Positions 1-64,000 of a stretch of 64,000 bases of DNA are shown here, piece by piece (position 1 is the first letter of the stretch; every line of letters starts with the position of its first letter). The notes beneath the pieces were generated by a model. That model did not search any database. It was given only the letters and a program-made list of their open reading frames with translations, and had not been told where the DNA came from. The position numbers and the translations under genes were made by a program. The stretch comes from Deinococcales bacterium (GTDB lineage Bacteria; Deinococcota; Deinococci; Deinococcales; JAAFIG01), in assembly GCA_031414595.1 (NCBI GenBank), contig JANNVX010000018.1:32001-96000 (forward strand), given 5' to 3'.

Positions 1-508
1 CTTTCTGCTCGAGCTACTGGCGGAATTTCAAATTTCTATTCCCGAACTTGGGACAGTCAAAGCCAAATCTCGTCCACGGGTGATTCTGACCTCCAATCGC
101 TCGAGGGAGTTGTCTGATGCGCTGCGGCGGCGCTGCTTGTATTTATGGCAGTCGTATCCGACGGTTTCGCAGGAACTCGAGATTCTAAGGGCGCGTTTGC
201 CAAGTATCAATCCGCGTTTGGCATTGCAAATTGCAAATTTAATGGAAGCCTTGCGGCGTTTGCCGTTTCATAAAGTCCCTGGTGTGGCTGAAACCCTCGA
301 TTGGGCGCTTGCCCTGATGAACTTGCATCATGAGGCACTTGATGCCAAAACGGTGCTTTTAACCCGAGGTTGTATCTTAAAAGCCCGTGAAGATTGGGTG
401 TTACTCGAAAATAATCTTCCAGCCCTCGAGAAAATCTGGAATGACAAAATAGGTCAGCGCAAACCCTTTGAAACAGATTTTGGAATTGGCACGGTTACGA
501 CCCGCTAA
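1..508 (+). CDS. MoxR/CoxD-family AAA+ ATPase, 5'-truncated by the window edge
   Basis: Open frame from position 2 (FLLELLAEFQISIPELGTV...VILTSNRSRELSDALRRRCLY...KVPGVAETLDW), typical of CoxD-like MoxR proteins; followed by a VWA partner. Confidence 0.85.
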   Translation, partial: FLLELLAEFQISIPELGTVKAKSRPRVILTSNRSRELSDALRRRCLYLWQSYPTVSQELEILRARLPSINPRLALQIANLMEALRRLPFHKVPGVAETLDWALALMNLHHEALDAKTVLLTRGCILKAREDWVLLENNLPALEKIWNDKIGQRKPFETDFGIGTVTTR

Positions 509-523
509 ACCCCTGAGAATGCA

Positions 524-1702
524 ATGGCACTGCTCGAGAAAATCACCGCTTTTACCCAAATTCTGCGCCTCGATCATCAATTCAAAATTGGTGTTGGTGA
601 AGTAGCGGATGCCCTGCGCTCGCTCGAGATTGTGGAGATAACCCACAGCCGAGGGTTGTTGCAATCGGCGTTGCGGGTGGTGCTTTGCGCTAAACTCGAG
701 GAGATAGAAATTTTTGATGCGGCGTTTCAAGCCTTTTTCTTTCCAGAACGGGCTGGGGTGGCTCAAACTTTGCTGCCATCAGACGAACATCAAGCCTCGG
801 TGACAGATAAACCCGCTAATCATCCAAGTCCGCAGTCCCGAGAACAACCGCCAGAAGACAATCCAGAACAAGACCCAGACTTTGTGGGTTCTAAAACCAA
901 GCACCGCCCCGATGAGGATGACACTGAGGCTTCACCAGTCGAACGTTGGATGCGTGACTTGTTCAGTGCCGCCACTAGCCTTTCCGACGCACCCACAGTC
1001 AGTGCCGATGGTCTCGAGGCGATGCTTGGTGCGGCAGGGCATCTGGTGCGCTCATTGCGGCTTGGGCGCTCGAGAAAATGGCGCACCTTGCCAAGTGGCG
1101 CTCGGTTTGATTTTCGTAAAACTTTGCGGAAAAGTTTGGCTACAGGTGGTGAGCCGATTCATCCGTTTTGGTTGGGGCATCCAAAGCGCAACCCACGGAT
1201 TGTGCTGCTTTTAGATGGCAGCCGTTCGATGACCCAAACAACCCAAGCCACCTTGCAATTTGCCTTTGCCTTGGCGCAGCGTTCACGGCGCGTGGATGTC
1301 TTTACCTTTTCGACCGAACTGCGGGATGTTTCTAGTTTTTTGTATCAGCATCAACTCGAGTTACCAAACTTAGCCGCAGCTTGGGGTGGTGGTACTCAGA
1401 TTGGTCATAACTTGCGGGTTTTTTTGCGTGAACATGCGCCTCGGGTTTTAACCCCAGATACCTTGGTGATTATTTCCAGCGACGGCTTAGAGGTCGGTGA
1501 AACGCAGCTACTCGAGTCTAGTCTACGCGAAATAAAACGCCGTTCGGCTGGGATTATTTGGCTCAATCCATTGGCTAGTCAAAAAGGTTTTATGCCAGTC
1601 TCTCGAGGTATGAAAACGGCTTTGCCATTTATTGCAAAACTAAGCCATGCCCAAACGCCAAGCGAATTCTCGAGCTTGCTTGATAGTTTTTTGGCGCGTT
1701 GA
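524..1702 (+). CDS. VWA-domain protein, CoxE-like
   Basis: MIDAS motif LLDGSRSM, WGGGTQIG, ISSDGLE and WLNPL motifs; adjacent to the MoxR ATPase. Confidence 0.85.
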   Translation: MALLEKITAFTQILRLDHQFKIGVGEVADALRSLEIVEITHSRGLLQSALRVVLCAKLEEIEIFDAAFQAFFFPERAGVAQTLLPSDEHQASVTDKPANHPSPQSREQPPEDNPEQDPDFVGSKTKHRPDEDDTEASPVERWMRDLFSAATSLSDAPTVSADGLEAMLGAAGHLVRSLRLGRSRKWRTLPSGARFDFRKTLRKSLATGGEPIHPFWLGHPKRNPRIVLLLDGSRSMTQTTQATLQFAFALAQRSRRVDVFTFSTELRDVSSFLYQHQLELPNLAAAWGGGTQIGHNLRVFLREHAPRVLTPDTLVIISSDGLEVGETQLLESSLREIKRRSAGIIWLNPLASQKGFMPVSRGMKTALPFIAKLSHAQTPSEFSSLLDSFLAR

Positions 1703-1733
1703 TTGACGGTATTTGATTTAGGTAGAATCATCT

Positions 1734-3356
1734 ATGTCCTTTGGTTTTGTTGCTTCGTTGCGTTTACAAGAGTTATCGGATTTATTTGCAGTCAATAAAC
1801 GTGATTTTGCCTTTCTTGACGAAGGTATTCAACTTGCCGAGCAGGCAGCCAATTGGCTACTGTACGCTCAGTTTTGCGAATTGTTTGTGCAACGAAGTCG
1901 GGAAAAAGGGCAGTTGGCGCAGGGTTTGGAATTGGCAGATAAGGCTTTACTTGTCTTGCCAGAGTTGAACTGGCTGTTGCCTCGAGCTTTAATCAGGTAC
2001 GAACGCAGTCTTATTTTTATGGTGCTTGGGGATTATGAACTCACCATCAGCCAATTGATTGAATTGCATCCTATTTTTGAACAAGTTGGTTCGCCGCGTC
2101 AAAAAATTGCGATTGTGCGGAGTTTAGGTGTGGCTTTTTCCAAGAACCAGCAACCAGAACAAGGTTTGCAGTATTACCACTTGGCGGTTGAACAATGCTT
2201 GGCAATCGGTGATTTAATTGGGGCAACCTATACCAAGAACAACATTGCAATCAACCTAAAAAACTTAAATAAACCTGATCAAGCTGAACAAATTTTGCGT
2301 CAGTGTCTTGCCGATTTACCAAATTCGGGGCATGACTTTGCTTTAGCAGGTTTTAGTTCTAATTTGGCTTTGATTCTTGATAAACGAGGTTTATTTGCCG
2401 AAGCCGAGGTTCTGCACCGCCAAGCCTTAGAGATTGCCCAAAATACATCGTCGCTCGAAGGCGAAGTTGAATTTTGTTTGTGTTTTGGACGGCATTGGCT
2501 TTTGCGGCAACAACCCTCTGAAGGTTTATTTTTGTTGCAAAAAAGTTTGAAATTGGCAGAACAAGCCCACATGAAAGCCAAAATTTCCGAAACTCATTTT
2601 GAATTAGCGGTTGCCCATAAAGCATTGCAACAATTGGATTTGGCATATGCACATTTAGAACAAGGTTGGATTCTTGAGAAACAAGTTTTTAATGACACCA
2701 ATGCCCAACGAATCCAGCATTTGCAAATCCGTTTTGAAGTCGGTCAGCGTCAACATGAAGCTGATTTAGAGCGTGGCAAACGTCAAGAACTCGAGGTGGT
2801 CAATGCCGAACTAAGTAAAGTCAATCAAGAGAATTTAGATTTACTCGAACAACTCAGTAAACAAGCCCGTGAAGACGGTTTAACCGGCTTACTTAACCGC
2901 CGTGCTTTGGATGCTGCCCTAAATGCAGCTTTTTCGGCGGCGGTGCGACATAACCTCGATTTGTGTTTTATTCTTTTTGACTTGGATCACTTTAAGAATG
3001 TCAATGATCGTTTTGGACATCAAATTGGTGATGCTTGTCTGCGTGAAATTGCCGATTTACTGCGTAGTTCGGCTCGAGATTCGGATATTCTAGGGCGTTA
3101 TGGTGGTGAAGAATTTGTGATTGCTTTTTCACACAGTTCACTTGAACAGTCTTTGCTGTTTGCCAACCGTTGGCGTGAATTGGTCGAACAGTATGCTTGG
3201 CATGATATTCACCCCGAGTTGCATTTGACCATCAGTTTGGGATTGGCGATGTACACCAATCATAAAAATTATGAACGTTTGCTTGCCAGTGCAGATATGG
3301 CACTCTACCAAGCAAAAAATCAAGGTCGTAACAAAGTTGTGGTGAATGAATTTTAA
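1734..3356 (+). CDS. TPR-containing diguanylate cyclase
   Basis: TPR-like helical repeats; C-terminal DGLTGLLNRR, FDLDHFK, RDSD (I-site) and GGEEF; TAGAAT lies 5 nt upstream of the ATG. Confidence 0.9.
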   Translation: MSFGFVASLRLQELSDLFAVNKRDFAFLDEGIQLAEQAANWLLYAQFCELFVQRSREKGQLAQGLELADKALLVLPELNWLLPRALIRYERSLIFMVLGDYELTISQLIELHPIFEQVGSPRQKIAIVRSLGVAFSKNQQPEQGLQYYHLAVEQCLAIGDLIGATYTKNNIAINLKNLNKPDQAEQILRQCLADLPNSGHDFALAGFSSNLALILDKRGLFAEAEVLHRQALEIAQNTSSLEGEVEFCLCFGRHWLLRQQPSEGLFLLQKSLKLAEQAHMKAKISETHFELAVAHKALQQLDLAYAHLEQGWILEKQVFNDTNAQRIQHLQIRFEVGQRQHEADLERGKRQELEVVNAELSKVNQENLDLLEQLSKQAREDGLTGLLNRRALDAALNAAFSAAVRHNLDLCFILFDLDHFKNVNDRFGHQIGDACLREIADLLRSSARDSDILGRYGGEEFVIAFSHSSLEQSLLFANRWRELVEQYAWHDIHPELHLTISLGLAMYTNHKNYERLLASADMALYQAKNQGRNKVVVNEF

Positions 3357-5398
3357 GCCAAAGCAATCTGGACTCGAGTTCCATTCAATGCCGCATTTCC
3401 AGACACATCAAGTTCCAAGTCATCGGTTAAATCATTGATGCTCACGCCCTTAGCGTGTGTCATCACATCATTTCTTGTGGCATGTCCATACCCGTGCGGG
3501 ATGCTGACCACACCACGGGCAATATCGGCGCTTATCTCGAGTGGAATTTTTACACTACCGACCCTCGAGGTAATGCGTAGGCTTGCGCCGTTGCTTGCCC
3601 CAATTCTTTGTGCGTCTTCTGGGTGGAGGAGAGCCGTGCAGCGTGGTTGGTCACGGTTGAGCCGTGCAACGTGGTGCATCCAAGAGTTATTGCTGCGGAG
3701 TTCACGCCGTCCAATCAGCACAAAACCTTCGGGTCTGGTCTCGAGGTCGTTCTCGAGCCGTTCAAGGTCGTTCATCACCAAACTCGGGGCAAGCCGAATG
3801 CGTTTCTCTGGGTTTTGCAGCCGTTCGGGGCATTGTTCGGTCAGTGCGCCAAGGTCAATGCCGTGTGGATTATTTTTAAGTTGCTCGAGACTTAAGTTAT
3901 ACCGTCCGCGTTTTAAGCCAGCCTCGATGATTTCGGCAGGGTTTTTGGCGGCTTCGCCTCCCATGCGACTGGCGAGTTCGCCAATAATTTCCCAGTCGTA
4001 CATGGCATTGTCGCTTTTAGGAACAGTCACTTGGCTGTACTTGGCAAAGTTATGCACTGACAACGATAAAAACGTCACATCGTAATGCTCAGTCTCGAGT
4101 CCCATGGCGGGTGGCAAAATAATATGTGCGTGTTTGGTTGTTTCGGTGATGTACGGGTCTATGGCGACCATAAACTCGAGTGATTCTAGGGCAGTCTCGA
4201 GATTTTTGCCATTTGGGGTACTTAACACTGGATTACCGCAAGTAATCACAAAGGCTTTAACTTGGTCTTGTCCTTCGGTCAGAATTTCTTCGGCTAGGGC
4301 TGCGACTGGGAATTCACCATTGGCTTCGGGCAGTCCACGAACTCGAGTATGGGTTCTGCCAAATGCCCAATCGCCCTTGCTGCGAACCGTTTCAAAGGCT
4401 GGTGCGGGAAACATCATTCCGCCCACTCGGTCAAAATTGCCTGTCAGGATATTGAGGGCGTAGACCAACCATTGGCAAACTGCTCCAAATTTTTGAATGG
4501 ATAAACCAATCCGCCCATATGCCACGGCGCTTTCACTGCTCGAGAATTCCCTTGTTAGGCGCTTAATCTCTTCACTCGAGATGCCAGTTTTAGCAGCTAC
4601 CCGTTCTGGGGTAAATGGTTGTACGGCTTGGCGCAGTTCTTGCAAGCCGTCGGTAAACCCCTCGAGTTTACCCAGCTTGACTAAATTTTCGGCAAAGAGG
4701 GTCTGAATTATGGACAGTAGCAAAAACGCATCTGTTCCAGGGGTAATAAAATGGTGTTCGCTTGCCATTTTTGCGGTCTCAGTTTTGCGCGGGTCAATCA
4801 CCACGACCTTACCTCCCGCCGTGATGATGTTCTTTAAGTGGTCTTTGACTCCGGGTGCGGTCATTAAGCTGCCGTTACTGGCAAGTGGGTTTGCCCCAAG
4901 AATCAGCCAGTATTTTGTGCGGCTAATGTCTGGTACTGGCAGTAAATTTGGATTGCCGAGCATCAAACCACTGATGACTTGTTGCGGCAGTTGGTCAACA
5001 CTGGTGGCGCTAAAGCGGTTTCTCGAGCCAACTGCCCGCATTAGGTTTGGCATACTTAAAAGCGTCCCAGAATTATGCACGGCTGGATTGCCAATAAAAA
5101 AAGCAATTGCATTTGCTCCATCTCGAGACTTAATCTCGGTTAGTTTTGAGGCTACTTGGCTAAAGGCATCTTCCCAAGAAAGCTGTTCCCAGCCTGATTC
5201 TGTTCGCCTTACTGGGGTACGAAGCCTATTTGGGTCGGTGTTCATGTCGGCTAGGGCTGTGGCTTTTGGGCAGATATGACCCTTAGAAAAAGGGTCGTTC
5301 TGGTCGCCACGAATGCTTTTAACCACATTCCCCTCGAGTTCAATCTCGAGTCCACAGATGGCTTCGCACAGGTTACAAGCTCGGTATTTGGTTGTCAT
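3353..5398 (-). CDS. Molybdopterin-dependent oxidoreductase (DMSO reductase superfamily)
   Basis: N-terminal 4Fe-4S motif CNLCEAICG...GHICPK and C-terminal RRELRSNNSWMH. Start moved to the ATG at 5398 (MTTKYRAC). Confidence 0.88.
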   Translation of the reverse strand: MTTKYRACNLCEAICGLEIELEGNVVKSIRGDQNDPFSKGHICPKATALADMNTDPNRLRTPVRRTESGWEQLSWEDAFSQVASKLTEIKSRDGANAIAFFIGNPAVHNSGTLLSMPNLMRAVGSRNRFSATSVDQLPQQVISGLMLGNPNLLPVPDISRTKYWLILGANPLASNGSLMTAPGVKDHLKNIITAGGKVVVIDPRKTETAKMASEHHFITPGTDAFLLLSIIQTLFAENLVKLGKLEGFTDGLQELRQAVQPFTPERVAAKTGISSEEIKRLTREFSSSESAVAYGRIGLSIQKFGAVCQWLVYALNILTGNFDRVGGMMFPAPAFETVRSKGDWAFGRTHTRVRGLPEANGEFPVAALAEEILTEGQDQVKAFVITCGNPVLSTPNGKNLETALESLEFMVAIDPYITETTKHAHIILPPAMGLETEHYDVTFLSLSVHNFAKYSQVTVPKSDNAMYDWEIIGELASRMGGEAAKNPAEIIEAGLKRGRYNLSLEQLKNNPHGIDLGALTEQCPERLQNPEKRIRLAPSLVMNDLERLENDLETRPEGFVLIGRRELRSNNSWMHHVARLNRDQPRCTALLHPEDAQRIGASNGASLRITSRVGSVKIPLEISADIARGVVSIPHGYGHATRNDVMTHAKGVSINDLTDDLELDVSGNAALNGTRVQIALA

Positions 5399-5568
5399 GA
5401 TACAAGTAGTATAAGGCATATTGATTTGAAGACGCTCCTGCACCTATGCCTTTGTCCATAAACCCATAGCCTTTAAGCTCAAGGGAGCATTTGTGAAGGT
5501 AAACTCTGGGATAAGCTATAAGCTATTGGAGATTAAGATTAAATAATTCGCGTGTTATCATAACGGCA

Positions 5569-6891
5569 ATGTTTCGTTTCATAGATTTATTTGCTGGAAT
5601 TGGCGGTTTCCGAGTTGCCCTCGAGTCAGTGGGAGGTGTTTGTGTCGCCTCTGCCGAAATTAACGCCCAAGCCATCGAAGTTTACCGTGCAAACTGGATT
5701 GAAGACGAACTAAATCATAATCTAGGCGATATTTCAAAACTTAGTTTACTTCCCGAACACGACCTGATGGTTGGTGGCGTTCCTTGTCAACCGTGGTCAA
5801 TTGCGGGACAGAACAAAGGTTTTGATGACCCTCGAGGGCAGCTTTGGGGCGACGTGATTCGCTTAGTTGAATTTAACCGCCCAAAAGGATTTATTTTTGA
5901 AAATGTCAAAGGTATGGTAGACCCCAGACATACCGATTGTCTCGAGACTATTTTGTCTTCATTTAGGCAATTGGGCTACCAAGTTCAAGCAAAATTACTC
6001 AATGCCTTTGATTATGGCGTTCCGCAAAATCGAGACCGTGTTTTTGTGGTTGGGACTCGTACTGACTGTACACAGTCGGCTTTTGTTTACCCGCCCTACC
6101 AAGAAAATAAATTGCGTTTGCACGATATTTTTGATATTGAAGCACCAAAAAAACAGACCCCAGAAATCGAATTAGAGCGAGACTTATTTGGTGAGCGTAT
6201 CGGCACGGGCTTTAATAAACTCACGCCAAAAGACCAATACAACGAATTTTTTATCCTTAACGATTTACGCCACGGACCAACCAGTATTCATTCTTGGGAA
6301 ATCTATGACACCACAAACCGCGAAAAAATGATTTGCCTAACCCATCTTCGCAATCGTCGGAACAAGAAATTTGGCGACCTAGACGGCAGTCCACTCAGTT
6401 ATCCACAGTTGCTTGAACTGATTCCAGATTTGCAAGAAATAGAACTCGAGAATTTAGTTGAAAACAAGATTTTTATCAAAACAGAGTCTGGTAGCTATGA
6501 ATTTCTAAACCGGCGAATGTCGAGCGGAATTAACGGCACATACCGAATTTTCTTACCAACCGCCCGTTTTTTTGGCACACTCACGGCTCGAGGGATGAAT
6601 GATGAAATTGCACAAATTGCTGTGACTGGCGATACACCCGCCGAATACAAGCAAAACTTTATTGCACAAATTTTGCGCCCAAAGCTGCATCGTCCGATTA
6701 CGGTGCGTGAAGCAGCCCGTTTGCAGGCTTTCCCTGAATACTTTGAGTTTCATAAAAGTGATGCCGTCAGTATGCGCTTACTTGGCAATAGTGTCGCCAT
6801 CAAGGTTGTTCAAGCCGTAGCAAAGTCTTTACTAGAAACTGGTGTCTTTTCTCGAGTTAGCACAACCCAAAAGGAATTGATTTTAGCATGA
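5569..6891 (+). CDS. DNA (cytosine-5) methyltransferase, M.HgiBI/HgiCII/HgiEI-like (predicted GGWCC)
   Basis: Motifs FAGIGG, GGVPCQPWS, FENVKG, QNRDRVF, REAARLQAFP and GNSV; sequence and length closely resemble the Herpetosiphon GGWCC methyltransferases as I recall them. Confidence 0.9.
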   Translation: MFRFIDLFAGIGGFRVALESVGGVCVASAEINAQAIEVYRANWIEDELNHNLGDISKLSLLPEHDLMVGGVPCQPWSIAGQNKGFDDPRGQLWGDVIRLVEFNRPKGFIFENVKGMVDPRHTDCLETILSSFRQLGYQVQAKLLNAFDYGVPQNRDRVFVVGTRTDCTQSAFVYPPYQENKLRLHDIFDIEAPKKQTPEIELERDLFGERIGTGFNKLTPKDQYNEFFILNDLRHGPTSIHSWEIYDTTNREKMICLTHLRNRRNKKFGDLDGSPLSYPQLLELIPDLQEIELENLVENKIFIKTESGSYEFLNRRMSSGINGTYRIFLPTARFFGTLTARGMNDEIAQIAVTGDTPAEYKQNFIAQILRPKLHRPITVREAARLQAFPEYFEFHKSDAVSMRLLGNSVAIKVVQAVAKSLLETGVFSRVSTTQKELILA

Positions 6892-7715
6892 ATACCGACA
6901 TGAAAATAGCCATTCAAAACGTGATTAAAACCATGATGGACAAGGTTATGGAACGGGTTTTACAGACCGACCCATTTATTGCCGAAACGCACCACGCCAG
7001 CAAACCGCTATATGCTGCCCTTGTACCGGACGAAATTTTTAAGGGTTCGCATTTTGAACGTCGGTTTGTTACCCCGTTTGGTGGAGTCTGGGAAAAACTA
7101 GCCGTGGTAGCTGCCGAACAAGGCTCTGCCAAGTGCATCCAGCAACATACCATTCGTGGGAATATTCAAAGTGGAAGACTGCAACGAATCCAAGAAGTGT
7201 TAAATAAACTCGAGCATCCAGAAATTGGTGTGGAGCGCCAAAAACCCAATTGGAACAGCGAACTTGCTTATATTCTCGAGGGCAACGGCGAACCGATACC
7301 TGCCACTGTAGTGTGCGATATTTACACCGAAAATACACAGACGAACCAGCGATTCGCTTTTGAGTTAAAAGCACCACTGCCCAACAGTGACCAAACCAAG
7401 CAAAGCAAAGAGAAAATTTTTAAGCTCAAAGCAATGGATTCAAAGCCCGTAGACGCGGCTTATTACGCATTACCCTACAATCCATATGGACAAAAAGCCG
7501 ATTATGCTTGGACTTTTCCAGCCCGTTGGTTTGACATGCGACAAGACGAAGTGGTTTTAATTGGCGCGGAGTTCTGGGATAAAATTGGCGGAGTTGGCAC
7601 ATATGCAGCCTTTATCGAAGCCATTAACGAAATTGGTTTACCCTACAAAGAACGGATTTACCGCGAATTCTTAGGCATTGAACCACTTGAGCAAGCCTCT
7701 AAACCCGTTTTCTAG
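6888..7715 (+). CDS. Type II restriction endonuclease, TdeIII/HgiBI family
   Basis: FERRFVTPFG, CDIY...FELKAPLPN (PD-(D/E)xK), YALPYNPYG and IGAEFWD motifs; start overlaps the MTase stop (ATGA). Confidence 0.85.
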   Translation: MNTDMKIAIQNVIKTMMDKVMERVLQTDPFIAETHHASKPLYAALVPDEIFKGSHFERRFVTPFGGVWEKLAVVAAEQGSAKCIQQHTIRGNIQSGRLQRIQEVLNKLEHPEIGVERQKPNWNSELAYILEGNGEPIPATVVCDIYTENTQTNQRFAFELKAPLPNSDQTKQSKEKIFKLKAMDSKPVDAAYYALPYNPYGQKADYAWTFPARWFDMRQDEVVLIGAEFWDKIGGVGTYAAFIEAINEIGLPYKERIYREFLGIEPLEQASKPVF

Positions 7716-7913
7716 TCAATACTCGGCATAAAATTCATTTGGCTTAATTCCTGTTTTTTCCTCGAGCCATGCTTGGACACAATCACGAATCTCGGCAATC
7801 ATTTCAATGTCCCAATCTAAATTGACATTAGTTGTGTTTAAGTTGTTCAGTAAGTCAAAAATTTGTGAATCAACAAAGTCTTGGCGTTCAATCTGAGTAT
7901 CGGTCAGTTCCAT
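7716..7913 (-). CDS. Small acidic hypothetical protein (65 aa)
   Basis: Protein-like ORF with a GAGGGG RBS; its stop codon abuts the stop of the restriction enzyme gene. Confidence 0.65.
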   Translation of the reverse strand: MELTDTQIERQDFVDSQIFDLLNNLNTTNVNLDWDIEMIAEIRDCVQAWLEEKTGIKPNEFYAEY

Positions 7914-7930
7914 AAATTTCCCCCTCGAGA

Positions 7931-8674
7931 CTACAGCCGCCCTGCCTCAATAATGCTTTTCAAAAAGGCTTGGGTACGTGGTTCTTTTGGCGCACTAAAA
8001 ATTTGTTCTGGCGTGCCTTCTTCATGCACTACACCTTGGTATAAAAAACAAACCTTGCTCGAGACTTCTTTGGCAAAACCCATTTCGTGGGTCGCAAGCA
8101 ACATTGTCATGCCCTCGCTTGCCAGTTCTCGCACCAAATCCAGCACTTCTGCCACCAATTCAGGGTCAAGTGCCGAAGTAATTTCGTCTAAGAGCATCAG
8201 CATTGGCTGCATTGCCAGCGCTCTGGCAATTGCCACCCGTTGTTGCTGCCCACCGCTTAATTGGTCGGGGTAACTTCTGGCTTTCTGCTCGAGTTGTACC
8301 CTTTTTAAGAGGTCAAAAGCTCGAGCCTCGGCTTCGGGTTTACTTAGTCCAAGTACCTGACGTGGCGCTAAACAGATATTCTCGAGAACAGTCATGTGTG
8401 GAAATAAATTAAAGCTCTGGAAAACAATGCCAACATCGCGGCGTAAACGGTCTACATCCACCCCAGCCCCAGAAACCCTATCGCCTAGAATCTGAATTTC
8501 ACCGCCGCTTATTGGCTCGAGTCCGTTAATACAGCGCAATAAGGTGCTTTTACCGCATCCAGAAGCGCCGATTAAACAGACCACATCATGTTCTTTGACA
8601 CTTAAATTTAAGCCACGCAGCACCTCGAGCGACCCAAAACGCTTGACCACACCGTGCATCTCGAGAAAACTCAT
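7931..8674 (-). CDS. Polar amino-acid ABC transporter ATP-binding protein
   Basis: Walker [10 protein letters not shown], signature [20 protein letters not shown]. Confidence 0.93.
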
Positions 8675-9831
8675 TTTGCCCCTCTGGTTTTTCTTGCGTC
8701 GGACTCGAGTAATCTGTCTACCAGTCTGGCTTGTGGAATGGTGATCAGAACAAAAAGAATCGCAACAATCGTCACAGTGGAAAGATTGAAATTATTAGAG
8801 GCTAAAATTCGGGCTTGGTTAAAAGCATCTATTGTGCCGATGACATTAACCAGTGCGGTGTCTTTTTGCAGTCCAATAAAATCGTTTAAGAGTGGCGGGA
8901 TAATTCGCCGCACGGCTTGAGGCACAATTACAAAACGCATGGTTTGAAAAAAATTTAAGCCTAGGCTTCGGGCTGCCATCATTTGGCTTGGGTGAATACT
9001 CTCGATTCCAGCGCGGTAAACCTCGGCAACATATGCGCCGTAAGTCAGGCTTAGGGCAATAATCGCGTACCAAACTGGCGATAAATCGCCCAATATCGGA
9101 ATGCCAGTCAGTGGTAAACCAAAACCAATCAGATAAATGGTAATTACACTTGGTAAACCGCGAAAAGCATCGGTGTAGAGCGTCGCCAGTAAACGAATCG
9201 GCTGTCCTGCTGCCCCGGGAATCATTCGGGCAAGTGCCACGACCAATGCCCAAACCAGAATAATTGCTTGGGCAACCATAAAAATAAACACATTGGTCAA
9301 GAAAGCCTGTCCGACCAGACCTGCCTTACTAACCATCAAATCGAGCTTAAAAAAAGTTGACCCAACCGCCACATCTTTAGCAATCACAAACCAAAGCCCA
9401 GTAAACCCAAGCAACATAAAAATCGCATAGCCTATCGAAAACCAAGCGGTGTTACTCGAGTCAGCCGTGGCAACTCGAGCCGAAATTAAATCTTCGGCAA
9501 CTAAAAACCTTTTGGCTCGAGCGGCGGCTCTGGCACTTTTTATGGCTGGAATAAACAACCAAAGTGGAGTTATGGCTAGAACCCCTAACACCAACCAAGC
9601 CCAAATTGGTAATGTTAAAACTCGAGTTGACATTTCTGACCAGTAGAGGTTTTTCTCGACTGCTTTAGTGATATTTTCTTCAGTCACACCAGCCAAAACC
9701 AAAGACAATTGCCAAAGCACCCACCAAGCAAAAAGTGTGGTCAGACTCGAGACTAAAAGGGCTGCCAACGAAATTGGCATGGCACTTTTGGGAATACTAG
9801 GAGCGCGGAAACGCGCAGAACGGTCGGTCAT
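8671..9831 (-). CDS. Amino-acid ABC transporter permease
   Basis: Multiple TM segments; FRGLP and [14 protein letters not shown]...AARSLGL (EAA loop). Confidence 0.9.
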
Positions 9832-9897
9832 AAAAAATTGAGGAAGGAGGAAAGAGGAAGGAAGTGTTGTTTTCCTCTTTCCTTTTTTATCCTGCTC

Positions 9898-10743
9898 TTA
9901 AGGTTTGAAGTATTTGATTTTTAACGGGTCAATGCCCCATTCTTTGGAGAGGTACTGCCCGACAAGTTTGCCGATTGTACCATCTTTGAGCATTTCTTTG
10001 AGGATGTTATCTACAACTTTGTTGTTGGCGTTTCCTTTGGGGAACAATGCGCCGTAACTTTCGCCGGTTTTGTACTGCCCAACAACTTCAAATTTTCCAG
10101 CCGACTCCTTGGCTTGCGATAAGACAATACTGGTGTCGGTCATGGCAATATCTACTCGCTTGGCTTGCAAGGCAACAAACATTCCGGGTGTATCTGGGAA
10201 AACACTGACATTCTTATTCTTCAGGATTTTCTGTGCAAAATTCTCGCCAGTCGTGCCTTGTTGTACCCCAATTTTAGCGGTTTTAATGGTCTTTTCGTCC
10301 ACCTTAAAGCCTTTACGCACCATGACCCCAATGTCGCTCGAGAAGTACGGTGTGCTGAATTCGACGACTTTTTTGCGTTCTTCGGTAATTGAAATTTGGC
10401 TCATGGCGAGGTCAAAGTTCTTGGTTTGCCCAGCCACCAAGCCGTCCCAAGCGACATTTTGAATCACCACTTTCTCGAGTCCAGCGCGGTGGGCAAGGTT
10501 GGCTGCCATGCAGTATTCAACCCCACTTTTAACCAGTTCGGGCGAATCTCCATTCCAAAATCCGGGGCTGGGCAGATTGGTTTGTACTGTCAATTGTCCA
10601 GCAATGGCTGGCGTGAATTTCATTGAACCCATTGCTCCAAAAATGGGGCAATCACCGTACTTAACCATGTTCTGAGCGCCAGAAGTTAAACTTAGGGCGG
10701 TTAAACCCGCCAGTCCAAGGGCTGCCAATACTTGTATTTTCAT
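9898..10743 (-). CDS. ABC transporter substrate-binding protein (SBP family 3)
   Basis: Signal peptide; ISITEERKKVVEFSTPYF and IGVQQGTT motifs; AGGAGG RBS. Confidence 0.9.
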   Translation of the reverse strand: MKIQVLAALGLAGLTALSLTSGAQNMVKYGDCPIFGAMGSMKFTPAIAGQLTVQTNLPSPGFWNGDSPELVKSGVEYCMAANLAHRAGLEKVVIQNVAWDGLVAGQTKNFDLAMSQISITEERKKVVEFSTPYFSSDIGVMVRKGFKVDEKTIKTAKIGVQQGTTGENFAQKILKNKNVSVFPDTPGMFVALQAKRVDIAMTDTSIVLSQAKESAGKFEVVGQYKTGESYGALFPKGNANNKVVDNILKEMLKDGTIGKLVGQYLSKEWGIDPLKIKYFKP

Positions 10744-10783
10744 TCTTTCCTCCTAAATGCCACATATAGAATACCGCAAATAA

Positions 10784-11617
10784 CTAAACTAAACGCAACT
10801 CCACTGACCAATCTGCCCCGCTTGAGATTTGGTATTTGTCGGCAAAACTTTGGCAGTTAATCGCAATCGCGGCTTGCAGTAAACTGTTGATGTAAATTAA
10901 AGGCTGCCCTTGCTCGACTGCGCCAAACGAATGTACAAAAGGCATCCTGTCTGTAAAGCGCTCGGTTGTTCCCTCGAGTATTCGCACATCAAACTGCACC
11001 TTATGCAAAATTTTACTTGTCTCGAGCATGGTTTTAGGGATGTTCGTCCAGACATTGCCGAAGTTGATGTCAAGGACTGGAATTACGCCAGTTATGACCC
11101 CGTTTTCTAAGGTTGCGGCGCGAATCTCGAGTTGTTGAAATTGACTTAGTTCTTGTCCGATGGCTTCAAAACCCAGTTGTCCAGAAGCAAGTTTTGCCCC
11201 GACATAGGCGTATAAATCTCGTCCTAAAAAAGTATAAGAATCAGAAGAACCGGGCAAACGATGCTTAGATTCATCTATTTCTCGAATGCTTTTTAGACAA
11301 GGCTCGAGCCAAGTCAGTAAGCCGTTGTCTGGGCAGACGATGATTTGCCCATTGTTCAGTTTGGCTGCCAGACTTTTACGATTTGTACCAACCCCGGGGT
11401 CTATAACCACCACAAAAACAGTTTGGTCACGCCAATACGAATGGGTTTGCAATAACCTATACGCCCCTTCCCAAATGTCAAAAGGTTTGACTTCATGAGT
11501 CAGGTCAAGAATGCTTAGCCCAGAATCTACATGCAGCGCCACGCCTTTCATAGCTGCTACAGCCCCATCTCGAACTCCAAAATCGGTCATAAGAACCAGC
11601 GCTTGACGATTCGTCAA
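10784..11617 (-). CDS. SAM hydroxide adenosyltransferase / DUF62 (chlorinase-fluorinase family)
   Basis: MTDFGVRDGAV, VVIDPGVGTNR, CPDNG, TFLGRDLYA and FGNVWTNI motifs. Confidence 0.9.
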   Translation of the reverse strand: MTNRQALVLMTDFGVRDGAVAAMKGVALHVDSGLSILDLTHEVKPFDIWEGAYRLLQTHSYWRDQTVFVVVIDPGVGTNRKSLAAKLNNGQIIVCPDNGLLTWLEPCLKSIREIDESKHRLPGSSDSYTFLGRDLYAYVGAKLASGQLGFEAIGQELSQFQQLEIRAATLENGVITGVIPVLDINFGNVWTNIPKTMLETSKILHKVQFDVRILEGTTERFTDRMPFVHSFGAVEQGQPLIYINSLLQAAIAINCQSFADKYQISSGADWSVELRLV

Positions 11618-11690
11618 GATTTCACCTCGGTGTTAGGACTAGCCGCAGGAGTAGATGCAAAAGAAATTCGGGCTGTCGGACACCACCACT
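11618..11690 (-). promoter_or_regulatory. Structured 5' leader (candidate cis-regulatory RNA) of the DUF62-ABC operon
   Basis: -10-like TAGACT at 11700-11695; interrupted hairpin GGTGT..GAC.AGCC / GGCT.GTC..ACACC (11684-11629) directly before the GAGGTG RBS. Confidence 0.4.
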
Positions 11691-11739
11691 TTTGAGTCTA
11701 ACATGAGTTTTGCTATACTCCACCGCATGAGGCAACAGC

Positions 11740-12495
11740 TTGAATACCCTTAAACCCGTGGCATTTCTTGGCACAGAAGCCCAAAAGGTCGTGACAGCCT
11801 TGTATAAACTCGAGGCGCAGTTTTTACCCACGCTTGTGCCAACCAGTGCCAAACTCGAGCGGGTGGTGCAAGGACTCGAGCCATTGGGGTTTTTAGGGGC
11901 GGTTTTTGTGGGTGGTGCTTCGACTGAAGCCATGAGTTTTGTGGATGCCGTCTCGAGCAGTGCTGAGCGTGACGGCGGCTTAGATGCCATCAGCGTGACT
12001 CGAGGCACGAACGGTTCTCATACGCTTGAAGATGGATTACTTGCAACCCTTGAATCCATGAAGTACCGTGGTTTTGGTGCAAATGCCGTGGTGTTGGGTG
12101 GCGGAGCTACCGCCAGTGCCGCCGTACAAATTGCCAGGGCTGGGGTAAAAAGCCTGACGATTGCCGCCCCAGACCGCCCTCATGCCGAGCGCTTAGCGCG
12201 GTTTGCTCCTGCGGGTGTCATGATTCACAGTATTTCCTTAGAAGAACCTGCCCTGTTAGAGGCTTTGGAACGAGCCGATTTACTGCTGATTTGTGATGCT
12301 AAGTTGAGGCTCGAACCGCGTTTTTTACAGCCGTATCACACCTTGGTTGAAATTGCTGGCGAGACTTCTTTGGCGGTTGCCCTTGAACGAATTGGTGGGC
12401 AAGTTGTGGCGCATAAAAAAGTTCGGGCGCATCATTTATCAGCCCAATTAGAGTATGTAACAGGGCGTAAACTCAAACTCGAGGGGCTGATTTAA
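11740..12495 (+). CDS. Shikimate dehydrogenase-like protein with degenerate catalytic motifs
   Basis: AroE-like layout with Rossmann motif VVLGGGATA; the canonical TxPxK and NTD motifs are not recognisable. Confidence 0.65.
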   Translation: MNTLKPVAFLGTEAQKVVTALYKLEAQFLPTLVPTSAKLERVVQGLEPLGFLGAVFVGGASTEAMSFVDAVSSSAERDGGLDAISVTRGTNGSHTLEDGLLATLESMKYRGFGANAVVLGGGATASAAVQIARAGVKSLTIAAPDRPHAERLARFAPAGVMIHSISLEEPALLEALERADLLLICDAKLRLEPRFLQPYHTLVEIAGETSLAVALERIGGQVVAHKKVRAHHLSAQLEYVTGRKLKLEGLI

Positions 12496-12529
12496 CGATT
12501 TTTTGATCTTTACCAGTTAAGCTATAGCT

Positions 12530-14113
12530 ATGAAATCGTTTCTTGCCATTCTTGCCCTGATGCTGCTTTTGGTGGCTTGTCCAGTACAACCCCCAGTCAT
12601 CTCAAGTTTTTCCAGCAATACCCTAAATTTGCCCTTTGGCGGCGGCAATGTAACCCTTTCATGGGCAACTGAACGCGCCTCGAGCCTGAGCTTAAATAGT
12701 GGTGAAGTGACAGGGTTAAACAGTAAAATGATGGCTGTCTCGAGCAGTACAATTTTTACTTTAACGGCAAGCAACGCTGGCGGAAGCGTCACAAAAACCG
12801 TTGAGATTGTGGTTGCACCCGCTCCACCAATCATCTCGAGTTTTACAGCTTCTCCAAGCACATTGCCGTTTGGTGGTGGAAAAGTGACCTTAAATTGGGC
12901 AACCGAAAATACGAACGCTCTGAATTTAGATGGGACTGCTGTAACGGGTACAACCAGTCTCGAGGTTAGCGTCACCAACAGCAAAACCTTTACACTTACG
13001 GCTACAGGCATTGGTGGTACAACTTCTAAAACCGTGGGAATTTTCGTGCTGGATGATGTTCCAGTCATCTCGAGTTTTACCGCCACACCAGACACCCTCG
13101 AGTCTGGACTTGTAACCCTTGGATGGCAATCTTTAGGAGCGACAACCCTGAGTATTTCACCAAGTATTGGCATTGTCACGGGCAACAGTCTCGAGGTCAA
13201 CATTTCAAAAACCACAACTTTTACCCTAACGGCAACCAACAACGGCGGTAGTACCGGTAAAACCGTGCTGGTCGCCAGTACCGCCTTATCGAGTACCGCC
13301 CTTGGTTCGGTCAATTTAGCTTGGGACACCAATAAACGCGATGCTGAGACCGACTCGAGTGGACAGGTTAGTTTTTTACCACTGACCTATTCGGATATTG
13401 ATTTTGTGTCTGGCGGGGTGCGCTACTTGACTGCCACCTACCGCGTCACCAATTTAAGCCCTCAACCGCTCGAGAATATCGCTTTACGGGCTGTGGCAAA
13501 AACGGGTAACGTCGGCGAGACGGCTGCTTTTGATATTCGGGCTTTTCCAGATGCCAATAATCCAGATGGCGCATTGTACACAGACCCAAGTGCAGGGCAG
13601 CGAATCTTGCCGGTTCATGGGATGCAGCTTGGGGCGACCACACCTGTTCCCGACGAAAGCGCTTCGGACTTTCAAGGCTATCGGTTAAGCGAAAGTACAG
13701 CGCTTCAGACGGCTGCTCGAGGCTCGGGCTTAATTGGGGCAACCGAAAGTGTCCTAGATTATTCGTATATTGTCAAAAACAACTTAAGCCGCCGCCTCGA
13801 GTCGGGTGGAACAGCACTGGTCAGTGTAGCGGTGCGAATTCCTCGGCGTTTGGTGCAAACAGACCCACTTTCTAAAATTTTTAAGTTTAAGCTCAGTTTT
13901 TTGGTCAGTTCCGACAGTGCGATTCGGGTTTCACGAGCATTACTTGAAACAACTACCGCCAGCCAGTCTCGAGCTACTGCTTTAGGCTCGAGCAGCAACC
14001 CGACCCAATTGGTGCTGCTTGGTTCGGATTTGGACGCGCCGTCGGATGGGGCTTTGCGTTTGATTCGTTTGCCGAACATTCGGTTTGGTGTGACGACGAA
14101 TTTACTCCCGTAG
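12530..14113 (+). CDS. Lipoprotein with three Ig/PKD-like beta-rich repeats and a C-terminal domain
   Basis: Lipobox LVAC; three repeats P(P/V)(V/I)ISSF...VTL.W...FTLTA; TAAGCT lies 6 nt upstream of the ATG. Confidence 0.8.
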   Translation: MKSFLAILALMLLLVACPVQPPVISSFSSNTLNLPFGGGNVTLSWATERASSLSLNSGEVTGLNSKMMAVSSSTIFTLTASNAGGSVTKTVEIVVAPAPPIISSFTASPSTLPFGGGKVTLNWATENTNALNLDGTAVTGTTSLEVSVTNSKTFTLTATGIGGTTSKTVGIFVLDDVPVISSFTATPDTLESGLVTLGWQSLGATTLSISPSIGIVTGNSLEVNISKTTTFTLTATNNGGSTGKTVLVASTALSSTALGSVNLAWDTNKRDAETDSSGQVSFLPLTYSDIDFVSGGVRYLTATYRVTNLSPQPLENIALRAVAKTGNVGETAAFDIRAFPDANNPDGALYTDPSAGQRILPVHGMQLGATTPVPDESASDFQGYRLSESTALQTAARGSGLIGATESVLDYSYIVKNNLSRRLESGGTALVSVAVRIPRRLVQTDPLSKIFKFKLSFLVSSDSAIRVSRALLETTTASQSRATALGSSSNPTQLVLLGSDLDAPSDGALRLIRLPNIRFGVTTNLLP

Positions 14114-14150
14114 CAGCGAACTGCGCCCCTACTTGAACTTTTCATAAAAG

Positions 14151-14171
14151 AACTTATACTGAGTCTAAGTT
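14151..14171. promoter_or_regulatory. Palindromic operator overlapping the -10 box of the acyl-CoA ligase gene (FadR/TetR-like site)
   Basis: AACTTATACT-G-AGTCTAAGTT is a near-perfect inverted repeat containing TATACT; TTGAAC lies 16 nt upstream. Confidence 0.55.
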
Positions 14172-14227
14172 TTACTTTCTTTTATCGGCATCAACGCAAG
14201 GCTTCTTTGCTCCTTTGAGGTACACCC

Positions 14228-15919
14228 ATGACACAGCACCCTTGGCTTTCCAAATACGACACTGGCGTTCCAAAATCCTTGATTTACCCCCAAAGCCCAA
14301 TCCATAGCATCTTAGAAGGGGCAGCCAAACGCGCTCCAGACCGTATTGCCCTCGAGTTTTTAGGGTTTACGATGAATTACGCGACCCTGCTCGAGAATGC
14401 CCATAAGTTTGCCAATTCGCTCGATGGCATGGGCGTTAAAAAGGGCGATAGGGTAGCGATTATGCTGCCCAATTGTCCGCAATTTGTAATTGCTTTTTTT
14501 GGTTCAATGATGCTCGGGGCAGTGGTGGTTAATACCAGTCCGCTCTATGTGGCTCGAGAACTCGAGCAGCAACTTCGGGACAGTGGGGCAGAGACGCTGG
14601 TGATGCTCAATTTATTTTATCCGCGTTACCGTGAAATTGCTGGCAGTGTGCCAGTCAAACGGGTGATTATGAGTACCGTGGCTGATTTTTTGCCGTTTCC
14701 TAAGAATTTGCTGTACCCCGTCAAAGCCAAACGTGATGGAACTTGGGTTGAAGTCAAGCCCGAACCATTTATTGTCCAGTTCAAAAAATTACTCGAGAAA
14801 AGTGTCTCTAGCAGCGCTCCGAGAACCAGTGTTCTGCCCGATGACTTGGCGCTGTTGCAGTACACAGGCGGAACGACTGGCACACCTAAAGGGGCAATGC
14901 TGACCCACCGCAACTTGATGAGTAACCTGACCAGTGCTGCCAGTTGGACTCCAACCATGCGGGATGCACAGGAAATCACGCTTTGTGTGATTCCATTTTT
15001 TCATGTTTACGGCATGACGGTTGCCATGAACATGACCATTCGGGCGGCTGGGACAATGGTGTTGCAACCGCGTTTCCAGATAAAAGATGTTCTCGAGGCG
15101 ATTCATAAGCACAAACCAACCATGTTTCCCGGTGTGCCGACGATGTATGTAGCAATTAACAATCATCCAGAAGTCAAAAAGTATGACCTCTCGAGTTTGC
15201 AAATTTGTTTATCGGGCGCGGCTGCCCTGCCCATCGAAGTGGCTCATGCTTTTGAAGCCAGTTGTGGTGGCAAGTTGCTCGAGGGTTACGGGCTAACCGA
15301 ATGCAGCCCCTGTGCCACCAACACCCCAGTCAATGGTGAACGGCGTGATGGCAGTATTGGTATTCCGTTGCCGGGTGTGGAATTGGCGCTATTTACTGAA
15401 AGCCTCGAGCCAGTAGGGATGGGTGAAATCGGTGAAATTGGCATCTCTGGGCATAATGTGATGCAGGGTTATTGGCAACGCCCTGAAGAAACGAGTCACA
15501 GCATCAAAGAAATAGCTGGTAAACGCTGGTTACTGACGGGCGACATGGCAAAGATGGACGACGATGGTTATTTTTATATTGTGGATCGCAAAAAAGACAT
15601 GATTGATGCCAGTGGCTACAATGTCTACCCGCGAGAAATCGAAGAGGTCTTGTACAAGCATTTGGCAGTCCAAGAATGTGTGGTGATTGGTGTACCCGAT
15701 GAGTACCGAGGTGAGACGGTCAAAGCCTTTATTATTTTACGCCAAGGCTCGAGTGCAACTCCCGAAGCCTTGACTGAGTTTTGCAAAGGACAACTGGCAG
15801 CCTATAAAGTGCCAAAACAAATTGAATTTCGGCTCGAGTTGCCCAAAAGCCCGATTGGAAAGATTTTACGTCGGGTGCTGCGTGATGAAGAAGAAGCCAA
15901 GCACAAAGCCAAAGCCTAA
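14228..15919 (+). CDS. Long-chain fatty acid--CoA ligase
   Basis: AMP-binding motif LQYTGGTTGTPKG; EGYGLTE, TGD and DRKKDMI motifs; GAGG RBS. Confidence 0.92.
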   Translation: MTQHPWLSKYDTGVPKSLIYPQSPIHSILEGAAKRAPDRIALEFLGFTMNYATLLENAHKFANSLDGMGVKKGDRVAIMLPNCPQFVIAFFGSMMLGAVVVNTSPLYVARELEQQLRDSGAETLVMLNLFYPRYREIAGSVPVKRVIMSTVADFLPFPKNLLYPVKAKRDGTWVEVKPEPFIVQFKKLLEKSVSSSAPRTSVLPDDLALLQYTGGTTGTPKGAMLTHRNLMSNLTSAASWTPTMRDAQEITLCVIPFFHVYGMTVAMNMTIRAAGTMVLQPRFQIKDVLEAIHKHKPTMFPGVPTMYVAINNHPEVKKYDLSSLQICLSGAAALPIEVAHAFEASCGGKLLEGYGLTECSPCATNTPVNGERRDGSIGIPLPGVELALFTESLEPVGMGEIGEIGISGHNVMQGYWQRPEETSHSIKEIAGKRWLLTGDMAKMDDDGYFYIVDRKKDMIDASGYNVYPREIEEVLYKHLAVQECVVIGVPDEYRGETVKAFIILRQGSSATPEALTEFCKGQLAAYKVPKQIEFRLELPKSPIGKILRRVLRDEEEAKHKAKA

Positions 15920-16515
15920 AGCAGAACACCATGTAAAAACACACCTGAAATCAGTTCGGCTAAATGGCTGGGGGGTTCAAAATCGTTTGGGATTGGAATG
16001 AACGCCCTTTTGATGCTTGGCTCAAATACCAAGGTGGTCAGTAACCCTGCGTACTCGAGTGGGTGGGCAATTTTAATCACACCTTGCTCGAGTCCGAGTT
16101 GAAAAACCGCTTCGATGGTGTGAATAAATGGCTTGATGGCAAAGTCAACCGCAAAATCATGGGAAAAACTGCTGGACAATAAGACTCGAAAAAACCCCTG
16201 ATTGTGTTGTTGATAGAGCAGCGTTTGACTGACCACAGTTCGCAGTTTGGTTTCAAAATCTGGAATTGGGGCTAAAGCACGGCTGACTTGTTCTGCCAGT
16301 TGACCCAATTTGTATGCTCGCAAGGCAAGGATTAAGGTATTTTTATCCTTAAAGTGTTTGTATAAGCCAACCCGTGTCAGTAAAGCGCGTTCGGCAATTT
16401 TATCCATCGAGGCATGACCGTATCCATCTTCTGAAAGCACCGCTAACGCCGCCTCGAGAATTTCGATTTTGCGTTTTTGGTTGCGTTGTTGACCTAGGGT
16501 TGGTGCGTTCATCAA
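15916..16515 (-). CDS. TetR-family transcriptional regulator
   Basis: N-terminal HTH ILEAAL...GYGHASMDKIAERALLTRVGLYKHFKDK. Confidence 0.9.
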   Translation of the reverse strand: MMNAPTLGQQRNQKRKIEILEAALAVLSEDGYGHASMDKIAERALLTRVGLYKHFKDKNTLILALRAYKLGQLAEQVSRALAPIPDFETKLRTVVSQTLLYQQHNQGFFRVLLSSSFSHDFAVDFAIKPFIHTIEAVFQLGLEQGVIKIAHPLEYAGLLTTLVFEPSIKRAFIPIPNDFEPPSHLAELISGVFLHGVLL

Positions 16516-16522
16516 AAACAGT

Positions 16523-17548
16523 CTACCTCTTGTTTGGGGCTAAATTGATGTATCCATGGTCTTTGTACCAACCTAATGTGTCGGTCAGGGTTTGCTCGAG
16601 CGAGCGAAATGTAACTCCAAGTTCAGTTTCGGCTTTTTGACTCGAGAGTGAATGCAGCGCCAGCAGCACTTGGATACCATCTAGCGGCATGGTTGGAGTT
16701 TTTTGCTGTAGCCCAGAAATCGTGGTATCTATTCGCGCCAAAGCCAGAACCAACCAATTGGGCATTTGCAAAGTTGGGGCTTTGACCCCAGAAATCTGCT
16801 CGAGTACCCTAAACAGCTTAGAAAAATCAACAAATTGACCAGCCACAATGTACTTTTCGCCGTTTCGCCCGTGTTGTACAGCTTTAATCATTGCATTTGC
16901 GACATCTCGAGCGTCCACTGTGCTTGTTCCAGCCCTGATGATTCCAGGAATTTTTTGTGCCATAAAATCTAAAATTAGTTTTCCACCCGAAGTTGGGGCT
17001 GCGTCGCGTGGAGCAATCATAAAACCGGGCAAGATGGTGACTATTTTAATGGCTCGAGGAGCGGCTTTTAACCAGTTGCTGATGGCTTGGTCGCCTTTGA
17101 CTTTACTCCTAAAATACAAGTTACGGGTTTCGGTTGCTAACGGCGTGTTTTCGTCGGCGACGGCATGGTTAGCAGGAATAGAGATTGAACCACTCGAGGA
17201 GGTGTGAATAAAGGTTTTGACTCCCGCTTGTTGTGCCGCCACAATCAACTCGAGGCTTGCGTCTATATTGATGCGTTTTAGGGTTGTCCAATGATCATTT
17301 CCAGCCTTGAAATACTCCCTAAAGTAAGCAGCTGTATGAAAAACTGTATCTACGCCCTCGAGTTCTGCACTAAAACCAGCCACATTTTCCATGTCCCCTT
17401 CAATGACTTCAAGGGTTAAGCCTACAAAAAGTTTTTTGGCTTTTTCTTTTGAACGAACCAAGGCTTTGACTTCCCAACCCTCTGCTAACAATTGACGAAC
17501 CAAGTTGTGACCGAGCATTCCTGTGCTTCCAGTGACCAATGCTTTCAT
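16523..17548 (-). CDS. NAD-dependent epimerase/dehydratase (extended SDR, dihydroflavonol reductase-like)
   Basis: VTGSTGMLG, FHTAA, YFRSK (YxxxK) and VDARDVA motifs. Confidence 0.9.
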   Translation of the reverse strand: MKALVTGSTGMLGHNLVRQLLAEGWEVKALVRSKEKAKKLFVGLTLEVIEGDMENVAGFSAELEGVDTVFHTAAYFREYFKAGNDHWTTLKRINIDASLELIVAAQQAGVKTFIHTSSSGSISIPANHAVADENTPLATETRNLYFRSKVKGDQAISNWLKAAPRAIKIVTILPGFMIAPRDAAPTSGGKLILDFMAQKIPGIIRAGTSTVDARDVANAMIKAVQHGRNGEKYIVAGQFVDFSKLFRVLEQISGVKAPTLQMPNWLVLALARIDTTISGLQQKTPTMPLDGIQVLLALHSLSSQKAETELGVTFRSLEQTLTDTLGWYKDHGYINLAPNKR

Positions 17549-17582
17549 GATGTACTCCTTTTTGATTCTTTAGTGTTAATTT

Positions 17583-17601
17583 AGTTTACATTATGTATAC
17601 T
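17583..17601. promoter_or_regulatory. Probable TetR operator upstream of the SDR-tetR operon
   Basis: AGTTTACAT-T-ATGTATACT inverted repeat (one mismatch) about 35 nt upstream of the start at 17548. Confidence 0.55.
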
Positions 17602-17687
17602 TTTATTAGTATTTGTCAACCATTGTGCCAATGCCTAAACCCAGACCTATTTTGGCAACTTGTCTATCTATCTGGTAGCATCGCCTT

Positions 17688-19133
17688 ATGACGTTGGCAC
17701 TGACAAAAAAAATTTTAAGTGGTGGGACAACCGCCCTAGAAGTCGTTTCAAAAAGCCTTGAAGCCGCCCAAGCCGATTCGCTGAATGCCTTTATTTCGCT
17801 CAATCCAAATGCTTTAGAAACTGCCATAAACCTAGACGCTCGAGTCAAAGCGGGCGAGCATTTACCACTGGCGGGGTATCCCTTGGCTATTAAAGACAAC
17901 ATTGTGATGCATGGGCTTGGGGCAACGGCTGGCTCAAAAATTTTAGAAAAATTTGTTTCGCCTTACACCAGTACCGCTTTGCAGCGCTTACTGGATGCTG
18001 GTGCGGTTGTGATTGGCAAAGCCAACATGGATGAATTCGGGATGGGTTCAAGTGGCGAAAACAGTGCTTATGGCGCAACCAAAAACCCTCGAGACCATAC
18101 CCGAGTCCCCGGTGGTAGTAGCTCTGGCAGTGCCGCCGCCGTTGCCCAAGGTATGGTTTCTGGGGCGCTTGGCACGGACACAGGCGGCAGTATTCGTTTA
18201 CCTGCCGCATTTTGTGGTGTACTTGGCATGAAGCCAACATATGGGCGAGTCTCGAGGTATGGCGTGGTTGCCTATGCCAGCAGCCTTGACCAAGTAGGTC
18301 CTTTTGCCCGTAGCAGTGCAGATTTAGCCGCACTGCTCGAGGTGATGTCGGGGCATGACCCAATGGATGCCACTTCGCTGGAAGCCAAAGCCGAATTCTC
18401 GAGTGCCTTGAACCAAGACATCAAAAGCTGGAAAATCGGGCTGGTACGCCAAGGCATGGGCAGTGGCAACAGTCCAGCCGTGCTGAGTGCCGTGGATGCC
18501 ACACGGGTTGCCCTCGAGCAGCTTGGTGCAACCGTAGTAGAGGTCAGCTTACCCAGTTTAGAAAATGCCTTGGCTGCTTACTACTTGATCGCTTGCCCCG
18601 AAGCCAGCAGTAACTTGGCGCGGTACGATGGCATGGTCTATTCAAATCGGGCGGATGGGTCAGATTTACTAAACGTCATGAGTCAGTCAAGGGGCTTAGG
18701 GTTTGGGGCAGAAGTCAAACGCCGAATTTTAATGGGAACATATGCCTTGTCCAGTGGCTATTACGATGCTTTTTACAGCAAGGCGCTGCGAGCCAGAGCC
18801 ATGATTGCTGCCGATTTTGCACGGGTTTTTGCTGGCGTGGAGGCGCTTTTAATGCCAACTGCGCCAAGTGCTGCCTTTGAATTGGGCGCAAAAGCCGACC
18901 CTTTAGAAATGTACTTAACTGACGTGGATACAGTGGCGGTCAATTTAGCGGGCTTACCAGCCATCAGTATTCCATTTGGCTATGAAGACAATAATTCATT
19001 TAGTACCTCGAGCGGGCTGCCCATCGGTGTCCAATTTATTGCCCCGACCCTCAAAGATGCTCGCTTAATCTCGATAAGTGCCGCCCTCGAGCAACACACC
19101 AGTGCTGCTTTTCTTAAACCAGTGCAGGAGTAA
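17688..19133 (+). CDS. gatA: Asp/Glu-tRNA amidotransferase subunit A
   Basis: Amidase signature GGSSSGSAAAVA, GTDTGGSIR, EASSNLARYDG and EVKRRILMGTYALSSGYYDA. Confidence 0.95.
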   Translation: MTLALTKKILSGGTTALEVVSKSLEAAQADSLNAFISLNPNALETAINLDARVKAGEHLPLAGYPLAIKDNIVMHGLGATAGSKILEKFVSPYTSTALQRLLDAGAVVIGKANMDEFGMGSSGENSAYGATKNPRDHTRVPGGSSSGSAAAVAQGMVSGALGTDTGGSIRLPAAFCGVLGMKPTYGRVSRYGVVAYASSLDQVGPFARSSADLAALLEVMSGHDPMDATSLEAKAEFSSALNQDIKSWKIGLVRQGMGSGNSPAVLSAVDATRVALEQLGATVVEVSLPSLENALAAYYLIACPEASSNLARYDGMVYSNRADGSDLLNVMSQSRGLGFGAEVKRRILMGTYALSSGYYDAFYSKALRARAMIAADFARVFAGVEALLMPTAPSAAFELGAKADPLEMYLTDVDTVAVNLAGLPAISIPFGYEDNNSFSTSSGLPIGVQFIAPTLKDARLISISAALEQHTSAAFLKPVQE

Positions 19134-19134
19134 A

Positions 19135-19569
19135 ATGCACCCAGACCAAGTTTTTCGCGCCGAATACCTTGCCACCACTTACCATGCGGCGGGTTTAGAA
19201 ATTCGCTTCTCGAGTACCGAGACAGGACTGGTTTTATTTGCGGGACGGCGTTTTGCCCTTATTTCGGCACAGAATCCACGCAGCACTCCACTCGAAGCCG
19301 ATGAGAATTTGGCACGCAATGCCATGTTGCAAACGGTTTTACTCGCCAAAGGTTGGTCTTTTGGCAACAGCCACGGACACAACGCTGACCTTTCTTGGTC
19401 AGAAGACGGTTTTATTGTCTGGGATGTGGATTTACCCGATATTTTAAGAGTTGCTCGAGATTTTGAACAAAATGCTATCATGTTTAGCGAAGGTTCACGT
19501 TTGGCTTTATGTTGGTGTTTTTCGGGGGAGATTGACTGGTTGTATCCGAGTTACCTAGCAAAGGACTAA
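19135..19569 (+). CDS. DUF3293-like protein
   Basis: ALISAQNPRS...N...WSEDGF...FEQNAI pattern; start moved to the ATG just after the gatA stop. Confidence 0.7.
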   Translation: MHPDQVFRAEYLATTYHAAGLEIRFSSTETGLVLFAGRRFALISAQNPRSTPLEADENLARNAMLQTVLLAKGWSFGNSHGHNADLSWSEDGFIVWDVDLPDILRVARDFEQNAIMFSEGSRLALCWCFSGEIDWLYPSYLAKD

Positions 19570-20718
19570 ATGGAACGCATAATTTACGCAGCAGATGTTG
19601 TTTACAACGGCGTTGGCTTACCGCTCGAGAACGCTGGGGTGGTGGTTTCTAAGGTTGGTAACCAAGCCACCATTGTTGGTTTTGGCAAACTTGAAGTCTT
19701 ACAGGCTAGTTTTCCAGAGGCTCGAGTGCAGCGCCTCGGGCGAGTGATTCTGCCACGTCCAGTCAATGCCCATACCCATTTGGATTTATCGCATCTGCCT
19801 TTTAAGGCGCTGCCTTATCCGCGTTGGATTCCAGAACATGTGGTTGCCAATGCTGGGCTACGTGGTCTAAAAGCTGCCAAAGATGGCTTAAATACTTTGC
19901 GTACCAGTGGTATTGCCGCCTTTGGCGATATTGTCGCTAAAGAAGAAGTGATGGATTTCTTGCTGACCGAAAGTGAACTGGCTGGAGTAGCCTACTGGGA
20001 AGTGATTGAAGCCAATCCAGAAAAAGCTGATGCGGTCATGTCGGCTACCTTAGAACGGGTGCGGCGTTGGCGTAAACTCGAGGGGAAACCTGTACGATTG
20101 GGATTATCGCCACACACACCGTTTACCGTCTCGAGTAAATTGTTGCAGCGCTTGGCAGAATTTGCTCGCTTAGAAGGACTACCTTTGCAGATTCATGTGG
20201 CAGAACACCCCAGTGAACTCGAGTTATTTCAGACGGGTGGCGGTCTGCTTGCAAAAACCATGCAATCTTTTAACGTCCCATCCTTCGAGACTTCTTGGGG
20301 AAGAACGCCCAGCACTAATTTAAGTCCAATTAAATACCTAGCCGAGTTGCGGGTACTCGAGGCAAAACCGACGCTCATCCATGCAGTCAATGTTTCTGAA
20401 GAAGATGTGCGAATCATTGCCCAATATGGTTGCAGTGTGGTTTCGTGTCCACGCAGCAACCATAACCTCGAATGTGGCAACATCCCTTGGAAACTTTTTG
20501 CTAAACATGGTGTGGAATTGGCACTTGGTACAGATTCTAGTGCCAGTGGTCAAAGCCTAGACATTCGGGAAGAAGCCAGTGCCGCCATGCGCTTACTCGA
20601 TATTGACTTAAAACAGATAGTTCGTTGGGCAGTCAAAGGTGGCTACCGTGCTTTGGGCTTAAAACCACCTGTGGTGCAACGCGGCGATTCATTCTCGAGC
20701 CTGACCGTCTGGGAATAA
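19570..20718 (+). CDS. Amidohydrolase/deaminase (aminodeoxyfutalosine deaminase-like)
   Basis: NAHTHLD, SPHTPF, IHVAEH and LGTDS metal-binding motifs. Confidence 0.8.
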   Translation: MERIIYAADVVYNGVGLPLENAGVVVSKVGNQATIVGFGKLEVLQASFPEARVQRLGRVILPRPVNAHTHLDLSHLPFKALPYPRWIPEHVVANAGLRGLKAAKDGLNTLRTSGIAAFGDIVAKEEVMDFLLTESELAGVAYWEVIEANPEKADAVMSATLERVRRWRKLEGKPVRLGLSPHTPFTVSSKLLQRLAEFARLEGLPLQIHVAEHPSELELFQTGGGLLAKTMQSFNVPSFETSWGRTPSTNLSPIKYLAELRVLEAKPTLIHAVNVSEEDVRIIAQYGCSVVSCPRSNHNLECGNIPWKLFAKHGVELALGTDSSASGQSLDIREEASAAMRLLDIDLKQIVRWAVKGGYRALGLKPPVVQRGDSFSSLTVWE

Positions 20719-21090
20719 TTACAAGGCTTTCCACTCGAGTTTAATGCTGTAGACATCGCGCAGGGTTTCTTCAAAAGAAACTTTTTCTCTGCCGATTTCA
20801 AGCATAATATCTTTGCCATCTTTGCTGACCGTACCAACGAGGTTTTTAACATCTTCATAAGGCACAGCCACCCAAAGATTAACCTTGGCTAGGGCTGGCA
20901 AACGAGCTTTATCGGCAATTAAGGTTAAGGTTTTTTTGACAATTACCCCTGTGGCATGTTTGACCTTTAAGTCTAGTCCAACCACATCTATACGGCTGGC
21001 TTCGGGTAAATTAGGCACGTTTGGCAATGGTTGAAGTGGCGCGGAAAACGCCAAACCAAACATTAAAAACCAAACCAGAAAATACCTCAT
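20719..21090 (-). CDS. Secreted hypothetical protein
   Basis: Signal peptide MRYFLVWFLMFGLAFSA; TAGATT lies 6 nt upstream of the ATG. Confidence 0.7.
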   Translation of the reverse strand: MRYFLVWFLMFGLAFSAPLQPLPNVPNLPEASRIDVVGLDLKVKHATGVIVKKTLTLIADKARLPALAKVNLWVAVPYEDVKNLVGTVSKDGKDIMLEIGREKVSFEETLRDVYSIKLEWKAL

Positions 21091-21146
21091 CGGTTTAATC
21101 TAACAATTTTTTTACCCAAGAACGGTGGGAATAGTCCTAATGAGTC

Positions 21147-23804
21147 TTAATCATTCGAGTTAATTCTTATCGTAAAAAGAATACTGTCTAACTGATTTGC
21201 TGGCACTGGTTCGGCAAATAAGAATCCCTGGACGGCATCACACTGTAATTCTTGTAAGATTGCCAGTTGCGCCTTGGTTTCTACCCCTTCGGCAACCACC
21301 CGTAAACCAAGGCTCTGGGCTAGTAAGATAATCGCTTTGGCAATGGCTCGGGTTTGGTTTTTATCAATGTCTTTCACAAAACTTTTATCAACTTTTAAGG
21401 CAGATACAGGGAAGCGGTTTAAGTAACTCAAACTCGAATAACCGGTACCAAAGTCATCTATTTGTACCTGCACACCCAAGGCTCGTAGGGCAATTAAATT
21501 CACCTCGGCACTTTCAAGTAAGGCGCTTTCGGTTATTTCAAGGATTAAACGGTGTGGCTCGAGACCGGTTTGTACCAGCACTTGATGAACAGTGCCAACA
21601 AAAGAATCGCTTTCAAATTGCCGACTGGCAACATTGACGCTGATGCTGTACTGGTTTTGCCATTGCTTGGCGGTTTGGCAAGCCCTTAATAGTACCCATG
21701 CGCCAAGTTCGACAATCAAACCACTTTGTTCGGCAATCGGAATAAAAACATCGGGGGCAATAAATTCACCGTCTTTTTGTTGCCAGCGCAATAAGGCTTC
21801 AAAGCCAAGAATTTTTAGATTTTGCGTCTCGAGAATTGCTTGGTAGTACAGTTCTAATTCTTGGTTGCGAATCGCTTGGCGCAAGGCATTTTCTAATTCT
21901 AAGCGCTTATTTAAGCGCACACTCATTTCTTGGTCAAAAAAGGCGATTCTCGAGCGGGTGCTTTTTGCGTGGTACATGGCGGTGTCGGCGGCACTCAAAA
22001 ATTCATCGACTTTGCTAAAGCCACTGTTGGAATCTACGATGCCAATGCTGCCACTGATGTTTAATTGCTGATTGTTGAGCGTAAATGGTAACTCGAGTTG
22101 ACGGATTAAGCGCTCAGCAAGCATGGCAGTGCTGATGCTTTCTAAAGTGGTTTTGTCGGGTTTGCTGCGCCTTTCTGCCAGAATTGCAAATTCGTCGCCC
22201 CCTAAACGCGCCAGTGTATCGCCTTGACGTACCGTGGTTTCTAAGCGCCGAGCGACTTGCAGCAGTAATTCATCGCCAATTAAGTGTCCTAGGCTGTCAT
22301 TGACAATCTTAAAATCGTTTAAGTCAAGAAACATCACCGAAAAAGCATCACCATATCTGCTTTGACGCTGCATTGCCCGTTCGATGTAATCTCTAAATAA
22401 ACCCCTGTTGGCTAAACCAGTTAAAGAATCATACGCTCCACTTCTGCCGGTAATATCGGTCAGCGAACCTGCCATTCGGACAGTTTTGCCATTTTGCCTG
22501 ACGGCTAAACCACGCATTAAAAACCAACGGTATTCTTGGTTGGCACAAAGGTAGCGGGTCTCGAGCGAAAAATGGTCTTGTTCGCCTTTGATGTGTTTCC
22601 AAATTTCTTCGCTGACTCGTTCAAAATCATCGGGGTGGGTCATTTTTTGCCAATTTTTTAGACTGCCAATTGTTTCCACTTCAGGGTAGCCAAGGGCAGC
22701 ATTTAAGCGTGGAGACTGCCGCACAGTGTCATCTAAGAGTTTCCAGTCCCAAAATCCATCGTTAGAACCACGCAATGCCAATTGTAACCGTTCGTCTGCC
22801 TCGAGCAATTCATCGGTTAAATTGACATTGACTTGATTGGCGAGGATTAAGCGCCAGCCGGTTAAAAAAGAAAGAATCCCAATCCCAATAATCAAACCAA
22901 TCTCGACTATTTTTGGCGCGGTTTCATGGTCATTGCTGCTAAAAAACCCTAAGAAAACCACATAGGTCATGACAAAAACCACATATGGAATGGAATTGAC
23001 CAGCCGTACCCAGTATCGCTCGATGGTGCTGCGTGTTTCGGGTAGTAAACTGCTGATTCCAGCCGCCGCGAACAGCCCATAAGCCAAAGAAGCAAATACA
23101 TCTACAAAATGACCTGTTTTGTAGCCGCCATAAGCCCGAGCAATATCTGCCCCTTCGATTAAAATGGCAATGCACAACGTACCCAAACCCAATAACAAAC
23201 CAGTTCTTAGGGCTAAGCGCTGGCTGAGCAAATTGGAAAATACAAACCCAACCAAACCTAAGCCAATAATCGGTGAAAGAATATCAATCACTAAGTTACC
23301 AAAGGGCTGGAATGCGACTTGTTTACCAAGAAAAACCGTCCATAAAATCGCCCCAGAACCAACCATAATAATGGCTGTCTCGAGCAGTAAAGCAGTGCGT
23401 TCAGAACTACCTCGAACCCCATTGTCCAAGTAGGAAACACTAAAAATCATTATAAAAGTAGCCACAAAATAGGCAATCGAAAGCCACGGTGCGTTAGCTG
23501 GTTGCACTCGGAAGACAATTTCAGTTAGACCATACAAAACATCGGCAATAAACCAAGTAAAAACAGCAGTGCTGACTAGATACCAGCCTGTTCGTACTCG
23601 CCCAGCGTGTTGGCTCGAGACCAAAAACAATAAGCCAATGGTTGTCAACGCAGGTGGGAAACGCAACAGTGTTCCCAGTTCTACGGTTGGCGATAGAAGC
23701 AGTAAAATCAGATGCAGCACAACAAAAAATAGAGTTAAAACAATCAATGCCAGCAGCCACTGAGCCATTTGTGACGATGTGTTTTGCCCCAGCCTTTTAA
23801 GCAT
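21147..23804 (-). CDS. Membrane sensor PAS-GGDEF-EAL protein
   Basis: About 9 TM helices, PAS/PAC (GSNDGFWDW...HPDD), GGDEF, EALLRW and DDFGTGYSSL. Confidence 0.92.
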   Translation of the reverse strand: MLKRLGQNTSSQMAQWLLALIVLTLFFVVLHLILLLLSPTVELGTLLRFPPALTTIGLLFLVSSQHAGRVRTGWYLVSTAVFTWFIADVLYGLTEIVFRVQPANAPWLSIAYFVATFIMIFSVSYLDNGVRGSSERTALLLETAIIMVGSGAILWTVFLGKQVAFQPFGNLVIDILSPIIGLGLVGFVFSNLLSQRLALRTGLLLGLGTLCIAILIEGADIARAYGGYKTGHFVDVFASLAYGLFAAAGISSLLPETRSTIERYWVRLVNSIPYVVFVMTYVVFLGFFSSNDHETAPKIVEIGLIIGIGILSFLTGWRLILANQVNVNLTDELLEADERLQLALRGSNDGFWDWKLLDDTVRQSPRLNAALGYPEVETIGSLKNWQKMTHPDDFERVSEEIWKHIKGEQDHFSLETRYLCANQEYRWFLMRGLAVRQNGKTVRMAGSLTDITGRSGAYDSLTGLANRGLFRDYIERAMQRQSRYGDAFSVMFLDLNDFKIVNDSLGHLIGDELLLQVARRLETTVRQGDTLARLGGDEFAILAERRSKPDKTTLESISTAMLAERLIRQLELPFTLNNQQLNISGSIGIVDSNSGFSKVDEFLSAADTAMYHAKSTRSRIAFFDQEMSVRLNKRLELENALRQAIRNQELELYYQAILETQNLKILGFEALLRWQQKDGEFIAPDVFIPIAEQSGLIVELGAWVLLRACQTAKQWQNQYSISVNVASRQFESDSFVGTVHQVLVQTGLEPHRLILEITESALLESAEVNLIALRALGVQVQIDDFGTGYSSLSYLNRFPVSALKVDKSFVKDIDKNQTRAIAKAIILLAQSLGLRVVAEGVETKAQLAILQELQCDAVQGFLFAEPVPANQLDSILFTIRINSND

Positions 23805-23890
23805 CTAAAGCCAGTGTAATACTTTTTTGGCTCTTAAACCTGTAATCCTGCGCTTGATTGTGATGGTGCGTTAGACGTTAGACTGCTTCT

Positions 23891-24898
23891 ATGAGCCTTT
23901 CCGCCCGTAAACTCAAACATATTCAAGTTTGTCTCGAGTACCCTGTGCAATTTAGTACCAAGACCACCGGTTTTGAAACACTACCTTGGGCGTACCAAGC
24001 CCTGCCAGAACTTAGACTCGAGGATGTCAAACTCGAGACTACTTTTTTGGGTAAACCGCTTAAAGCCCCGTTGCTAATAGGAGCAATGACTGGCGGAGCG
24101 GACTTGGCTGGTACAATCAATAAAAATTTAGCCATAGCCGCCGAAACCTTGGGGCTTGGTTTAATGCTCGGTTCGCAACGGGTGATGCTCGAGAACGAAA
24201 GTGCAAGGGCAAGTTTTGCGGTACGTCAATATGCACCAAAGGCGCTTTTGATTGGTAATCTTGGTGTAGCCCAATTCAAAAAAGGCTACGGCAGCCCTGA
24301 AGCTACAAAAGCCATCGAACTGATTGGGGCAGATGCGATAGCCTTTCATACCAACCCATTGCAAGAAGCCTTGCAGATTGGTGGCGATACCGATTTTTTG
24401 GGTTTACTCGAGCGGTTAGCAGAAATTGTGCCAGATGTGGGTTATCCAGTGATGCTTAAAGAAGTCGGGCATGGTATTTCGGGTAGCGTGGCTAAGTTGG
24501 TCAAAGACATTGGTTTTGCGGCGCTCGATGTGGCTGGGGCTGGTGGGACTTCATGGGCGAAAGTCGAAGATTTTGCCCATCATGGTAAATTGATGCACCC
24601 AGATATTTGTGAAATTGGTATTCCCACCTTAGAAGCCCTCGAGCAGTGCCGCATAGCCTTACCAGAGATGCCCTTAGTGGCTTCTGGGGGTATTCGCTCT
24701 GGTTTGGAGATTGCCAAAGCCCTAGTGAATGGGGCAAGTGTTTGTGCAACTGCCATGCCATTGTTAGAACCCGCGACCAGAAGCCCTGAAGCTGTTATGG
24801 AAGTTCTCGAGAAGATGATTTATGAACTTCGCGTGGCTTTTTTTGTGGCTGGAATTGCCAATCTAAAGGCACTTAAAAACCAATTGTTTGGCGCTTAA
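23891..24898 (+). CDS. fni: Type 2 isopentenyl-diphosphate delta-isomerase
   Basis: RKLKHI, GAMTGG, LGSQR, NPLQE, KEVGHG and AGAGGTSW motifs; TAGACT lies 6 nt upstream. Confidence 0.93.
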   Translation: MSLSARKLKHIQVCLEYPVQFSTKTTGFETLPWAYQALPELRLEDVKLETTFLGKPLKAPLLIGAMTGGADLAGTINKNLAIAAETLGLGLMLGSQRVMLENESARASFAVRQYAPKALLIGNLGVAQFKKGYGSPEATKAIELIGADAIAFHTNPLQEALQIGGDTDFLGLLERLAEIVPDVGYPVMLKEVGHGISGSVAKLVKDIGFAALDVAGAGGTSWAKVEDFAHHGKLMHPDICEIGIPTLEALEQCRIALPEMPLVASGGIRSGLEIAKALVNGASVCATAMPLLEPATRSPEAVMEVLEKMIYELRVAFFVAGIANLKALKNQLFGA

Positions 24899-25704
24899 GT
24901 TGTTTGAGTTTCGGGTTGTTGTGGCTCGAGCGATTCCCATAAGGTATCATCAAACAATTGGGCTTTTTCGCCAAAGTCCTTGGTTAAGCCGCGCTGTACA
25001 AGGTAATACGCCAGTCCAAAAGCCGCAAAACTTGCCAGCGTACTTGGTAAATACAACACGCCATTGGCTTTGGCAACCATGGCGTTAAAGTCTTTTGTGC
25101 CAAATTTTGCGGTCACGATATTAAAATTAACCACAAAATTTATGACTGCCATGATGATACTTTCAATACCAATAGCCGCCGTGCCTTGAAACAATCCGCG
25201 TTTGACATTGGGCGCACTTAGTAATTTCTCGAGCAGAGGCTTGCGTTCTTCGGTCATATCCTGCATCGCAACCCGCAGAAATACAGCAAAAAAAGGTTTG
25301 CCCAGCGCAAGACTGCCGAGCATGATGACTGCAAAGACTATTGGGCGATACGAGTCTTTTAAGGCAAATTGCCAACCATCTATTTGTAAAAATGCTAACC
25401 CTCCACCAATTAAGGCACTCGAGGCGGCAACGGTGGTGATGGGGTTAAAGACCCGTGTTCGCAGTGTGTCTATTAAAATGTAAGCCACGGGTATTAGGGC
25501 TGCAATCACATAAGCCAGAACTGTGCCAATCAGGTCAGAAACCCCAAATCCAACTGCTTTGCCATCTTGTAATTCTGAGCCTAAAAAATGGATTCCACCC
25601 AGCGATAAACTTGGGGAAAGAATAGAAATAGGGATTAAAAGCGTAAAAATTAAATCCCAAACGATTTTTGGGAATCCAGCCGATTTTTTGGTAGTTGAAG
25701 CCAT
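24895..25704 (-). CDS. VC0807-like membrane protein
   Basis: DLIFTLLIPISIL start and several TM segments; TAAGCT lies 6 nt upstream. Confidence 0.7.
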   Translation of the reverse strand: MASTTKKSAGFPKIVWDLIFTLLIPISILSPSLSLGGIHFLGSELQDGKAVGFGVSDLIGTVLAYVIAALIPVAYILIDTLRTRVFNPITTVAASSALIGGGLAFLQIDGWQFALKDSYRPIVFAVIMLGSLALGKPFFAVFLRVAMQDMTEERKPLLEKLLSAPNVKRGLFQGTAAIGIESIIMAVINFVVNFNIVTAKFGTKDFNAMVAKANGVLYLPSTLASFAAFGLAYYLVQRGLTKDFGEKAQLFDDTLWESLEPQQPETQTT

Positions 25705-25724
25705 GACGTTAGCTTAACTCGAGG

Positions 25725-25779
25725 GAAGGCAAAAGGCGAAAGGCAAAGGTTCTACTTTCGCCCTTTGCCCTTTGCCTTC
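25725..25779 (-). terminator. Long hairpin built from heptamer repeats, downstream of ldrP
   Basis: GAAGGCAAAAGGCGAAAGGCAAAGG ... CTTTCGCCCTTTGCCCTTTGCCTTC; several arm mismatches become G-U pairs on the minus strand. Confidence 0.55.
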
Positions 25780-25780
25780 T

Positions 25781-26410
25781 TCACCTCTCGTTTTCGTCAA
25801 GGTCGGAGTGTTGTGCCATACGCTCTAAGGCAGCTTTGCTGAGCAAGGTAATGCGGCGGTAGCCACTTTGCAACAAGCCTTCTGAGCGCAGTTCGGTGAT
25901 GATTTTGGAGACACTTTCACGGGTGCTGCTGGTGCCTTCGGCAATCAGTTCGTGGGTGGCACGGACATACATGCGGTTGTTATCGTCCAAGCCGCCAAGC
26001 GGGGTTTGGGCAAGTTGCAATAAGTAACGGGCAACCCGTTGACGTAAATCACCAATTTGTAAGTGGTATTCGTATGCCATGACCCGTTGCAGTTGGTCAG
26101 ATAAGCTGCGTGTGACCACGCCAAGGCTATCGCCAGTGATGCTTTGTGGGTCTACGGGGACAAGGGTTGCGTCGGTTAGGGCTTCGACTTGATGATCGCG
26201 CCATTGCTTATTGAGTGCTTCTTCACCAAAGTAATCGCCGGGCAGCACATGGCGCACGGTCAGAACCCGTCCTTTTGGGGTCAGTTTAGCAATGCGTATT
26301 AAGCCACTTTCGACCCGAAATAACGACAAAGCTGGGTCGCCTTCGTAGTAGACAGTTTGTCCACGGCGGTAACGCATTTGGTGTGGGCGGTTCATTCCGA
26401 CATTCATCAT
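25781..26410 (-). CDS. ldrP: Crp/Fnr-family regulator LdrP-like
   Basis: cNMP-binding fold and HTH (ATHELIAEGTSSTRESVSK); clustered with carH; AAGGAG RBS before the ATG at 26410. Confidence 0.8.
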   Translation of the reverse strand: MMNVGMNRPHQMRYRRGQTVYYEGDPALSLFRVESGLIRIAKLTPKGRVLTVRHVLPGDYFGEEALNKQWRDHQVEALTDATLVPVDPQSITGDSLGVVTRSLSDQLQRVMAYEYHLQIGDLRQRVARYLLQLAQTPLGGLDDNNRMYVRATHELIAEGTSSTRESVSKIITELRSEGLLQSGYRRITLLSKAALERMAQHSDLDENER

Positions 26411-26459
26411 AAAATACTCCTTACATTCGTTCTTTGCGTCGAATGCGCCGCCATAAGTT

Positions 26460-28025
26460 CTAAGTAGATAATGTTGCACTAGATTGATGATTTGCCGTTA
26501 AAAACCGATTTGCGGTACGGGCAGCGTTAAAACCACTGACCGCCACGCCGAGTGTGCCTTGTCCGGGGAAAACAGTCTCGCCAGCCAGTAACAAGCCAGC
26601 CAAACCAGTTGTGTGATGCAGCGCCTTAAAATTTGCGCTGTGAGGCATTTGTGGGATGCCACCAACCCTTCCGAGGCTATGCAAGGTAAAACGCTCAAAG
26701 GTACGGGGCGTTCCGCTTTCTAAAAGCACAATTGCGTCGGAAAAACCGGGGAATAGAGTCTCGAGGCGTTGTAAAATCTTGTACTCGAGATTTTGTTTTT
26801 GGTCACGGTAGGCATCTTGGCTCAAGTTAAAAAATTGTTCGGGCTTGACATGGGTCGAAATGGTCAGGCTGCGGTAGCCTTCGGGCGCACGTAAACGGTC
26901 GTCGCGGCTCGAGATAGAAACTAAAAAATTTTGGGTTAAGCCGCTTTGGTCATAATCGGTGATTTGTTCAAATAACAGTGTGTTTTTTGGTAAAACTTTT
27001 TCGTTAATCCCAATGTAAAGCGTAAATGCTCCCCAAATTTCGGGCATGTCCTTTAATTTTTCTTCGATGGATTCTAATTTGTGGTCTTGTAGCAGATTAA
27101 GGGTGTCTTGAACTGGGGCGGTGGAAATCACCACGGGTGATAAAAAGTTGCGCCCATGGGTTTCGACCCCTTTAGTTTGACTCCTTTCCACTATTAATTT
27201 TCTGGCTCGAGTCGCATAATGCACTTGTCCGCCATGGTTGTTGATGTATTGGGCTAAATCCTCGGCAATACTGGCTAATCCGCCCGGGACATACTGAGCG
27301 CCAAATCGGTAAACCTCGAGCGCATATGCGCCGTTTGGCAAGGCGCAGTGATTGGAAATGCACTGCATCGAATCGAGCAACTGACCATCTATAAAGGCTT
27401 TGTGGGCTGGGTCGGTAATCTTGTGCTTCTCGAGCAGATGACCGACGGTGTTATTTAAGTTCAGCAGCACTTTAAGTACACCTGGGTGAATTCCTTGGGC
27501 AGTATCCCAGACATCTTGTAAACTTTTCCAAGGCATACTTGGGAAGCGCTTGGCAGCGTGGTGCATTGTGTCGGCTAGGGCTTGGATTTCTGACCAAAAG
27601 GCTTGTTTTTGTTTTTCTTGCCCGGGGAAGGCGCGTGACAGTTCGTTTTTCCAGCCTGCTCGAGTGCCACTGACTTGTACTTGGCGCTCACCAAGGTGCA
27701 AACGCATCACGGGGTCAAGGTTTGGTAATTGGCGCGTAATGCCGAGTTGCTGATGAATGTTTTGCAAAATTCCATTTGGCTCGAGTCCAGCGCAGACGGT
27801 CGCACCAACCGCAAACGAGAACTTGCCAAGCGCATGGTGGCGTTCATAGCGTGCTGCACAACCACCGGGGTGAATATCGCGCTCGAGAATCCGCACTTTA
27901 CGCCCACGTTTTGCCAGTAACGCCCCAGCCACAAGCCCCGCAAAGCCAGCCCCGATAATCGTCACATCGGCGTGGAGGTCTTGGCGGTAAACTTTTGGTC
28001 GGGCAGTCTCGAGGGCTTGGGTCAT
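26460..28025 (-). CDS. Phytoene desaturase-family FAD oxidoreductase (carotenoid desaturase, CrtD/CruD-like)
   Basis: IIGAGFAGL...LERDIHPGG, GTPRTFERFT and GETVFPGQGT motifs. Confidence 0.82.
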   Translation of the reverse strand: MTQALETARPKVYRQDLHADVTIIGAGFAGLVAGALLAKRGRKVRILERDIHPGGCAARYERHHALGKFSFAVGATVCAGLEPNGILQNIHQQLGITRQLPNLDPVMRLHLGERQVQVSGTRAGWKNELSRAFPGQEKQKQAFWSEIQALADTMHHAAKRFPSMPWKSLQDVWDTAQGIHPGVLKVLLNLNNTVGHLLEKHKITDPAHKAFIDGQLLDSMQCISNHCALPNGAYALEVYRFGAQYVPGGLASIAEDLAQYINNHGGQVHYATRARKLIVERSQTKGVETHGRNFLSPVVISTAPVQDTLNLLQDHKLESIEEKLKDMPEIWGAFTLYIGINEKVLPKNTLLFEQITDYDQSGLTQNFLVSISSRDDRLRAPEGYRSLTISTHVKPEQFFNLSQDAYRDQKQNLEYKILQRLETLFPGFSDAIVLLESGTPRTFERFTLHSLGRVGGIPQMPHSANFKALHHTTGLAGLLLAGETVFPGQGTLGVAVSGFNAARTANRFLTANHQSSATLST

Positions 28026-28957
28026 GCTTGGAACCCCTTTTGGGCGGCTTCAAGAACTTCTAAAAGATAATCGCGGGCTTGTTCGGCGTTGTTGCCAACG
28101 TAAATACCACCGAGTTCTTGGGCTAGACTTGGGCGTTCGTTAAAGACCCGTCCGCCAAAGACAAGGGTTGGCACAACTTCTTGCAATAAATGAATTTGGG
28201 GGCGTATTGCATCTACGTTTTCGGCAGAGCCAACCGAGAGCATCACGGCGGTGGCGCGGACTTGCCTCGAGAAACGGGCTAAATCCACAATTGGCATATT
28301 TGCCCCCAAGTAATGGGTGCGGATTCCAGCCCGACGCAAAAAAATACCAATCGCCAGTGCGCCAATTTCATGGTACTCGTTTGGTCCACAAGCAATCACC
28401 GCCACAGGTCCGCCCCTTGGACTGCCCGCCATTTCAAAGAGTTGTAACATTCGCCCTTTGATAAAACTGGTGGCTTGGTGTTCGTGGGCAATCGTAATTT
28501 CGCCGCGATGCCATTTTTCGCCAATTTCGATGAGGGATGGTTGAATAATGTTTAAGACCACATCCTCCACAGGCATGGTGGCATGACCTTGGGCAAGGAC
28601 TTTTTCGGCTTTGGTCATATCGCCCTCTAAAGTTGCTAGTACCATGGCTTCGACCAACTGACTGGCGGGCATGGCTCGAGGGTGGACCCGTTCTTGGTTG
28701 TTTTGGGCTTTTGGGGCATCGCGCCATAACTGGGTGGCACGCGAAACGGGAATACCATCAAGGATATGGTTTTTGATAAATTCGATACATTCAACATCCA
28801 AAGGGCTGTACATACGGTAGCCACTCGGGGTGCGTTCTGGACTAGGGATACCATAGCGCCGTTCCCACTGCCGCAAGGTGGTTGCGGGTACGCTTGTGCG
28901 AGTTTCGACTTCGCTAGCGGTGAATAGGGGAGTGGTGTCTACAGTTTGACTGGTCAT
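28022..28957 (-). CDS. carH: B12-dependent photoreceptor/repressor CarH (LitR)
   Basis: MerR HTH (TLRQWERRYG), W-x9-EH (WHRGEITIAHEH) and ExH cobalamin motif (NEYHEIGA). Confidence 0.9.
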   Translation of the reverse strand: MTSQTVDTTPLFTASEVETRTSVPATTLRQWERRYGIPSPERTPSGYRMYSPLDVECIEFIKNHILDGIPVSRATQLWRDAPKAQNNQERVHPRAMPASQLVEAMVLATLEGDMTKAEKVLAQGHATMPVEDVVLNIIQPSLIEIGEKWHRGEITIAHEHQATSFIKGRMLQLFEMAGSPRGGPVAVIACGPNEYHEIGALAIGIFLRRAGIRTHYLGANMPIVDLARFSRQVRATAVMLSVGSAENVDAIRPQIHLLQEVVPTLVFGGRVFNERPSLAQELGGIYVGNNAEQARDYLLEVLEAAQKGFQA

Positions 28958-28973
28958 GGTTTCCTTTTGAAGA

Positions 28974-29036
28974 CTTGTGCAACCTTGTACGAACTTTGAA
29001 CAAGGTTAGTATCGTACAAGGTTTGTCAAATGTCAA
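28974..29036 (-). promoter_or_regulatory. Promoter with CarH-type direct repeats
   Basis: Minus strand: TTGACA-17 nt-GATACT, overlapped and followed by TGACA/TGTAC/TGTTCA/CGTACA/TGCACA units about 10-11 nt apart. Confidence 0.55.
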
Positions 29037-29636
29037 GGGCAGAGCCTTACTGAAAGATATTCTATCTATAACGAACTATTTTAGGTTTTATGAAAATGTT
29101 TTGATAGAACCTGTTTTGCAAAAATTAGTTTCAAGATACAATTCGTAGGTTATCTTGAATACCACTGTCTAAGGTTATCGCCTTTTGAATAAGGTTGGTA
29201 AGCCAAACTTAGATTTTCTTGTGCTTGGCGCTTCAATAGGTTTATACAATTTCTCGAGCCTCTAAAAATTGAAAATATGCTGTTTAGAAAGATGTATTTT
29301 CTAAAAATTAAGAATTTTACTAAACTTAAATTGTAAACTAATCTACAGAATAATGAAAAAATTAGGTTTGATGAATAAGACATTTGAAGTGAGCAAATCT
29401 TGCTATTTCGAGTTTAGAGTAAGTCAAGCTACAATTGAAATAAAATCTAAGATGCAAATACATTTCAAAGAATTACTTGCGGGTCATGCGGTTTGCACAA
29501 AAACTTTAGATATGCTCAAAAATTAAGTTCAGAACGAAAAGCAAAGAACTAGAAGCTACATAAATAATCCCAGTCTCGAGAAATTTAGTGTGGATAGGTG
29601 CTGTCTTTGTACCAAGAGCCATGTAAACTGTTTTCA

Positions 29637-30374
29637 ATGACCATCGTCAATAAAATGCCTAAAAATGCCAGTTACACCCTTGCCCAAAGCAGTAACTTCT
29701 TGCCTTTGACTGCCCAAATGTATGACTTATGGCGCGAACGATCTTTGAGTCTACTGACCCAAGAAAATTATTCTCTGCAACGAGAATTTGCCTTGCTGCG
29801 CGAATGGATGCAGGTGCAAGCCGAACAGACTTTTTTGGACATTGGCACAAGCACAGGTAATTATGCACGGGTTCTTGCCCAAGCAGGCGGTATGGTAACA
29901 GCCATAGACATCTCAAAACCGATGCTTGAAAAAGCCGTGGCTCGAGGCAACAACCAAAATATCAGCTATGAACACGCCAACGTCGAATACTTACCGTACC
30001 CAGACCAAAGTTTTGATGGCGTTGTGGTTGGCGCAAGCCTGAACGAATTCCATGACACCAAACGCGCCCTAGAACAAATGGCTCGAGTGCTAAAACCAAA
30101 TGGCAAACTTTTTATGATGTATTTATGCCAGTCAGACACCAGCTTTGGACGATTTGTCCAAGCCCCGTTTAAGCTCAGTGGGGTGCGTTTCCCTAACCGA
30201 ACTTGGATTGCCCAGACCCTTAGCCAACTTGGACTGCAAGCCACTCGAGCCGAAGTGCGCCGCGCCGTGGCGATAGAAATGTACACCAAGACCGAGTTAA
30301 ATTCTGAGCAGCCCCAAGCAGACCGCCCCTTGGCTCGAGCCGCCGGAAAACCTGCTCGAGAACCGATTGCTTAA
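29637..30374 (+). CDS. Class I SAM-dependent methyltransferase (UbiE-like)
   Basis: FLDIGTSTG, AIDIS, LPYPDQSFD and RVLKPNG motifs; start at ATG 29637 (TAAACT 7 nt upstream). Confidence 0.85.
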   Translation: MTIVNKMPKNASYTLAQSSNFLPLTAQMYDLWRERSLSLLTQENYSLQREFALLREWMQVQAEQTFLDIGTSTGNYARVLAQAGGMVTAIDISKPMLEKAVARGNNQNISYEHANVEYLPYPDQSFDGVVVGASLNEFHDTKRALEQMARVLKPNGKLFMMYLCQSDTSFGRFVQAPFKLSGVRFPNRTWIAQTLSQLGLQATRAEVRRAVAIEMYTKTELNSEQPQADRPLARAAGKPAREPIA

Positions 30375-30378
30375 GCAA

Positions 30379-31239
30379 ATGAAATCTAATTTTGAAACAC
30401 CAGTCCAATCAACCGTGGGGGCAGACCCCCGTCGCTTGAAGCTCCGTCGCCCCTACAAAATTGTATTCAAATTGTTCCTAATGGCAATTTTGTTGACCCT
30501 AACCCAACTTATACCAACCCAAGCCCAAGACAAAACCCTAACCGTATTTGCAGCCTCGAGCCTAACCGAAGCCTTTACGCAAATCGGATTGAGCTTTACT
30601 CAACAAACAGGGACAAAGGTACGATTTCAATTTGCTGGTTCGCAAATCCTTAAAACCCAACTGGAAAATGGCGCTCCTGCTGATGTTCTTGCGACTGCTG
30701 AGCCGAGTATCAACACTCAACTCGAGCAGAGCAAAATTCTCGAGAAAAGCCAAATTTTTGCCCAAAATCGCTTGGTTGTGATTGTGCCTAAACGCGGTGC
30801 GGCTCGGGTTAAAACCTTAGCCGATTTAGCCAAGCCAAATATAAAGCTGATTATTGCCCAAGCCAATGTTCCAATTGGCAGTTACACCCGACAAGTCTTG
30901 CAAAAACTCGAGGACAGCAAACGCTACGGCACAGATTTTGCGGCTCGAGTTCTTAAAAATGTGGTTTCTGAAGAAAACAATGTGCGGCAGGTGCTGCTCA
31001 AAGTCAGGTTAGGCGAAGCCGACGCAGGAATTGTCTATGTGACCGATGCAACCCCAGAAATTCGTTCTAGCCTGATCCAAATTGCTATCCCAGAACGCCA
31101 GAACGTGATTGCCCAATACCCAATTGGGGTCGTGCGCCAATCTAAGAATCTTATTTCCGCCAAGGAATTTATGCAGTATGTACTTAGTCCAGCTTCACAA
31201 GGTATCTTGCAGTCATGGGGTTTTCTCAAAAAACCATAA
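30379..31239 (+). CDS. modA: Molybdate ABC transporter substrate-binding protein
   Basis: VFAASSLTEAF, FAGSQ, VPIGSY and ENNVRQVL motifs. The ATG at 30379 follows the upstream stop by 4 nt; the start is uncertain. Confidence 0.88.
   Translation: MKSNFETPVQSTVGADPRRLKLRRPYKIVFKLFLMAILLTLTQLIPTQAQDKTLTVFAASSLTEAFTQIGLSFTQQTGTKVRFQFAGSQILKTQLENGAPADVLATAEPSINTQLEQSKILEKSQIFAQNRLVVIVPKRGAARVKTLADLAKPNIKLIIAQANVPIGSYTRQVLQKLEDSKRYGTDFAARVLKNVVSEENNVRQVLLKVRLGEADAGIVYVTDATPEIRSSLIQIAIPERQNVIAQYPIGVVRQSKNLISAKEFMQYVLSPASQGILQSWGFLKKP
30415..30456 (+). repeat. GTAG-type REP-like element (copy 1)
   Basis: GTGGGGGCAGACCCCCGTCGCTTGAAGCTCCGTCGCCCCTAC; matches 57404-57443 at 31 of 34 core nt. Confidence 0.7.
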
Positions 31240-32000
31240 ACACAAAAGCACCTGTGTGGTTACTGATGATGGCGCTGGGGCTGATCGTGTTTTTGCTTCT
31301 GCCTGTGGCGATTATTCTCTTGCGGGGGTTGTCCAGCCTTGGTTCAATCTCGAGCAATGCAGTTCTCGAGGCGTTGCGGGTCAGTGCTTGGACAACTGCC
31401 ACAACCGTTGTTATTACAATTGCCTTTGGAACGCCCGTGGCATATTTGCTGGCGCGGTTTGAATTCTGGGGCAAACAAGCCTTGGATGCCGCCCTAGATT
31501 TGCCCTTGGTGTTACCGCCCGTTGTGGCTGGGCTAGGATTACTGCTGACCTTTGGGCGCAATGGTTTTCTGGGTTCTGGACTCGAGATGGCTGGAGTACA
31601 ATTGGCATTTTCCCCTGCGGCTGTGGTCATGGCACAACTTTTTGTGGCAGCCCCATATTATATTCGCACGGTTCGGGCGGGTTTAGTGCAACTCGACCCA
31701 GATTTTGAAAATGCAGCAAGGGTAGATGGTGCTAACGAAACAATTGTGCTACAACGAATTACTTTGCCCTTACTCAGACCAGCCCTCCTCGAGGGGATTG
31801 TTTTAACGTGGACAAGGGCATTAGGCGAATTTGGCGCAACCATTCTTTTTGCAGGTTCACTCGAGGGCAGCACCCGCACCATGACTTTAGCGGTGTATGG
31901 GGCGCTTGAGTCGGATTTTTCGGCTGCCTTGGTGCTTTCTGGACTGATGGCAGCCATTGCTTTTTTAGTGCTTTTTTTGTTGCGTTCTCGAAAAAATTAG
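31215..32000 (+). CDS. modB: Molybdate ABC transporter permease
   Basis: DLPLVLPPVVAG, ENAARVDGA and RALGEFGAT motifs. Confidence 0.9.
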   Translation: MGFSQKTINTKAPVWLLMMALGLIVFLLLPVAIILLRGLSSLGSISSNAVLEALRVSAWTTATTVVITIAFGTPVAYLLARFEFWGKQALDAALDLPLVLPPVVAGLGLLLTFGRNGFLGSGLEMAGVQLAFSPAAVVMAQLFVAAPYYIRTVRAGLVQLDPDFENAARVDGANETIVLQRITLPLLRPALLEGIVLTWTRALGEFGATILFAGSLEGSTRTMTLAVYGALESDFSAALVLSGLMAAIAFLVLFLLRSRKN

Positions 32001-33220
32001 CGCTTTAACCACTTGGTCAGCATTCCACTGATTGCCCCAACCCGAGCTAAAATTTTTCGGGGGTTCTGGGCTGGCTCGAGCGGTTCTAGGACTCGAGGAG
32101 TTGTGAGCGGAGATTTTTGCACCACGCCATTTTGTTCATCCAGACTTTTAATCGAAAATTCTTTACGACTTTTAATGTCCACCAAGCCAAGTTCATGCAG
32201 CACATGCTGGGCGGTTTGCGGACGGTCAGAAACGCGCTCCTCGAGCATATAATCGAGGGTACTCGAGAATTTTTCGCTGATTTCTGGGTTGATTCGTGTG
32301 ACCGGCACAAGCCTTGCACCTTTGCGCCGTTCTAAAGCGCTGGGCGGCGGTACACCTGTGATGGCTTCGTAAAAGGTTGCCCCCAGACTGTAAATATCGG
32401 TGTACGGTCCAAATTTGGCTTCTGAGGCATACTGCTCGAGTGGTGCATACGCTGGGGTCACAACCCGATGCGAAATTCGCACACTATCTCGAGGGGCAAA
32501 TTCGGCGGCACTGCCAAAATCTATTAGCACGGGTTCGCCAGCCACAATCATGATGTTGCTGGGTTTAATATCGCGGTGCAGTAAGTCACGCTCATGTAAA
32601 TCAAACAAGCACTCGAGTAGCGGCACAAGTAAACGTTTGGCGCTTTTTTCGGATAATTTACCTTGGAGGATGCGTTGTTCTAAAGTTTCGCCCTCGAGCA
32701 TTTCCATTGCCATATACGCCGTGCCGAGTTCTTCCCAAGTCTCGAGAACCGTCACGGCGGCAGGGTGGCGAATCACACGGATGGTATCGGCTTCGATTTC
32801 AAAGCGGGTGGTCAGGGTGCGTAAACTTCTGACTTCTCCAGCTTTTGGCAGTACATAACCAGTGCTGTTGTCGCGGGTCACTAAGCCATCTGGAAAAAGT
32901 TCTTTAATTGCCACGTACTCGCGCCGAGAATTGTCGAATGCTCGGTAAGTGATGCCAAAACCACCGCGTCCAATGACTGCCAAAATTTGGTATTGACCAT
33001 TTTTTAGACTCTGACCAGCAGGCAATTCATCACTGATGGTGCTTGAATTCTGAATTTGTAAAAACGATGTCCCACAAACATGGCAAACAGTTGCCTCGGC
33101 GGGATTATCGGCATAACAAATCGGACAATTCTGGCTCATGGATTGATGCGTCTCTCGAGACTGATTGTATGTTTTTATGACGGGCAGTAATGACCCAATC
33201 AAAAACGGGACTCGAGTCAC
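31997..33220 (-). CDS. Ser/Thr protein kinase with N-terminal zinc ribbon
   Basis: CPIC...CHVC, GRGGFG, AIKE, HRDIKPSN, DFG and APLE motifs; the real start may be the ATG at 33139. Confidence 0.9.
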   Translation of the reverse strand: MTRVPFLIGSLLPVIKTYNQSRETHQSMSQNCPICYADNPAEATVCHVCGTSFLQIQNSSTISDELPAGQSLKNGQYQILAVIGRGGFGITYRAFDNSRREYVAIKELFPDGLVTRDNSTGYVLPKAGEVRSLRTLTTRFEIEADTIRVIRHPAAVTVLETWEELGTAYMAMEMLEGETLEQRILQGKLSEKSAKRLLVPLLECLFDLHERDLLHRDIKPSNIMIVAGEPVLIDFGSAAEFAPRDSVRISHRVVTPAYAPLEQYASEAKFGPYTDIYSLGATFYEAITGVPPPSALERRKGARLVPVTRINPEISEKFSSTLDYMLEERVSDRPQTAQHVLHELGLVDIKSRKEFSIKSLDEQNGVVQKSPLTTPRVLEPLEPAQNPRKILARVGAISGMLTKWLKR

Positions 33221-33269
33221 AGCATCATTGTTCTAAAGCTGTAATAATCCGACTGGGTTACTCGGAAAT

Positions 33270-34289
33270 ATGCTGATTGTTGAATCGCTCACCAAACGTT
33301 ACCACCCAAGCCATCCGCCTGTGGTCAACAACCTTTCTTTTGATTTGCAAGATAACAGCATCACGGCGATTCTTGGTCCAAGCGGCTGTGGCAAAACCAC
33401 CACTTTACGCTTAATCGCAGGGTTCGAGCGCCCAGATGCTGGTAAAATTATTCTGGGCAACACTGAATTGATCTCGAGCAGCCTAGATGTTCCGCCAGAA
33501 AAACGCGAAATTGGCTTTGTATTCCAAGAATATGCACTGTTTCCGCATTTAACGGTTCTCGAGAATACGCTGTTTGGACTTGGTAAACTGCCTAAAGCGC
33601 AACGTTTTGATCAAGCCCGTAGTGTACTGGCGCTGGTCGGTTTAAGCATTTTCGAGAAGCGCTATCCGCACCAGTTATCGGGCGGGCAACAGCAGCGCGT
33701 CGCATTGGCTCGGGCGCTTGCTCCGAATCCTAAATTGGTACTGCTCGACGAACCCTTCTCGAGCTTAGATGCTGGACTGCGTGAAACCACAAGGGGCGAG
33801 GTACGCGAAATTCTGCGGAAAGCCAATGCTACAGCCCTTTTAGTCACCCATGACCAAGAAGAGGCACTGACTTTTGCTGACCAACTGCTGGTGATGCGTG
33901 ATGGTAACTTGGAGCAAGCTGGCGCACCCGAAAGTATTTACGCCACACCACGCACCGCTTTTGTGGCAAGTTTTTTGGGTAAAACCAATCTGCTTCCTGC
34001 TCGAGTCCTCAATAACATGGCACAGACCAGCCTAGGGTTGTTTCCGCTCGAGAATAAAGACGGCAACACGATGTTATCCATTCGCCCAGAAGACTTGCAC
34101 TTCTCGAGTTCTGGCGTGAGCGGCGAAATTATCAGCCGAGACTTTAAGGGACACGACATAACTTTTACGGTTAAAACTCAACACGGTTTCATTCTCATTC
34201 AAACCCCAGCCCCAAATCCGCAACGGGTCGGCGACTTGGTTTGTATTGCCCTCCAAGGTCAAGCGATAGCGGTTCGCGGAAGCGTTTAA
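33270..34289 (+). CDS. ABC transporter ATP-binding protein (FbpC/PotA-like, with TOBE domain)
   Basis: [26 protein letters not shown] and LLDEPFSSLD motifs. Confidence 0.9.
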   Translation: MLIVESLTKRYHPSHPPVVNNLSFDLQDNSITAILGPSGCGKTTTLRLIAGFERPDAGKIILGNTELISSSLDVPPEKREIGFVFQEYALFPHLTVLENTLFGLGKLPKAQRFDQARSVLALVGLSIFEKRYPHQLSGGQQQRVALARALAPNPKLVLLDEPFSSLDAGLRETTRGEVREILRKANATALLVTHDQEEALTFADQLLVMRDGNLEQAGAPESIYATPRTAFVASFLGKTNLLPARVLNNMAQTSLGLFPLENKDGNTMLSIRPEDLHFSSSGVSGEIISRDFKGHDITFTVKTQHGFILIQTPAPNPQRVGDLVCIALQGQAIAVRGSV

Positions 34290-34336
34290 TCTTTTTACCC
34301 TTTAACCTTTTAACCCTTTTCCCTTAGAATCTCTCC

Positions 34337-35674
34337 ATGCGAGTTTTTATTTCCGATATTGGGCAACACGCCGAAAACACCGTCACCATTAAAGGCTGGT
34401 TGTCCGATAAAAGCGGCAAAGGCAAATTGCAATTCTTAAAACTGCGTGATGGTACTGGTTTTATTCAAGGCACAGTTTTTATTGGCGATGTCTCCGAAGA
34501 AACTTTTGAACTGGCAAAACGCCTTCCACAAGAATGCAGTCTCGAGGTGACTGGAATTGTCAGGGCAGATGCTCGAGCGCCAAGCGGATTTGAACTGGCG
34601 GTGCGCGATATAAAAGTCGTGGCATTGCCCACCGAGGAATACCCGATAACCCCCAAAGAACACGGCACAGAATTTTTATTAGATAACCGCCATTTGCATT
34701 TGCGACACCGTAAACCTTGGGCTGCTTTGCGGGTTCGAGACACGATTAAACGTGCCATTAACGATTTTTTTCATGACCGTGGCTTTATTCAGTTCGATAG
34801 CCCATTTTTTATGCCAACCGCCGTTGAAGGCACAAGCAATTTATTCGAGATTAACTTGTTTGACGAAGAAAAAGCCTATTTAAGCCAATCTGGACAGTTA
34901 TATGCCGAAGCTGGCGCAATGGCACACGGTAAGGTCTACACTTTTGGACCGACCTTTCGCGCCGAAAAAAGTAAAACCCGACGGCACTTGCTCGAGTTTT
35001 GGATGATTGAACCCGAAGTTGCCTACAACGACTGGGAGGACAATATGCGCCTCCAAGAAGATTTTGTGAGTTACCTTGTCGGGCGCTCACTCGAGGAGCG
35101 AAAAACCGAACTCGAGATTCTCGAGCGAGACACAACTAAGCTCGAGCCAAGCGCGGCTGGCAATTTCCCACGGGTTAGCTACACCGAAGCTATTGAAATG
35201 ATTAGTAAAGCCATCTCGAGCGGTAACTTACCCGAAAATGTCGCAGCCGACACCCAGCCTGTGATTTGGGGCGATGATTTTGGTGCGCCACACGAAACGA
35301 TTGTGGGTTCGTACTTTGACCGTCCGGTGATGATTCACAGTTATCCAGCCGCGATTAAAGCCTTCTATATGCAGCCACAAGCCCATGACCCACGCCTGGC
35401 AGCCTGCAACGACATGATTGCCCCAGAGGGTTATGGCGAGATTATTGGCGGGTCTGAGCGCATTCATGATTACGACTTACTAAAGAGTCGCATTCTCGAG
35501 CATGACTTACCACTCGAGCCATTTGATTGGTACTTGGATTTACGCAAATACGGTTCTGTGCCGCATAGTGGTTTTGGGCTTGGTCTCGAGCGCACCGTGG
35601 CTTGGATTTGTGGTGTGCCGCATTTACGCGAAGTGATTCCGTTCCCACGAATGCTAACGCGGATGAAGCCGTAA
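34337..35674 (+). CDS. asnS: Asparagine--tRNA ligase
   Basis: OB-fold anticodon domain, [21 protein letters not shown] and GFGLGLER motifs; TAGAAT lies 6 nt upstream. Confidence 0.95.
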
Positions 35675-35820
35675 TCCCTGGACTTTTTGTGTAAAGCCCA
35701 ATCGTTTATTGCTGTGGAAGTGAGTCTTGATAAATTCAGGAGTGTCTTTCAAGACATGCTAAATCTTGGGGTGAAGGAAGCCTAAAATATTTCCGAACTA
35801 GTGTTGTATCAAAAGCCGAT

Positions 35821-36771
35821 TTAATACGCTCGCCTGACCACACTCATGCCTTGTGTCTCGAGCCAAGCTGCAACCACACCAATAGATTTTTTGACCCCAG
35901 ACGTAATCAAAGGCTGACCAAAAGATTCTAATTGGGCAATGATGCGCCCATCTTCGTTTTTACCGACACTGATGAGCAATTCTTGGGCATAATCGGGTTC
36001 TTCGACTCGAGCCAGAATAATTAAACGGTTTTCTCGAGTGAAGGATTCGAGAAGAATCACGGTGCAATCAGAAAACTGCGCCACGACTTTCTCGAGTGGT
36101 TTGGTTGGCAAATTCCCAGTTAATTGTGCGTGTGGCATGATTTTTTCCTTTGTTATCTCGAGTCGAGCGAATTCTTTTTTTGCAACTTCTTTGACCTTAA
36201 AGCGAGCATGGTGAATATTTAAGCCCTGAGCTTGCCAACGCATCGCGTACTTGGTTTGTAATGCCGCCTGTGGTGGTTCGGCTGGCATAATGTCAAATAA
36301 ACCTGTACTGGCAGCTTGCTCGAGCGCAAAATCATAATACGGCGGGTGGTCGGTGGTCAGCCACAATTCACCGTTTGGGACTAAGCGGGACGATAGTAGT
36401 TCAAAAGTCCCACTTCGGACAAAGCGGTTTTCTTCGTGCTTACCCTTAAACCACGGGTCTGGAAAATTTAAGTAGACCCGAGAAATACTTTGCTCAGGCA
36501 GGGCATTACGAATCAGAAACTCAGCACTCATACGAACCAGCACAGCGTTATCTTTGATTCCCGCAGCAAGGTAGCGTGCAAAGGCTTTTTGTAAACTGAC
36601 TCCGGAAACTTCGACCCCAAGGTAATTGACTTCCCCCTCGAGATGGTGCTGTGCTGCCCAGAAACGTCCATCGCCAAAACCAACTTCTAAAAACAGTGGT
36701 TGGGCTTTAGCAAATAAATCCTCGAGCGGTTGCGGGTATAAAAAATCATTGGGTCGTAAAAAACGCGGCAT
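35821..36771 (-). CDS. trmB: tRNA (guanine-N7)-methyltransferase
   Basis: LEVGFGDG, NFPDPW, TTD and TKY motifs, with a Deinococcus/Thermus-type C-terminal extension. Confidence 0.9.
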   Translation of the reverse strand: MPRFLRPNDFLYPQPLEDLFAKAQPLFLEVGFGDGRFWAAQHHLEGEVNYLGVEVSGVSLQKAFARYLAAGIKDNAVLVRMSAEFLIRNALPEQSISRVYLNFPDPWFKGKHEENRFVRSGTFELLSSRLVPNGELWLTTDHPPYYDFALEQAASTGLFDIMPAEPPQAALQTKYAMRWQAQGLNIHHARFKVKEVAKKEFARLEITKEKIMPHAQLTGNLPTKPLEKVVAQFSDCTVILLESFTRENRLIILARVEEPDYAQELLISVGKNEDGRIIAQLESFGQPLITSGVKKSIGVVAAWLETQGMSVVRRAY

Positions 36772-36795
36772 TGGTTAAGAGTATAGCCTATGCTT

Positions 36796-37503
36796 TTAGA
36801 GTTTGCGCCTATCTGCCACAACTTCAAACAATAACCCTGTGAATACCGTCAGGTTTGATTCAGGGGTTTGTTTTGAGTCTGGTAAAAGTTCACCAATAGA
36901 CGAACTTGGCGTTGGATTGTTCTTAAAAAGCGTAGTGATAACCTCGGCTTGCTGGGCATTCAAAACCCCAGTCTCGAGACGCTGCACTAATTTTGGAATT
37001 TCTGGGGCAAACAGAATTTGGAATTGTTCAAAAGTCATGTCTTTTAATTTTTGTTGATAAATAAGATTTTTTTCTTTTTGGTCGTAGAGCAGAACGGGGC
37101 TACTACCCGTTAAAGCAATCGCGGCATTGAAAATAAATTGCAGGGCTGGCAACCACCAAATCAGTGGCAACAAATACCAAAACCAGCCTTTAAGAACCCC
37201 AGTCTTTGCGCCAAAAAAATCAAAGTTGTAGCCAAGGCTCGTGCCGATAGAAAGCGGAATGACCATAAAGAAAAATAAAACCAGCACTTCATCGGGCTTT
37301 GAAATCGTGCCATCTTTTGCCGTAACCAACAACGTAATGATTAAGCAAGTCAGTAACCACGGAATCAAAAACCGTTTTTTGAATGGCTGATAGCGATTGA
37401 GTGGAAAGAGCAACAAGTAACCAAGCAGCGAATTCATGTGACCTCGATTGTTAGCATAACTCATTGTACTTGCTGTACAGACCAAAATTGCAAACGGTGA
37501 CAC
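36796..37503 (-). CDS. Hypothetical membrane protein
   Basis: ORF with several hydrophobic segments; the start is probably downstream at MNSLLG (GAGG RBS). Confidence 0.55.
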   Translation of the reverse strand: MSPFAILVCTASTMSYANNRGHMNSLLGYLLLFPLNRYQPFKKRFLIPWLLTCLIITLLVTAKDGTISKPDEVLVLFFFMVIPLSIGTSLGYNFDFFGAKTGVLKGWFWYLLPLIWWLPALQFIFNAAIALTGSSPVLLYDQKEKNLIYQQKLKDMTFEQFQILFAPEIPKLVQRLETGVLNAQQAEVITTLFKNNPTPSSSIGELLPDSKQTPESNLTVFTGLLFEVVADRRKL

Positions 37504-37535
37504 AAATCACTTTTGGCTCGAGTAGACTGGTTGGC

Positions 37536-38228
37536 GTGAGATTTCGTTTTTTTGACTTTATCCTTGCCGCCTTTGCGGTCTGCTTAGTGGTTTCTAACAT
37601 TGCCAGTACCAAAGTCGCCACGCTTGACCTTGGATTTTGGAAACCCATTTTTGACGGTGGCACGTTTCTTTTTCCCATCACCTATATTTTTGGTGATGTC
37701 CTAACCGAAGTTTATGGCTATAAAAATGCCCGGCGGGTGATTTGGTTTGGGCTTATTGCCAGTCTCTTCTCGAGCCTGATTTTTGCGGCGGTTGGATTGC
37801 TTCCCACCCATGACTCGAGTTTTACCAAAGGCGCATTTGAAACGGTGCTTGGTTTTGTACCGCAAATTGTACTGGCAAGCCTGATAGCATTTTTCTTCGG
37901 TGAATTTTTGAACAGTTTTGTGTTGGCGAAACTCAAAATTGCCACCAAAGGCAAGTTCTTTGCGGCAAGGGCTATTGGTAGCACCTTGGTAGGGCAAGCT
38001 GCCGACACCCTTATTTTTAGTGTGGTTGCCTTTGGGATTGGGGTGGGGGCTGTACCCTCTGAGGTACTTTGGAGCATTATCCTGACCAATTACTTGTACA
38101 AAGTTGGTCTCGAGGTGCTGCTGACTCCGGTCACAACCTTGGTGGTGCAGCACCTTAAAAAAGCTGAGGGTGTGGACAGTTACGACCACAGCACCAATTT
38201 TAACCCCTTTGTATTACGCCACCAATGA
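37536..38228 (+). CDS. Queuosine precursor transporter (YhhQ/Vut_1 family)
   Basis: SNIASTK, GGTFLFPITYIFGDVLTEVYGY and STLVGQAADT motifs; GTG start 7 nt after TAGACT. Confidence 0.88.
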   Translation: MRFRFFDFILAAFAVCLVVSNIASTKVATLDLGFWKPIFDGGTFLFPITYIFGDVLTEVYGYKNARRVIWFGLIASLFSSLIFAAVGLLPTHDSSFTKGAFETVLGFVPQIVLASLIAFFFGEFLNSFVLAKLKIATKGKFFAARAIGSTLVGQAADTLIFSVVAFGIGVGAVPSEVLWSIILTNYLYKVGLEVLLTPVTTLVVQHLKKAEGVDSYDHSTNFNPFVLRHQ

Positions 38229-38239
38229 CGTGACTTGTA

Positions 38240-39910
38240 TTACGCCACCAATAAGCGCAAATTCTCGAGTCCAATGCGGTGACAATAATCCCCGAAGCGC
38301 TCATTCTCGAGTCTGATGGATTTGAAATTTTTAAGGAGCGGCTCGAGGGTCGGTATCATTTCTTCGCGTTTGACATTATCTAAAAAGACTTCGGATAGGC
38401 GTGTTCCAAGATGACTTCCCCCAAGGTAAATTGCGTAACTGTTGATGCCACGTCCGACCAAACCAACTTCGGCGCTGTAGGGGCGGGCGCAACCATTGGG
38501 GCAACCAGTCATACGAATGTGAGGCGCAAGGGTGTCTGACTCAAGATTGTGCGTCTCGAGCAGGGATTGTACTTCGCGGATGAGGTCTGGCAGGGCGCGT
38601 TCGGCTTCGGTGATCGCAAGTCCGCAAGTCGGAAAGGCTGGACATGCCATCGAATGTTTAATCACAGGGGCAATGCTGTTGGGTAAGACAATCCCATGCT
38701 TGGTCAGCAGTGCCTCGAGCGCGGCTTTGTCTTGTGGGGCAATGTTGCAAAGCAGCATATTTTGTTGTGGAGTCAGGCGAACTTCGGGAACAAATTGTTC
38801 GACTGCTTTGCGGATTCCAACTCGAGCTTCGTCTTTGATTCGTCCGTTTTCGATAAATAAGCCTAAAAACCAGTTGCCGTCACCTTGTTCAAACCAGCCC
38901 AAATGGTCATCGCCCGAAGTCCACTCGAGAGGTAATGGTGCAGGCAAGCTCAGTCCAAGAACTTCTTCGACTTTTTGCTTAAAGTTGGCAATTCCCATAG
39001 ATTCGACCAAATACTTCATGCGGCTGTACTTGCGGTCATCACGTCTGCCATGGTCGCGTTGCACTGTCACAATGGCTTTAATCGTCTCGAGTAACATTTC
39101 TGGGGGTATGGTAGTCATCGGGTCGCCTAAACGCGGATGGGTGTCTTTGACAGTATGCGATTGCCCGAGTCCTCCGCCGACAATCAAGGTAAATGCCACC
39201 AACCGATCGCCATTCATTACGGGGACAATACCGACATCTTGGGTGTAGGCATCCACACAGTTATCGTTGGGGAAAGCAAAAGCAATCTTAAATTTTCTTG
39301 GCAGATAGGAAACACCATACAAGGGTTCTTCGGTTAGGTTTTCCTCGAGTGTCACGGCTTTTTCGCCATCTAGCCAAACTTCAAAATAAGCTCGGGCGCG
39401 TGGCTTGAGGTTTTCGGACAAGGAAAACGCATGAGCCATGATTTCGTCTCGAGCTTTAGACTTAAATGGGGCTGGACAAGCCACGATGTTACGAACCACA
39501 TCACCACAAGCCGAAAGCGAGGTCATGCGGTGTGCATCTAAAGTTTTTAGAAGCGGTTTTAAGCCGCCCTTTAGTACCCCGTGGTATTGAATCGCTTGGC
39601 GGGTCGTGATTCGCAGGGTGCTGTTGGCGAGTTGGTCAGAGAGGTCGTCCAACTCGAGGTACTGCGCTTTACTCAGCACCCCGCCAGCAATCGCAACCCG
39701 TATCATAAACGAATGCTGGGCGCTTAAGCCTTGGGCTTTACGGGCTTTTCGTACATCACGGTCTGATTGTTGGTAAATGCCATGAAACTTTAAGAGCAGT
39801 TCGGAGGTGTCTATAAAATGGTCTTCGCTGTTCTCGAGTTCGCTTTGTAGTGTGCCACGCAAATAATTACTCTCGAGTTTGACGTGTTCAACTTTACTTA
39901 GGGTATTCAT
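38240..39910 (-). CDS. cysI: Sulfite reductase hemoprotein (siroheme, CysI/Sir)
   Basis: KFHGIYQQ, ACGDVVRN, YLPRKFK, MACPAFPTC and MTGCPNGCARP motifs. Confidence 0.9.
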   Translation of the reverse strand: MNTLSKVEHVKLESNYLRGTLQSELENSEDHFIDTSELLLKFHGIYQQSDRDVRKARKAQGLSAQHSFMIRVAIAGGVLSKAQYLELDDLSDQLANSTLRITTRQAIQYHGVLKGGLKPLLKTLDAHRMTSLSACGDVVRNIVACPAPFKSKARDEIMAHAFSLSENLKPRARAYFEVWLDGEKAVTLEENLTEEPLYGVSYLPRKFKIAFAFPNDNCVDAYTQDVGIVPVMNGDRLVAFTLIVGGGLGQSHTVKDTHPRLGDPMTTIPPEMLLETIKAIVTVQRDHGRRDDRKYSRMKYLVESMGIANFKQKVEEVLGLSLPAPLPLEWTSGDDHLGWFEQGDGNWFLGLFIENGRIKDEARVGIRKAVEQFVPEVRLTPQQNMLLCNIAPQDKAALEALLTKHGIVLPNSIAPVIKHSMACPAFPTCGLAITEAERALPDLIREVQSLLETHNLESDTLAPHIRMTGCPNGCARPYSAEVGLVGRGINSYAIYLGGSHLGTRLSEVFLDNVKREEMIPTLEPLLKNFKSIRLENERFGDYCHRIGLENLRLLVA

Positions 39911-39963
39911 ATTATCCTTTTGGCATAAAAAAAGCAGACTAAAATCGTCTGCTACTCTAAAAA

Positions 39964-40398
39964 CTAAACTGATTTACGGGCGAAACGGTGCGGTAACATC
40001 CGCCATTGAAAGTATAAAAAGCACCCGACGCAAATTCCAGTGGTTAAGTTCAGCATTGCAAGGGCAAAGACAATAATCGCTACAACCCAAGCCGCAACAG
40101 TTGCACCCGTTAAAAATAAAATACTCGAGACAAGCATAAAAACCCCGCCAAGTCCTTGGGCAAAATTGTGTGGACGTGGGTCGTCTTGCTCGAGTTTAGG
40201 CGTGATTTTTAGGGCTGGGCGTAAAAAGCCGGTGTAGAACTGCTTAAAAAGTGCCAAACGTGGCTCGAATGTCCCAAGCAGCATAATTGCGGCGACCAAA
40301 AACACAATTGGTGCAAATTGTAAGGCAAAAGCAACCGCAATCAGACTGACAATACTGACTTGGTTAAAGCGTAAAACATTGCTGTCAAATTGTTTCAT
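39964..40398 (-). CDS. DUF4395-like membrane protein
   Basis: RFNQ...DDPRPHNFAQGLG...GICVGCFLY pattern. Confidence 0.75.
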   Translation of the reverse strand: MKQFDSNVLRFNQVSIVSLIAVAFALQFAPIVFLVAAIMLLGTFEPRLALFKQFYTGFLRPALKITPKLEQDDPRPHNFAQGLGGVFMLVSSILFLTGATVAAWVVAIIVFALAMLNLTTGICVGCFLYFQWRMLPHRFARKSV

Positions 40399-40934
40399 CT
40401 TTCTCCCATCGAGTCGAGCGATTCAAGCAGTGCCTTAGAAACTTCGCGCTGAGCGGCATCGGCAATCAGCGCCGTGGTCAGTAAAATCCAGTTTGGGACA
40501 TTTCCCGCTTCTAAGCGAATTGGTTGTCCACCATGAACTGTTCCCTCGAGCTTATTGCCCACAATCCAAAACTCGAGCGGATAGCTTTGGTCGCCTTGGA
40601 AAACTTGCCCCGTAAAATGATCCGAACCCAGATAAACCACGGCTCGTTCGATGTGCCTTGAACCAGAGAAACGAATCTCGAGTTGGTTGCTGCTGACTTG
40701 GGCGCTGATTGCAAGGCGCACAGCGCTGCTTAAAACCGTGCCAAGCAAGCTGTGAACCCGCCGCTCGAGTTTTAGGTTTTCGGCAAACCACCAACCGCCA
40801 AGCCTTCCCTCGAGTTGCTGACCATCCCAACGCAGGGCGATGTCGTAACGGGCAAGTGGGTCGTGGATTGCGCCTTTGATGCGCTGGGAAGTGCGGGTGA
40901 TGTGGATTGGGTTTGTACCTAAAAGTAATTGCAT
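40395..40934 (-). CDS. Hypothetical protein (beta-rich)
   Basis: GGAG RBS; stop overlaps the start of the next gene. Confidence 0.65.
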   Translation of the reverse strand: MQLLLGTNPIHITRTSQRIKGAIHDPLARYDIALRWDGQQLEGRLGGWWFAENLKLERRVHSLLGTVLSSAVRLAISAQVSSNQLEIRFSGSRHIERAVVYLGSDHFTGQVFQGDQSYPLEFWIVGNKLEGTVHGGQPIRLEAGNVPNWILLTTALIADAAQREVSKALLESLDSMGER

Positions 40935-41090
40935 GGTGTTCTCCGTTTTGAATGTGGGTTTTGTCTTAATGGTTGGGAATTTTTAAGGACAACAACGCAT
41001 TCGTGGTTTTTGGAGGACACTAAAATTCATGACTCAACTTTATATGGTTTACAAAAATTGTCAAGTATTATTCAATACGCAAATAAAGTT

Positions 41091-41140
41091 TTCTCGAGTA
41101 CAATAGTGCGCCCTCTCGAGTACAATAAAAACGTGATTGG
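41091..41140 (+). repeat. 50-bp direct repeat, left copy (promoter and start of a kinase-STAND gene remnant)
   Basis: Matches 47922-47971 at 49 of 50 nt; weaker similarity continues about 40 nt into the kinase coding sequence with a 1-nt indel. Confidence 0.85.
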
Positions 41141-41407
41141 ATCAGAAATCTTGGCACTACTGCAACACCTGTCAAAAAGGCTCAGCAGTAAAACTAGAAA
41201 TTCTCGAGCAGAACGCAAAAGCTGAGACTCGAGGCAAACAAAATCTCAACTGCTCGAAATGGGATTCAAAGCGCAAACTTTAGCATGGCATAGGCACAAG
41301 CCACCCGTGTACAGGTTCTAGGGTCAAGTTGAATGTAGCTATTGGCAACAAAATACAAGTGGGTTAAGATTCTGCACAAATAAAACTTACTGTGCAACTC
41401 TAATTTA

Positions 41408-42434
41408 ACGTGAGTTCGGGTTAAGCCATCGTCAATTCTGTCGGCATGAACTGCAAACTTGGTTTTTTCTCTTGATGACAATAAGCAATTAAGCCACAAA
41501 TGAGGTTCGCTAAGAAATTCATTGGACTACGATGCCTTGAATGCTCAATTTGACTAATGTTTTTACACTGGTCAATAATCGTTTCAACAATACTTCGTTT
41601 ACGAAGAAATAATGCGTCTTCATTTGGCATTGGTTGCTCACATTTCATATTCTTTTTCAATCGAGTAATCAATTGAATACCATGCTCTTCAATCAATTTC
41701 TGAAATAATGCTTTAGAAATATAACCTTTATCACCAAAAATCTTATGAAAGATATTCGAGAATGGATTCTCGATCATTTCCAGTAATCCTTTTCGGTCAT
41801 CAAGATTACCTGCACTCAAGTCAAGCCAGATAATCTCACCAGCATCATTGAATAATAAGTGCAACTTAAATCCGAAGAACCAACCCACACTGGTTTTACC
41901 ACGAGCCGCTAGACCAGCAAAGACTTTGTGGTTATGAATTCGACGATTGTGACAAACACTGAGTTTGGTACTATCCACAAAACTGATTCCCGAACAACGT
42001 CCTAAATGAGCAAATAGATAGGCTGATAAAGGCAATACTGAACGAGGTATCCACTCAACGAAACGATTATAACTTGGTAAAGTTGGGAACTCGCTTCTTA
42101 GGTAAACACAAACGTGTCGAGTGTAAAACCATTTGAAATCACGATAGCGTTGCTGATGGAATAAAATTAGGATAGTCATGATTTCGCTACCTGTCATACT
42201 TAAAGCCCGTTCTCGAGTACCAGTGGTGCTTGGTAAGGCGTTTTTAGGGTGGGTTTTGATGAATTCTTGGTTGAAATCATCGACTTCGCAGAATAATTCG
42301 AGTAAAGTCATACTGTCCTCCTTGTTGTTTTGTTGCAATTACAGCGTACAGGAGGACGCTTCTTATGTTGATTTATTCTATGAGAACAGAATGCAGTGGT
42401 GTTTTCTGTTAATACCTTTAACCCGAACTCACGT
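41408..42434 (-). mobile_element. IS982-family insertion sequence
   Basis: 17-bp terminal inverted repeats ACGTGAGTTCGGGTTAA / TTAACCCGAACTCACGT; 7-bp target duplication TAATTTA at 41401-41407 and 42435-42441. Confidence 0.93.
41421..42338 (-). CDS. IS982-family DDE transposase
   Basis: FVDST, GKTSVGWFFGFKLH, FGDKGY and RSIVET...IEHSRHRS motifs; stop codon lies inside the IR. Confidence 0.93.
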   Translation of the reverse strand: MQQNNKEDSMTLLELFCEVDDFNQEFIKTHPKNALPSTTGTRERALSMTGSEIMTILILFHQQRYRDFKWFYTRHVCVYLRSEFPTLPSYNRFVEWIPRSVLPLSAYLFAHLGRCSGISFVDSTKLSVCHNRRIHNHKVFAGLAARGKTSVGWFFGFKLHLLFNDAGEIIWLDLSAGNLDDRKGLLEMIENPFSNIFHKIFGDKGYISKALFQKLIEEHGIQLITRLKKNMKCEQPMPNEDALFLRKRSIVETIIDQCKNISQIEHSRHRSPMNFLANLICGLIAYCHQEKKPSLQFMPTELTMA

Positions 42435-42438
42435 TAAT

Positions 42439-45400
42439 TTAATTCTGGTCTGCCAGTTCTTGCCACCCAATGTCAAATAAAATAGTCTTGGCTCGTCCGG
42501 GGTTGTTAATGCGATGAATAAATGGTTTTGAACCTTCTAAAATTTCCACAACGTATAACCAATAATTCTTGGTCTTGCGTTCTCTAATTGCTGTTCTAAA
42601 TTCATTTGCACTCAGACTCACAAATGCCCGTTCTTTCCAAGTGCCTCTTATTGCTTTTAATTCAATCAAACGTTTTTCTCCGCCGCCTTCAGAATAAATA
42701 TCGTACCCATCCCAAGTTTCCCGACAATCCGTAGCCTTTCTTTTTTGCGAAAGCTCAAAATCTACAACTGCATCAAAACCGATTTGTTCAGTCTCTTTGT
42801 TGGTGATGTAACGCTGCATCCCGTCTTCACTAGGTCTTGTATCGCTCGATGCTCGTACTTTAGTTCTGTCACTTACAGGTCGGCGCTTAGAACTTCTTTT
42901 TGACTGTGGTTTTGATTGAGGCTGCGATGATGAATTTGGCGGGGGTGTTTTTGGCATTCTGCGGGCTGTTTGATTTGGTTCTTGTGACTTAGAACTTGCC
43001 GAGCTTCGGTTTTGACTTTGGGTATTGTTAATCTGTGGAATTGGCAGTTCGGGCGGGAATGGCTGAGGTGGTGGTTTTGTCTCGACACTTTGCGAAAAGG
43101 AGGATACTTTTCCTGCATCTTGAGTAGCCGAAGGTTCTGGTTTTTCGTCTTGCGAATTGTCTATGGGGAAGTCATCTTCATTTATATCTTTATCTTCGGA
43201 ATTTTCGCCCTGTAAATCATCTACAGAATCGGTGTCTAAATCTTCAACTTCTGGTTCTTGAGAGACTGTGGCTGGAATACCTTCATTTTGCTCTGATTCT
43301 TTAAGTACAAAAAATTCAGCTTCTTCAAGTTCGGAATCTGTAATACTTTCATTAAAAACTCGGACAAACCAATTTCTATTATGTGGTTCGATGTCAAATA
43401 TGTGACACAAAATTTCATGTATTTCTATGTCTTCATTGGTCAAAAATAATTCATTTATTTTTTCATCAAAAAAGTATTTTACACGGCTTATTTCTCGCTT
43501 GTATTCGTTGCCATAGTTCACTTCCCATCTCACTTTAATCTCTGAGACCATACTAGCTTTTAATCTTTGATATATTTTTTTATACTCTAGTAGTTTAGTT
43601 AGTTTATTTAGTATCCGAAATGCAATTTTTTCTTTTTCAATTAATTTTTCTTTGAGTTTTTCATGTACAACCAATTTTTCTTGATTATCAGTTGGAATTC
43701 TTATGACTGTTAGTACATCAGTAAGTTTTTTAATTCCTAATTTTTCATATAAAGTTGGAAATTCTGATGTTTCAAGTAACCTTAACTGCGATTTATCAAT
43801 CTCAAGATGATCGGCTTTTACTTTACTTAAGTCATCAATAATGACTTCTTCTGGCAACCACCAACAGTTTGGTTCATTTTTGAACTTGTGATAAATTATC
43901 TTTGCGCTTCTTAGGGTAGCGAGAACATCAAGAACTTTCGAGTCTAAACTCGGTTCTGCCAAAATGTGGTTTAATTTTCCTAAACAATAATCATAAACAG
44001 TCCTATCTTCTGTTGTAAATTTTTTACTCTGAGCAATTTCAAGAACCACATCTCGGTAATCTTGATAGCCAGGTGGGTTTTTGATGCCCAACATTTCAAT
44101 TAAACGCTTTAGTTCTTTATGTTGCGGTCTTAATTGATGACGTTTTTCTCCAAGGTTGTGATTATCTAAAAAACTCTGGTTCGCAGTAAAACCATCAAAA
44201 AGTGGCATCAGTTTCAATTCTGATACAACATTACCCAAGTCTCCTTCTGAAAATCGATTTAAGCGCTGAAGAAATTTCAACTGCAATTTTTCATCTCTAA
44301 TTATTTTTTTGATATGGTCAACAAAATATCTAATCTTAATCTCCGCAAAACGCAGACGGCTAAAAATAGCTTTGGGAATCTCAAAATCTGTAAACGAATA
44401 TCCGCTTGGAGTACCATACTCCATAAAAACTTTCTCGGTCATACAAAATAGGTTTTTAGGTGCAAACCACTGATTATGGTTTTCATCTGGTAGCCACGGA
44501 AAATCAAATATTTTCCAGAAATCAGGATTTTTCACTTCTTCCCGTTTTTCGAGGAATTCGAGAATTTTAATCCGTTTTTCTCGAGTTTTTGTACTTATTG
44601 GAGTGGCTAATTGGCTTTTCAATTGGTCAGCCACATCTTGTACTGTTGGTGATTTTCGCACCCCTAATTTTTCTAGGAGACTGCAAGCTACTTGGTCAAA
44701 ATCTGAATGGATTTTTGTGTATTCTGAGCCGAATAAATCATTCATGACTTCATTTGGAAACCAAACTTCATTGGGTTTTCTCCAGTTTTCATCGGTGCAA
44801 AACACTATTTCAACTGATTTCCAGGCTTCCATTTTTACTGAATCTATATGTTTTGACAAATGTGTAAAAATGTGGCGCTTCTCGGTTTTATCAGATAAGG
44901 ACTTAAAATAATTCAAAAGTTGGTCATTAAAATAAATATCTGGCTTTAGCGGTTTGATCTGGATTGTTTCAAGCCAAGTGGTGTACTTTTTGGCAAATTC
45001 TTTCTGAAGTAAAACTTTTACCTCAAATGGGTCATCAAATTCTTCACCAATAACAACTTCATTATGTTTATGGAAGTTTCCAAACGCGTCAGGGAAAATA
45101 CATAGCTCTTTAAGCATGAGAAACTCTGGTATCTTGGGGTCAATCCTACAGCTTAACCTAGAAATTAAGTTATCTAATCTCCAATTATCCTTGTATTTAA
45201 TTTCAAAATCTTTAATATCTTGCGAACTTGATTTGGCAATTCTTTCTAATGTCTTATCTAATCTTATTCTGCAATGTGTCTCAATATATTTCTTTAGTCT
45301 TTCTGGAAGCAAACTGTACCACTCTAGGTTAATAATTTCGTCCAACCTGAACCAAGGATAGTAAGCTGCTTGGCTGTCTGCATCAAGATAAAACAAATTG

Positions 45401-46938
45401 CTTATTTTTGTACAAGTTCCATTCTGAGAAATGCAAAAATGGAGTTCTGACAAAGTTTTACAACTGTTTTCATCAATATCGTTTTCAAATAGCTTTAGTG
45501 TTTCTAAAAAAGGCTTAATAGAATCAAAAGTAACATAATGCTCTCTTTTTTCGGTCAATATAGATTTGAGGGCATCAAGGTAATGATTCAACCTAAATTT
45601 CACGACGTTAAAAGACGTTAAAATTGTTTTGTATTCCTCGAGAGAGGGGTGAGGAAAATGCCAATCTTGTTGCTCTCTGATGGCGTGCTTAACAACATCG
45701 GAAATTTTATCGTTAAACGTAAAAACCTTGCTGGAATTTTCCCATTTTTCGGATTCGGTATAAATCCAATTTCCTTGCGAACTAATCTCTTTACATTTTT
45801 CCCAGTATTGAAGCACAAATTTTTTTAAGTATCTTTCGGATTTGGTATCTGCATCCTTAACTCGAGAAAAAAATATATACACTGATAAATGGCTCGAATT
45901 ATTTTTCAGATACTCGAGCATTGGTAGAATTAACCCCTGAATATCTTTTAATACACAGGAATTCCACTCTTCGTTGTTAGTCCCTGATTTCATTTCCAAT
46001 CTTTTCCGACTTAGCTCAGGATAAAATCCAGCATTGATATGAAATGGTAAACCTGTTGCTTCATCTGTTGGCAAAAAAACAAAAATCTTTCCTTCAAAAT
46101 GATCCATTTTTCTTGGCATGACAACAGATATATTGGTATCGCGCCCTAGTTCTTTATCTTGTTTCAGTTCTTCCGCCTGAAGCCATGCTTGAGAATTAGC
46201 AGAAATAGGCTGGATACCATAAAAATACTCTTCTGCTGTTCCTGGCTGCTCAACAATGGTGACATTTTTTTCATGAACCGTCTTCTGAATGCGAATTTGT
46301 TCTACCGAATTTCTGTATAAAATAAAGGTGGTCAAATGGCGTAAAAAGAAAATGACATGGGGCATTATTTCTTTTGCGGTGTCAAAATAGCTTTGGATGT
46401 CGGATTTTTCAATCTTTTGAAGCCCCAATCCCTTTCGGGTTTCAGAATATTCAAATGCCCAAGGCAATTCAAAAGTGGTTAAAAATCGTTGTGTAACTGG
46501 ATTTTCGATTGGATAACTTCTTCCTTGATTTTCTCCTTCTACTTTTGGAACCAATTCCCATTTCTCTTGTCTGGAATGAACAAAGGCTGTGTCGCAAAAT
46601 TGATAAACAGATACGAACCCAATACCAAATTTTCCAATGGCAGTGGAGTCTTCTCTTTTATAGCCACTGGCAATTTCTCGAATTTTTTTAAGATGTGTTG
46701 CTTGCATTTCCACATTATTTCCAACGACGATTTTATCGTCTTGAACATCGAAATGAAATTTTGTAGCATAATTTGCAGCGTCATCCTCAGTATCCTTGGC
46801 ATCATCAGCATTTTGGAGCAACTCGTGCAGCATTGCATCAAAACCGCTCATTCCCGATGATAGACTTATGCTAATCAAGTTAAGAGTATTAGCGCCATAT
46901 TCTTCGGACTTACCACGTTTTTCATTGCTCATTGTCAA
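42439..46938 (-). CDS. Sacsin/NOV-like GHKL ATPase with C-terminal DUF3883 (NOV_C) PD-(D/E)xK-like domain
   Basis: ELLQNADDA, GKFGIGF and FVFLPT...GLPFHINAGF at the N-terminus; GYDIYS...IELK...SANE...YWLYVV at the C-terminus; markedly AT-rich. Confidence 0.82.
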   Translation of the reverse strand: MTMSNEKRGKSEEYGANTLNLISISLSSGMSGFDAMLHELLQNADDAKDTEDDAANYATKFHFDVQDDKIVVGNNVEMQATHLKKIREIASGYKREDSTAIGKFGIGFVSVYQFCDTAFVHSRQEKWELVPKVEGENQGRSYPIENPVTQRFLTTFELPWAFEYSETRKGLGLQKIEKSDIQSYFDTAKEIMPHVIFFLRHLTTFILYRNSVEQIRIQKTVHEKNVTIVEQPGTAEEYFYGIQPISANSQAWLQAEELKQDKELGRDTNISVVMPRKMDHFEGKIFVFLPTDEATGLPFHINAGFYPELSRKRLEMKSGTNNEEWNSCVLKDIQGLILPMLEYLKNNSSHLSVYIFFSRVKDADTKSERYLKKFVLQYWEKCKEISSQGNWIYTESEKWENSSKVFTFNDKISDVVKHAIREQQDWHFPHPSLEEYKTILTSFNVVKFRLNHYLDALKSILTEKREHYVTFDSIKPFLETLKLFENDIDENSCKTLSELHFCISQNGTCTKISNLFYLDADSQAAYYPWFRLDEIINLEWYSLLPERLKKYIETHCRIRLDKTLERIAKSSSQDIKDFEIKYKDNWRLDNLISRLSCRIDPKIPEFLMLKELCIFPDAFGNFHKHNEVVIGEEFDDPFEVKVLLQKEFAKKYTTWLETIQIKPLKPDIYFNDQLLNYFKSLSDKTEKRHIFTHLSKHIDSVKMEAWKSVEIVFCTDENWRKPNEVWFPNEVMNDLFGSEYTKIHSDFDQVACSLLEKLGVRKSPTVQDVADQLKSQLATPISTKTREKRIKILEFLEKREEVKNPDFWKIFDFPWLPDENHNQWFAPKNLFCMTEKVFMEYGTPSGYSFTDFEIPKAIFSRLRFAEIKIRYFVDHIKKIIRDEKLQLKFLQRLNRFSEGDLGNVVSELKLMPLFDGFTANQSFLDNHNLGEKRHQLRPQHKELKRLIEMLGIKNPPGYQDYRDVVLEIAQSKKFTTEDRTVYDYCLGKLNHILAEPSLDSKVLDVLATLRSAKIIYHKFKNEPNCWWLPEEVIIDDLSKVKADHLEIDKSQLRLLETSEFPTLYEKLGIKKLTDVLTVIRIPTDNQEKLVVHEKLKEKLIEKEKIAFRILNKLTKLLEYKKIYQRLKASMVSEIKVRWEVNYGNEYKREISRVKYFFDEKINELFLTNEDIEIHEILCHIFDIEPHNRNWFVRVFNESITDSELEEAEFFVLKESEQNEGIPATVSQEPEVEDLDTDSVDDLQGENSEDKDINEDDFPIDNSQDEKPEPSATQDAGKVSSFSQSVETKPPPQPFPPELPIPQINNTQSQNRSSASSKSQEPNQTARRMPKTPPPNSSSQPQSKPQSKRSSKRRPVSDRTKVRASSDTRPSEDGMQRYITNKETEQIGFDAVVDFELSQKRKATDCRETWDGYDIYSEGGGEKRLIELKAIRGTWKERAFVSLSANEFRTAIRERKTKNYWLYVVEILEGSKPFIHRINNPGRAKTILFDIGWQELADQN

Positions 46939-47058
46939 AGCCTCTTTGCTACAGAATTAAAACTCGATATGGCAGACAGCATAGCATCCAAAAACAAAAA
47001 TGCGCCCAAGCCATAAGCTCGAGCAACCCGATTTTCTACGTTGCTGTATACTCCACGC

Positions 47059-47301
47059 ATGGTTGCTTACCCACCAGAACTCGAGGATTTACCGGAATTA
47101 TTTAGCTTAGACGATTCTTCTGTGCATTTGGCTTCATTGGCTGCCATCTCGAGACTCCAAGCCAAGGGCATTGATATTTTTTATTTTGACGAAGATTTAG
47201 CTGTGCATATCCTAGAGAAACCTTCTGGACAACGTTTCGAGATTCGCTACACTGGCGAACCTAAAGCTGCTTTTGAAATTATCCGTGCCTTAGATGCTTA
47301 A
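47059..47301 (+). CDS. Small protein, putative antitoxin partner
   Basis: TATACT lies 6 nt before ATG 47059; overlaps the downstream ATPase gene by 8 nt. Confidence 0.6.
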   Translation: MVAYPPELEDLPELFSLDDSSVHLASLAAISRLQAKGIDIFYFDEDLAVHILEKPSGQRFEIRYTGEPKAAFEIIRALDA

Positions 47302-47896
47302 AGCACCACGCTTAATTATTTTTGGCAGGGCAAACGGCTCAGGCAAAAGCACCCTAACAAGTTTCTACAAACGAAAACTCATTACCTCGAGTGTGCTTCT
47401 TGACCCTGATGCCATTGCTCGAGAATTAAACCCAAATGAACCTGCCAAAGCTGCGATTCAAGCCGCTCGATACGTTTTGCAGCAGCAGCAAATCTTCTTA
47501 AACTCTGGTCAGAGTTTTGTTTTAGAAACAACTTTATCCAGTCAAGGGAATCTTGAGTTGATTCAGGCAGCTAAAACCCGTGGCTGGCTGGTTCGGTTGT
47601 TGTATGTTGGCTTAACTGACCCAATGATAAATGTTCAAAGGGTTGCAAGCCGAGTGCTTGATGGCGGTCATGATGTTCCTGAAACTGATATTCGGCGGCG
47701 ATTCGAGCGTTCAATGAAAAATTTGTCGGTTGCGGCTGAATTGGTGGATTTACTGAGCATTCACGATAATTCTGGTCGTTCCATGCGTCGGGTGGCTTTA
47801 ATCAAGCAACAACGGATTTTGCGGTTAGAAACAAAAAATAGTGTTACATGGTGGGAAATTGCACTGTCTCCATATTTGAAAAAGCTCGAGTCTTGA
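47294..47896 (+). CDS. Zeta toxin-like / COG4185 P-loop NTPase
   Basis: ANGSGKST, DPDAIA, SFVLETTLS, RVASRV..GGHDVP...IRRRF and DNS motifs. Confidence 0.8.
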   Translation: MLKAPRLIIFGRANGSGKSTLTSFYKRKLITSSVLLDPDAIARELNPNEPAKAAIQAARYVLQQQQIFLNSGQSFVLETTLSSQGNLELIQAAKTRGWLVRLLYVGLTDPMINVQRVASRVLDGGHDVPETDIRRRFERSMKNLSVAAELVDLLSIHDNSGRSMRRVALIKQQRILRLETKNSVTWWEIALSPYLKKLES

Positions 47897-47921
47897 ATTG
47901 AACCCAAATCCTGAGAGCATC

Positions 47922-47971
47922 TTCTCGAGTACAATAGTGCGCCCTCTCGAGTACAATAAAAGCGTGATTGG
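47922..47971 (+). repeat. 50-bp direct repeat, right copy (promoter and GTG start of kinase-STAND 1)
   Basis: Matches 41091-41140; contains TCTCGAGTACAATA twice at a 22-nt period. Confidence 0.85.
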
Positions 47972-50894
47972 TTCTCAAATCCTGCATTACCAAATCACCC
48001 GTCAACTTGGCGAAGGTGGCATGGGCATTGTTTACCAAGCCTTTGACACGTGGTTAGAACGCACTGTCGCCCTAAAATTCCTGCATCAGTCAAAACGCTT
48101 AAGTTTAGCGGCACTGCGTGGTTTTGCCAGAGAAGCCAAAATTGCCGCCCAACTCGACCACCCAAACATTGGTACAGTCTTTGCTTTAGAGCGCAGCCAA
48201 GATGATGTTTTTTTAGCAATGGCGTATTACCCCGGACTTGGACTCGATGCTCGGCTTGAACAGGGTACAATACCCATACCAGAAGTGATGCAGTACGCCC
48301 TTGAAATTGCCAAGGGACTCGAACATGCCCATTTGCATGGCGTGGTTCACCGCGATATTAAACCCAGCAATATATTTTTAGCCCAAACCCAAAGTGGCTC
48401 GAGTTGTAAAATCCTTGATTTTGGCTTATCTAAATTAGGTGAACGCAGCACTGTCCAGAGCATCAATATGGTCGGAACACCTGCTTATATGTCGCCAGAA
48501 CAATTGGACGGCAAAGCCTCGAGTAAGTCTGACCTTTGGGCTTGGGGAGCAGTGGTTTACGAGATGCTGTCTGGGGTGTCACCATTTAAGCGTGAATCCA
48601 TGATTGAAACATTTCAGGCACTCTTGTTAGAAGAACCTGTTCCCTTGCAAACTCGAGTGCCAGAAGCACCCGAAGTGCTGCTAAATTTAGTGCAGCAGTG
48701 TTTACAAAAAAATCCCGATGAGCGCCCCCTCGATGCTCGAGAATTGGTACGCAGTTTGAGTCAACCAAGTTTAAGTACAAATCGAAGTTCGATACTGTTA
48801 CTGCCTGTGCCAGCGACTGCTTTTATTGGGCGCGAGAACGAATTAGGCGAGTTGTCTGAGCGTTTTCAAAATACCCGACTTGTGACAATCACGGCGGCTG
48901 GCGGTATGGGCAAAACCCGTTTAGCCCTCGAGTACGCTCGGATTCATCAGTCCGATTATGCGGGTCATGCCTACTTTATTGATTTAGCCAAAATCACCGA
49001 TGCAAATTTGGTGGCGGGTCTGATTCTCGAGACGGTGCTTGGGCGGGCATCTGAAGACCCTAAGCAGCGTTTATTCCAAGAACTAAGAGATAAAGTGTGT
49101 TTGTTGGTGCTTGATAATTTTGAACACTTGATGTCAGCTTCAACCTTTGTGGCAGAGTTACTTGGTCAAACCAATCAAGTGCATCTGCTGATTACTTCCA
49201 GACAAACCCTTGGGTTAAAAGCCGAAACGGTTTTTGGACTGACGGGTTTAAGCACACCCACCGAGATTGACTTTACTTCTAACCACGCCGTCATACTTTT
49301 TACTCGAGTGGCTCAACGTTTTGATGCTAATTTTAATTTACAGTTTGAAGATTTTGAGCTTTTCAATCAGATTTTTATGGCGGTGGGTGGAATGCCTTTG
49401 GGTTTAGAACTGGCAGCCTCTTGGTTACGCAGCCTGAGCCTAAAAGAAATCCTACAAGAACTGCAAAACAACACCGATTTTCTAAAAAGCCAAGATGACC
49501 ATGTGTCTGAGCGTCACCGCAGTATCTCGGCGGTGTTTGCCTCGAGTTGGGATTTATTAAGCGCAGTAGAACAAAATGCCTTGGCACAACTGACGATTTT
49601 TCAAGGTGGTTTTGACCGCGACTTGGCTCGGGTTGTCTGTCAGGTGGATATGGTGGTGTTACAACGTTTGGTCAGTAAATCCTTACTTTACAAATCTGAA
49701 CAGCACTTTCGTTTTCATGAAATGATTCGTCAGCAAGCAGCGAACCGATTAAGCAGAGTAGAACAGCCGCGTTTACTCGAGAATTTAGTGAACGAATGTT
49801 TAAGTATCGCCAAAAATTGGTTTAACAAACGCCAAAGCGGACAGCAGCACCAAAGTGTTTTTGAGCGTTTGACCCAACTGACCGATAATTTTCGTTTGGC
49901 TTTAGAATACAGTTTAGAACATCAAAAAAGTAAATGCCTCGAAATCTTTTTGCTCTTGGGGCATTACTGGTCTATTCGAGGTTACTTTAAGGAAGCCCTG
50001 TACTGGCGTGAACAATTGCGTCAAACCATGAATTTCACAGCCCTAGAAAACTTATCAGTCGAAACACTTCATATCCGTTGGTTGGATCGCACAGGCAAGT
50101 ACCGTGAAGGTTTAGAAATTGGTAAAACCTGTTTAGAACAAGCCATAAAACTCAATGTTGCGACCCACCAAGCCCAACTGCATTTACACCTAGGTCAAAT
50201 TTTACTAAACTTAAACCAATTGGAACAATCTAAACAACATCTTCAACAAGCGGTGCGTTTTTTTCGCTATCAAAATCAGACTTTTAGCAGCATTGAAGCG
50301 ATTAATTCGCTCGGTGTGATTCATAATTTACTTGGCAACCTCAAAAAAGCCCGCTCGAGTTACCAAGAAACGATTCGGATTTGTCTATCATTTGGTGAGG
50401 AACGGATTGCACATCTTGCAGCAATCAATATTGCCACCGTAGATTTGGTCGAAAGCAACACGATTATCCACCTAGAACTTTTTACCAAGGCACTCGAGTA
50501 CGTCAAAAAAATAAAAGATTTGGTCAATCTTTCCGAAAGTTATTCACTGCTTGGCTATTATAAAATCACAATTCAAAATTTTAAGGAAGCCAAACAGTGT
50601 TTTCTCGAGGCGCTGCATATCTCGAGTTCCTATCAAAACGAAGTCGAATGTAGTGTCCATCTGCTTTTTCTGGGTTTTATTGCTGGGCTGGAAAATAATG
50701 CAGAACAAGCCCAGCCTTTACTCGAGGCTTCAAATCGGCTCAATCCAAATTTTGCCAATGGCTATTATTCTTTTGAATTATTCGCTAAACGGATTAGTAA
50801 CGATCCTCGAGTCAGTCAGCTTTGGGAGCAAGCTAAAACGCAAACCATCAGCCCGATGACTTTGGAGTTGGCAGTCGGGCTTGCCTTTGAGTAA
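47964..50894 (+). CDS. Ser/Thr kinase - STAND (NB-ARC-like) NTPase - TPR protein, paralog 1
   Basis: GEGGMG, HRDIKPSN, DFG; FIGRE, GGMGKTRLA, LLVLDNFEH, ITSR, GMPLGLELAA; TPRs. GTG at 47964 lies 6 nt after TACAAT and aligns with the paralog start. Confidence 0.9.
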   Translation: MIGSQILHYQITRQLGEGGMGIVYQAFDTWLERTVALKFLHQSKRLSLAALRGFAREAKIAAQLDHPNIGTVFALERSQDDVFLAMAYYPGLGLDARLEQGTIPIPEVMQYALEIAKGLEHAHLHGVVHRDIKPSNIFLAQTQSGSSCKILDFGLSKLGERSTVQSINMVGTPAYMSPEQLDGKASSKSDLWAWGAVVYEMLSGVSPFKRESMIETFQALLLEEPVPLQTRVPEAPEVLLNLVQQCLQKNPDERPLDARELVRSLSQPSLSTNRSSILLLPVPATAFIGRENELGELSERFQNTRLVTITAAGGMGKTRLALEYARIHQSDYAGHAYFIDLAKITDANLVAGLILETVLGRASEDPKQRLFQELRDKVCLLVLDNFEHLMSASTFVAELLGQTNQVHLLITSRQTLGLKAETVFGLTGLSTPTEIDFTSNHAVILFTRVAQRFDANFNLQFEDFELFNQIFMAVGGMPLGLELAASWLRSLSLKEILQELQNNTDFLKSQDDHVSERHRSISAVFASSWDLLSAVEQNALAQLTIFQGGFDRDLARVVCQVDMVVLQRLVSKSLLYKSEQHFRFHEMIRQQAANRLSRVEQPRLLENLVNECLSIAKNWFNKRQSGQQHQSVFERLTQLTDNFRLALEYSLEHQKSKCLEIFLLLGHYWSIRGYFKEALYWREQLRQTMNFTALENLSVETLHIRWLDRTGKYREGLEIGKTCLEQAIKLNVATHQAQLHLHLGQILLNLNQLEQSKQHLQQAVRFFRYQNQTFSSIEAINSLGVIHNLLGNLKKARSSYQETIRICLSFGEERIAHLAAINIATVDLVESNTIIHLELFTKALEYVKKIKDLVNLSESYSLLGYYKITIQNFKEAKQCFLEALHISSSYQNEVECSVHLLFLGFIAGLENNAEQAQPLLEASNRLNPNFANGYYSFELFAKRISNDPRVSQLWEQAKTQTISPMTLELAVGLAFE

Positions 50895-51007
50895 CATATG
50901 GATAGAATAGCGAATGTAGGGGTTATCTATTCGCATCAGTTTGACAAAATTTACAGTACAGGACAACAAAACCTAATCCTCAAATTGTATTGCCCATATC
51001 GCGTTCC

Positions 51008-51245
51008 AACCCTCACCCAACTCGCTTAGGCTCGTTACCCTCATCCCGCTAAACAGCGCGGGAGAGGGTTGTTCGGTTTGTTTTGCCGCTTTATATTTGA
51101 GACTTGAAAACCAAAAAATACTGTTTCAAACAAGTTTTTTGAGGCAGACAAAAGTCAAATCCCAAATCCCAAACCCCAAACCCTCCCCAAGCGAAGCGTG
51201 GTTTGGGGGAGGGTGGCGAGCTTCAAGCGAGTCGGGAGAGGGGCT
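51008..51245. repeat. Inverted pair of CCCTC-rich REP-like elements with a CCCAAAT heptamer run
   Basis: 51008-51070 resembles the reverse complement of 51178-51245 (CCCTC.CCC.ACTCGCTT..GCTCG..ACCCTC...GAGGGTT). Confidence 0.65.
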
Positions 51246-51396
51246 GACTGACTGTGGTTCTATGCGTGCTGAAAGGTTTTTGTTCTCAAATTTATACCTG
51301 TGGGAGGGGCTTGTTCCTTCCTTTTGAAGGCTTTAGTCTGTAATCTATTGCTGTTTTCATGTAGAATTTTTGCGTTCTGACCAGTAGAATCTAGCT

Positions 51397-54339
51397 GTGG
51401 TTGGGTCTAAGGTGCTTCATTATCAAATCATTCGTGAAATTGGCACGGGTGGGATGGGCATTGTTTATGAAGCCTTTGACACATGGCTAGAACGTCCTGT
51501 TGCCCTTAAATTCCTGCACGAATCGCAGCGCCTAAGTTTGGCTGCCTTACGCGCCTTTGCCAGAGAAGCCAAAATTGCAGCCCAGCTTGACCATTCACAT
51601 ATTGGCACGATTTTTGCCTTAGAGCGCAGTGAAGAAGCGGTGTTTCTGGCAATGGCGTATTACCAAGGGGAATCGCTGACTGAGCGCTTAAAACGCGGGG
51701 CATTGCCGCTTGAAGAAGCCAAGCGTATTGCTTTAGAAATCGCCAAAGGGCTTGAACACGCCCATTTGCATGGTGTGGTTCACCGCGACATTAAACCAAG
51801 CAATGTTTTTTTGGCGAGCCAACCAGACGGCTCGAGCAGCACGAAAATCCTTGACTTTGGCTTGTCCAAACTTGGGAGTCGTTCACCTGCCAAAAGTCAA
51901 GCTGTGGTTGGAACACCCGCCTATATGTCGCCAGAACAACTGGACGGCAAAGCCTCGAGTAAAACCGACCTTTGGGCTTGGGGAACTGTGGTTTATGAAA
52001 TGCTGTCTGGGGTTTCGCCGTTTGAGCGTGAAAGCATGACTGGTATTTTCCAAGCTATTTTGTTGCAAGAGCCAATACCACTCGAGACTCGAGTCCCAGA
52101 TGCGCCCGAGGTACTGCTTTCCTTGGTGCGTCAGTGCTTACGCAAAAACCCAGAAGAGCGCCCACTCGATGCCAGTGAGTTAATCCGTGCCTTACAACCT
52201 ATCCGTGTGCTTTTGGCTCGAGTCAATCAGGATCATTTGCCAATGCCGACCACGGTTTTTATTGGACGAGAACACGAACTACTTGAACTTGAACAACAAT
52301 TTGTGGGGACTCGGCTTTTAACCATTGCTGCGCCCGGTGGCATGGGTAAAACCCGTTTAGCGCTTGAGTATGCCCGCTTGCACCGCGCAGAATTTGCCGA
52401 CGGGGTACATTTTATTGACTTAGCCCGACTTCAGGATGCGACCTTAATTCCAAATGCAATCCTTGAAGGTTTGGGCTTAAACACCGACGAGAACCCCAAG
52501 GAACGGCTTTTAAGCGAATTGTCTGAAAAAAACGCCTTATTATTGCTTGATAATTTTGAACACTTAACCCACGGTTCTAGCTTGGTGGGCGAATTACTGC
52601 AAAAAACCACTGGCTTAAAAGTGATTGTCACTTCAAGGGAAACGCTTGGATTTAGAAATGAAAAAGTCTATGCGCTCCAAGGTCTGCGCCTTCCTAGTCA
52701 CACCGATTTTGTGGGTAACGATGCGGTGATGCTTTTTACCCGAGTTGCCCAGCGTTTTGATGCCCATTTTAACCTTGACCCAAATAAGGATTTAGTCGTT
52801 TTTCAACGTATCCTAAGCGCAGTCTATGCCATGCCGCTTGGTTTAGAACTGGCTTCGAGTTGGTTGCGCTTGCTGTCTTTAGAAGAAATTGCCGACGAAC
52901 TCGAGCGCAACCTCGATTTTTTGGCAACCGAATCGCCAGATATTCCCGAGCGTCACCGCAGTATGGCGGCTGTTTTTACCTCAAGTTGGGAATTATTAAG
53001 CAGCCAGGAACAACAAAAATTAGCCCAACTGACGGTTTTTCGTGGCGGTTTTGACCGAGAACTGGCCGATGTGGTTTGCGGTATTGACATGCTGAGTTTG
53101 CAACGCTTGGTCAGTAAATCCTTACTCTATAAAGTCGAGCAGCAATACCGTTTTCATGAAATGATTCGCCAGCAAGCCACTTTGTATTTGCCCGAACCCG
53201 AGCGCCAGCGTTTACTCGAGAATTTGGTGGATGAATGCCTGAGCATTGTCAAAGATTGGTATGAAAAACGCCAAAATGGAAAAAACAACACCGCTATTTT
53301 TGCCAAATTGTTAAAACTGACCGATCAAATCCGCCTTGCCCTCGAGTGGTGTTTGGCGTATCACCCCAAGAAATTACTCGAGTTCTTTTTAATTCTTGGG
53401 CAATACTGGTCTATTATTAGCAATTTTCAAGAAGCCCTGCATTGGCGTGAGCAAGTTCGTCAAACCAACGACTTAAGCCCAGAAGAAGATGTTGCCCTCG
53501 AGACGCTGCATTTGCGTTGGTTATTTATGACTGGGCATTATAAAAAAGCCCTGCGTTTGGCTGCACTTTACTTACCTAAAGCCGAACAACTGCCAGACCG
53601 AACTTACGAAGCCCAACTGAACCTCTTGGTTAGTCAAACCCACTTAAACACCAACCAGTTTGAAATTGCCAAGGTTCACGCCAGAAAAGCCGTCTTTTTA
53701 TATCAAAAAATCGGTGTGTACTTTGGTTTTATGGCAGCCATCAACATGATTGGGGTGCTGCACAACTGCATGAACAACCTTAAAAAAGCCCGCTCGAGCC
53801 TAAAATTTGTGATTCGATTAACTGGTGCTAGTCAAGACGAACGCAGCTTATCTGTTTCGACCCTAAATCTTGCTACGGTGGATTTGGTCGAGACAAACAC
53901 GGTTCATGATATTGCCGCTTTCACCCATTCGCTCGAGTACCTGCACCGAATCAATGATTTGGTCAACACTGCCGAATGTTACGCGATTCTTGGTTATTAT
54001 CACATCACCCAAGCCGATTATGCTGCCGCCAGAAATGCTTTTGGCGAAGCCTTACTCATCTCGAGTGGCTACCAAAATCAAATTGAATGCAGCGTGCAAA
54101 TTTTATTTCTTGGTTTTGTGGCAGCCCTACAAGGCAAAACCAAACGAAGCAGCGAACTGCTGCACTTATCGCACTGTATCAACCAAAGTTTTGCCAGTGG
54201 CTATTATGCCTTTGAAACCTTTGCCAAGCGAATTGCCGAAAACCCTGAAATTGCTGCGCTTTGGGCAGATGCCCAGCAAAAATCTAAACCCAGTCATTTT
54301 TCGTTTGAAAATGCAATCAAATTTGCTTTGCAACCCTAG
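51397..54339 (+). CDS. Ser/Thr kinase - STAND NTPase - TPR protein, paralog 2
   Basis: Same architecture as paralog 1 and colinear with it; GTG lies 6 nt after TAGAAT. Confidence 0.9.
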   Translation: MVGSKVLHYQIIREIGTGGMGIVYEAFDTWLERPVALKFLHESQRLSLAALRAFAREAKIAAQLDHSHIGTIFALERSEEAVFLAMAYYQGESLTERLKRGALPLEEAKRIALEIAKGLEHAHLHGVVHRDIKPSNVFLASQPDGSSSTKILDFGLSKLGSRSPAKSQAVVGTPAYMSPEQLDGKASSKTDLWAWGTVVYEMLSGVSPFERESMTGIFQAILLQEPIPLETRVPDAPEVLLSLVRQCLRKNPEERPLDASELIRALQPIRVLLARVNQDHLPMPTTVFIGREHELLELEQQFVGTRLLTIAAPGGMGKTRLALEYARLHRAEFADGVHFIDLARLQDATLIPNAILEGLGLNTDENPKERLLSELSEKNALLLLDNFEHLTHGSSLVGELLQKTTGLKVIVTSRETLGFRNEKVYALQGLRLPSHTDFVGNDAVMLFTRVAQRFDAHFNLDPNKDLVVFQRILSAVYAMPLGLELASSWLRLLSLEEIADELERNLDFLATESPDIPERHRSMAAVFTSSWELLSSQEQQKLAQLTVFRGGFDRELADVVCGIDMLSLQRLVSKSLLYKVEQQYRFHEMIRQQATLYLPEPERQRLLENLVDECLSIVKDWYEKRQNGKNNTAIFAKLLKLTDQIRLALEWCLAYHPKKLLEFFLILGQYWSIISNFQEALHWREQVRQTNDLSPEEDVALETLHLRWLFMTGHYKKALRLAALYLPKAEQLPDRTYEAQLNLLVSQTHLNTNQFEIAKVHARKAVFLYQKIGVYFGFMAAINMIGVLHNCMNNLKKARSSLKFVIRLTGASQDERSLSVSTLNLATVDLVETNTVHDIAAFTHSLEYLHRINDLVNTAECYAILGYYHITQADYAAARNAFGEALLISSGYQNQIECSVQILFLGFVAALQGKTKRSSELLHLSHCINQSFASGYYAFETFAKRIAENPEIAALWADAQQKSKPSHFSFENAIKFALQP

Positions 54340-54398
54340 GAGCGACTAGCTTATTGGTGTTCACGTATTTCTCGAGAAACACGTGCCATGTAATTTTC

Positions 54399-55574
54399 TT
54401 AAAGTCGGCGCAGCATCATCGCTAAACCATTTGCCCCACCCATGCACAGACTGGCTAAACCAATTTCTTTTTGTTGCTGTTCTAAGGCATGAAGCAGCGT
54501 TACCAGTATTCTTGCGCCACTGCATCCAATTGGATGCCCCAAGGCGACAGCCCCACCGTTGATATTAACTTTACTCGGGTCAATACCGAGTTCTCGAGTC
54601 ACGGCGAGGGCTTGGACGGCAAAGGCTTCGTTCAATTCAAATAAATCAATGTCAGCTAAACTCATTTTTTGTTGCTCGAGTAATTTTCTTGTGGCTGGCA
54701 CGGGTGAGAGTGTAAACCACTTTGGCTCGAGTCCAGAAGTAGCATACCCGACAATCTCTGCCAGAGGTTTTAGCCCGTGGGCTTTGGCGGCATCTTCGGA
54801 CATAATCAGTAGCGCGGCTGCCCCATCGTTGATACCGGGTGCATTACCCGCCGTGACTGAACCATCTTTTTGAAAGGCTGGACGGAGTTTACTTAAACTT
54901 TCTAAGCTCGAGTCAGACCGAGGGGCTTCGTCGGTGTCCAAAACCACTGCGTCTTTTTTGGTCTCGAGAGTTAGTGATGCGATTTCGGACTTAAAACGCC
55001 CCGCTTGGATTGCCGCGACTGCCTTTTGATGCGAATAAAGTGCAAATTCGTCTTGCTCGAGTCTCGAGAACCCCATTTCTCTGGCGGTTAGTTCGGCAGC
55101 GTCGCCCATGCGCCAATGCTCGAAAGCGCACCATAAACCATCGAGCATATTGGCATCTTTGAGTTCTTGATGCCCAGCCTTGAAGCCTTCCCTTGCGCCA
55201 AACATCAGGTAGGGTGCGTTGCTCATGCTTTCCATGCCGCCAGCCACGGCAATGCTAAAATCCCCAGCCCGAATTCCAGAAGCTGCCATCATCACGGTTT
55301 TCATCCCCGAGCCACAAACCACATTGACCGTGGTTGCGCCACTTGAGGGCAACATTCCCGCGTTTAATGCCGCTTGACGGGCTGGGTTCTGCCCTACGCC
55401 AGCTTGTACCACGTTTCCCATGATGGCTTCTTCGACCAAGCTAGGCTCGAGTCCCGCCTTGGCTATTGCAGCCCGAATTACATGTGAACCGAGTTGTGGG
55501 GCGGTTAGCCCTCCTAAGCCTCCCAAAAAACGTCCAATTGGAGTCCGCAGCGCCGAAACAATTACAGATTTCAT
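54399..55574 (-). CDS. Acetyl-CoA C-acyltransferase (thiolase)
   Basis: [26 protein letters not shown] and LCMGG motifs; start at MKSVIVS (TAGAAT 7 nt upstream). Confidence 0.93.
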
Positions 55575-55626
55575 AGTCATTATTCTACATGGAAACCCTT
55601 TGGTCTCGAGCCTCGTATTGCTAACT

Positions 55627-56106
55627 ATGGACTGGATTCCCAATGCACTCTTTGTTTTAATTTGGCTTGGCGCTCTGGTGGCGACTTTTATTCCAGTTAT
55701 TCCAGCCACATTACTGATTTGGGGAGCGGCACTGCTTCATGCACTTTTGACTGGTTTTCAACCCTTAACTTGGGGCTATTTACTGGCGCTAGGCGTTCTG
55801 GCAGCCGCCGCCATGCTGGTAGATAACGTGGCAGCCGCTTGGGGGGCAAAAAAATTTGGTGGCTCGAGTTATGCGGCTTGGGGTGCTTTAGTCGGCGGCT
55901 TACTGGGGATTTTTCTAGGTCCAATTGGCTTTTTAATTGCGCCGTTTATTGGTGCGGTGCTTGCCGAAGTTCTGTTTGCCAAAAAAACGTGGCTCGAGGC
56001 TGGCAAAAGTGGTTTTGGCACATTGCTGGGTATTCTTGGTGGGGTTGGTATGAAACTGCTGATTCATGTCGGAATGGGTGTTTTGGTTTTGATACAAATT
56101 TTTTAA
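55627..56106 (+). CDS. DUF456-family membrane protein
   Basis: [10 protein letters not shown]...GAKKFGGS...GALVGGLLG...PFIGAVLAE pattern. Confidence 0.85.
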
Positions 56107-56175
56107 CCTATGCCTAAGTTTGACAATCTGAATGCCTATCGCCATGTAGAGTGGTGATAATGGCTTTAGGTCTAA

Positions 56176-56415
56176 ACAAACAAACCTAGTAACCTCGGTA
56201 TTGGCGCACAAGCCATTTGGCAATGGCAACCCGATGTCTCGAGTCGCCTCACCCTCGGACTCGAGAGTACACTGCTGTTTGGTAACGGCATCGGGATTAC
56301 TGGCGGATTCAACTTTATTGGCTTTGACTCGAGCCTTGGTAATTTTAGTGTCAAACCCGGATTTTATATTCGGCTCGAGTTTTTGTTTAGCGAACAGACT
56401 TTTGGATTGCGGTAG
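56176..56415 (+). pseudogene. Start-less fragment resembling the C-terminus of a large outer-membrane beta-barrel protein
   Basis: Frame not in the ORF track: NLGIGAQAIWQWQP...GITGGFNFIGFDSSLGNFSVKPGFYIRLEFLFSEQTFGLR*; bounded upstream by TAA at 56173 with no ATG/GTG start. Confidence 0.5.
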
Positions 56416-56486
56416 GGGTAAACTCAATCCGATTTGTAACGTCCTACAGGCGACCATGCCCGACAGGTGCGCGTTTATGGTCAAGA

Positions 56487-56510
56487 GGGCGAGGCATGCC
56501 TCGCCCCTAC
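56487..56510. repeat. GTAG-type REP palindrome
   Basis: Perfect palindrome GGGCGAGGCATGCCTCGCCC followed by CTAC; a GTAGGGG lies at 56412. Confidence 0.65.
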
Positions 56511-56519
56511 GGTTTTTTG

Positions 56520-58937
56520 TTAATATTTCGTCCCACCTTCTAAACTTTCACCATACGGAATCCAAATGTTTTTGACTTGGGTGGCTTCACGCAGGGCTAT
56601 TTTTGGCTCGAGATTGCCGACATCTAAGCCCTCGAGATTCCATGTGCGTTTTAGGTTGCCAGCACTGGCTTTTTCAAAGGTTTCGCCATGAGCCGCAAAC
56701 CAAAGGGCATCCACATCCAAATGTTCGGCTAGGGTCTTACCAAGGCTGCTCGGGTCGCCCGTGACGATATTGACCACACCGCTCGGAATATCTGAAGTCT
56801 CGAGAAGACTGTAAAAATCGGTAGCCACCAAAGGATTTTCTTCGCTCGGCACAAGTACCACTGTGTTACCCAAGGCAACCGCAGGGGCTAGAAGGGCAAT
56901 CATGCCCAAGAGTGGCTGTTCGGATGGGCAGATTAAACCAATCACACCAATTGGTTCATTCATTGCCAGCGCCACACCACGCATTGGGATACTATGAACA
57001 GCCCCATCAAATTTGTCCGCCCATGCCGCAAAAGTAAATAAGGTTTCGATGCTTCGTTCAACCTCGAGTTTGGCGGATTTTAGATTGCCAGTCTGGGACG
57101 ATAGGCGGTTTGCAAATTCGGTTTCTCGAGAACTCAGATTCTCGGCTAAGTAATACAAAATCTGCGCCCGATTGTGCGCCGTGGCTTTTGCCCAACCAGA
57201 AGCCGCCTGAGCCGCCTGAGCCGCCTGAGCCGCTTCGACTGCGTTACGGATGTCTTTGCGGTTTCCGTCGCTGACTTCGCCGAGAAGAACCCCAGATGCA
57301 GAATAGACAGGTCTCGAGTACCCAGAATCTGGACGGGTTTGTTTACCACCAATGAATAATTTCGGGGTTCGGTCTATCGGGGGCATGGTTGAATCATTGA
57401 TTTGTGGTGAGACCCCCGTCGCTTTAGGCTCCGTTGCCCCTACGGTTTTTGCCTTCGCCTTTTGCCCTTCGCCTTTTGCCTTTAGGTACTCATACATCCC
57501 TTCGCGTCCGCCTTCGCGTCCAAAACCAGATTCCTTGACCCCTCCAAAACCCGCCGCCGCGTCCATTTGATTGGTGCAATTAACCCAAACAATGCCCGCT
57601 TTGATGCGCGGGGCAACCTCGAGCGCCAAGTTGATGTTCTCTGTCCAGACACTCGAGGCAAGACCGTACACCGTGTTATTGGCAAGCCCAATCGCTTCTT
57701 CGATGGTGCGAAATGGCATCATCACCACCACAGGACCAAAAATCTCGAGTTGGGCTACAATACTGCTGGGCGATACCGCACTAAAGACACTGGGCGGATA
57801 AAAGTAACCATTGGTGGGACATGTCCAACTTGGTTGCCACAAGCTCGAGCCTTCGGACACGCCTTGTTGCACCAGACTGCTGACCCGCTCGAATTGCTCG
57901 AGGCTGCACAATGCACCCATGTCAATGTTTTTTTCTAGTGGATTGCCGATTCTAAGGGTTTCCATTCGCGCCCTCAGCTTAGTCAGCAGGGCATCATGGA
58001 TACTCTCATGCACCAGAATTCTCGAGCCAGCACAGCAGACCTCGCCTTGGTTAAACCAAATCGCATCTACCACGCCTTCGACCACGCTGTCTAAATCGGC
58101 ATCATCAAAAACCACAAATGGTGATTTACCACCCAACTCGAGCGAGAGCTTTTTGCCTGTGCCAGCCGTAGCTTTACGAATTTGCTTACCGACTTCGGTA
58201 CTGCCAGTAAAGGCGATTTTATCCACACCTGCGTGGTTGACCAGTGCTTTACCCGTTTCACCATCTCCCGTAACAATGTTCAGCACACCCGCCGGAAGCC
58301 CAGCCTCGAGCGCAATTTCAGCAAACAACAATGCGGTGAGAGGCGTAAATTCGGCTGGTTTAAGCACCACGGTACAACCCGCCGCTAGTGCAGGAGCAAC
58401 TTTCCAAGCCAGCATCAGCAGTGGAAAATTCCACGGAATAATTTGTCCGACCACACCAGCCGCCTCAAAACCAGCAAATTCTGTCCCCAGCAGTTGCGCC
58501 CAACCTGCATGATGATAAAAATGCCTTCCGACCAGTGGCACATCAATATCTCTGGTCTCACGGATTGGCTTACCATTGTCTAAGGTCTCGAGAACCGCCA
58601 ATAAACGGCTGTGTTTTTGCACTAACCGCGCCAAGGCGTACAAGTACCGCGCTCTGGCATGACCAGACAGGGCTTTCCATGCGGGTAAGGCTTTACGAGC
58701 GGCTTTGACGGCGGCATCCACATCTTCGTTTCCGCCAGAGGAAAACTGCGCCAGTACAGATTTATTAGCGGGGTTAATCGTCTCGAGGGTTGTGCCAGAT
58801 TTGGCTTTGACCCATTTGTTATTGATGAACAGCTTGAATGATTTTTTATGCGACTCGAGCCATGCCAAGGCTTCGGCAGCGGATTCGGGGGCAGCACCAT
58901 ACTCAAGGGTATCAAAAATTTCGGCAACAGTTGGCAT
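56520..58937 (-). CDS. Two-domain aldehyde dehydrogenase (ALDH16-like)
   Basis: IIPWNFP, KPAE, FTGST, LELGGK, NQGEVC and EIFGPV motifs plus a second ALDH-like domain; AAGGAG RBS before MPTVAE. Confidence 0.9.
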   Translation of the reverse strand: MPTVAEIFDTLEYGAAPESAAEALAWLESHKKSFKLFINNKWVKAKSGTTLETINPANKSVLAQFSSGGNEDVDAAVKAARKALPAWKALSGHARARYLYALARLVQKHSRLLAVLETLDNGKPIRETRDIDVPLVGRHFYHHAGWAQLLGTEFAGFEAAGVVGQIIPWNFPLLMLAWKVAPALAAGCTVVLKPAEFTPLTALLFAEIALEAGLPAGVLNIVTGDGETGKALVNHAGVDKIAFTGSTEVGKQIRKATAGTGKKLSLELGGKSPFVVFDDADLDSVVEGVVDAIWFNQGEVCCAGSRILVHESIHDALLTKLRARMETLRIGNPLEKNIDMGALCSLEQFERVSSLVQQGVSEGSSLWQPSWTCPTNGYFYPPSVFSAVSPSSIVAQLEIFGPVVVMMPFRTIEEAIGLANNTVYGLASSVWTENINLALEVAPRIKAGIVWVNCTNQMDAAAGFGGVKESGFGREGGREGMYEYLKAKGEGQKAKAKTVGATEPKATGVSPQINDSTMPPIDRTPKLFIGGKQTRPDSGYSRPVYSASGVLLGEVSDGNRKDIRNAVEAAQAAQAAQAASGWAKATAHNRAQILYYLAENLSSRETEFANRLSSQTGNLKSAKLEVERSIETLFTFAAWADKFDGAVHSIPMRGVALAMNEPIGVIGLICPSEQPLLGMIALLAPAVALGNTVVLVPSEENPLVATDFYSLLETSDIPSGVVNIVTGDPSSLGKTLAEHLDVDALWFAAHGETFEKASAGNLKRTWNLEGLDVGNLEPKIALREATQVKNIWIPYGESLEGGTKY
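57201..57233 (+). repeat. 9-bp tandem repeat (AGCCGCCTG x3.7) inside the ALDH gene
   Basis: Encodes AAQAAQAAQAA in frame. Confidence 0.85.
57404..57443 (+). repeat. GTAG-type REP-like element (copy 2), inside the ALDH inter-domain linker
   Basis: GTGGTGAGACCCCCGTCGCTTTAGGCTCCGTTGCCCCTAC; matches 30415-30456. Confidence 0.7.
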
Positions 58938-59082
58938 AGGGGAATTCTCCTTCATGATTCTTGAACTTGATTACTAGCTCATCTTATTTACACAATTACA
59001 TAACCACTACATAAGAAAAATCCGCTCTAAAAGCAATTTATTAAATCTAAGTCAAAAGAAAATTCTCATCATTACACAAAAC

Positions 59083-60543
59083 CTAAGCCCAAAAAGGCAA
59101 ATAACTCATTTCTTTTTTTGACTTACCTTCAGGATTCGACAACTTTACTAAACCATTCTCGAGCGTTTCCTTAATAATTTTTGAAGCCAGAGGATAATTT
59201 CGCTCTTCTATCTTAAACCTTGCCCGAACAGTTGCATTGGTCATTTTTTGACCACTCACCCATAGTAGGCTGGCATGTTGATAACAAGCCCTGATTTTTT
59301 CATCTCGAGACATACCTGACAAAGAACGCGGTGCAAACAAAACAGTCACTGTATTATCGCCAGAAACACGAAAGTCTGGTGGGGGCAATTGAAATAATTC
59401 AGCCTGAAAAATCACTTTATCAATCCCCGAACCACGTTCCTCACAAAAATACATCCGACGCATTAACCTTGCCAGCGTTTCATTACGTGAACGAGGAGGT
59501 TGATCCAAAAACCGATTTGGTTCAATCAAAGGCGCACCGGGATTGACAAATTCAATTCGATCCTCAAAAACTTCAATCACCACACCAGCCCCAACAATCC
59601 CAAAATCTTGATGAATCAACGAATTGACCAACAACTCACGCAAAGCCAATTCTGGATACAAACCAACTTCTTCACGTAAAACCTGACCGATTTGTTCATT
59701 TGAAGGCAAATGTTCTTGAATAAACCGAACTGCGTCATCAATATCCAAAGCATACCCACGCAATTGAATCTGACGTTCACGAATTGTTTCTACTTTGTTG
59801 CGACCTCGGTAAACAACCACCCGCAATGCTTTGCGTTCTAGCCGCTTAAAAATACTCAAGTCTCGAGCAAAAAGTATTGCCCCACAATTGGTGATCGAAA
59901 AAAAACCATTGCGCTCAATCAAAAACCCTTCTTCAGTCAAGCGATGCAGAATCAAATCACGTTCAGTGGGCAAAGGCAACTGCATTCGCTTAAAAAACTC
60001 AAAGTAATCAAGCAACCCAAGCACAGCATCAGCAGTCAAATCAGACAGCGCAATATCGGTTTCAAAATGTGTAACTTTGAACAACTCCCAAAGTCGGCGC
60101 TCTTTCTCGGGATAAGCACTGAGTTGGGTTAAATTCTCTCCAACCCGAATGTATTCTTCTTTATCTTTATTGAACCGCGTTGGCGAGCCTCGAGCCGCAG
60201 GAACTTCAAGAATTACCACAGATAAGCCCACTACATCAAACTCGAGAAAACGAAAATCCAAACGCGGAGTTAAACTAACCTGCAACCACAACTCCAAAGC
60301 CTGATTGCCAACTCGAGCAGTTCGGGGTTGAAAAGAAGTCCCAACAATTTGGCGCGAACCATCCTCAACACCCCAAACAATATATGCAAAAGGTTGAATG
60401 TGCAAAGCTGCCGAGTTAGACAAGCCAGAGATATACTTTGCAATTCGTTCGGGATCATCGTTATTATGCTTAAACTCGAGCCATTCCGTTTCAGACGGGA
60501 ATGACAACAAGTAATCTAACAATTGCCCAGAAGAATCGTTCAT
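59083..60543 (-). CDS. AlbA_2 (Schlafen-like) domain + HATPase_c_4/RecG_C-type protein
   Basis: ETEWLEFK...ISGLSN...IVWGVED at the N-terminus; RELLVNSLIHQDF, DRIEFVNPG, SRNE and EERGSGI motifs. Confidence 0.85.
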   Translation of the reverse strand: MNDSSGQLLDYLLSFPSETEWLEFKHNNDDPERIAKYISGLSNSAALHIQPFAYIVWGVEDGSRQIVGTSFQPRTARVGNQALELWLQVSLTPRLDFRFLEFDVVGLSVVILEVPAARGSPTRFNKDKEEYIRVGENLTQLSAYPEKERRLWELFKVTHFETDIALSDLTADAVLGLLDYFEFFKRMQLPLPTERDLILHRLTEEGFLIERNGFFSITNCGAILFARDLSIFKRLERKALRVVVYRGRNKVETIRERQIQLRGYALDIDDAVRFIQEHLPSNEQIGQVLREEVGLYPELALRELLVNSLIHQDFGIVGAGVVIEVFEDRIEFVNPGAPLIEPNRFLDQPPRSRNETLARLMRRMYFCEERGSGIDKVIFQAELFQLPPPDFRVSGDNTVTVLFAPRSLSGMSRDEKIRACYQHASLLWVSGQKMTNATVRARFKIEERNYPLASKIIKETLENGLVKLSNPEGKSKKEMSYLPFWA

Positions 60544-60588
60544 ATCAACTCGAGGGTATCAAAAATTTCAGACAACTTTGGCATAGGC

Positions 60589-61245
60589 TTAGTTTACTCG
60601 AGAAACGAAACTGGTGATGGCTTGTACCAGTCTAGCTTGTATATCTATAGACCCAAGTACATTCCCCGCAATCTCGAGGCTGTGATTTGCACCTTCAAAA
60701 ACAATCACTTGACCATTATTTGCAGCCCTCACTGGCTCGAGTACAACTGGGTCGTAATGCTGGTCGCTCGAGCCGATAAAAAAAATACCCTGATGAGATT
60801 TTGTGGTAACGACTTTGAGGAACTGCTGATTCTTAAAAAGCGGTGTTAGCCAAATAAACTCAGTCTCGAGGTTTAAGTCCTGCTCGAGAATTTTTGCCAG
60901 CAACAGTGTTCCCATTGATTTTCCAACCAAGGTAATTCGGGTGTACTGACTTAAACCCTGAATGGTCTCGAGGATGGCGATGGAGTCTGCACCAATACTT
61001 TCTTCTTTTTCACGATCAGTAAACGCCTTAAATTTTGACCTTCGGTACGTTGGTTCAATTTTCAATTCATCCGCACCAAGTTGATGCAGCAGCCTTCTCG
61101 AGTAGTACAAGGCAGGATGCTCTAAGGTATAGCCAATTCCGGGCAGAAAAACCGCGAGATGCGTATTATTTTCTTTTTCGCAAGTCAGGGCGTTTTCTAG
61201 CAATTGACTTGAATATCCAGTAATTTTCAGTTCTCGAGTTCCCAT
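60589..61245 (-). CDS. Alpha/beta hydrolase family protein
   Basis: LPGIGY, GKSMG nucleophile elbow, GSSDQH and GANHSL motifs. Confidence 0.85.
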   Translation of the reverse strand: MGTRELKITGYSSQLLENALTCEKENNTHLAVFLPGIGYTLEHPALYYSRRLLHQLGADELKIEPTYRRSKFKAFTDREKEESIGADSIAILETIQGLSQYTRITLVGKSMGTLLLAKILEQDLNLETEFIWLTPLFKNQQFLKVVTTKSHQGIFFIGSSDQHYDPVVLEPVRAANNGQVIVFEGANHSLEIAGNVLGSIDIQARLVQAITSFVSRVN

Positions 61246-61321
61246 AGTTGTAAGCGTATCACACATAAAAAGTGGTCAGTTTCCGCTATTTGAGTCTGCC
61301 AATATCATGTACTTTAGCGGC

Positions 61322-61846
61322 ATGAAAATCTTTGTTTTACTACTGATGCTCCTTGGCTCAGCTTTTGCCACCACTATTTTTGAATTTAGCCCCAAAGAAA
61401 CCACTTGGTATCTTCGCAACGATTCGGTCATGGGTGGAATCTCGAGAAGCCAAATTGCTTTTCGGGGCGGCATTCTCGAGTTTACAGGGCGGGTGCGCTT
61501 AGAAAACGGTGGTGGTTTTTCTGGGATTCGTGCAATCGCAGGGCGCTACGATTTATCTCAATTTTCGAGTGTCGTGCTTCGGGTTCGCGGCGATGGTAAA
61601 CGCTATGGCTTGCAACTTGGAACAAATGCTAATAGCCGAATAACCTACCGAATGCAGTTTAATACTGTGGCAAGTAAATGGATAGAAGTTCGTTTGCCCT
61701 TTGCGGCTTTTCGTGCCATGCGTTCAGGTGAATTTATCAAAACTGTACCCCTTGACCCTAGCCGCATTGCCTTTTTTGGCTTGACTTTTGGCAATGGCAA
61801 AGCAGAACGCTTTAAGCTCGAGTTGGATTGGATTAAAGGACGATAG
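61322..61846 (+). CDS. CIA30-family protein with signal peptide
   Basis: NDSVMGGIS, LENGGGFS and RVRGDGKRY motifs. Confidence 0.88.
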   Translation: MKIFVLLLMLLGSAFATTIFEFSPKETTWYLRNDSVMGGISRSQIAFRGGILEFTGRVRLENGGGFSGIRAIAGRYDLSQFSSVVLRVRGDGKRYGLQLGTNANSRITYRMQFNTVASKWIEVRLPFAAFRAMRSGEFIKTVPLDPSRIAFFGLTFGNGKAERFKLELDWIKGR

Positions 61847-61929
61847 GCGTTCAACTATCGGTGACAACCAGAATTCCTTAAGCAAAACTTGAGAAATCAT
61901 GGTCTAAACGGAGTAAATCCATATTTGGC

Positions 61930-62295
61930 TTAAAAAATCAGCTTAAATAACCACCATGCTGCCAAACCCCACAGCAAAATCATAAAAATCAATCCACCAA
62001 GACTGATGGGCTTCTTCTCGAGCAGCCCAGCTTTGGCTCGAGCCTCGTTGATAACATCGGCAGGAATGAGTTTAAGCACCAACCAAACCCCAATTGGAAC
62101 AAGAATAATATCGTCGAGCATACCAAGAATGGGGATAAAGTCTGGAATTAGGTCAATCGGCGAGAGTGCATAGGCTGTGACCAAAATTGCACCAACCCGA
62201 GCCAAAAGCGGTGTGCGTGGGTCTTGTGCGGCACAATACAAAGTTAGCACCTCGCGTTTAAGGTGTTTGGCAGCTTGTTTGATGGTTTTGAGCAT
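61930..62295 (-). CDS. YkvA/DUF1232-family membrane protein
   Basis: YALSPIDLIPDFIPILGMLDD motif. Confidence 0.9.
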   Translation of the reverse strand: MLKTIKQAAKHLKREVLTLYCAAQDPRTPLLARVGAILVTAYALSPIDLIPDFIPILGMLDDIILVPIGVWLVLKLIPADVINEARAKAGLLEKKPISLGGLIFMILLWGLAAWWLFKLIF

Positions 62296-63245
62296 TATCC
62301 TAGTAGGGCATCTATGAATTCTTTGGCATCGAACGGTTGTAAATCTTCGGCTTTTTCGCCGACACCGATAAATTTAAGCGGCACACCAAGTTCACGCACT
62401 ATCGGTATCACAATTCCGCCCTTAGATGTGCCATCTAATTTGGTGACAATTACGCCCGTTAGCCCCACCGCTTCATGGAACTTTTTGGCTTGCTCGAGAC
62501 CATTTTGCCCTGTGACGGCATCTAAGACCAACCAGATTTCACCAGGTTCTTTCTCATCGGCTTTTTGAATGGTTCGTTTAACTTTTTTTAATTCTTCCAT
62601 CAAGTTGTGTTTGTTGTGCAAGCGCCCAGCCGTATCAACAAATAATAAATCTACGTCTCGAGCCTTTCGAGCAGTCGTCGCATCAAAAGCCACTGCCGCA
62701 GGGTCAGAGCCGTCTAAGCCCTGCACCACACCAATTCCAAGCCGTTCACCCCAAACCCCAAGTTGAGTTCCAGCCGCCGCCCTGAAGGTATCACCCGCCG
62801 CAAACATCACGCTTTTATTTTTTGAAGTGTAATACTGCCCGAGCTTAGCAATGGTCGTGGTTTTACCCACACCATTGACCCCAATCATCAAAATCACTTT
62901 ACCTTTTAATTCCACCGTGCTTTTTTTGGCATCTGGGGTAAAACCAGCTTGGCGAAGTTTTGCCCGAAATGCGTCTGGCTCGAGTTGCACCGTCAGGGCT
63001 TGAGCAAGGGCTTCCCGAAGGTCGCGTTTACCGCTCTGTTTCATATATTCACGCACATCATCTAAAATTTCGTTGGCGTATTTAGCCCCAACGTCTGCGC
63101 CAATCAAAGCAAATTCTAAATCCTCGAGCGTGGTTAAATCGGGTTTCTCGGGGGTAATTTCTATCGCCCCGAGTGGACCTGCCATTTGGTTAATTGCGGT
63201 GCGGGTTTTAGAAAGACCGTCTTTTAAGCGCTGAAGCCAACTCAC
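62295..63245 (-). CDS. ftsY: Signal recognition particle receptor FtsY
   Basis: GVNGVGKTTTIAK, DTFRAAA, DTAGR and TKLDGTSKGG motifs; GTG start at 63245 (TACAGT 6 nt upstream). Confidence 0.95.
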   Translation of the reverse strand: MSWLQRLKDGLSKTRTAINQMAGPLGAIEITPEKPDLTTLEDLEFALIGADVGAKYANEILDDVREYMKQSGKRDLREALAQALTVQLEPDAFRAKLRQAGFTPDAKKSTVELKGKVILMIGVNGVGKTTTIAKLGQYYTSKNKSVMFAAGDTFRAAAGTQLGVWGERLGIGVVQGLDGSDPAAVAFDATTARKARDVDLLFVDTAGRLHNKHNLMEELKKVKRTIQKADEKEPGEIWLVLDAVTGQNGLEQAKKFHEAVGLTGVIVTKLDGTSKGGIVIPIVRELGVPLKFIGVGEKAEDLQPFDAKEFIDALLG

Positions 63246-63318
63246 ATACAGACTGTAGCATCTTTTAAGCGGGATTCTTAAGCGGGTGTTAGACTCAAGC
63301 GCACCAAAAGGACTCAAA

Positions 63319-63777
63319 ATGCGAAATGCCACCACCCAAGACATTGGAAAACTCATCGAATTGATGACCGAGTTCTATGCCGAATCGAATTACGAACTGA
63401 ATACTGTAGAGGCAACTCGAGCTTTTGAAACCCTGCTGAGCGATTCGCGCTTGGGTTTCGTTTGGATCATCGAAGCCAACAATACAGAAGCTGGCTATTT
63501 GATTGTGACCCTAAAATTTGCGATGGAATACAGTGGCACAAGTGCTTGTCTCGATGATTTATTTGTAAAGCCGAAATTTCGCAACCGTGGTTTAAGCAGT
63601 GCTGCATTGCAAGAATTACGGGTATACTGCCAAAATAATCATATTCGAGCCATGACCGTAGAAGTCGGTAAGGATAATGCCGCAGCCCAAAAGGTGTACC
63701 GCAGAACAGGTTTTCTCGAGTTGGGAAATCGGGTTTTGCTTGGTATGGCTCTTGCAAACCCAAGTCATGTTGTTTAA
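63319..63777 (+). CDS. GNAT-family N-acetyltransferase
   Basis: DDLFVKPKFRNRGLS and NAAAQKVYRRTGF motifs. Confidence 0.88.
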   Translation: MRNATTQDIGKLIELMTEFYAESNYELNTVEATRAFETLLSDSRLGFVWIIEANNTEAGYLIVTLKFAMEYSGTSACLDDLFVKPKFRNRGLSSAALQELRVYCQNNHIRAMTVEVGKDNAAAQKVYRRTGFLELGNRVLLGMALANPSHVV

Positions 63778-63872
63778 CTTATTTCAGCCAAACCAAGACC
63801 CCTGCATTCATACCTGTGCCTCGAGCCAGTTTGCCCAAGATTTAGCACATCTAAAGTCGTTAAAATACAACC

Positions 63873-64000
63873 ATGAAGTTTTTTATCTTGGTTTTGTTTT
63901 TACTTTCCTCGAGTAGTTTAGCCCAAGGCAGTAATGAAACCATTCCGCCGGGTGTGTTTGCAGCTTTTTTGGCAGGTTTAATTTCATTTTTGTCGCCTTG
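63873..64000 (+). CDS. ccdA: Cytochrome c biogenesis protein CcdA/DsbD-like, 3'-truncated by the window edge
   Basis: MKFFILVLFLL...FAAFLAGLISFLSP(C); TAAAAT lies 6 nt upstream of the ATG. Confidence 0.75.
   Translation, partial: MKFFILVLFLLSSSSLAQGSNETIPPGVFAAFLAGLISFLSP

Follow-up and report, generated by a model that had tools for sequence, protein, structure and literature searches.

Features of the Window

The window, the whole stretch of 64,000 nucleotides analyzed here (1..64000), carries 338 copies of the palindrome CTCGAG, at 12-29 copies per 4-kb bin throughout. Eleven of these lie in asnS (34337..35674, + strand), which encodes a class II aminoacyl-tRNA synthetase (PF00152, PF01336) and was the query used to find relatives. 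Those relatives are Deinococcales/Trueperaceae MAGs, in agreement with the Deinococcota assignment of the original prediction, and their asnS orthologues share 98-62% identity, with most CTCGAG sites kept within the family. A type II restriction-modification pair at 5569..7715 (+ strand) is composed of a C5 cytosine methyltransferase (5569-6891; PF00145, 5.3e-89), whose gene, one of ∼25 for DNA methyltransferases in the genome, itself contains 4.5 CTCGAG per kb, and a TdeIII-family nuclease (6888-7715; PF09520, 3.3e-70). This pair bears on palindrome avoidance, not on CTCGAG.

A motif-poor, AT-rich accessory stretch (41228..47018, - strand; GC 0.34-0.37) includes an IS982-like DDE transposase gene with one CTCGAG (41421-42338; PF13612), a gene for a 1499-aa Sacsin/NOV_C-domain protein with four (42439-46938; PF25794, PF13020), and the widest CTCGAG-free gap of the window (42212-44580). 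An intergenic repeat of ∼370 bp (50927..51304), which separates two Ser/Thr kinase genes, stands outside the motif system; it is multi-copy in the sister genome G001, matching 16 separate contigs at 75-82% identity.

Abundance of CTCGAG

The 338 copies of the window compare with a mean of 7.33 (sd 2.44, maximum 14) in 100 dinucleotide-preserving shuffles, and with a base-composition expectation of 0.216 per kb. The counts given in the original prediction were all reproduced, including 29 copies in the first 5 kb together with those in asnS, the 1499-aa gene and the IS982 gene. Across the genome (4.49 Mb, 120 contigs), CTCGAG occurs 23,235 times (5.2 per kb, about one per 190 bases) and ranks first in frequency among all hexamers, with an observed/expected ratio (O/E) of 23.9 against base composition, 43.6 against a first-order Markov model and 18.1 against a second-order model. 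The ratio falls to 3.8 at order 3 and 1.16 at order 4, values that are uninformative because CTCGAG itself supplies most of the CTCGA and TCGAG pentamers. The hyper-abundance is confirmed as real, and XhoI cloning of DNA from these organisms is not feasible.

The enrichment is confined to a single word. Equal enrichment of other TCGA-containing hexamers had been named as an outcome that would speak against a motif system; the remaining 15 NTCGAN hexamers are not enriched (O/E 0.02-1.23), and CTCGAG accounts for 69% of all genomic TCGA. Transition neighbors have O/E of 1.07-1.23 whichever of the three half-site positions is changed, transversion neighbors have 0.17-0.69, and the deamination neighbors CTTGAG and CTCAAG are not depleted (O/E 1.07). 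At 2,461 non-coding sites the flanks carry no information; the word is exactly six bases long, and its short-range spacing over the 120 contigs is nearly geometric and close to random (CV 0.99). Nearly all other palindromes are avoided in this genome, half of the 6-bp ones being nearly purged. CTCGAG shows the more than 15-fold genome-wide excess of an exact palindromic oligomer that marks the HIP class.

Reading Frames and Gene Structure

With genes defined as longest-ORF calls (n = 3866) rather than by a trained gene finder, 12,084 sites fall in the CTC|GAG frame, 3,992 in xCT|CGA|G, 4,299 in xxC|TCG|AG and 2,860 in non-coding DNA, which places 8,291 coding sites outside the CTC|GAG frame. 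Coding and non-coding DNA are equally dense in the word (5.15 and 5.35 copies per kb), and these numbers bear out the claim that the word occupies all three frames and intergenic DNA alike. The excess also survives the codon-preserving shuffle that had been suggested as a check: when synonymous codons are shuffled within each gene, 1,972 ± 40 copies remain (10 replicates) against 20,420 observed, a 10-fold difference. Genome-wide, 60% of the 20,173 Leu-Glu dipeptides are written CTCGAG, and the dipeptide itself has an O/E of 2.22 in the proteome. The profile around starts and stops is flat, at 3.9-7.1 CTCGAG per kb in 40 bins of 30 bp, 35 of which lie between 4.7 and 5.7. The force acts on the DNA word itself rather than on codons or peptides.

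Distribution Among Relatives and Within Genomes

All 19 sampled genomes of one uncultured Deinococcales family have a CTCGAG O/E of 12-34 at GC contents of 0.45-0.61, as against 0.7-2.0 in three non-Deinococcota controls; the relatives are non-independent samples. Thermus-like relatives display a codon effect alone and Deinococcus-like relatives avoid the word. CTCGAG hyper-abundance is a clade trait of this family, for which no prior account was found in a literature search, and gives a strong compositional signature with which to bin these MAGs and to mark imported DNA.

CTCGAG is lacking from RNA genes under strong constraint and from AT-rich DNA of recent import. The 23S rRNA gene of genome G013 (2,933 nt) contains one copy versus 18 in its 3 kb of flanks, and accessory loci of low GC content (a polysaccharide cluster, a clostripain/PIN locus and a SUKH locus) make up the longest motif-free gaps of the 4.49-Mb genome, the largest of which spans just 4.9 kb. 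The suggestion that motif density could date acquired genes holds in part: low density does mark foreign DNA, but its use as a clock is doubtful, as an accessory methyltransferase gene of low GC content (0.39), present in 3/19 genomes, already has 7.5 CTCGAG per kb. Some viral contigs carry 7-9 CTCGAG per kb in several frames; should they come from lytic phages of this clade, a bias in uptake would fail to account for their sites.

Retention, Loss, and Gain

Orthologous-site retention of CTCGAG is 0.64 within the genus and 0.53 between genera, compared with 0.27 and 0.17 for any hexamer, part of this sharing being due to parallel gain. Losses polarized on the tree ((G000,G005),G001), a test that spans 32.6 kb of one window, number 6 of 169 sites (34.6 expected) and 14 of 177 (41.1 expected) on the two sister branches, or 20 against 75.7 in sum, and existing copies disappear at a rate 3-6 times below that of matched background positions. 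Third codon positions have changed at 0.024 and 0.040 inside CTCGAG versus 0.083 and 0.093 outside. Gains from one-off neighbors, four events in all, number 1 of 39 (0.58-1.30 expected) and 3 of 45 (0.85-1.91 expected). The maintaining force is still active.

New copies arise in parallel in sister lineages, partly via amino-acid replacement to Leu-Glu. Where a conserved Leu-Glu is written without CTCGAG in G000, relatives carry the word in 51-64% of cases. Leu-Glu has been created anew in RpoC, where 30 frame-0 columns have CTCGAG in three or more of the 11 family genomes compared; 10 of these 30 are without Leu-Glu in all 11 outgroups. An accessory gene documents lineage-specific replacement of FT, AE, LA, RK and RL by LE.

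Candidate Enzymes and a Possible Role of Methylation

The original prediction looked to a cognate methylation or repair system, an expectation that the gene content of the sampled family genomes does not support. The XhoI nuclease family (PF04555) occurs in 0/19 family genomes and 1/12 outgroups, and Vsr (PF03852) in 0/19 family genomes. Among six well-assembled family genomes (G000, G006, G009, G010, G011, and G013), no methyltransferase orthologue group is common to all within PF00145, PF01555, PF02384, PF02086 and PF07669; a PF01555 enzyme is absent from the single-chromosome genome G013 and a PF00145 enzyme from G010. The two most promising methyltransferases proved to be accessory, namely a TaqI_C-type methyltransferase found in 3/19 genomes and the C72 methyltransferase, with an orthologue in 4/19. 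The sole XhoI-family nuclease of the order, in G021, adjoins an N6_N4 methyltransferase that has no close homologue in G000. To judge from gene content, the agent is probably neither an XhoI-family restriction enzyme, nor Vsr, nor a vertically inherited methyltransferase of the five main Pfam families.

A methylation-linked alternative is Elhai's HIP model, under which each genome would possess some CTCGAG methyltransferase, not necessarily orthologous, and methyl-directed repair or strand discrimination would turn near-sites into sites and protect existing ones. G000 encodes ∼25 DNA methyltransferases, several without assignable specificity and one with a TaqI-like specificity domain, and methylation of CTCGAG could be the work of non-orthologous enzymes that differ from genome to genome; 8 of the 20 polarized losses are C>T or G>A changes at the central CG. 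In cyanobacteria the alternate HIPs are each paired with a methyltransferase of matching specificity (PMC4390886). CTCGAG is reported as a methylated motif common to one host-phage group, of unspecified phylum, in a hot-spring community whose Deinococcota are said to keep fixed methylated-motif profiles (bioRxiv 10.64898/2026.06.24.734251). Against the model stand the patchy methyltransferase complement described above, the absence of Vsr from the 19 family genomes, the undepleted CTTGAG and CTCAAG, and one-off variants without the outer-position bias of HIP1. We regard this explanation as unlikely, if still a serious contender.

Possible Alternatives: Chromosome Organization, Uma2 Nucleases, and Codon Usage

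Direct selection, with CTCGAG as the binding site of a nucleoid or chromosome-organizing protein and a tiny fitness gain per site, would account for a profile that is uniform relative to genes and devoid of gene-level signal, and for retention of orthologous sites above background; HIP1 has been read likewise by Xu et al. (PMC5861425). However, the copies are spaced almost at random, the word is dispensed with in rRNA operons and accessory islands, turnover is high with parallel gain instead of fixed positions, and no candidate protein was found. We consider this explanation improbable.

A third alternative invokes the expanded solitary PD-(D/E)XK nucleases of the Uma2/DUF820 family, one paralogue of which would nick near-cognate heteroduplexes whose repair favors CTCGAG. 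Uma2 genes are present in 4-39 copies in 19/19 family genomes (23 in G000), as against none in three Thermus-like and 0-1 in three Deinococcus-like genomes, and a published Pfam table appears to list 15-93 copies in many cyanobacteria and none in a block of others (PMC2853384). The argument is wholly correlative, and the correlation is imperfect: G019 (32 copies) and the f5 genomes (3-16 copies) have weak enrichment, and G027 without Uma2 nonetheless has a 5-fold codon-shuffle ratio. The family has no known biochemical function (PMC3424549), and we consider the idea very unlikely.

The notion that CTCGAG is a by-product of codon or dipeptide usage, or the relic of a GC-rich ancestor with surviving CTC and GAG codons, describes the Thermus-like and f5 relatives (GC 0.64-0.70, O/E 2.6-9.7, 160/174 coding sites in the CTC|GAG frame, codon-shuffle ratio just 1.5-1.9) and perhaps the intermediate, mostly frame-0 low-GC 'Trueperaceae' MAGs L016 and L017, but is refuted for this family, with next to no probability left, by the 10-fold codon-shuffle excess, the sites in the two other frames, the equal non-coding density and the within-genus origin of new sites.

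A Proposed Mechanism

The reading that we tentatively prefer, at slightly less than an even chance, sees in CTCGAG a hyper-iterated, HIP-type palindrome of the whole family, kept at mutation-fixation equilibrium by a directional force. Expressed as a scaled fixation coefficient, the bias would be about 2-3 per site. As for the agent, a putative dimeric protein would recognize CTCGAG on recombining or incoming DNA, alleles carrying the word would be favored in uptake, recombination or heteroduplex repair, and favored alleles would then become widespread in a population that is naturally transformable and heavily restricted. This mechanism has about one chance in three, and we would sooner bet against it than for it.

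A similar role in transformation has now been proposed for HIP1 in cyanobacteria, where one study reports that HIP1 raises transformation in a methylation- and homology-dependent manner (bioRxiv 10.1101/2024.09.10.611283) and another source mentions it as a proposed uptake sequence (PMC13756078). ComEC (PF03772) is encoded in 18/19 family genomes; competence does not discriminate, because ComEC is also found in all 12 outgroup genomes, which are without the trait. A largest motif-free gap of only 4.9 kb is consistent with a clade whose gene flow is mostly internal. The near-geometric spacing speaks against uptake, a coverage function favoring even spacing instead, and a bare 6-bp palindrome looks more like the restriction-modification type of recognition. 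No CTCGAG-binding or uptake protein was identified in the analysis.

A more specific version, which we think doubtful, would make CTCGAG a clade-specific 'self' tag, read by a putative dimeric protein in natural transformation or homologous recombination, such that under extreme restriction pressure tagged DNA would be preferentially taken up, recombined or retained and the tag would spread by molecular drive, rewriting proteins. Should this hold, HIP-type palindromes would have evolved convergently as a general means of exchanging genes preferentially among kin, and this family would offer a second, independent system for solving the HIP1 puzzle.

Comparison With Known Systems

XhoI/PaeR7I-type systems, of which the order holds one pair (G021), recognize the same word, but their targets are normally avoided, like nearly every other palindrome here, whereas CTCGAG is abundant. 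In E. coli, the Vsr/Dcm system makes a methylated palindrome, CCWGG, more frequent through biased very-short-patch repair; the 19 family genomes differ in having no Vsr, in undepleted T:G product neighbors and in a far larger effect. The DUS of Neisseria and the USS of Pasteurellaceae are asymmetric words of 9-12 nt with flanks. Like CTCGAG, they are short genome-wide words that also occur in genes at a cost to protein sequence, are common to related species in naturally competent lineages, and are scarcer in foreign DNA. CTCGAG, by contrast, is a plain 6-bp palindrome with neither flanks nor orientation, is five times denser, has no known receptor, and belongs to a clade whose competence genes are equally present in relatives without the trait; at the 2,461 non-coding sites it has no asymmetric 9-12 nt core with conserved flanks of the kind that defines an uptake sequence.

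The closest parallel is found in cyanobacteria, in HIP1 (GCGATCGC) and the alternate HIPs, which are likewise exact GC-rich palindromes (Elhai, 2015, PMC4390886; Xu, Lawrence and Durand, 2018, PMC5861425). Both HIP1 and CTCGAG are in excess by at least an order of magnitude, turn up in every frame as well as between genes, are kept at orthologous positions without a gene-level role, and are common to a large clade with numerous restriction systems per genome. The HIP1-like behavior first proposed for this DNA is upheld: the palindrome is exact, is hyper-abundant in spacers and in every frame, and becomes scarce where accessory DNA is AT-rich. CTCGAG differs in its phylum, its length (six bases versus eight), its density (∼5 per kb versus ∼1 per kb for HIP1; Elhai, PMC4390886), its visible alteration of the proteome (Leu-Glu O/E 2.2), and the lack of outermost-position bias in its one-off variants, a bias that HIP1 does have (Elhai, 2015). 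Its short-range spacing is near random, and a conserved cognate orphan methyltransferase was not found in six family genomes. At long range, HIP1 is reported to be periodic at 10-90 kb (Xu et al., 2018, PMC5861425).

By analogy, CTCGAG appears to be the counterpart, at higher density and in a different phylum, of the cyanobacterial HIP1 repeat, which has gone unexplained for three decades and until now has been studied in one phylum only. A second hyper-iterated palindrome, seemingly without the conserved orphan methyltransferase that anchors HIP1 models, would permit a comparative test of those models, in which features common to both systems (restriction load, natural competence, and expanded Uma2) become candidate causes and unshared features become dispensable.

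Abundance of CTCGAG and sequence controls

CTCGAG is the most abundant of all 4,096 hexamers in the genome to which the window belongs (GCA_031414595.1, hereafter G000; 4.49 Mb in 120 contigs, 47.2% GC), where it occurs at 23,235 sites, or 5.2 per kb. The window itself (C18:32001–96000 of G000) contains 338 copies, whereas 100 dinucleotide-preserving shuffles average 7.33 and never exceed 14, and the local counts reported with the original prediction of a HIP1-like iterated palindrome are all reproduced (the first 5 kb contains 29 copies, asnS 11, the AT-rich 1499-aa gene four, and the IS982-like gene one). Genome-wide, the observed/expected ratio (O/E) of the hexamer is 23.9 on base composition and 43.6, 18.1, and 3.8 under Markov models of order 1, 2, and 3, respectively. 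The order-4 expectation (O/E 1.16) was rejected as a test of the excess, as most CTCGA and TCGAG pentamers come from copies of CTCGAG itself and high-order ratios are therefore circular.

The two explanations named with the original prediction as refuting it, codon or dipeptide preference and an equal enrichment of other TCGA-containing hexamers, do not account for the excess. The 3,866 genes of G000, called with a longest-ORF heuristic rather than a trained gene finder (coding fraction 0.88), place 12,084 sites in the CTC-GAG frame, 3,992 in the xCT-CGA-G frame, and 4,299 in the xxC-TCG-AG frame, while the remaining 2,860 sites are non-coding; the resulting densities are 5.35 per kb in non-coding and 5.15 per kb in coding DNA. 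Permutation of synonymous codons within each gene, which leaves unchanged both the encoded protein and a codon usage already inflated by the motif, yields 1,972 ± 40 coding sites (10 replicates) against the 20,420 observed. Each of the remaining 15 NTCGAN hexamers has an O/E within 0.02–1.23, and 69% of all TCGA tetramers in G000 lie inside CTCGAG.

Distribution across the Deinococcales

The asnS relatives of the window are uncultured Deinococcales/Trueperaceae metagenome-assembled genomes (MAGs). CTCGAG is the top palindrome, with an O/E of 12–34, in all 19 sampled genomes of the uncultured Deinococcales family to which G000 belongs (five genera, GC 0.45–0.61), and has an O/E of 0.7–2.0 in three non-Deinococcota loci recovered by the same asnS search. 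A comparison across the order, which samples 8–60 kb per genome and relies on ORF calls that are rough in high-GC DNA, places this family at 5–10 times the codon-shuffled expectation, with sites in all frames and in spacers. Intermediate behavior is found in genome G027 and the low-GC “Trueperaceae” MAGs L016 and L017, which reach 5–7 times the codon shuffle, mainly in frame 0. In the Thermus-like families f4 and f5 (GC 0.64–0.70), O/E is 2.6–9.7 and 160 of 174 coding sites occupy the CTC-GAG frame; this excess is mostly a codon effect, being only 1.5–1.9 times the codon shuffle. The Deinococcus-like family f3 (L031, L035, and L039; GC 0.66–0.70), conversely, strongly avoids the word, with 2 sites in 60 kb, and the bias reverses sign within a single order.

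Retention and turnover of sites

Alignment to G000 of about 130 kb of DNA from relatives, several of which overlap the same G000 region so that the counts are non-independent, gives a CTCGAG retention of 0.64 within the genus, compared with 0.27 for any hexamer, and of 0.53 between genera, compared with 0.17. Inside the motif, the synonymous third base of CTC and GAG codons is conserved at about double the frequency seen outside it. At conserved Leu-Glu pairs where G000 lacks the word, however, relatives carry it in 51–64% of cases, and much of the sharing is therefore parallel gain toward a high equilibrium. This weakens the argument that conservation proves selection, for which a polarised test was substituted.

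The polarised test uses the tree ((G000,G005),G001), composed of G000 and two family relatives, over 32,632 triple-aligned positions of the window (pairwise identities of 93%, 90%, and 90%), with expected losses derived from background rates matched by codon position. Ancestral sites were lost in 6 of 169 cases on the G000 branch (34.6 expected) and in 14 of 177 on the G005 branch (41.1 expected), mainly through C>T or G>A changes, with the central CG accounting for 8 of the 20 losses. Correspondingly, third positions changed at frequencies of 0.024 and 0.040 inside the motif on the two branches, compared with 0.083 and 0.093 outside. Gains from hexamers one substitution away amount to 1 of 39 on the G000 branch (0.58–1.30 expected) and 3 of 45 on the G005 branch (0.85–1.91 expected), few events that nevertheless point in the direction of an ongoing force. 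Given the loss ratio of about 0.26 and an at least tenfold excess of CTCGAG over each of its transition neighbors, a scaled fixation bias of roughly 2–3 per site would fit a simple two-state model. The abundance of CTCGAG is a genuine, strong feature of the whole clade and is under active maintenance.

Effects on proteins and on RNA genes

The word spells 12,102 of the 20,173 Leu-Glu dipeptides encoded by G000 (60%), and the dipeptide itself has an O/E of 2.22. A codon-level RpoC alignment covering 22 genomes shows 11–26 copies per family member and 0–12 per outgroup, where all sites are in frame 0 except for two in the outgroup genome G019. At 10 of the 30 frame-0 RpoC columns in which at least three of 11 family genomes have CTCGAG, Leu-Glu is present in none of 11 outgroups, which instead encode IA, VA, FD, KE, and similar residues. 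A low-GC (0.39) gene for an accessory methyltransferase, present in just three genomes, contains 11–15 copies, six of them shared; those that are not shared are lineage-specific and involve replacements of FT, AE, LA, RK, and RL, among others, by LE. Ribosomal RNA was inspected in the complete family genome G013, a single chromosome, as the G000 assembly contains no rRNA; its 23S rRNA gene has one CTCGAG in 2,933 nt versus 18 in the flanking 3 kb.

Local context and spacing

Flanking bases carry no information at 2,461 non-coding sites except for fewer preceding C and following G residues, a deviation that arises because the 8-bp palindrome CCTCGAGG shows an approximately sevenfold deficit among CTCGAG sites genome-wide; the one-sided CCTCGAG is not depleted. 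The profile around gene starts and stops is flat, ranging over 3.9–7.1 per kb in 40 bins of 30 bp, of which 35 fall at 4.7–5.7, density being lowest over the initial 30 bp of genes and highest directly before the stop codon. Spacers contain 5.0 sites per kb when divergent, 5.7 when tandem, and 6.2 when convergent.

Spacing is near geometric (mean 191 bp, CV 0.99), although pairs separated by less than about 20 bp are under-represented and none occur at a distance of 6, where GAGCTC, itself avoided, would result. A role of paired sites as hairpin or terminator stems was rejected, as pairs at 8–14 bp are depleted (17–54 per distance versus about 75–135 farther apart) and the rise near stop codons is mild (5.9–7.1 per kb). 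Very long motif-free gaps are over-represented, yet just 11 are longer than 2 kb, the maximum being 4.9 kb; the longest are low-GC accessory loci, comprising a polysaccharide-synthesis cluster, a clostripain/PIN locus, and SUKH immunity genes. The motif-poor stretch of the window, at 41.2–47.0 kb, consists of the IS982-like gene and a Sacsin/NOV_C gene (GC 0.34–0.37). At 42439–50894, the low-GC stretch contains the 1499-aa Sacsin/NOV_C-domain gene beside a zeta-toxin-like kinase gene, and a Ser/Thr kinase-AAA-TPR gene comes next, an arrangement that may represent an accessory island or a defence island. Between two Ser/Thr kinase genes, at 50927–51304, a repeat of about 370 bp matches 16 contigs of the sister genome G001 at 75–82% identity and is probably a MITE.

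Avoidance of other palindromes

Restriction avoidance is extreme in G000, whose 64 palindromic hexamers have a median O/E of 0.09, with 34 below 0.1, compared with a median of 0.84 and 2% below 0.1 for the 4,032 non-palindromic hexamers. Those non-palindromes that are depleted belong to degenerate palindromes, for example GDGCHC, GRCGYC, GGNNCC, and CCWGG. GGCC and GATC have O/E values of 0.01 and 0.14, GGGCCC is absent, and TGCGCA occurs at two sites. The set of avoided palindromes varies among the genera of the family, whereas the CTCGAG excess is constant.

The avoidance is seen in the window as well as in the whole genome, and the avoided words outnumber the identifiable type II systems of G000. 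One intact type II restriction-modification system, in which a C5 methyltransferase is paired with a TdeIII-family nuclease, lies at 5569–7715 of the window, both genes having near-normal CTCGAG density. Viral contigs L190/L191 (IMGVR_UViG_3300044681_000429), L218, and L179 contain 7–9 CTCGAG per kb in several frames at GC 0.64–0.71, and one motif-rich viral contig is also GGCC-poor. Among the 126 stretches listed, the few motif-rich viral contigs show no similarity to G000 by tblastx, and isolate phages offered no useful host clue.

Candidate agents

The original prediction proposed a methylation- or repair-driven system, or else a chromosome-organising one; gene content does not support the methylation or repair mechanism. 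Neither the XhoI nuclease family (PF04555) nor Vsr (PF03852) is found in any of the 19 family genomes, and no methyltransferase orthologue group is common to G000 and five well-assembled family genomes (91–94% complete MAGs, one a single chromosome) when all matches to PF01555, PF00145, PF02384, and PF02086 are compared; G013 has no PF01555 enzyme and the family genome G010 no PF00145 enzyme. G000 encodes about 25 DNA methyltransferases, including pairs with ScaI-, NgoPII-, NgoBV-, TdeIII-, and MutH/Sau3AI-like nucleases as well as type I, IIG, and III systems. A methylation-linked model could still hold if CTCGAG were a target common to non-orthologous enzymes, whose specificity is not readable from sequence.

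Individual methyltransferases were also considered and rejected. Of the two that seemed strongest, a TaqI_C-type enzyme (C4:28798–30789) is accessory, occurring in only three of the 19 genomes (G000, G001, and G003), as is the other, a methyltransferase-like gene on contig C72 that adjoins a Uma2 gene and has orthologues in four. The XhoI family is present in one Thermus-like genome, G021, and the N6_N4 methyltransferase adjoining that nuclease has no close homologue in G000, matching only in the generic C-terminal motif region.

The putative Uma2/DUF820 nucleases are present in all 19 family genomes at 4–39 copies (23 in G000) and, according to the available part of a published Pfam table, are multi-copy in many cyanobacteria (PMC2853384). 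Outside the family, there are 32 copies in G019, none in three Thermus-like genomes, and 0–1 in three Deinococcus-like genomes. Across the order, copy number follows the motif imperfectly, and the expansion is only a lead to the CTCGAG agent. The competence protein ComEC is encoded by 18 of the 19 family genomes, and by all 12 outgroups too.

Comparison with cyanobacterial HIP

A full-text literature search, with most subscription journals outside its coverage, returned no account of CTCGAG hyper-abundance in Deinococcota or elsewhere. The predicted HIP1-like behavior is borne out: CTCGAG is HIP-like in being hyper-abundant, present in all frames and in spacers, and retained between genomes. 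The HIP class was defined for cyanobacteria (PMC4390886; PMC5861425), and its members, as far as the available text of these sources describes them, share with CTCGAG its hyper-abundance, frame independence, retention between genomes, and lack of gene-level signal. CTCGAG differs from HIP1 in belonging to another phylum, in its length of six rather than eight bases, in the absence of a conserved cognate methyltransferase among the four families compared in six family genomes, in its density, in the pattern of its one-off variants, and in an effect that is visible in the proteome. Recent work, as described in its available text, ties HIP1 to natural transformation (bioRxiv 10.1101/2024.09.10.611283; PMC13756078), and for this reason the preferred, still tentative mechanism for CTCGAG is likewise transformation-linked, in which a protein recognising the word would act on recombining or incoming DNA in a transformable population.
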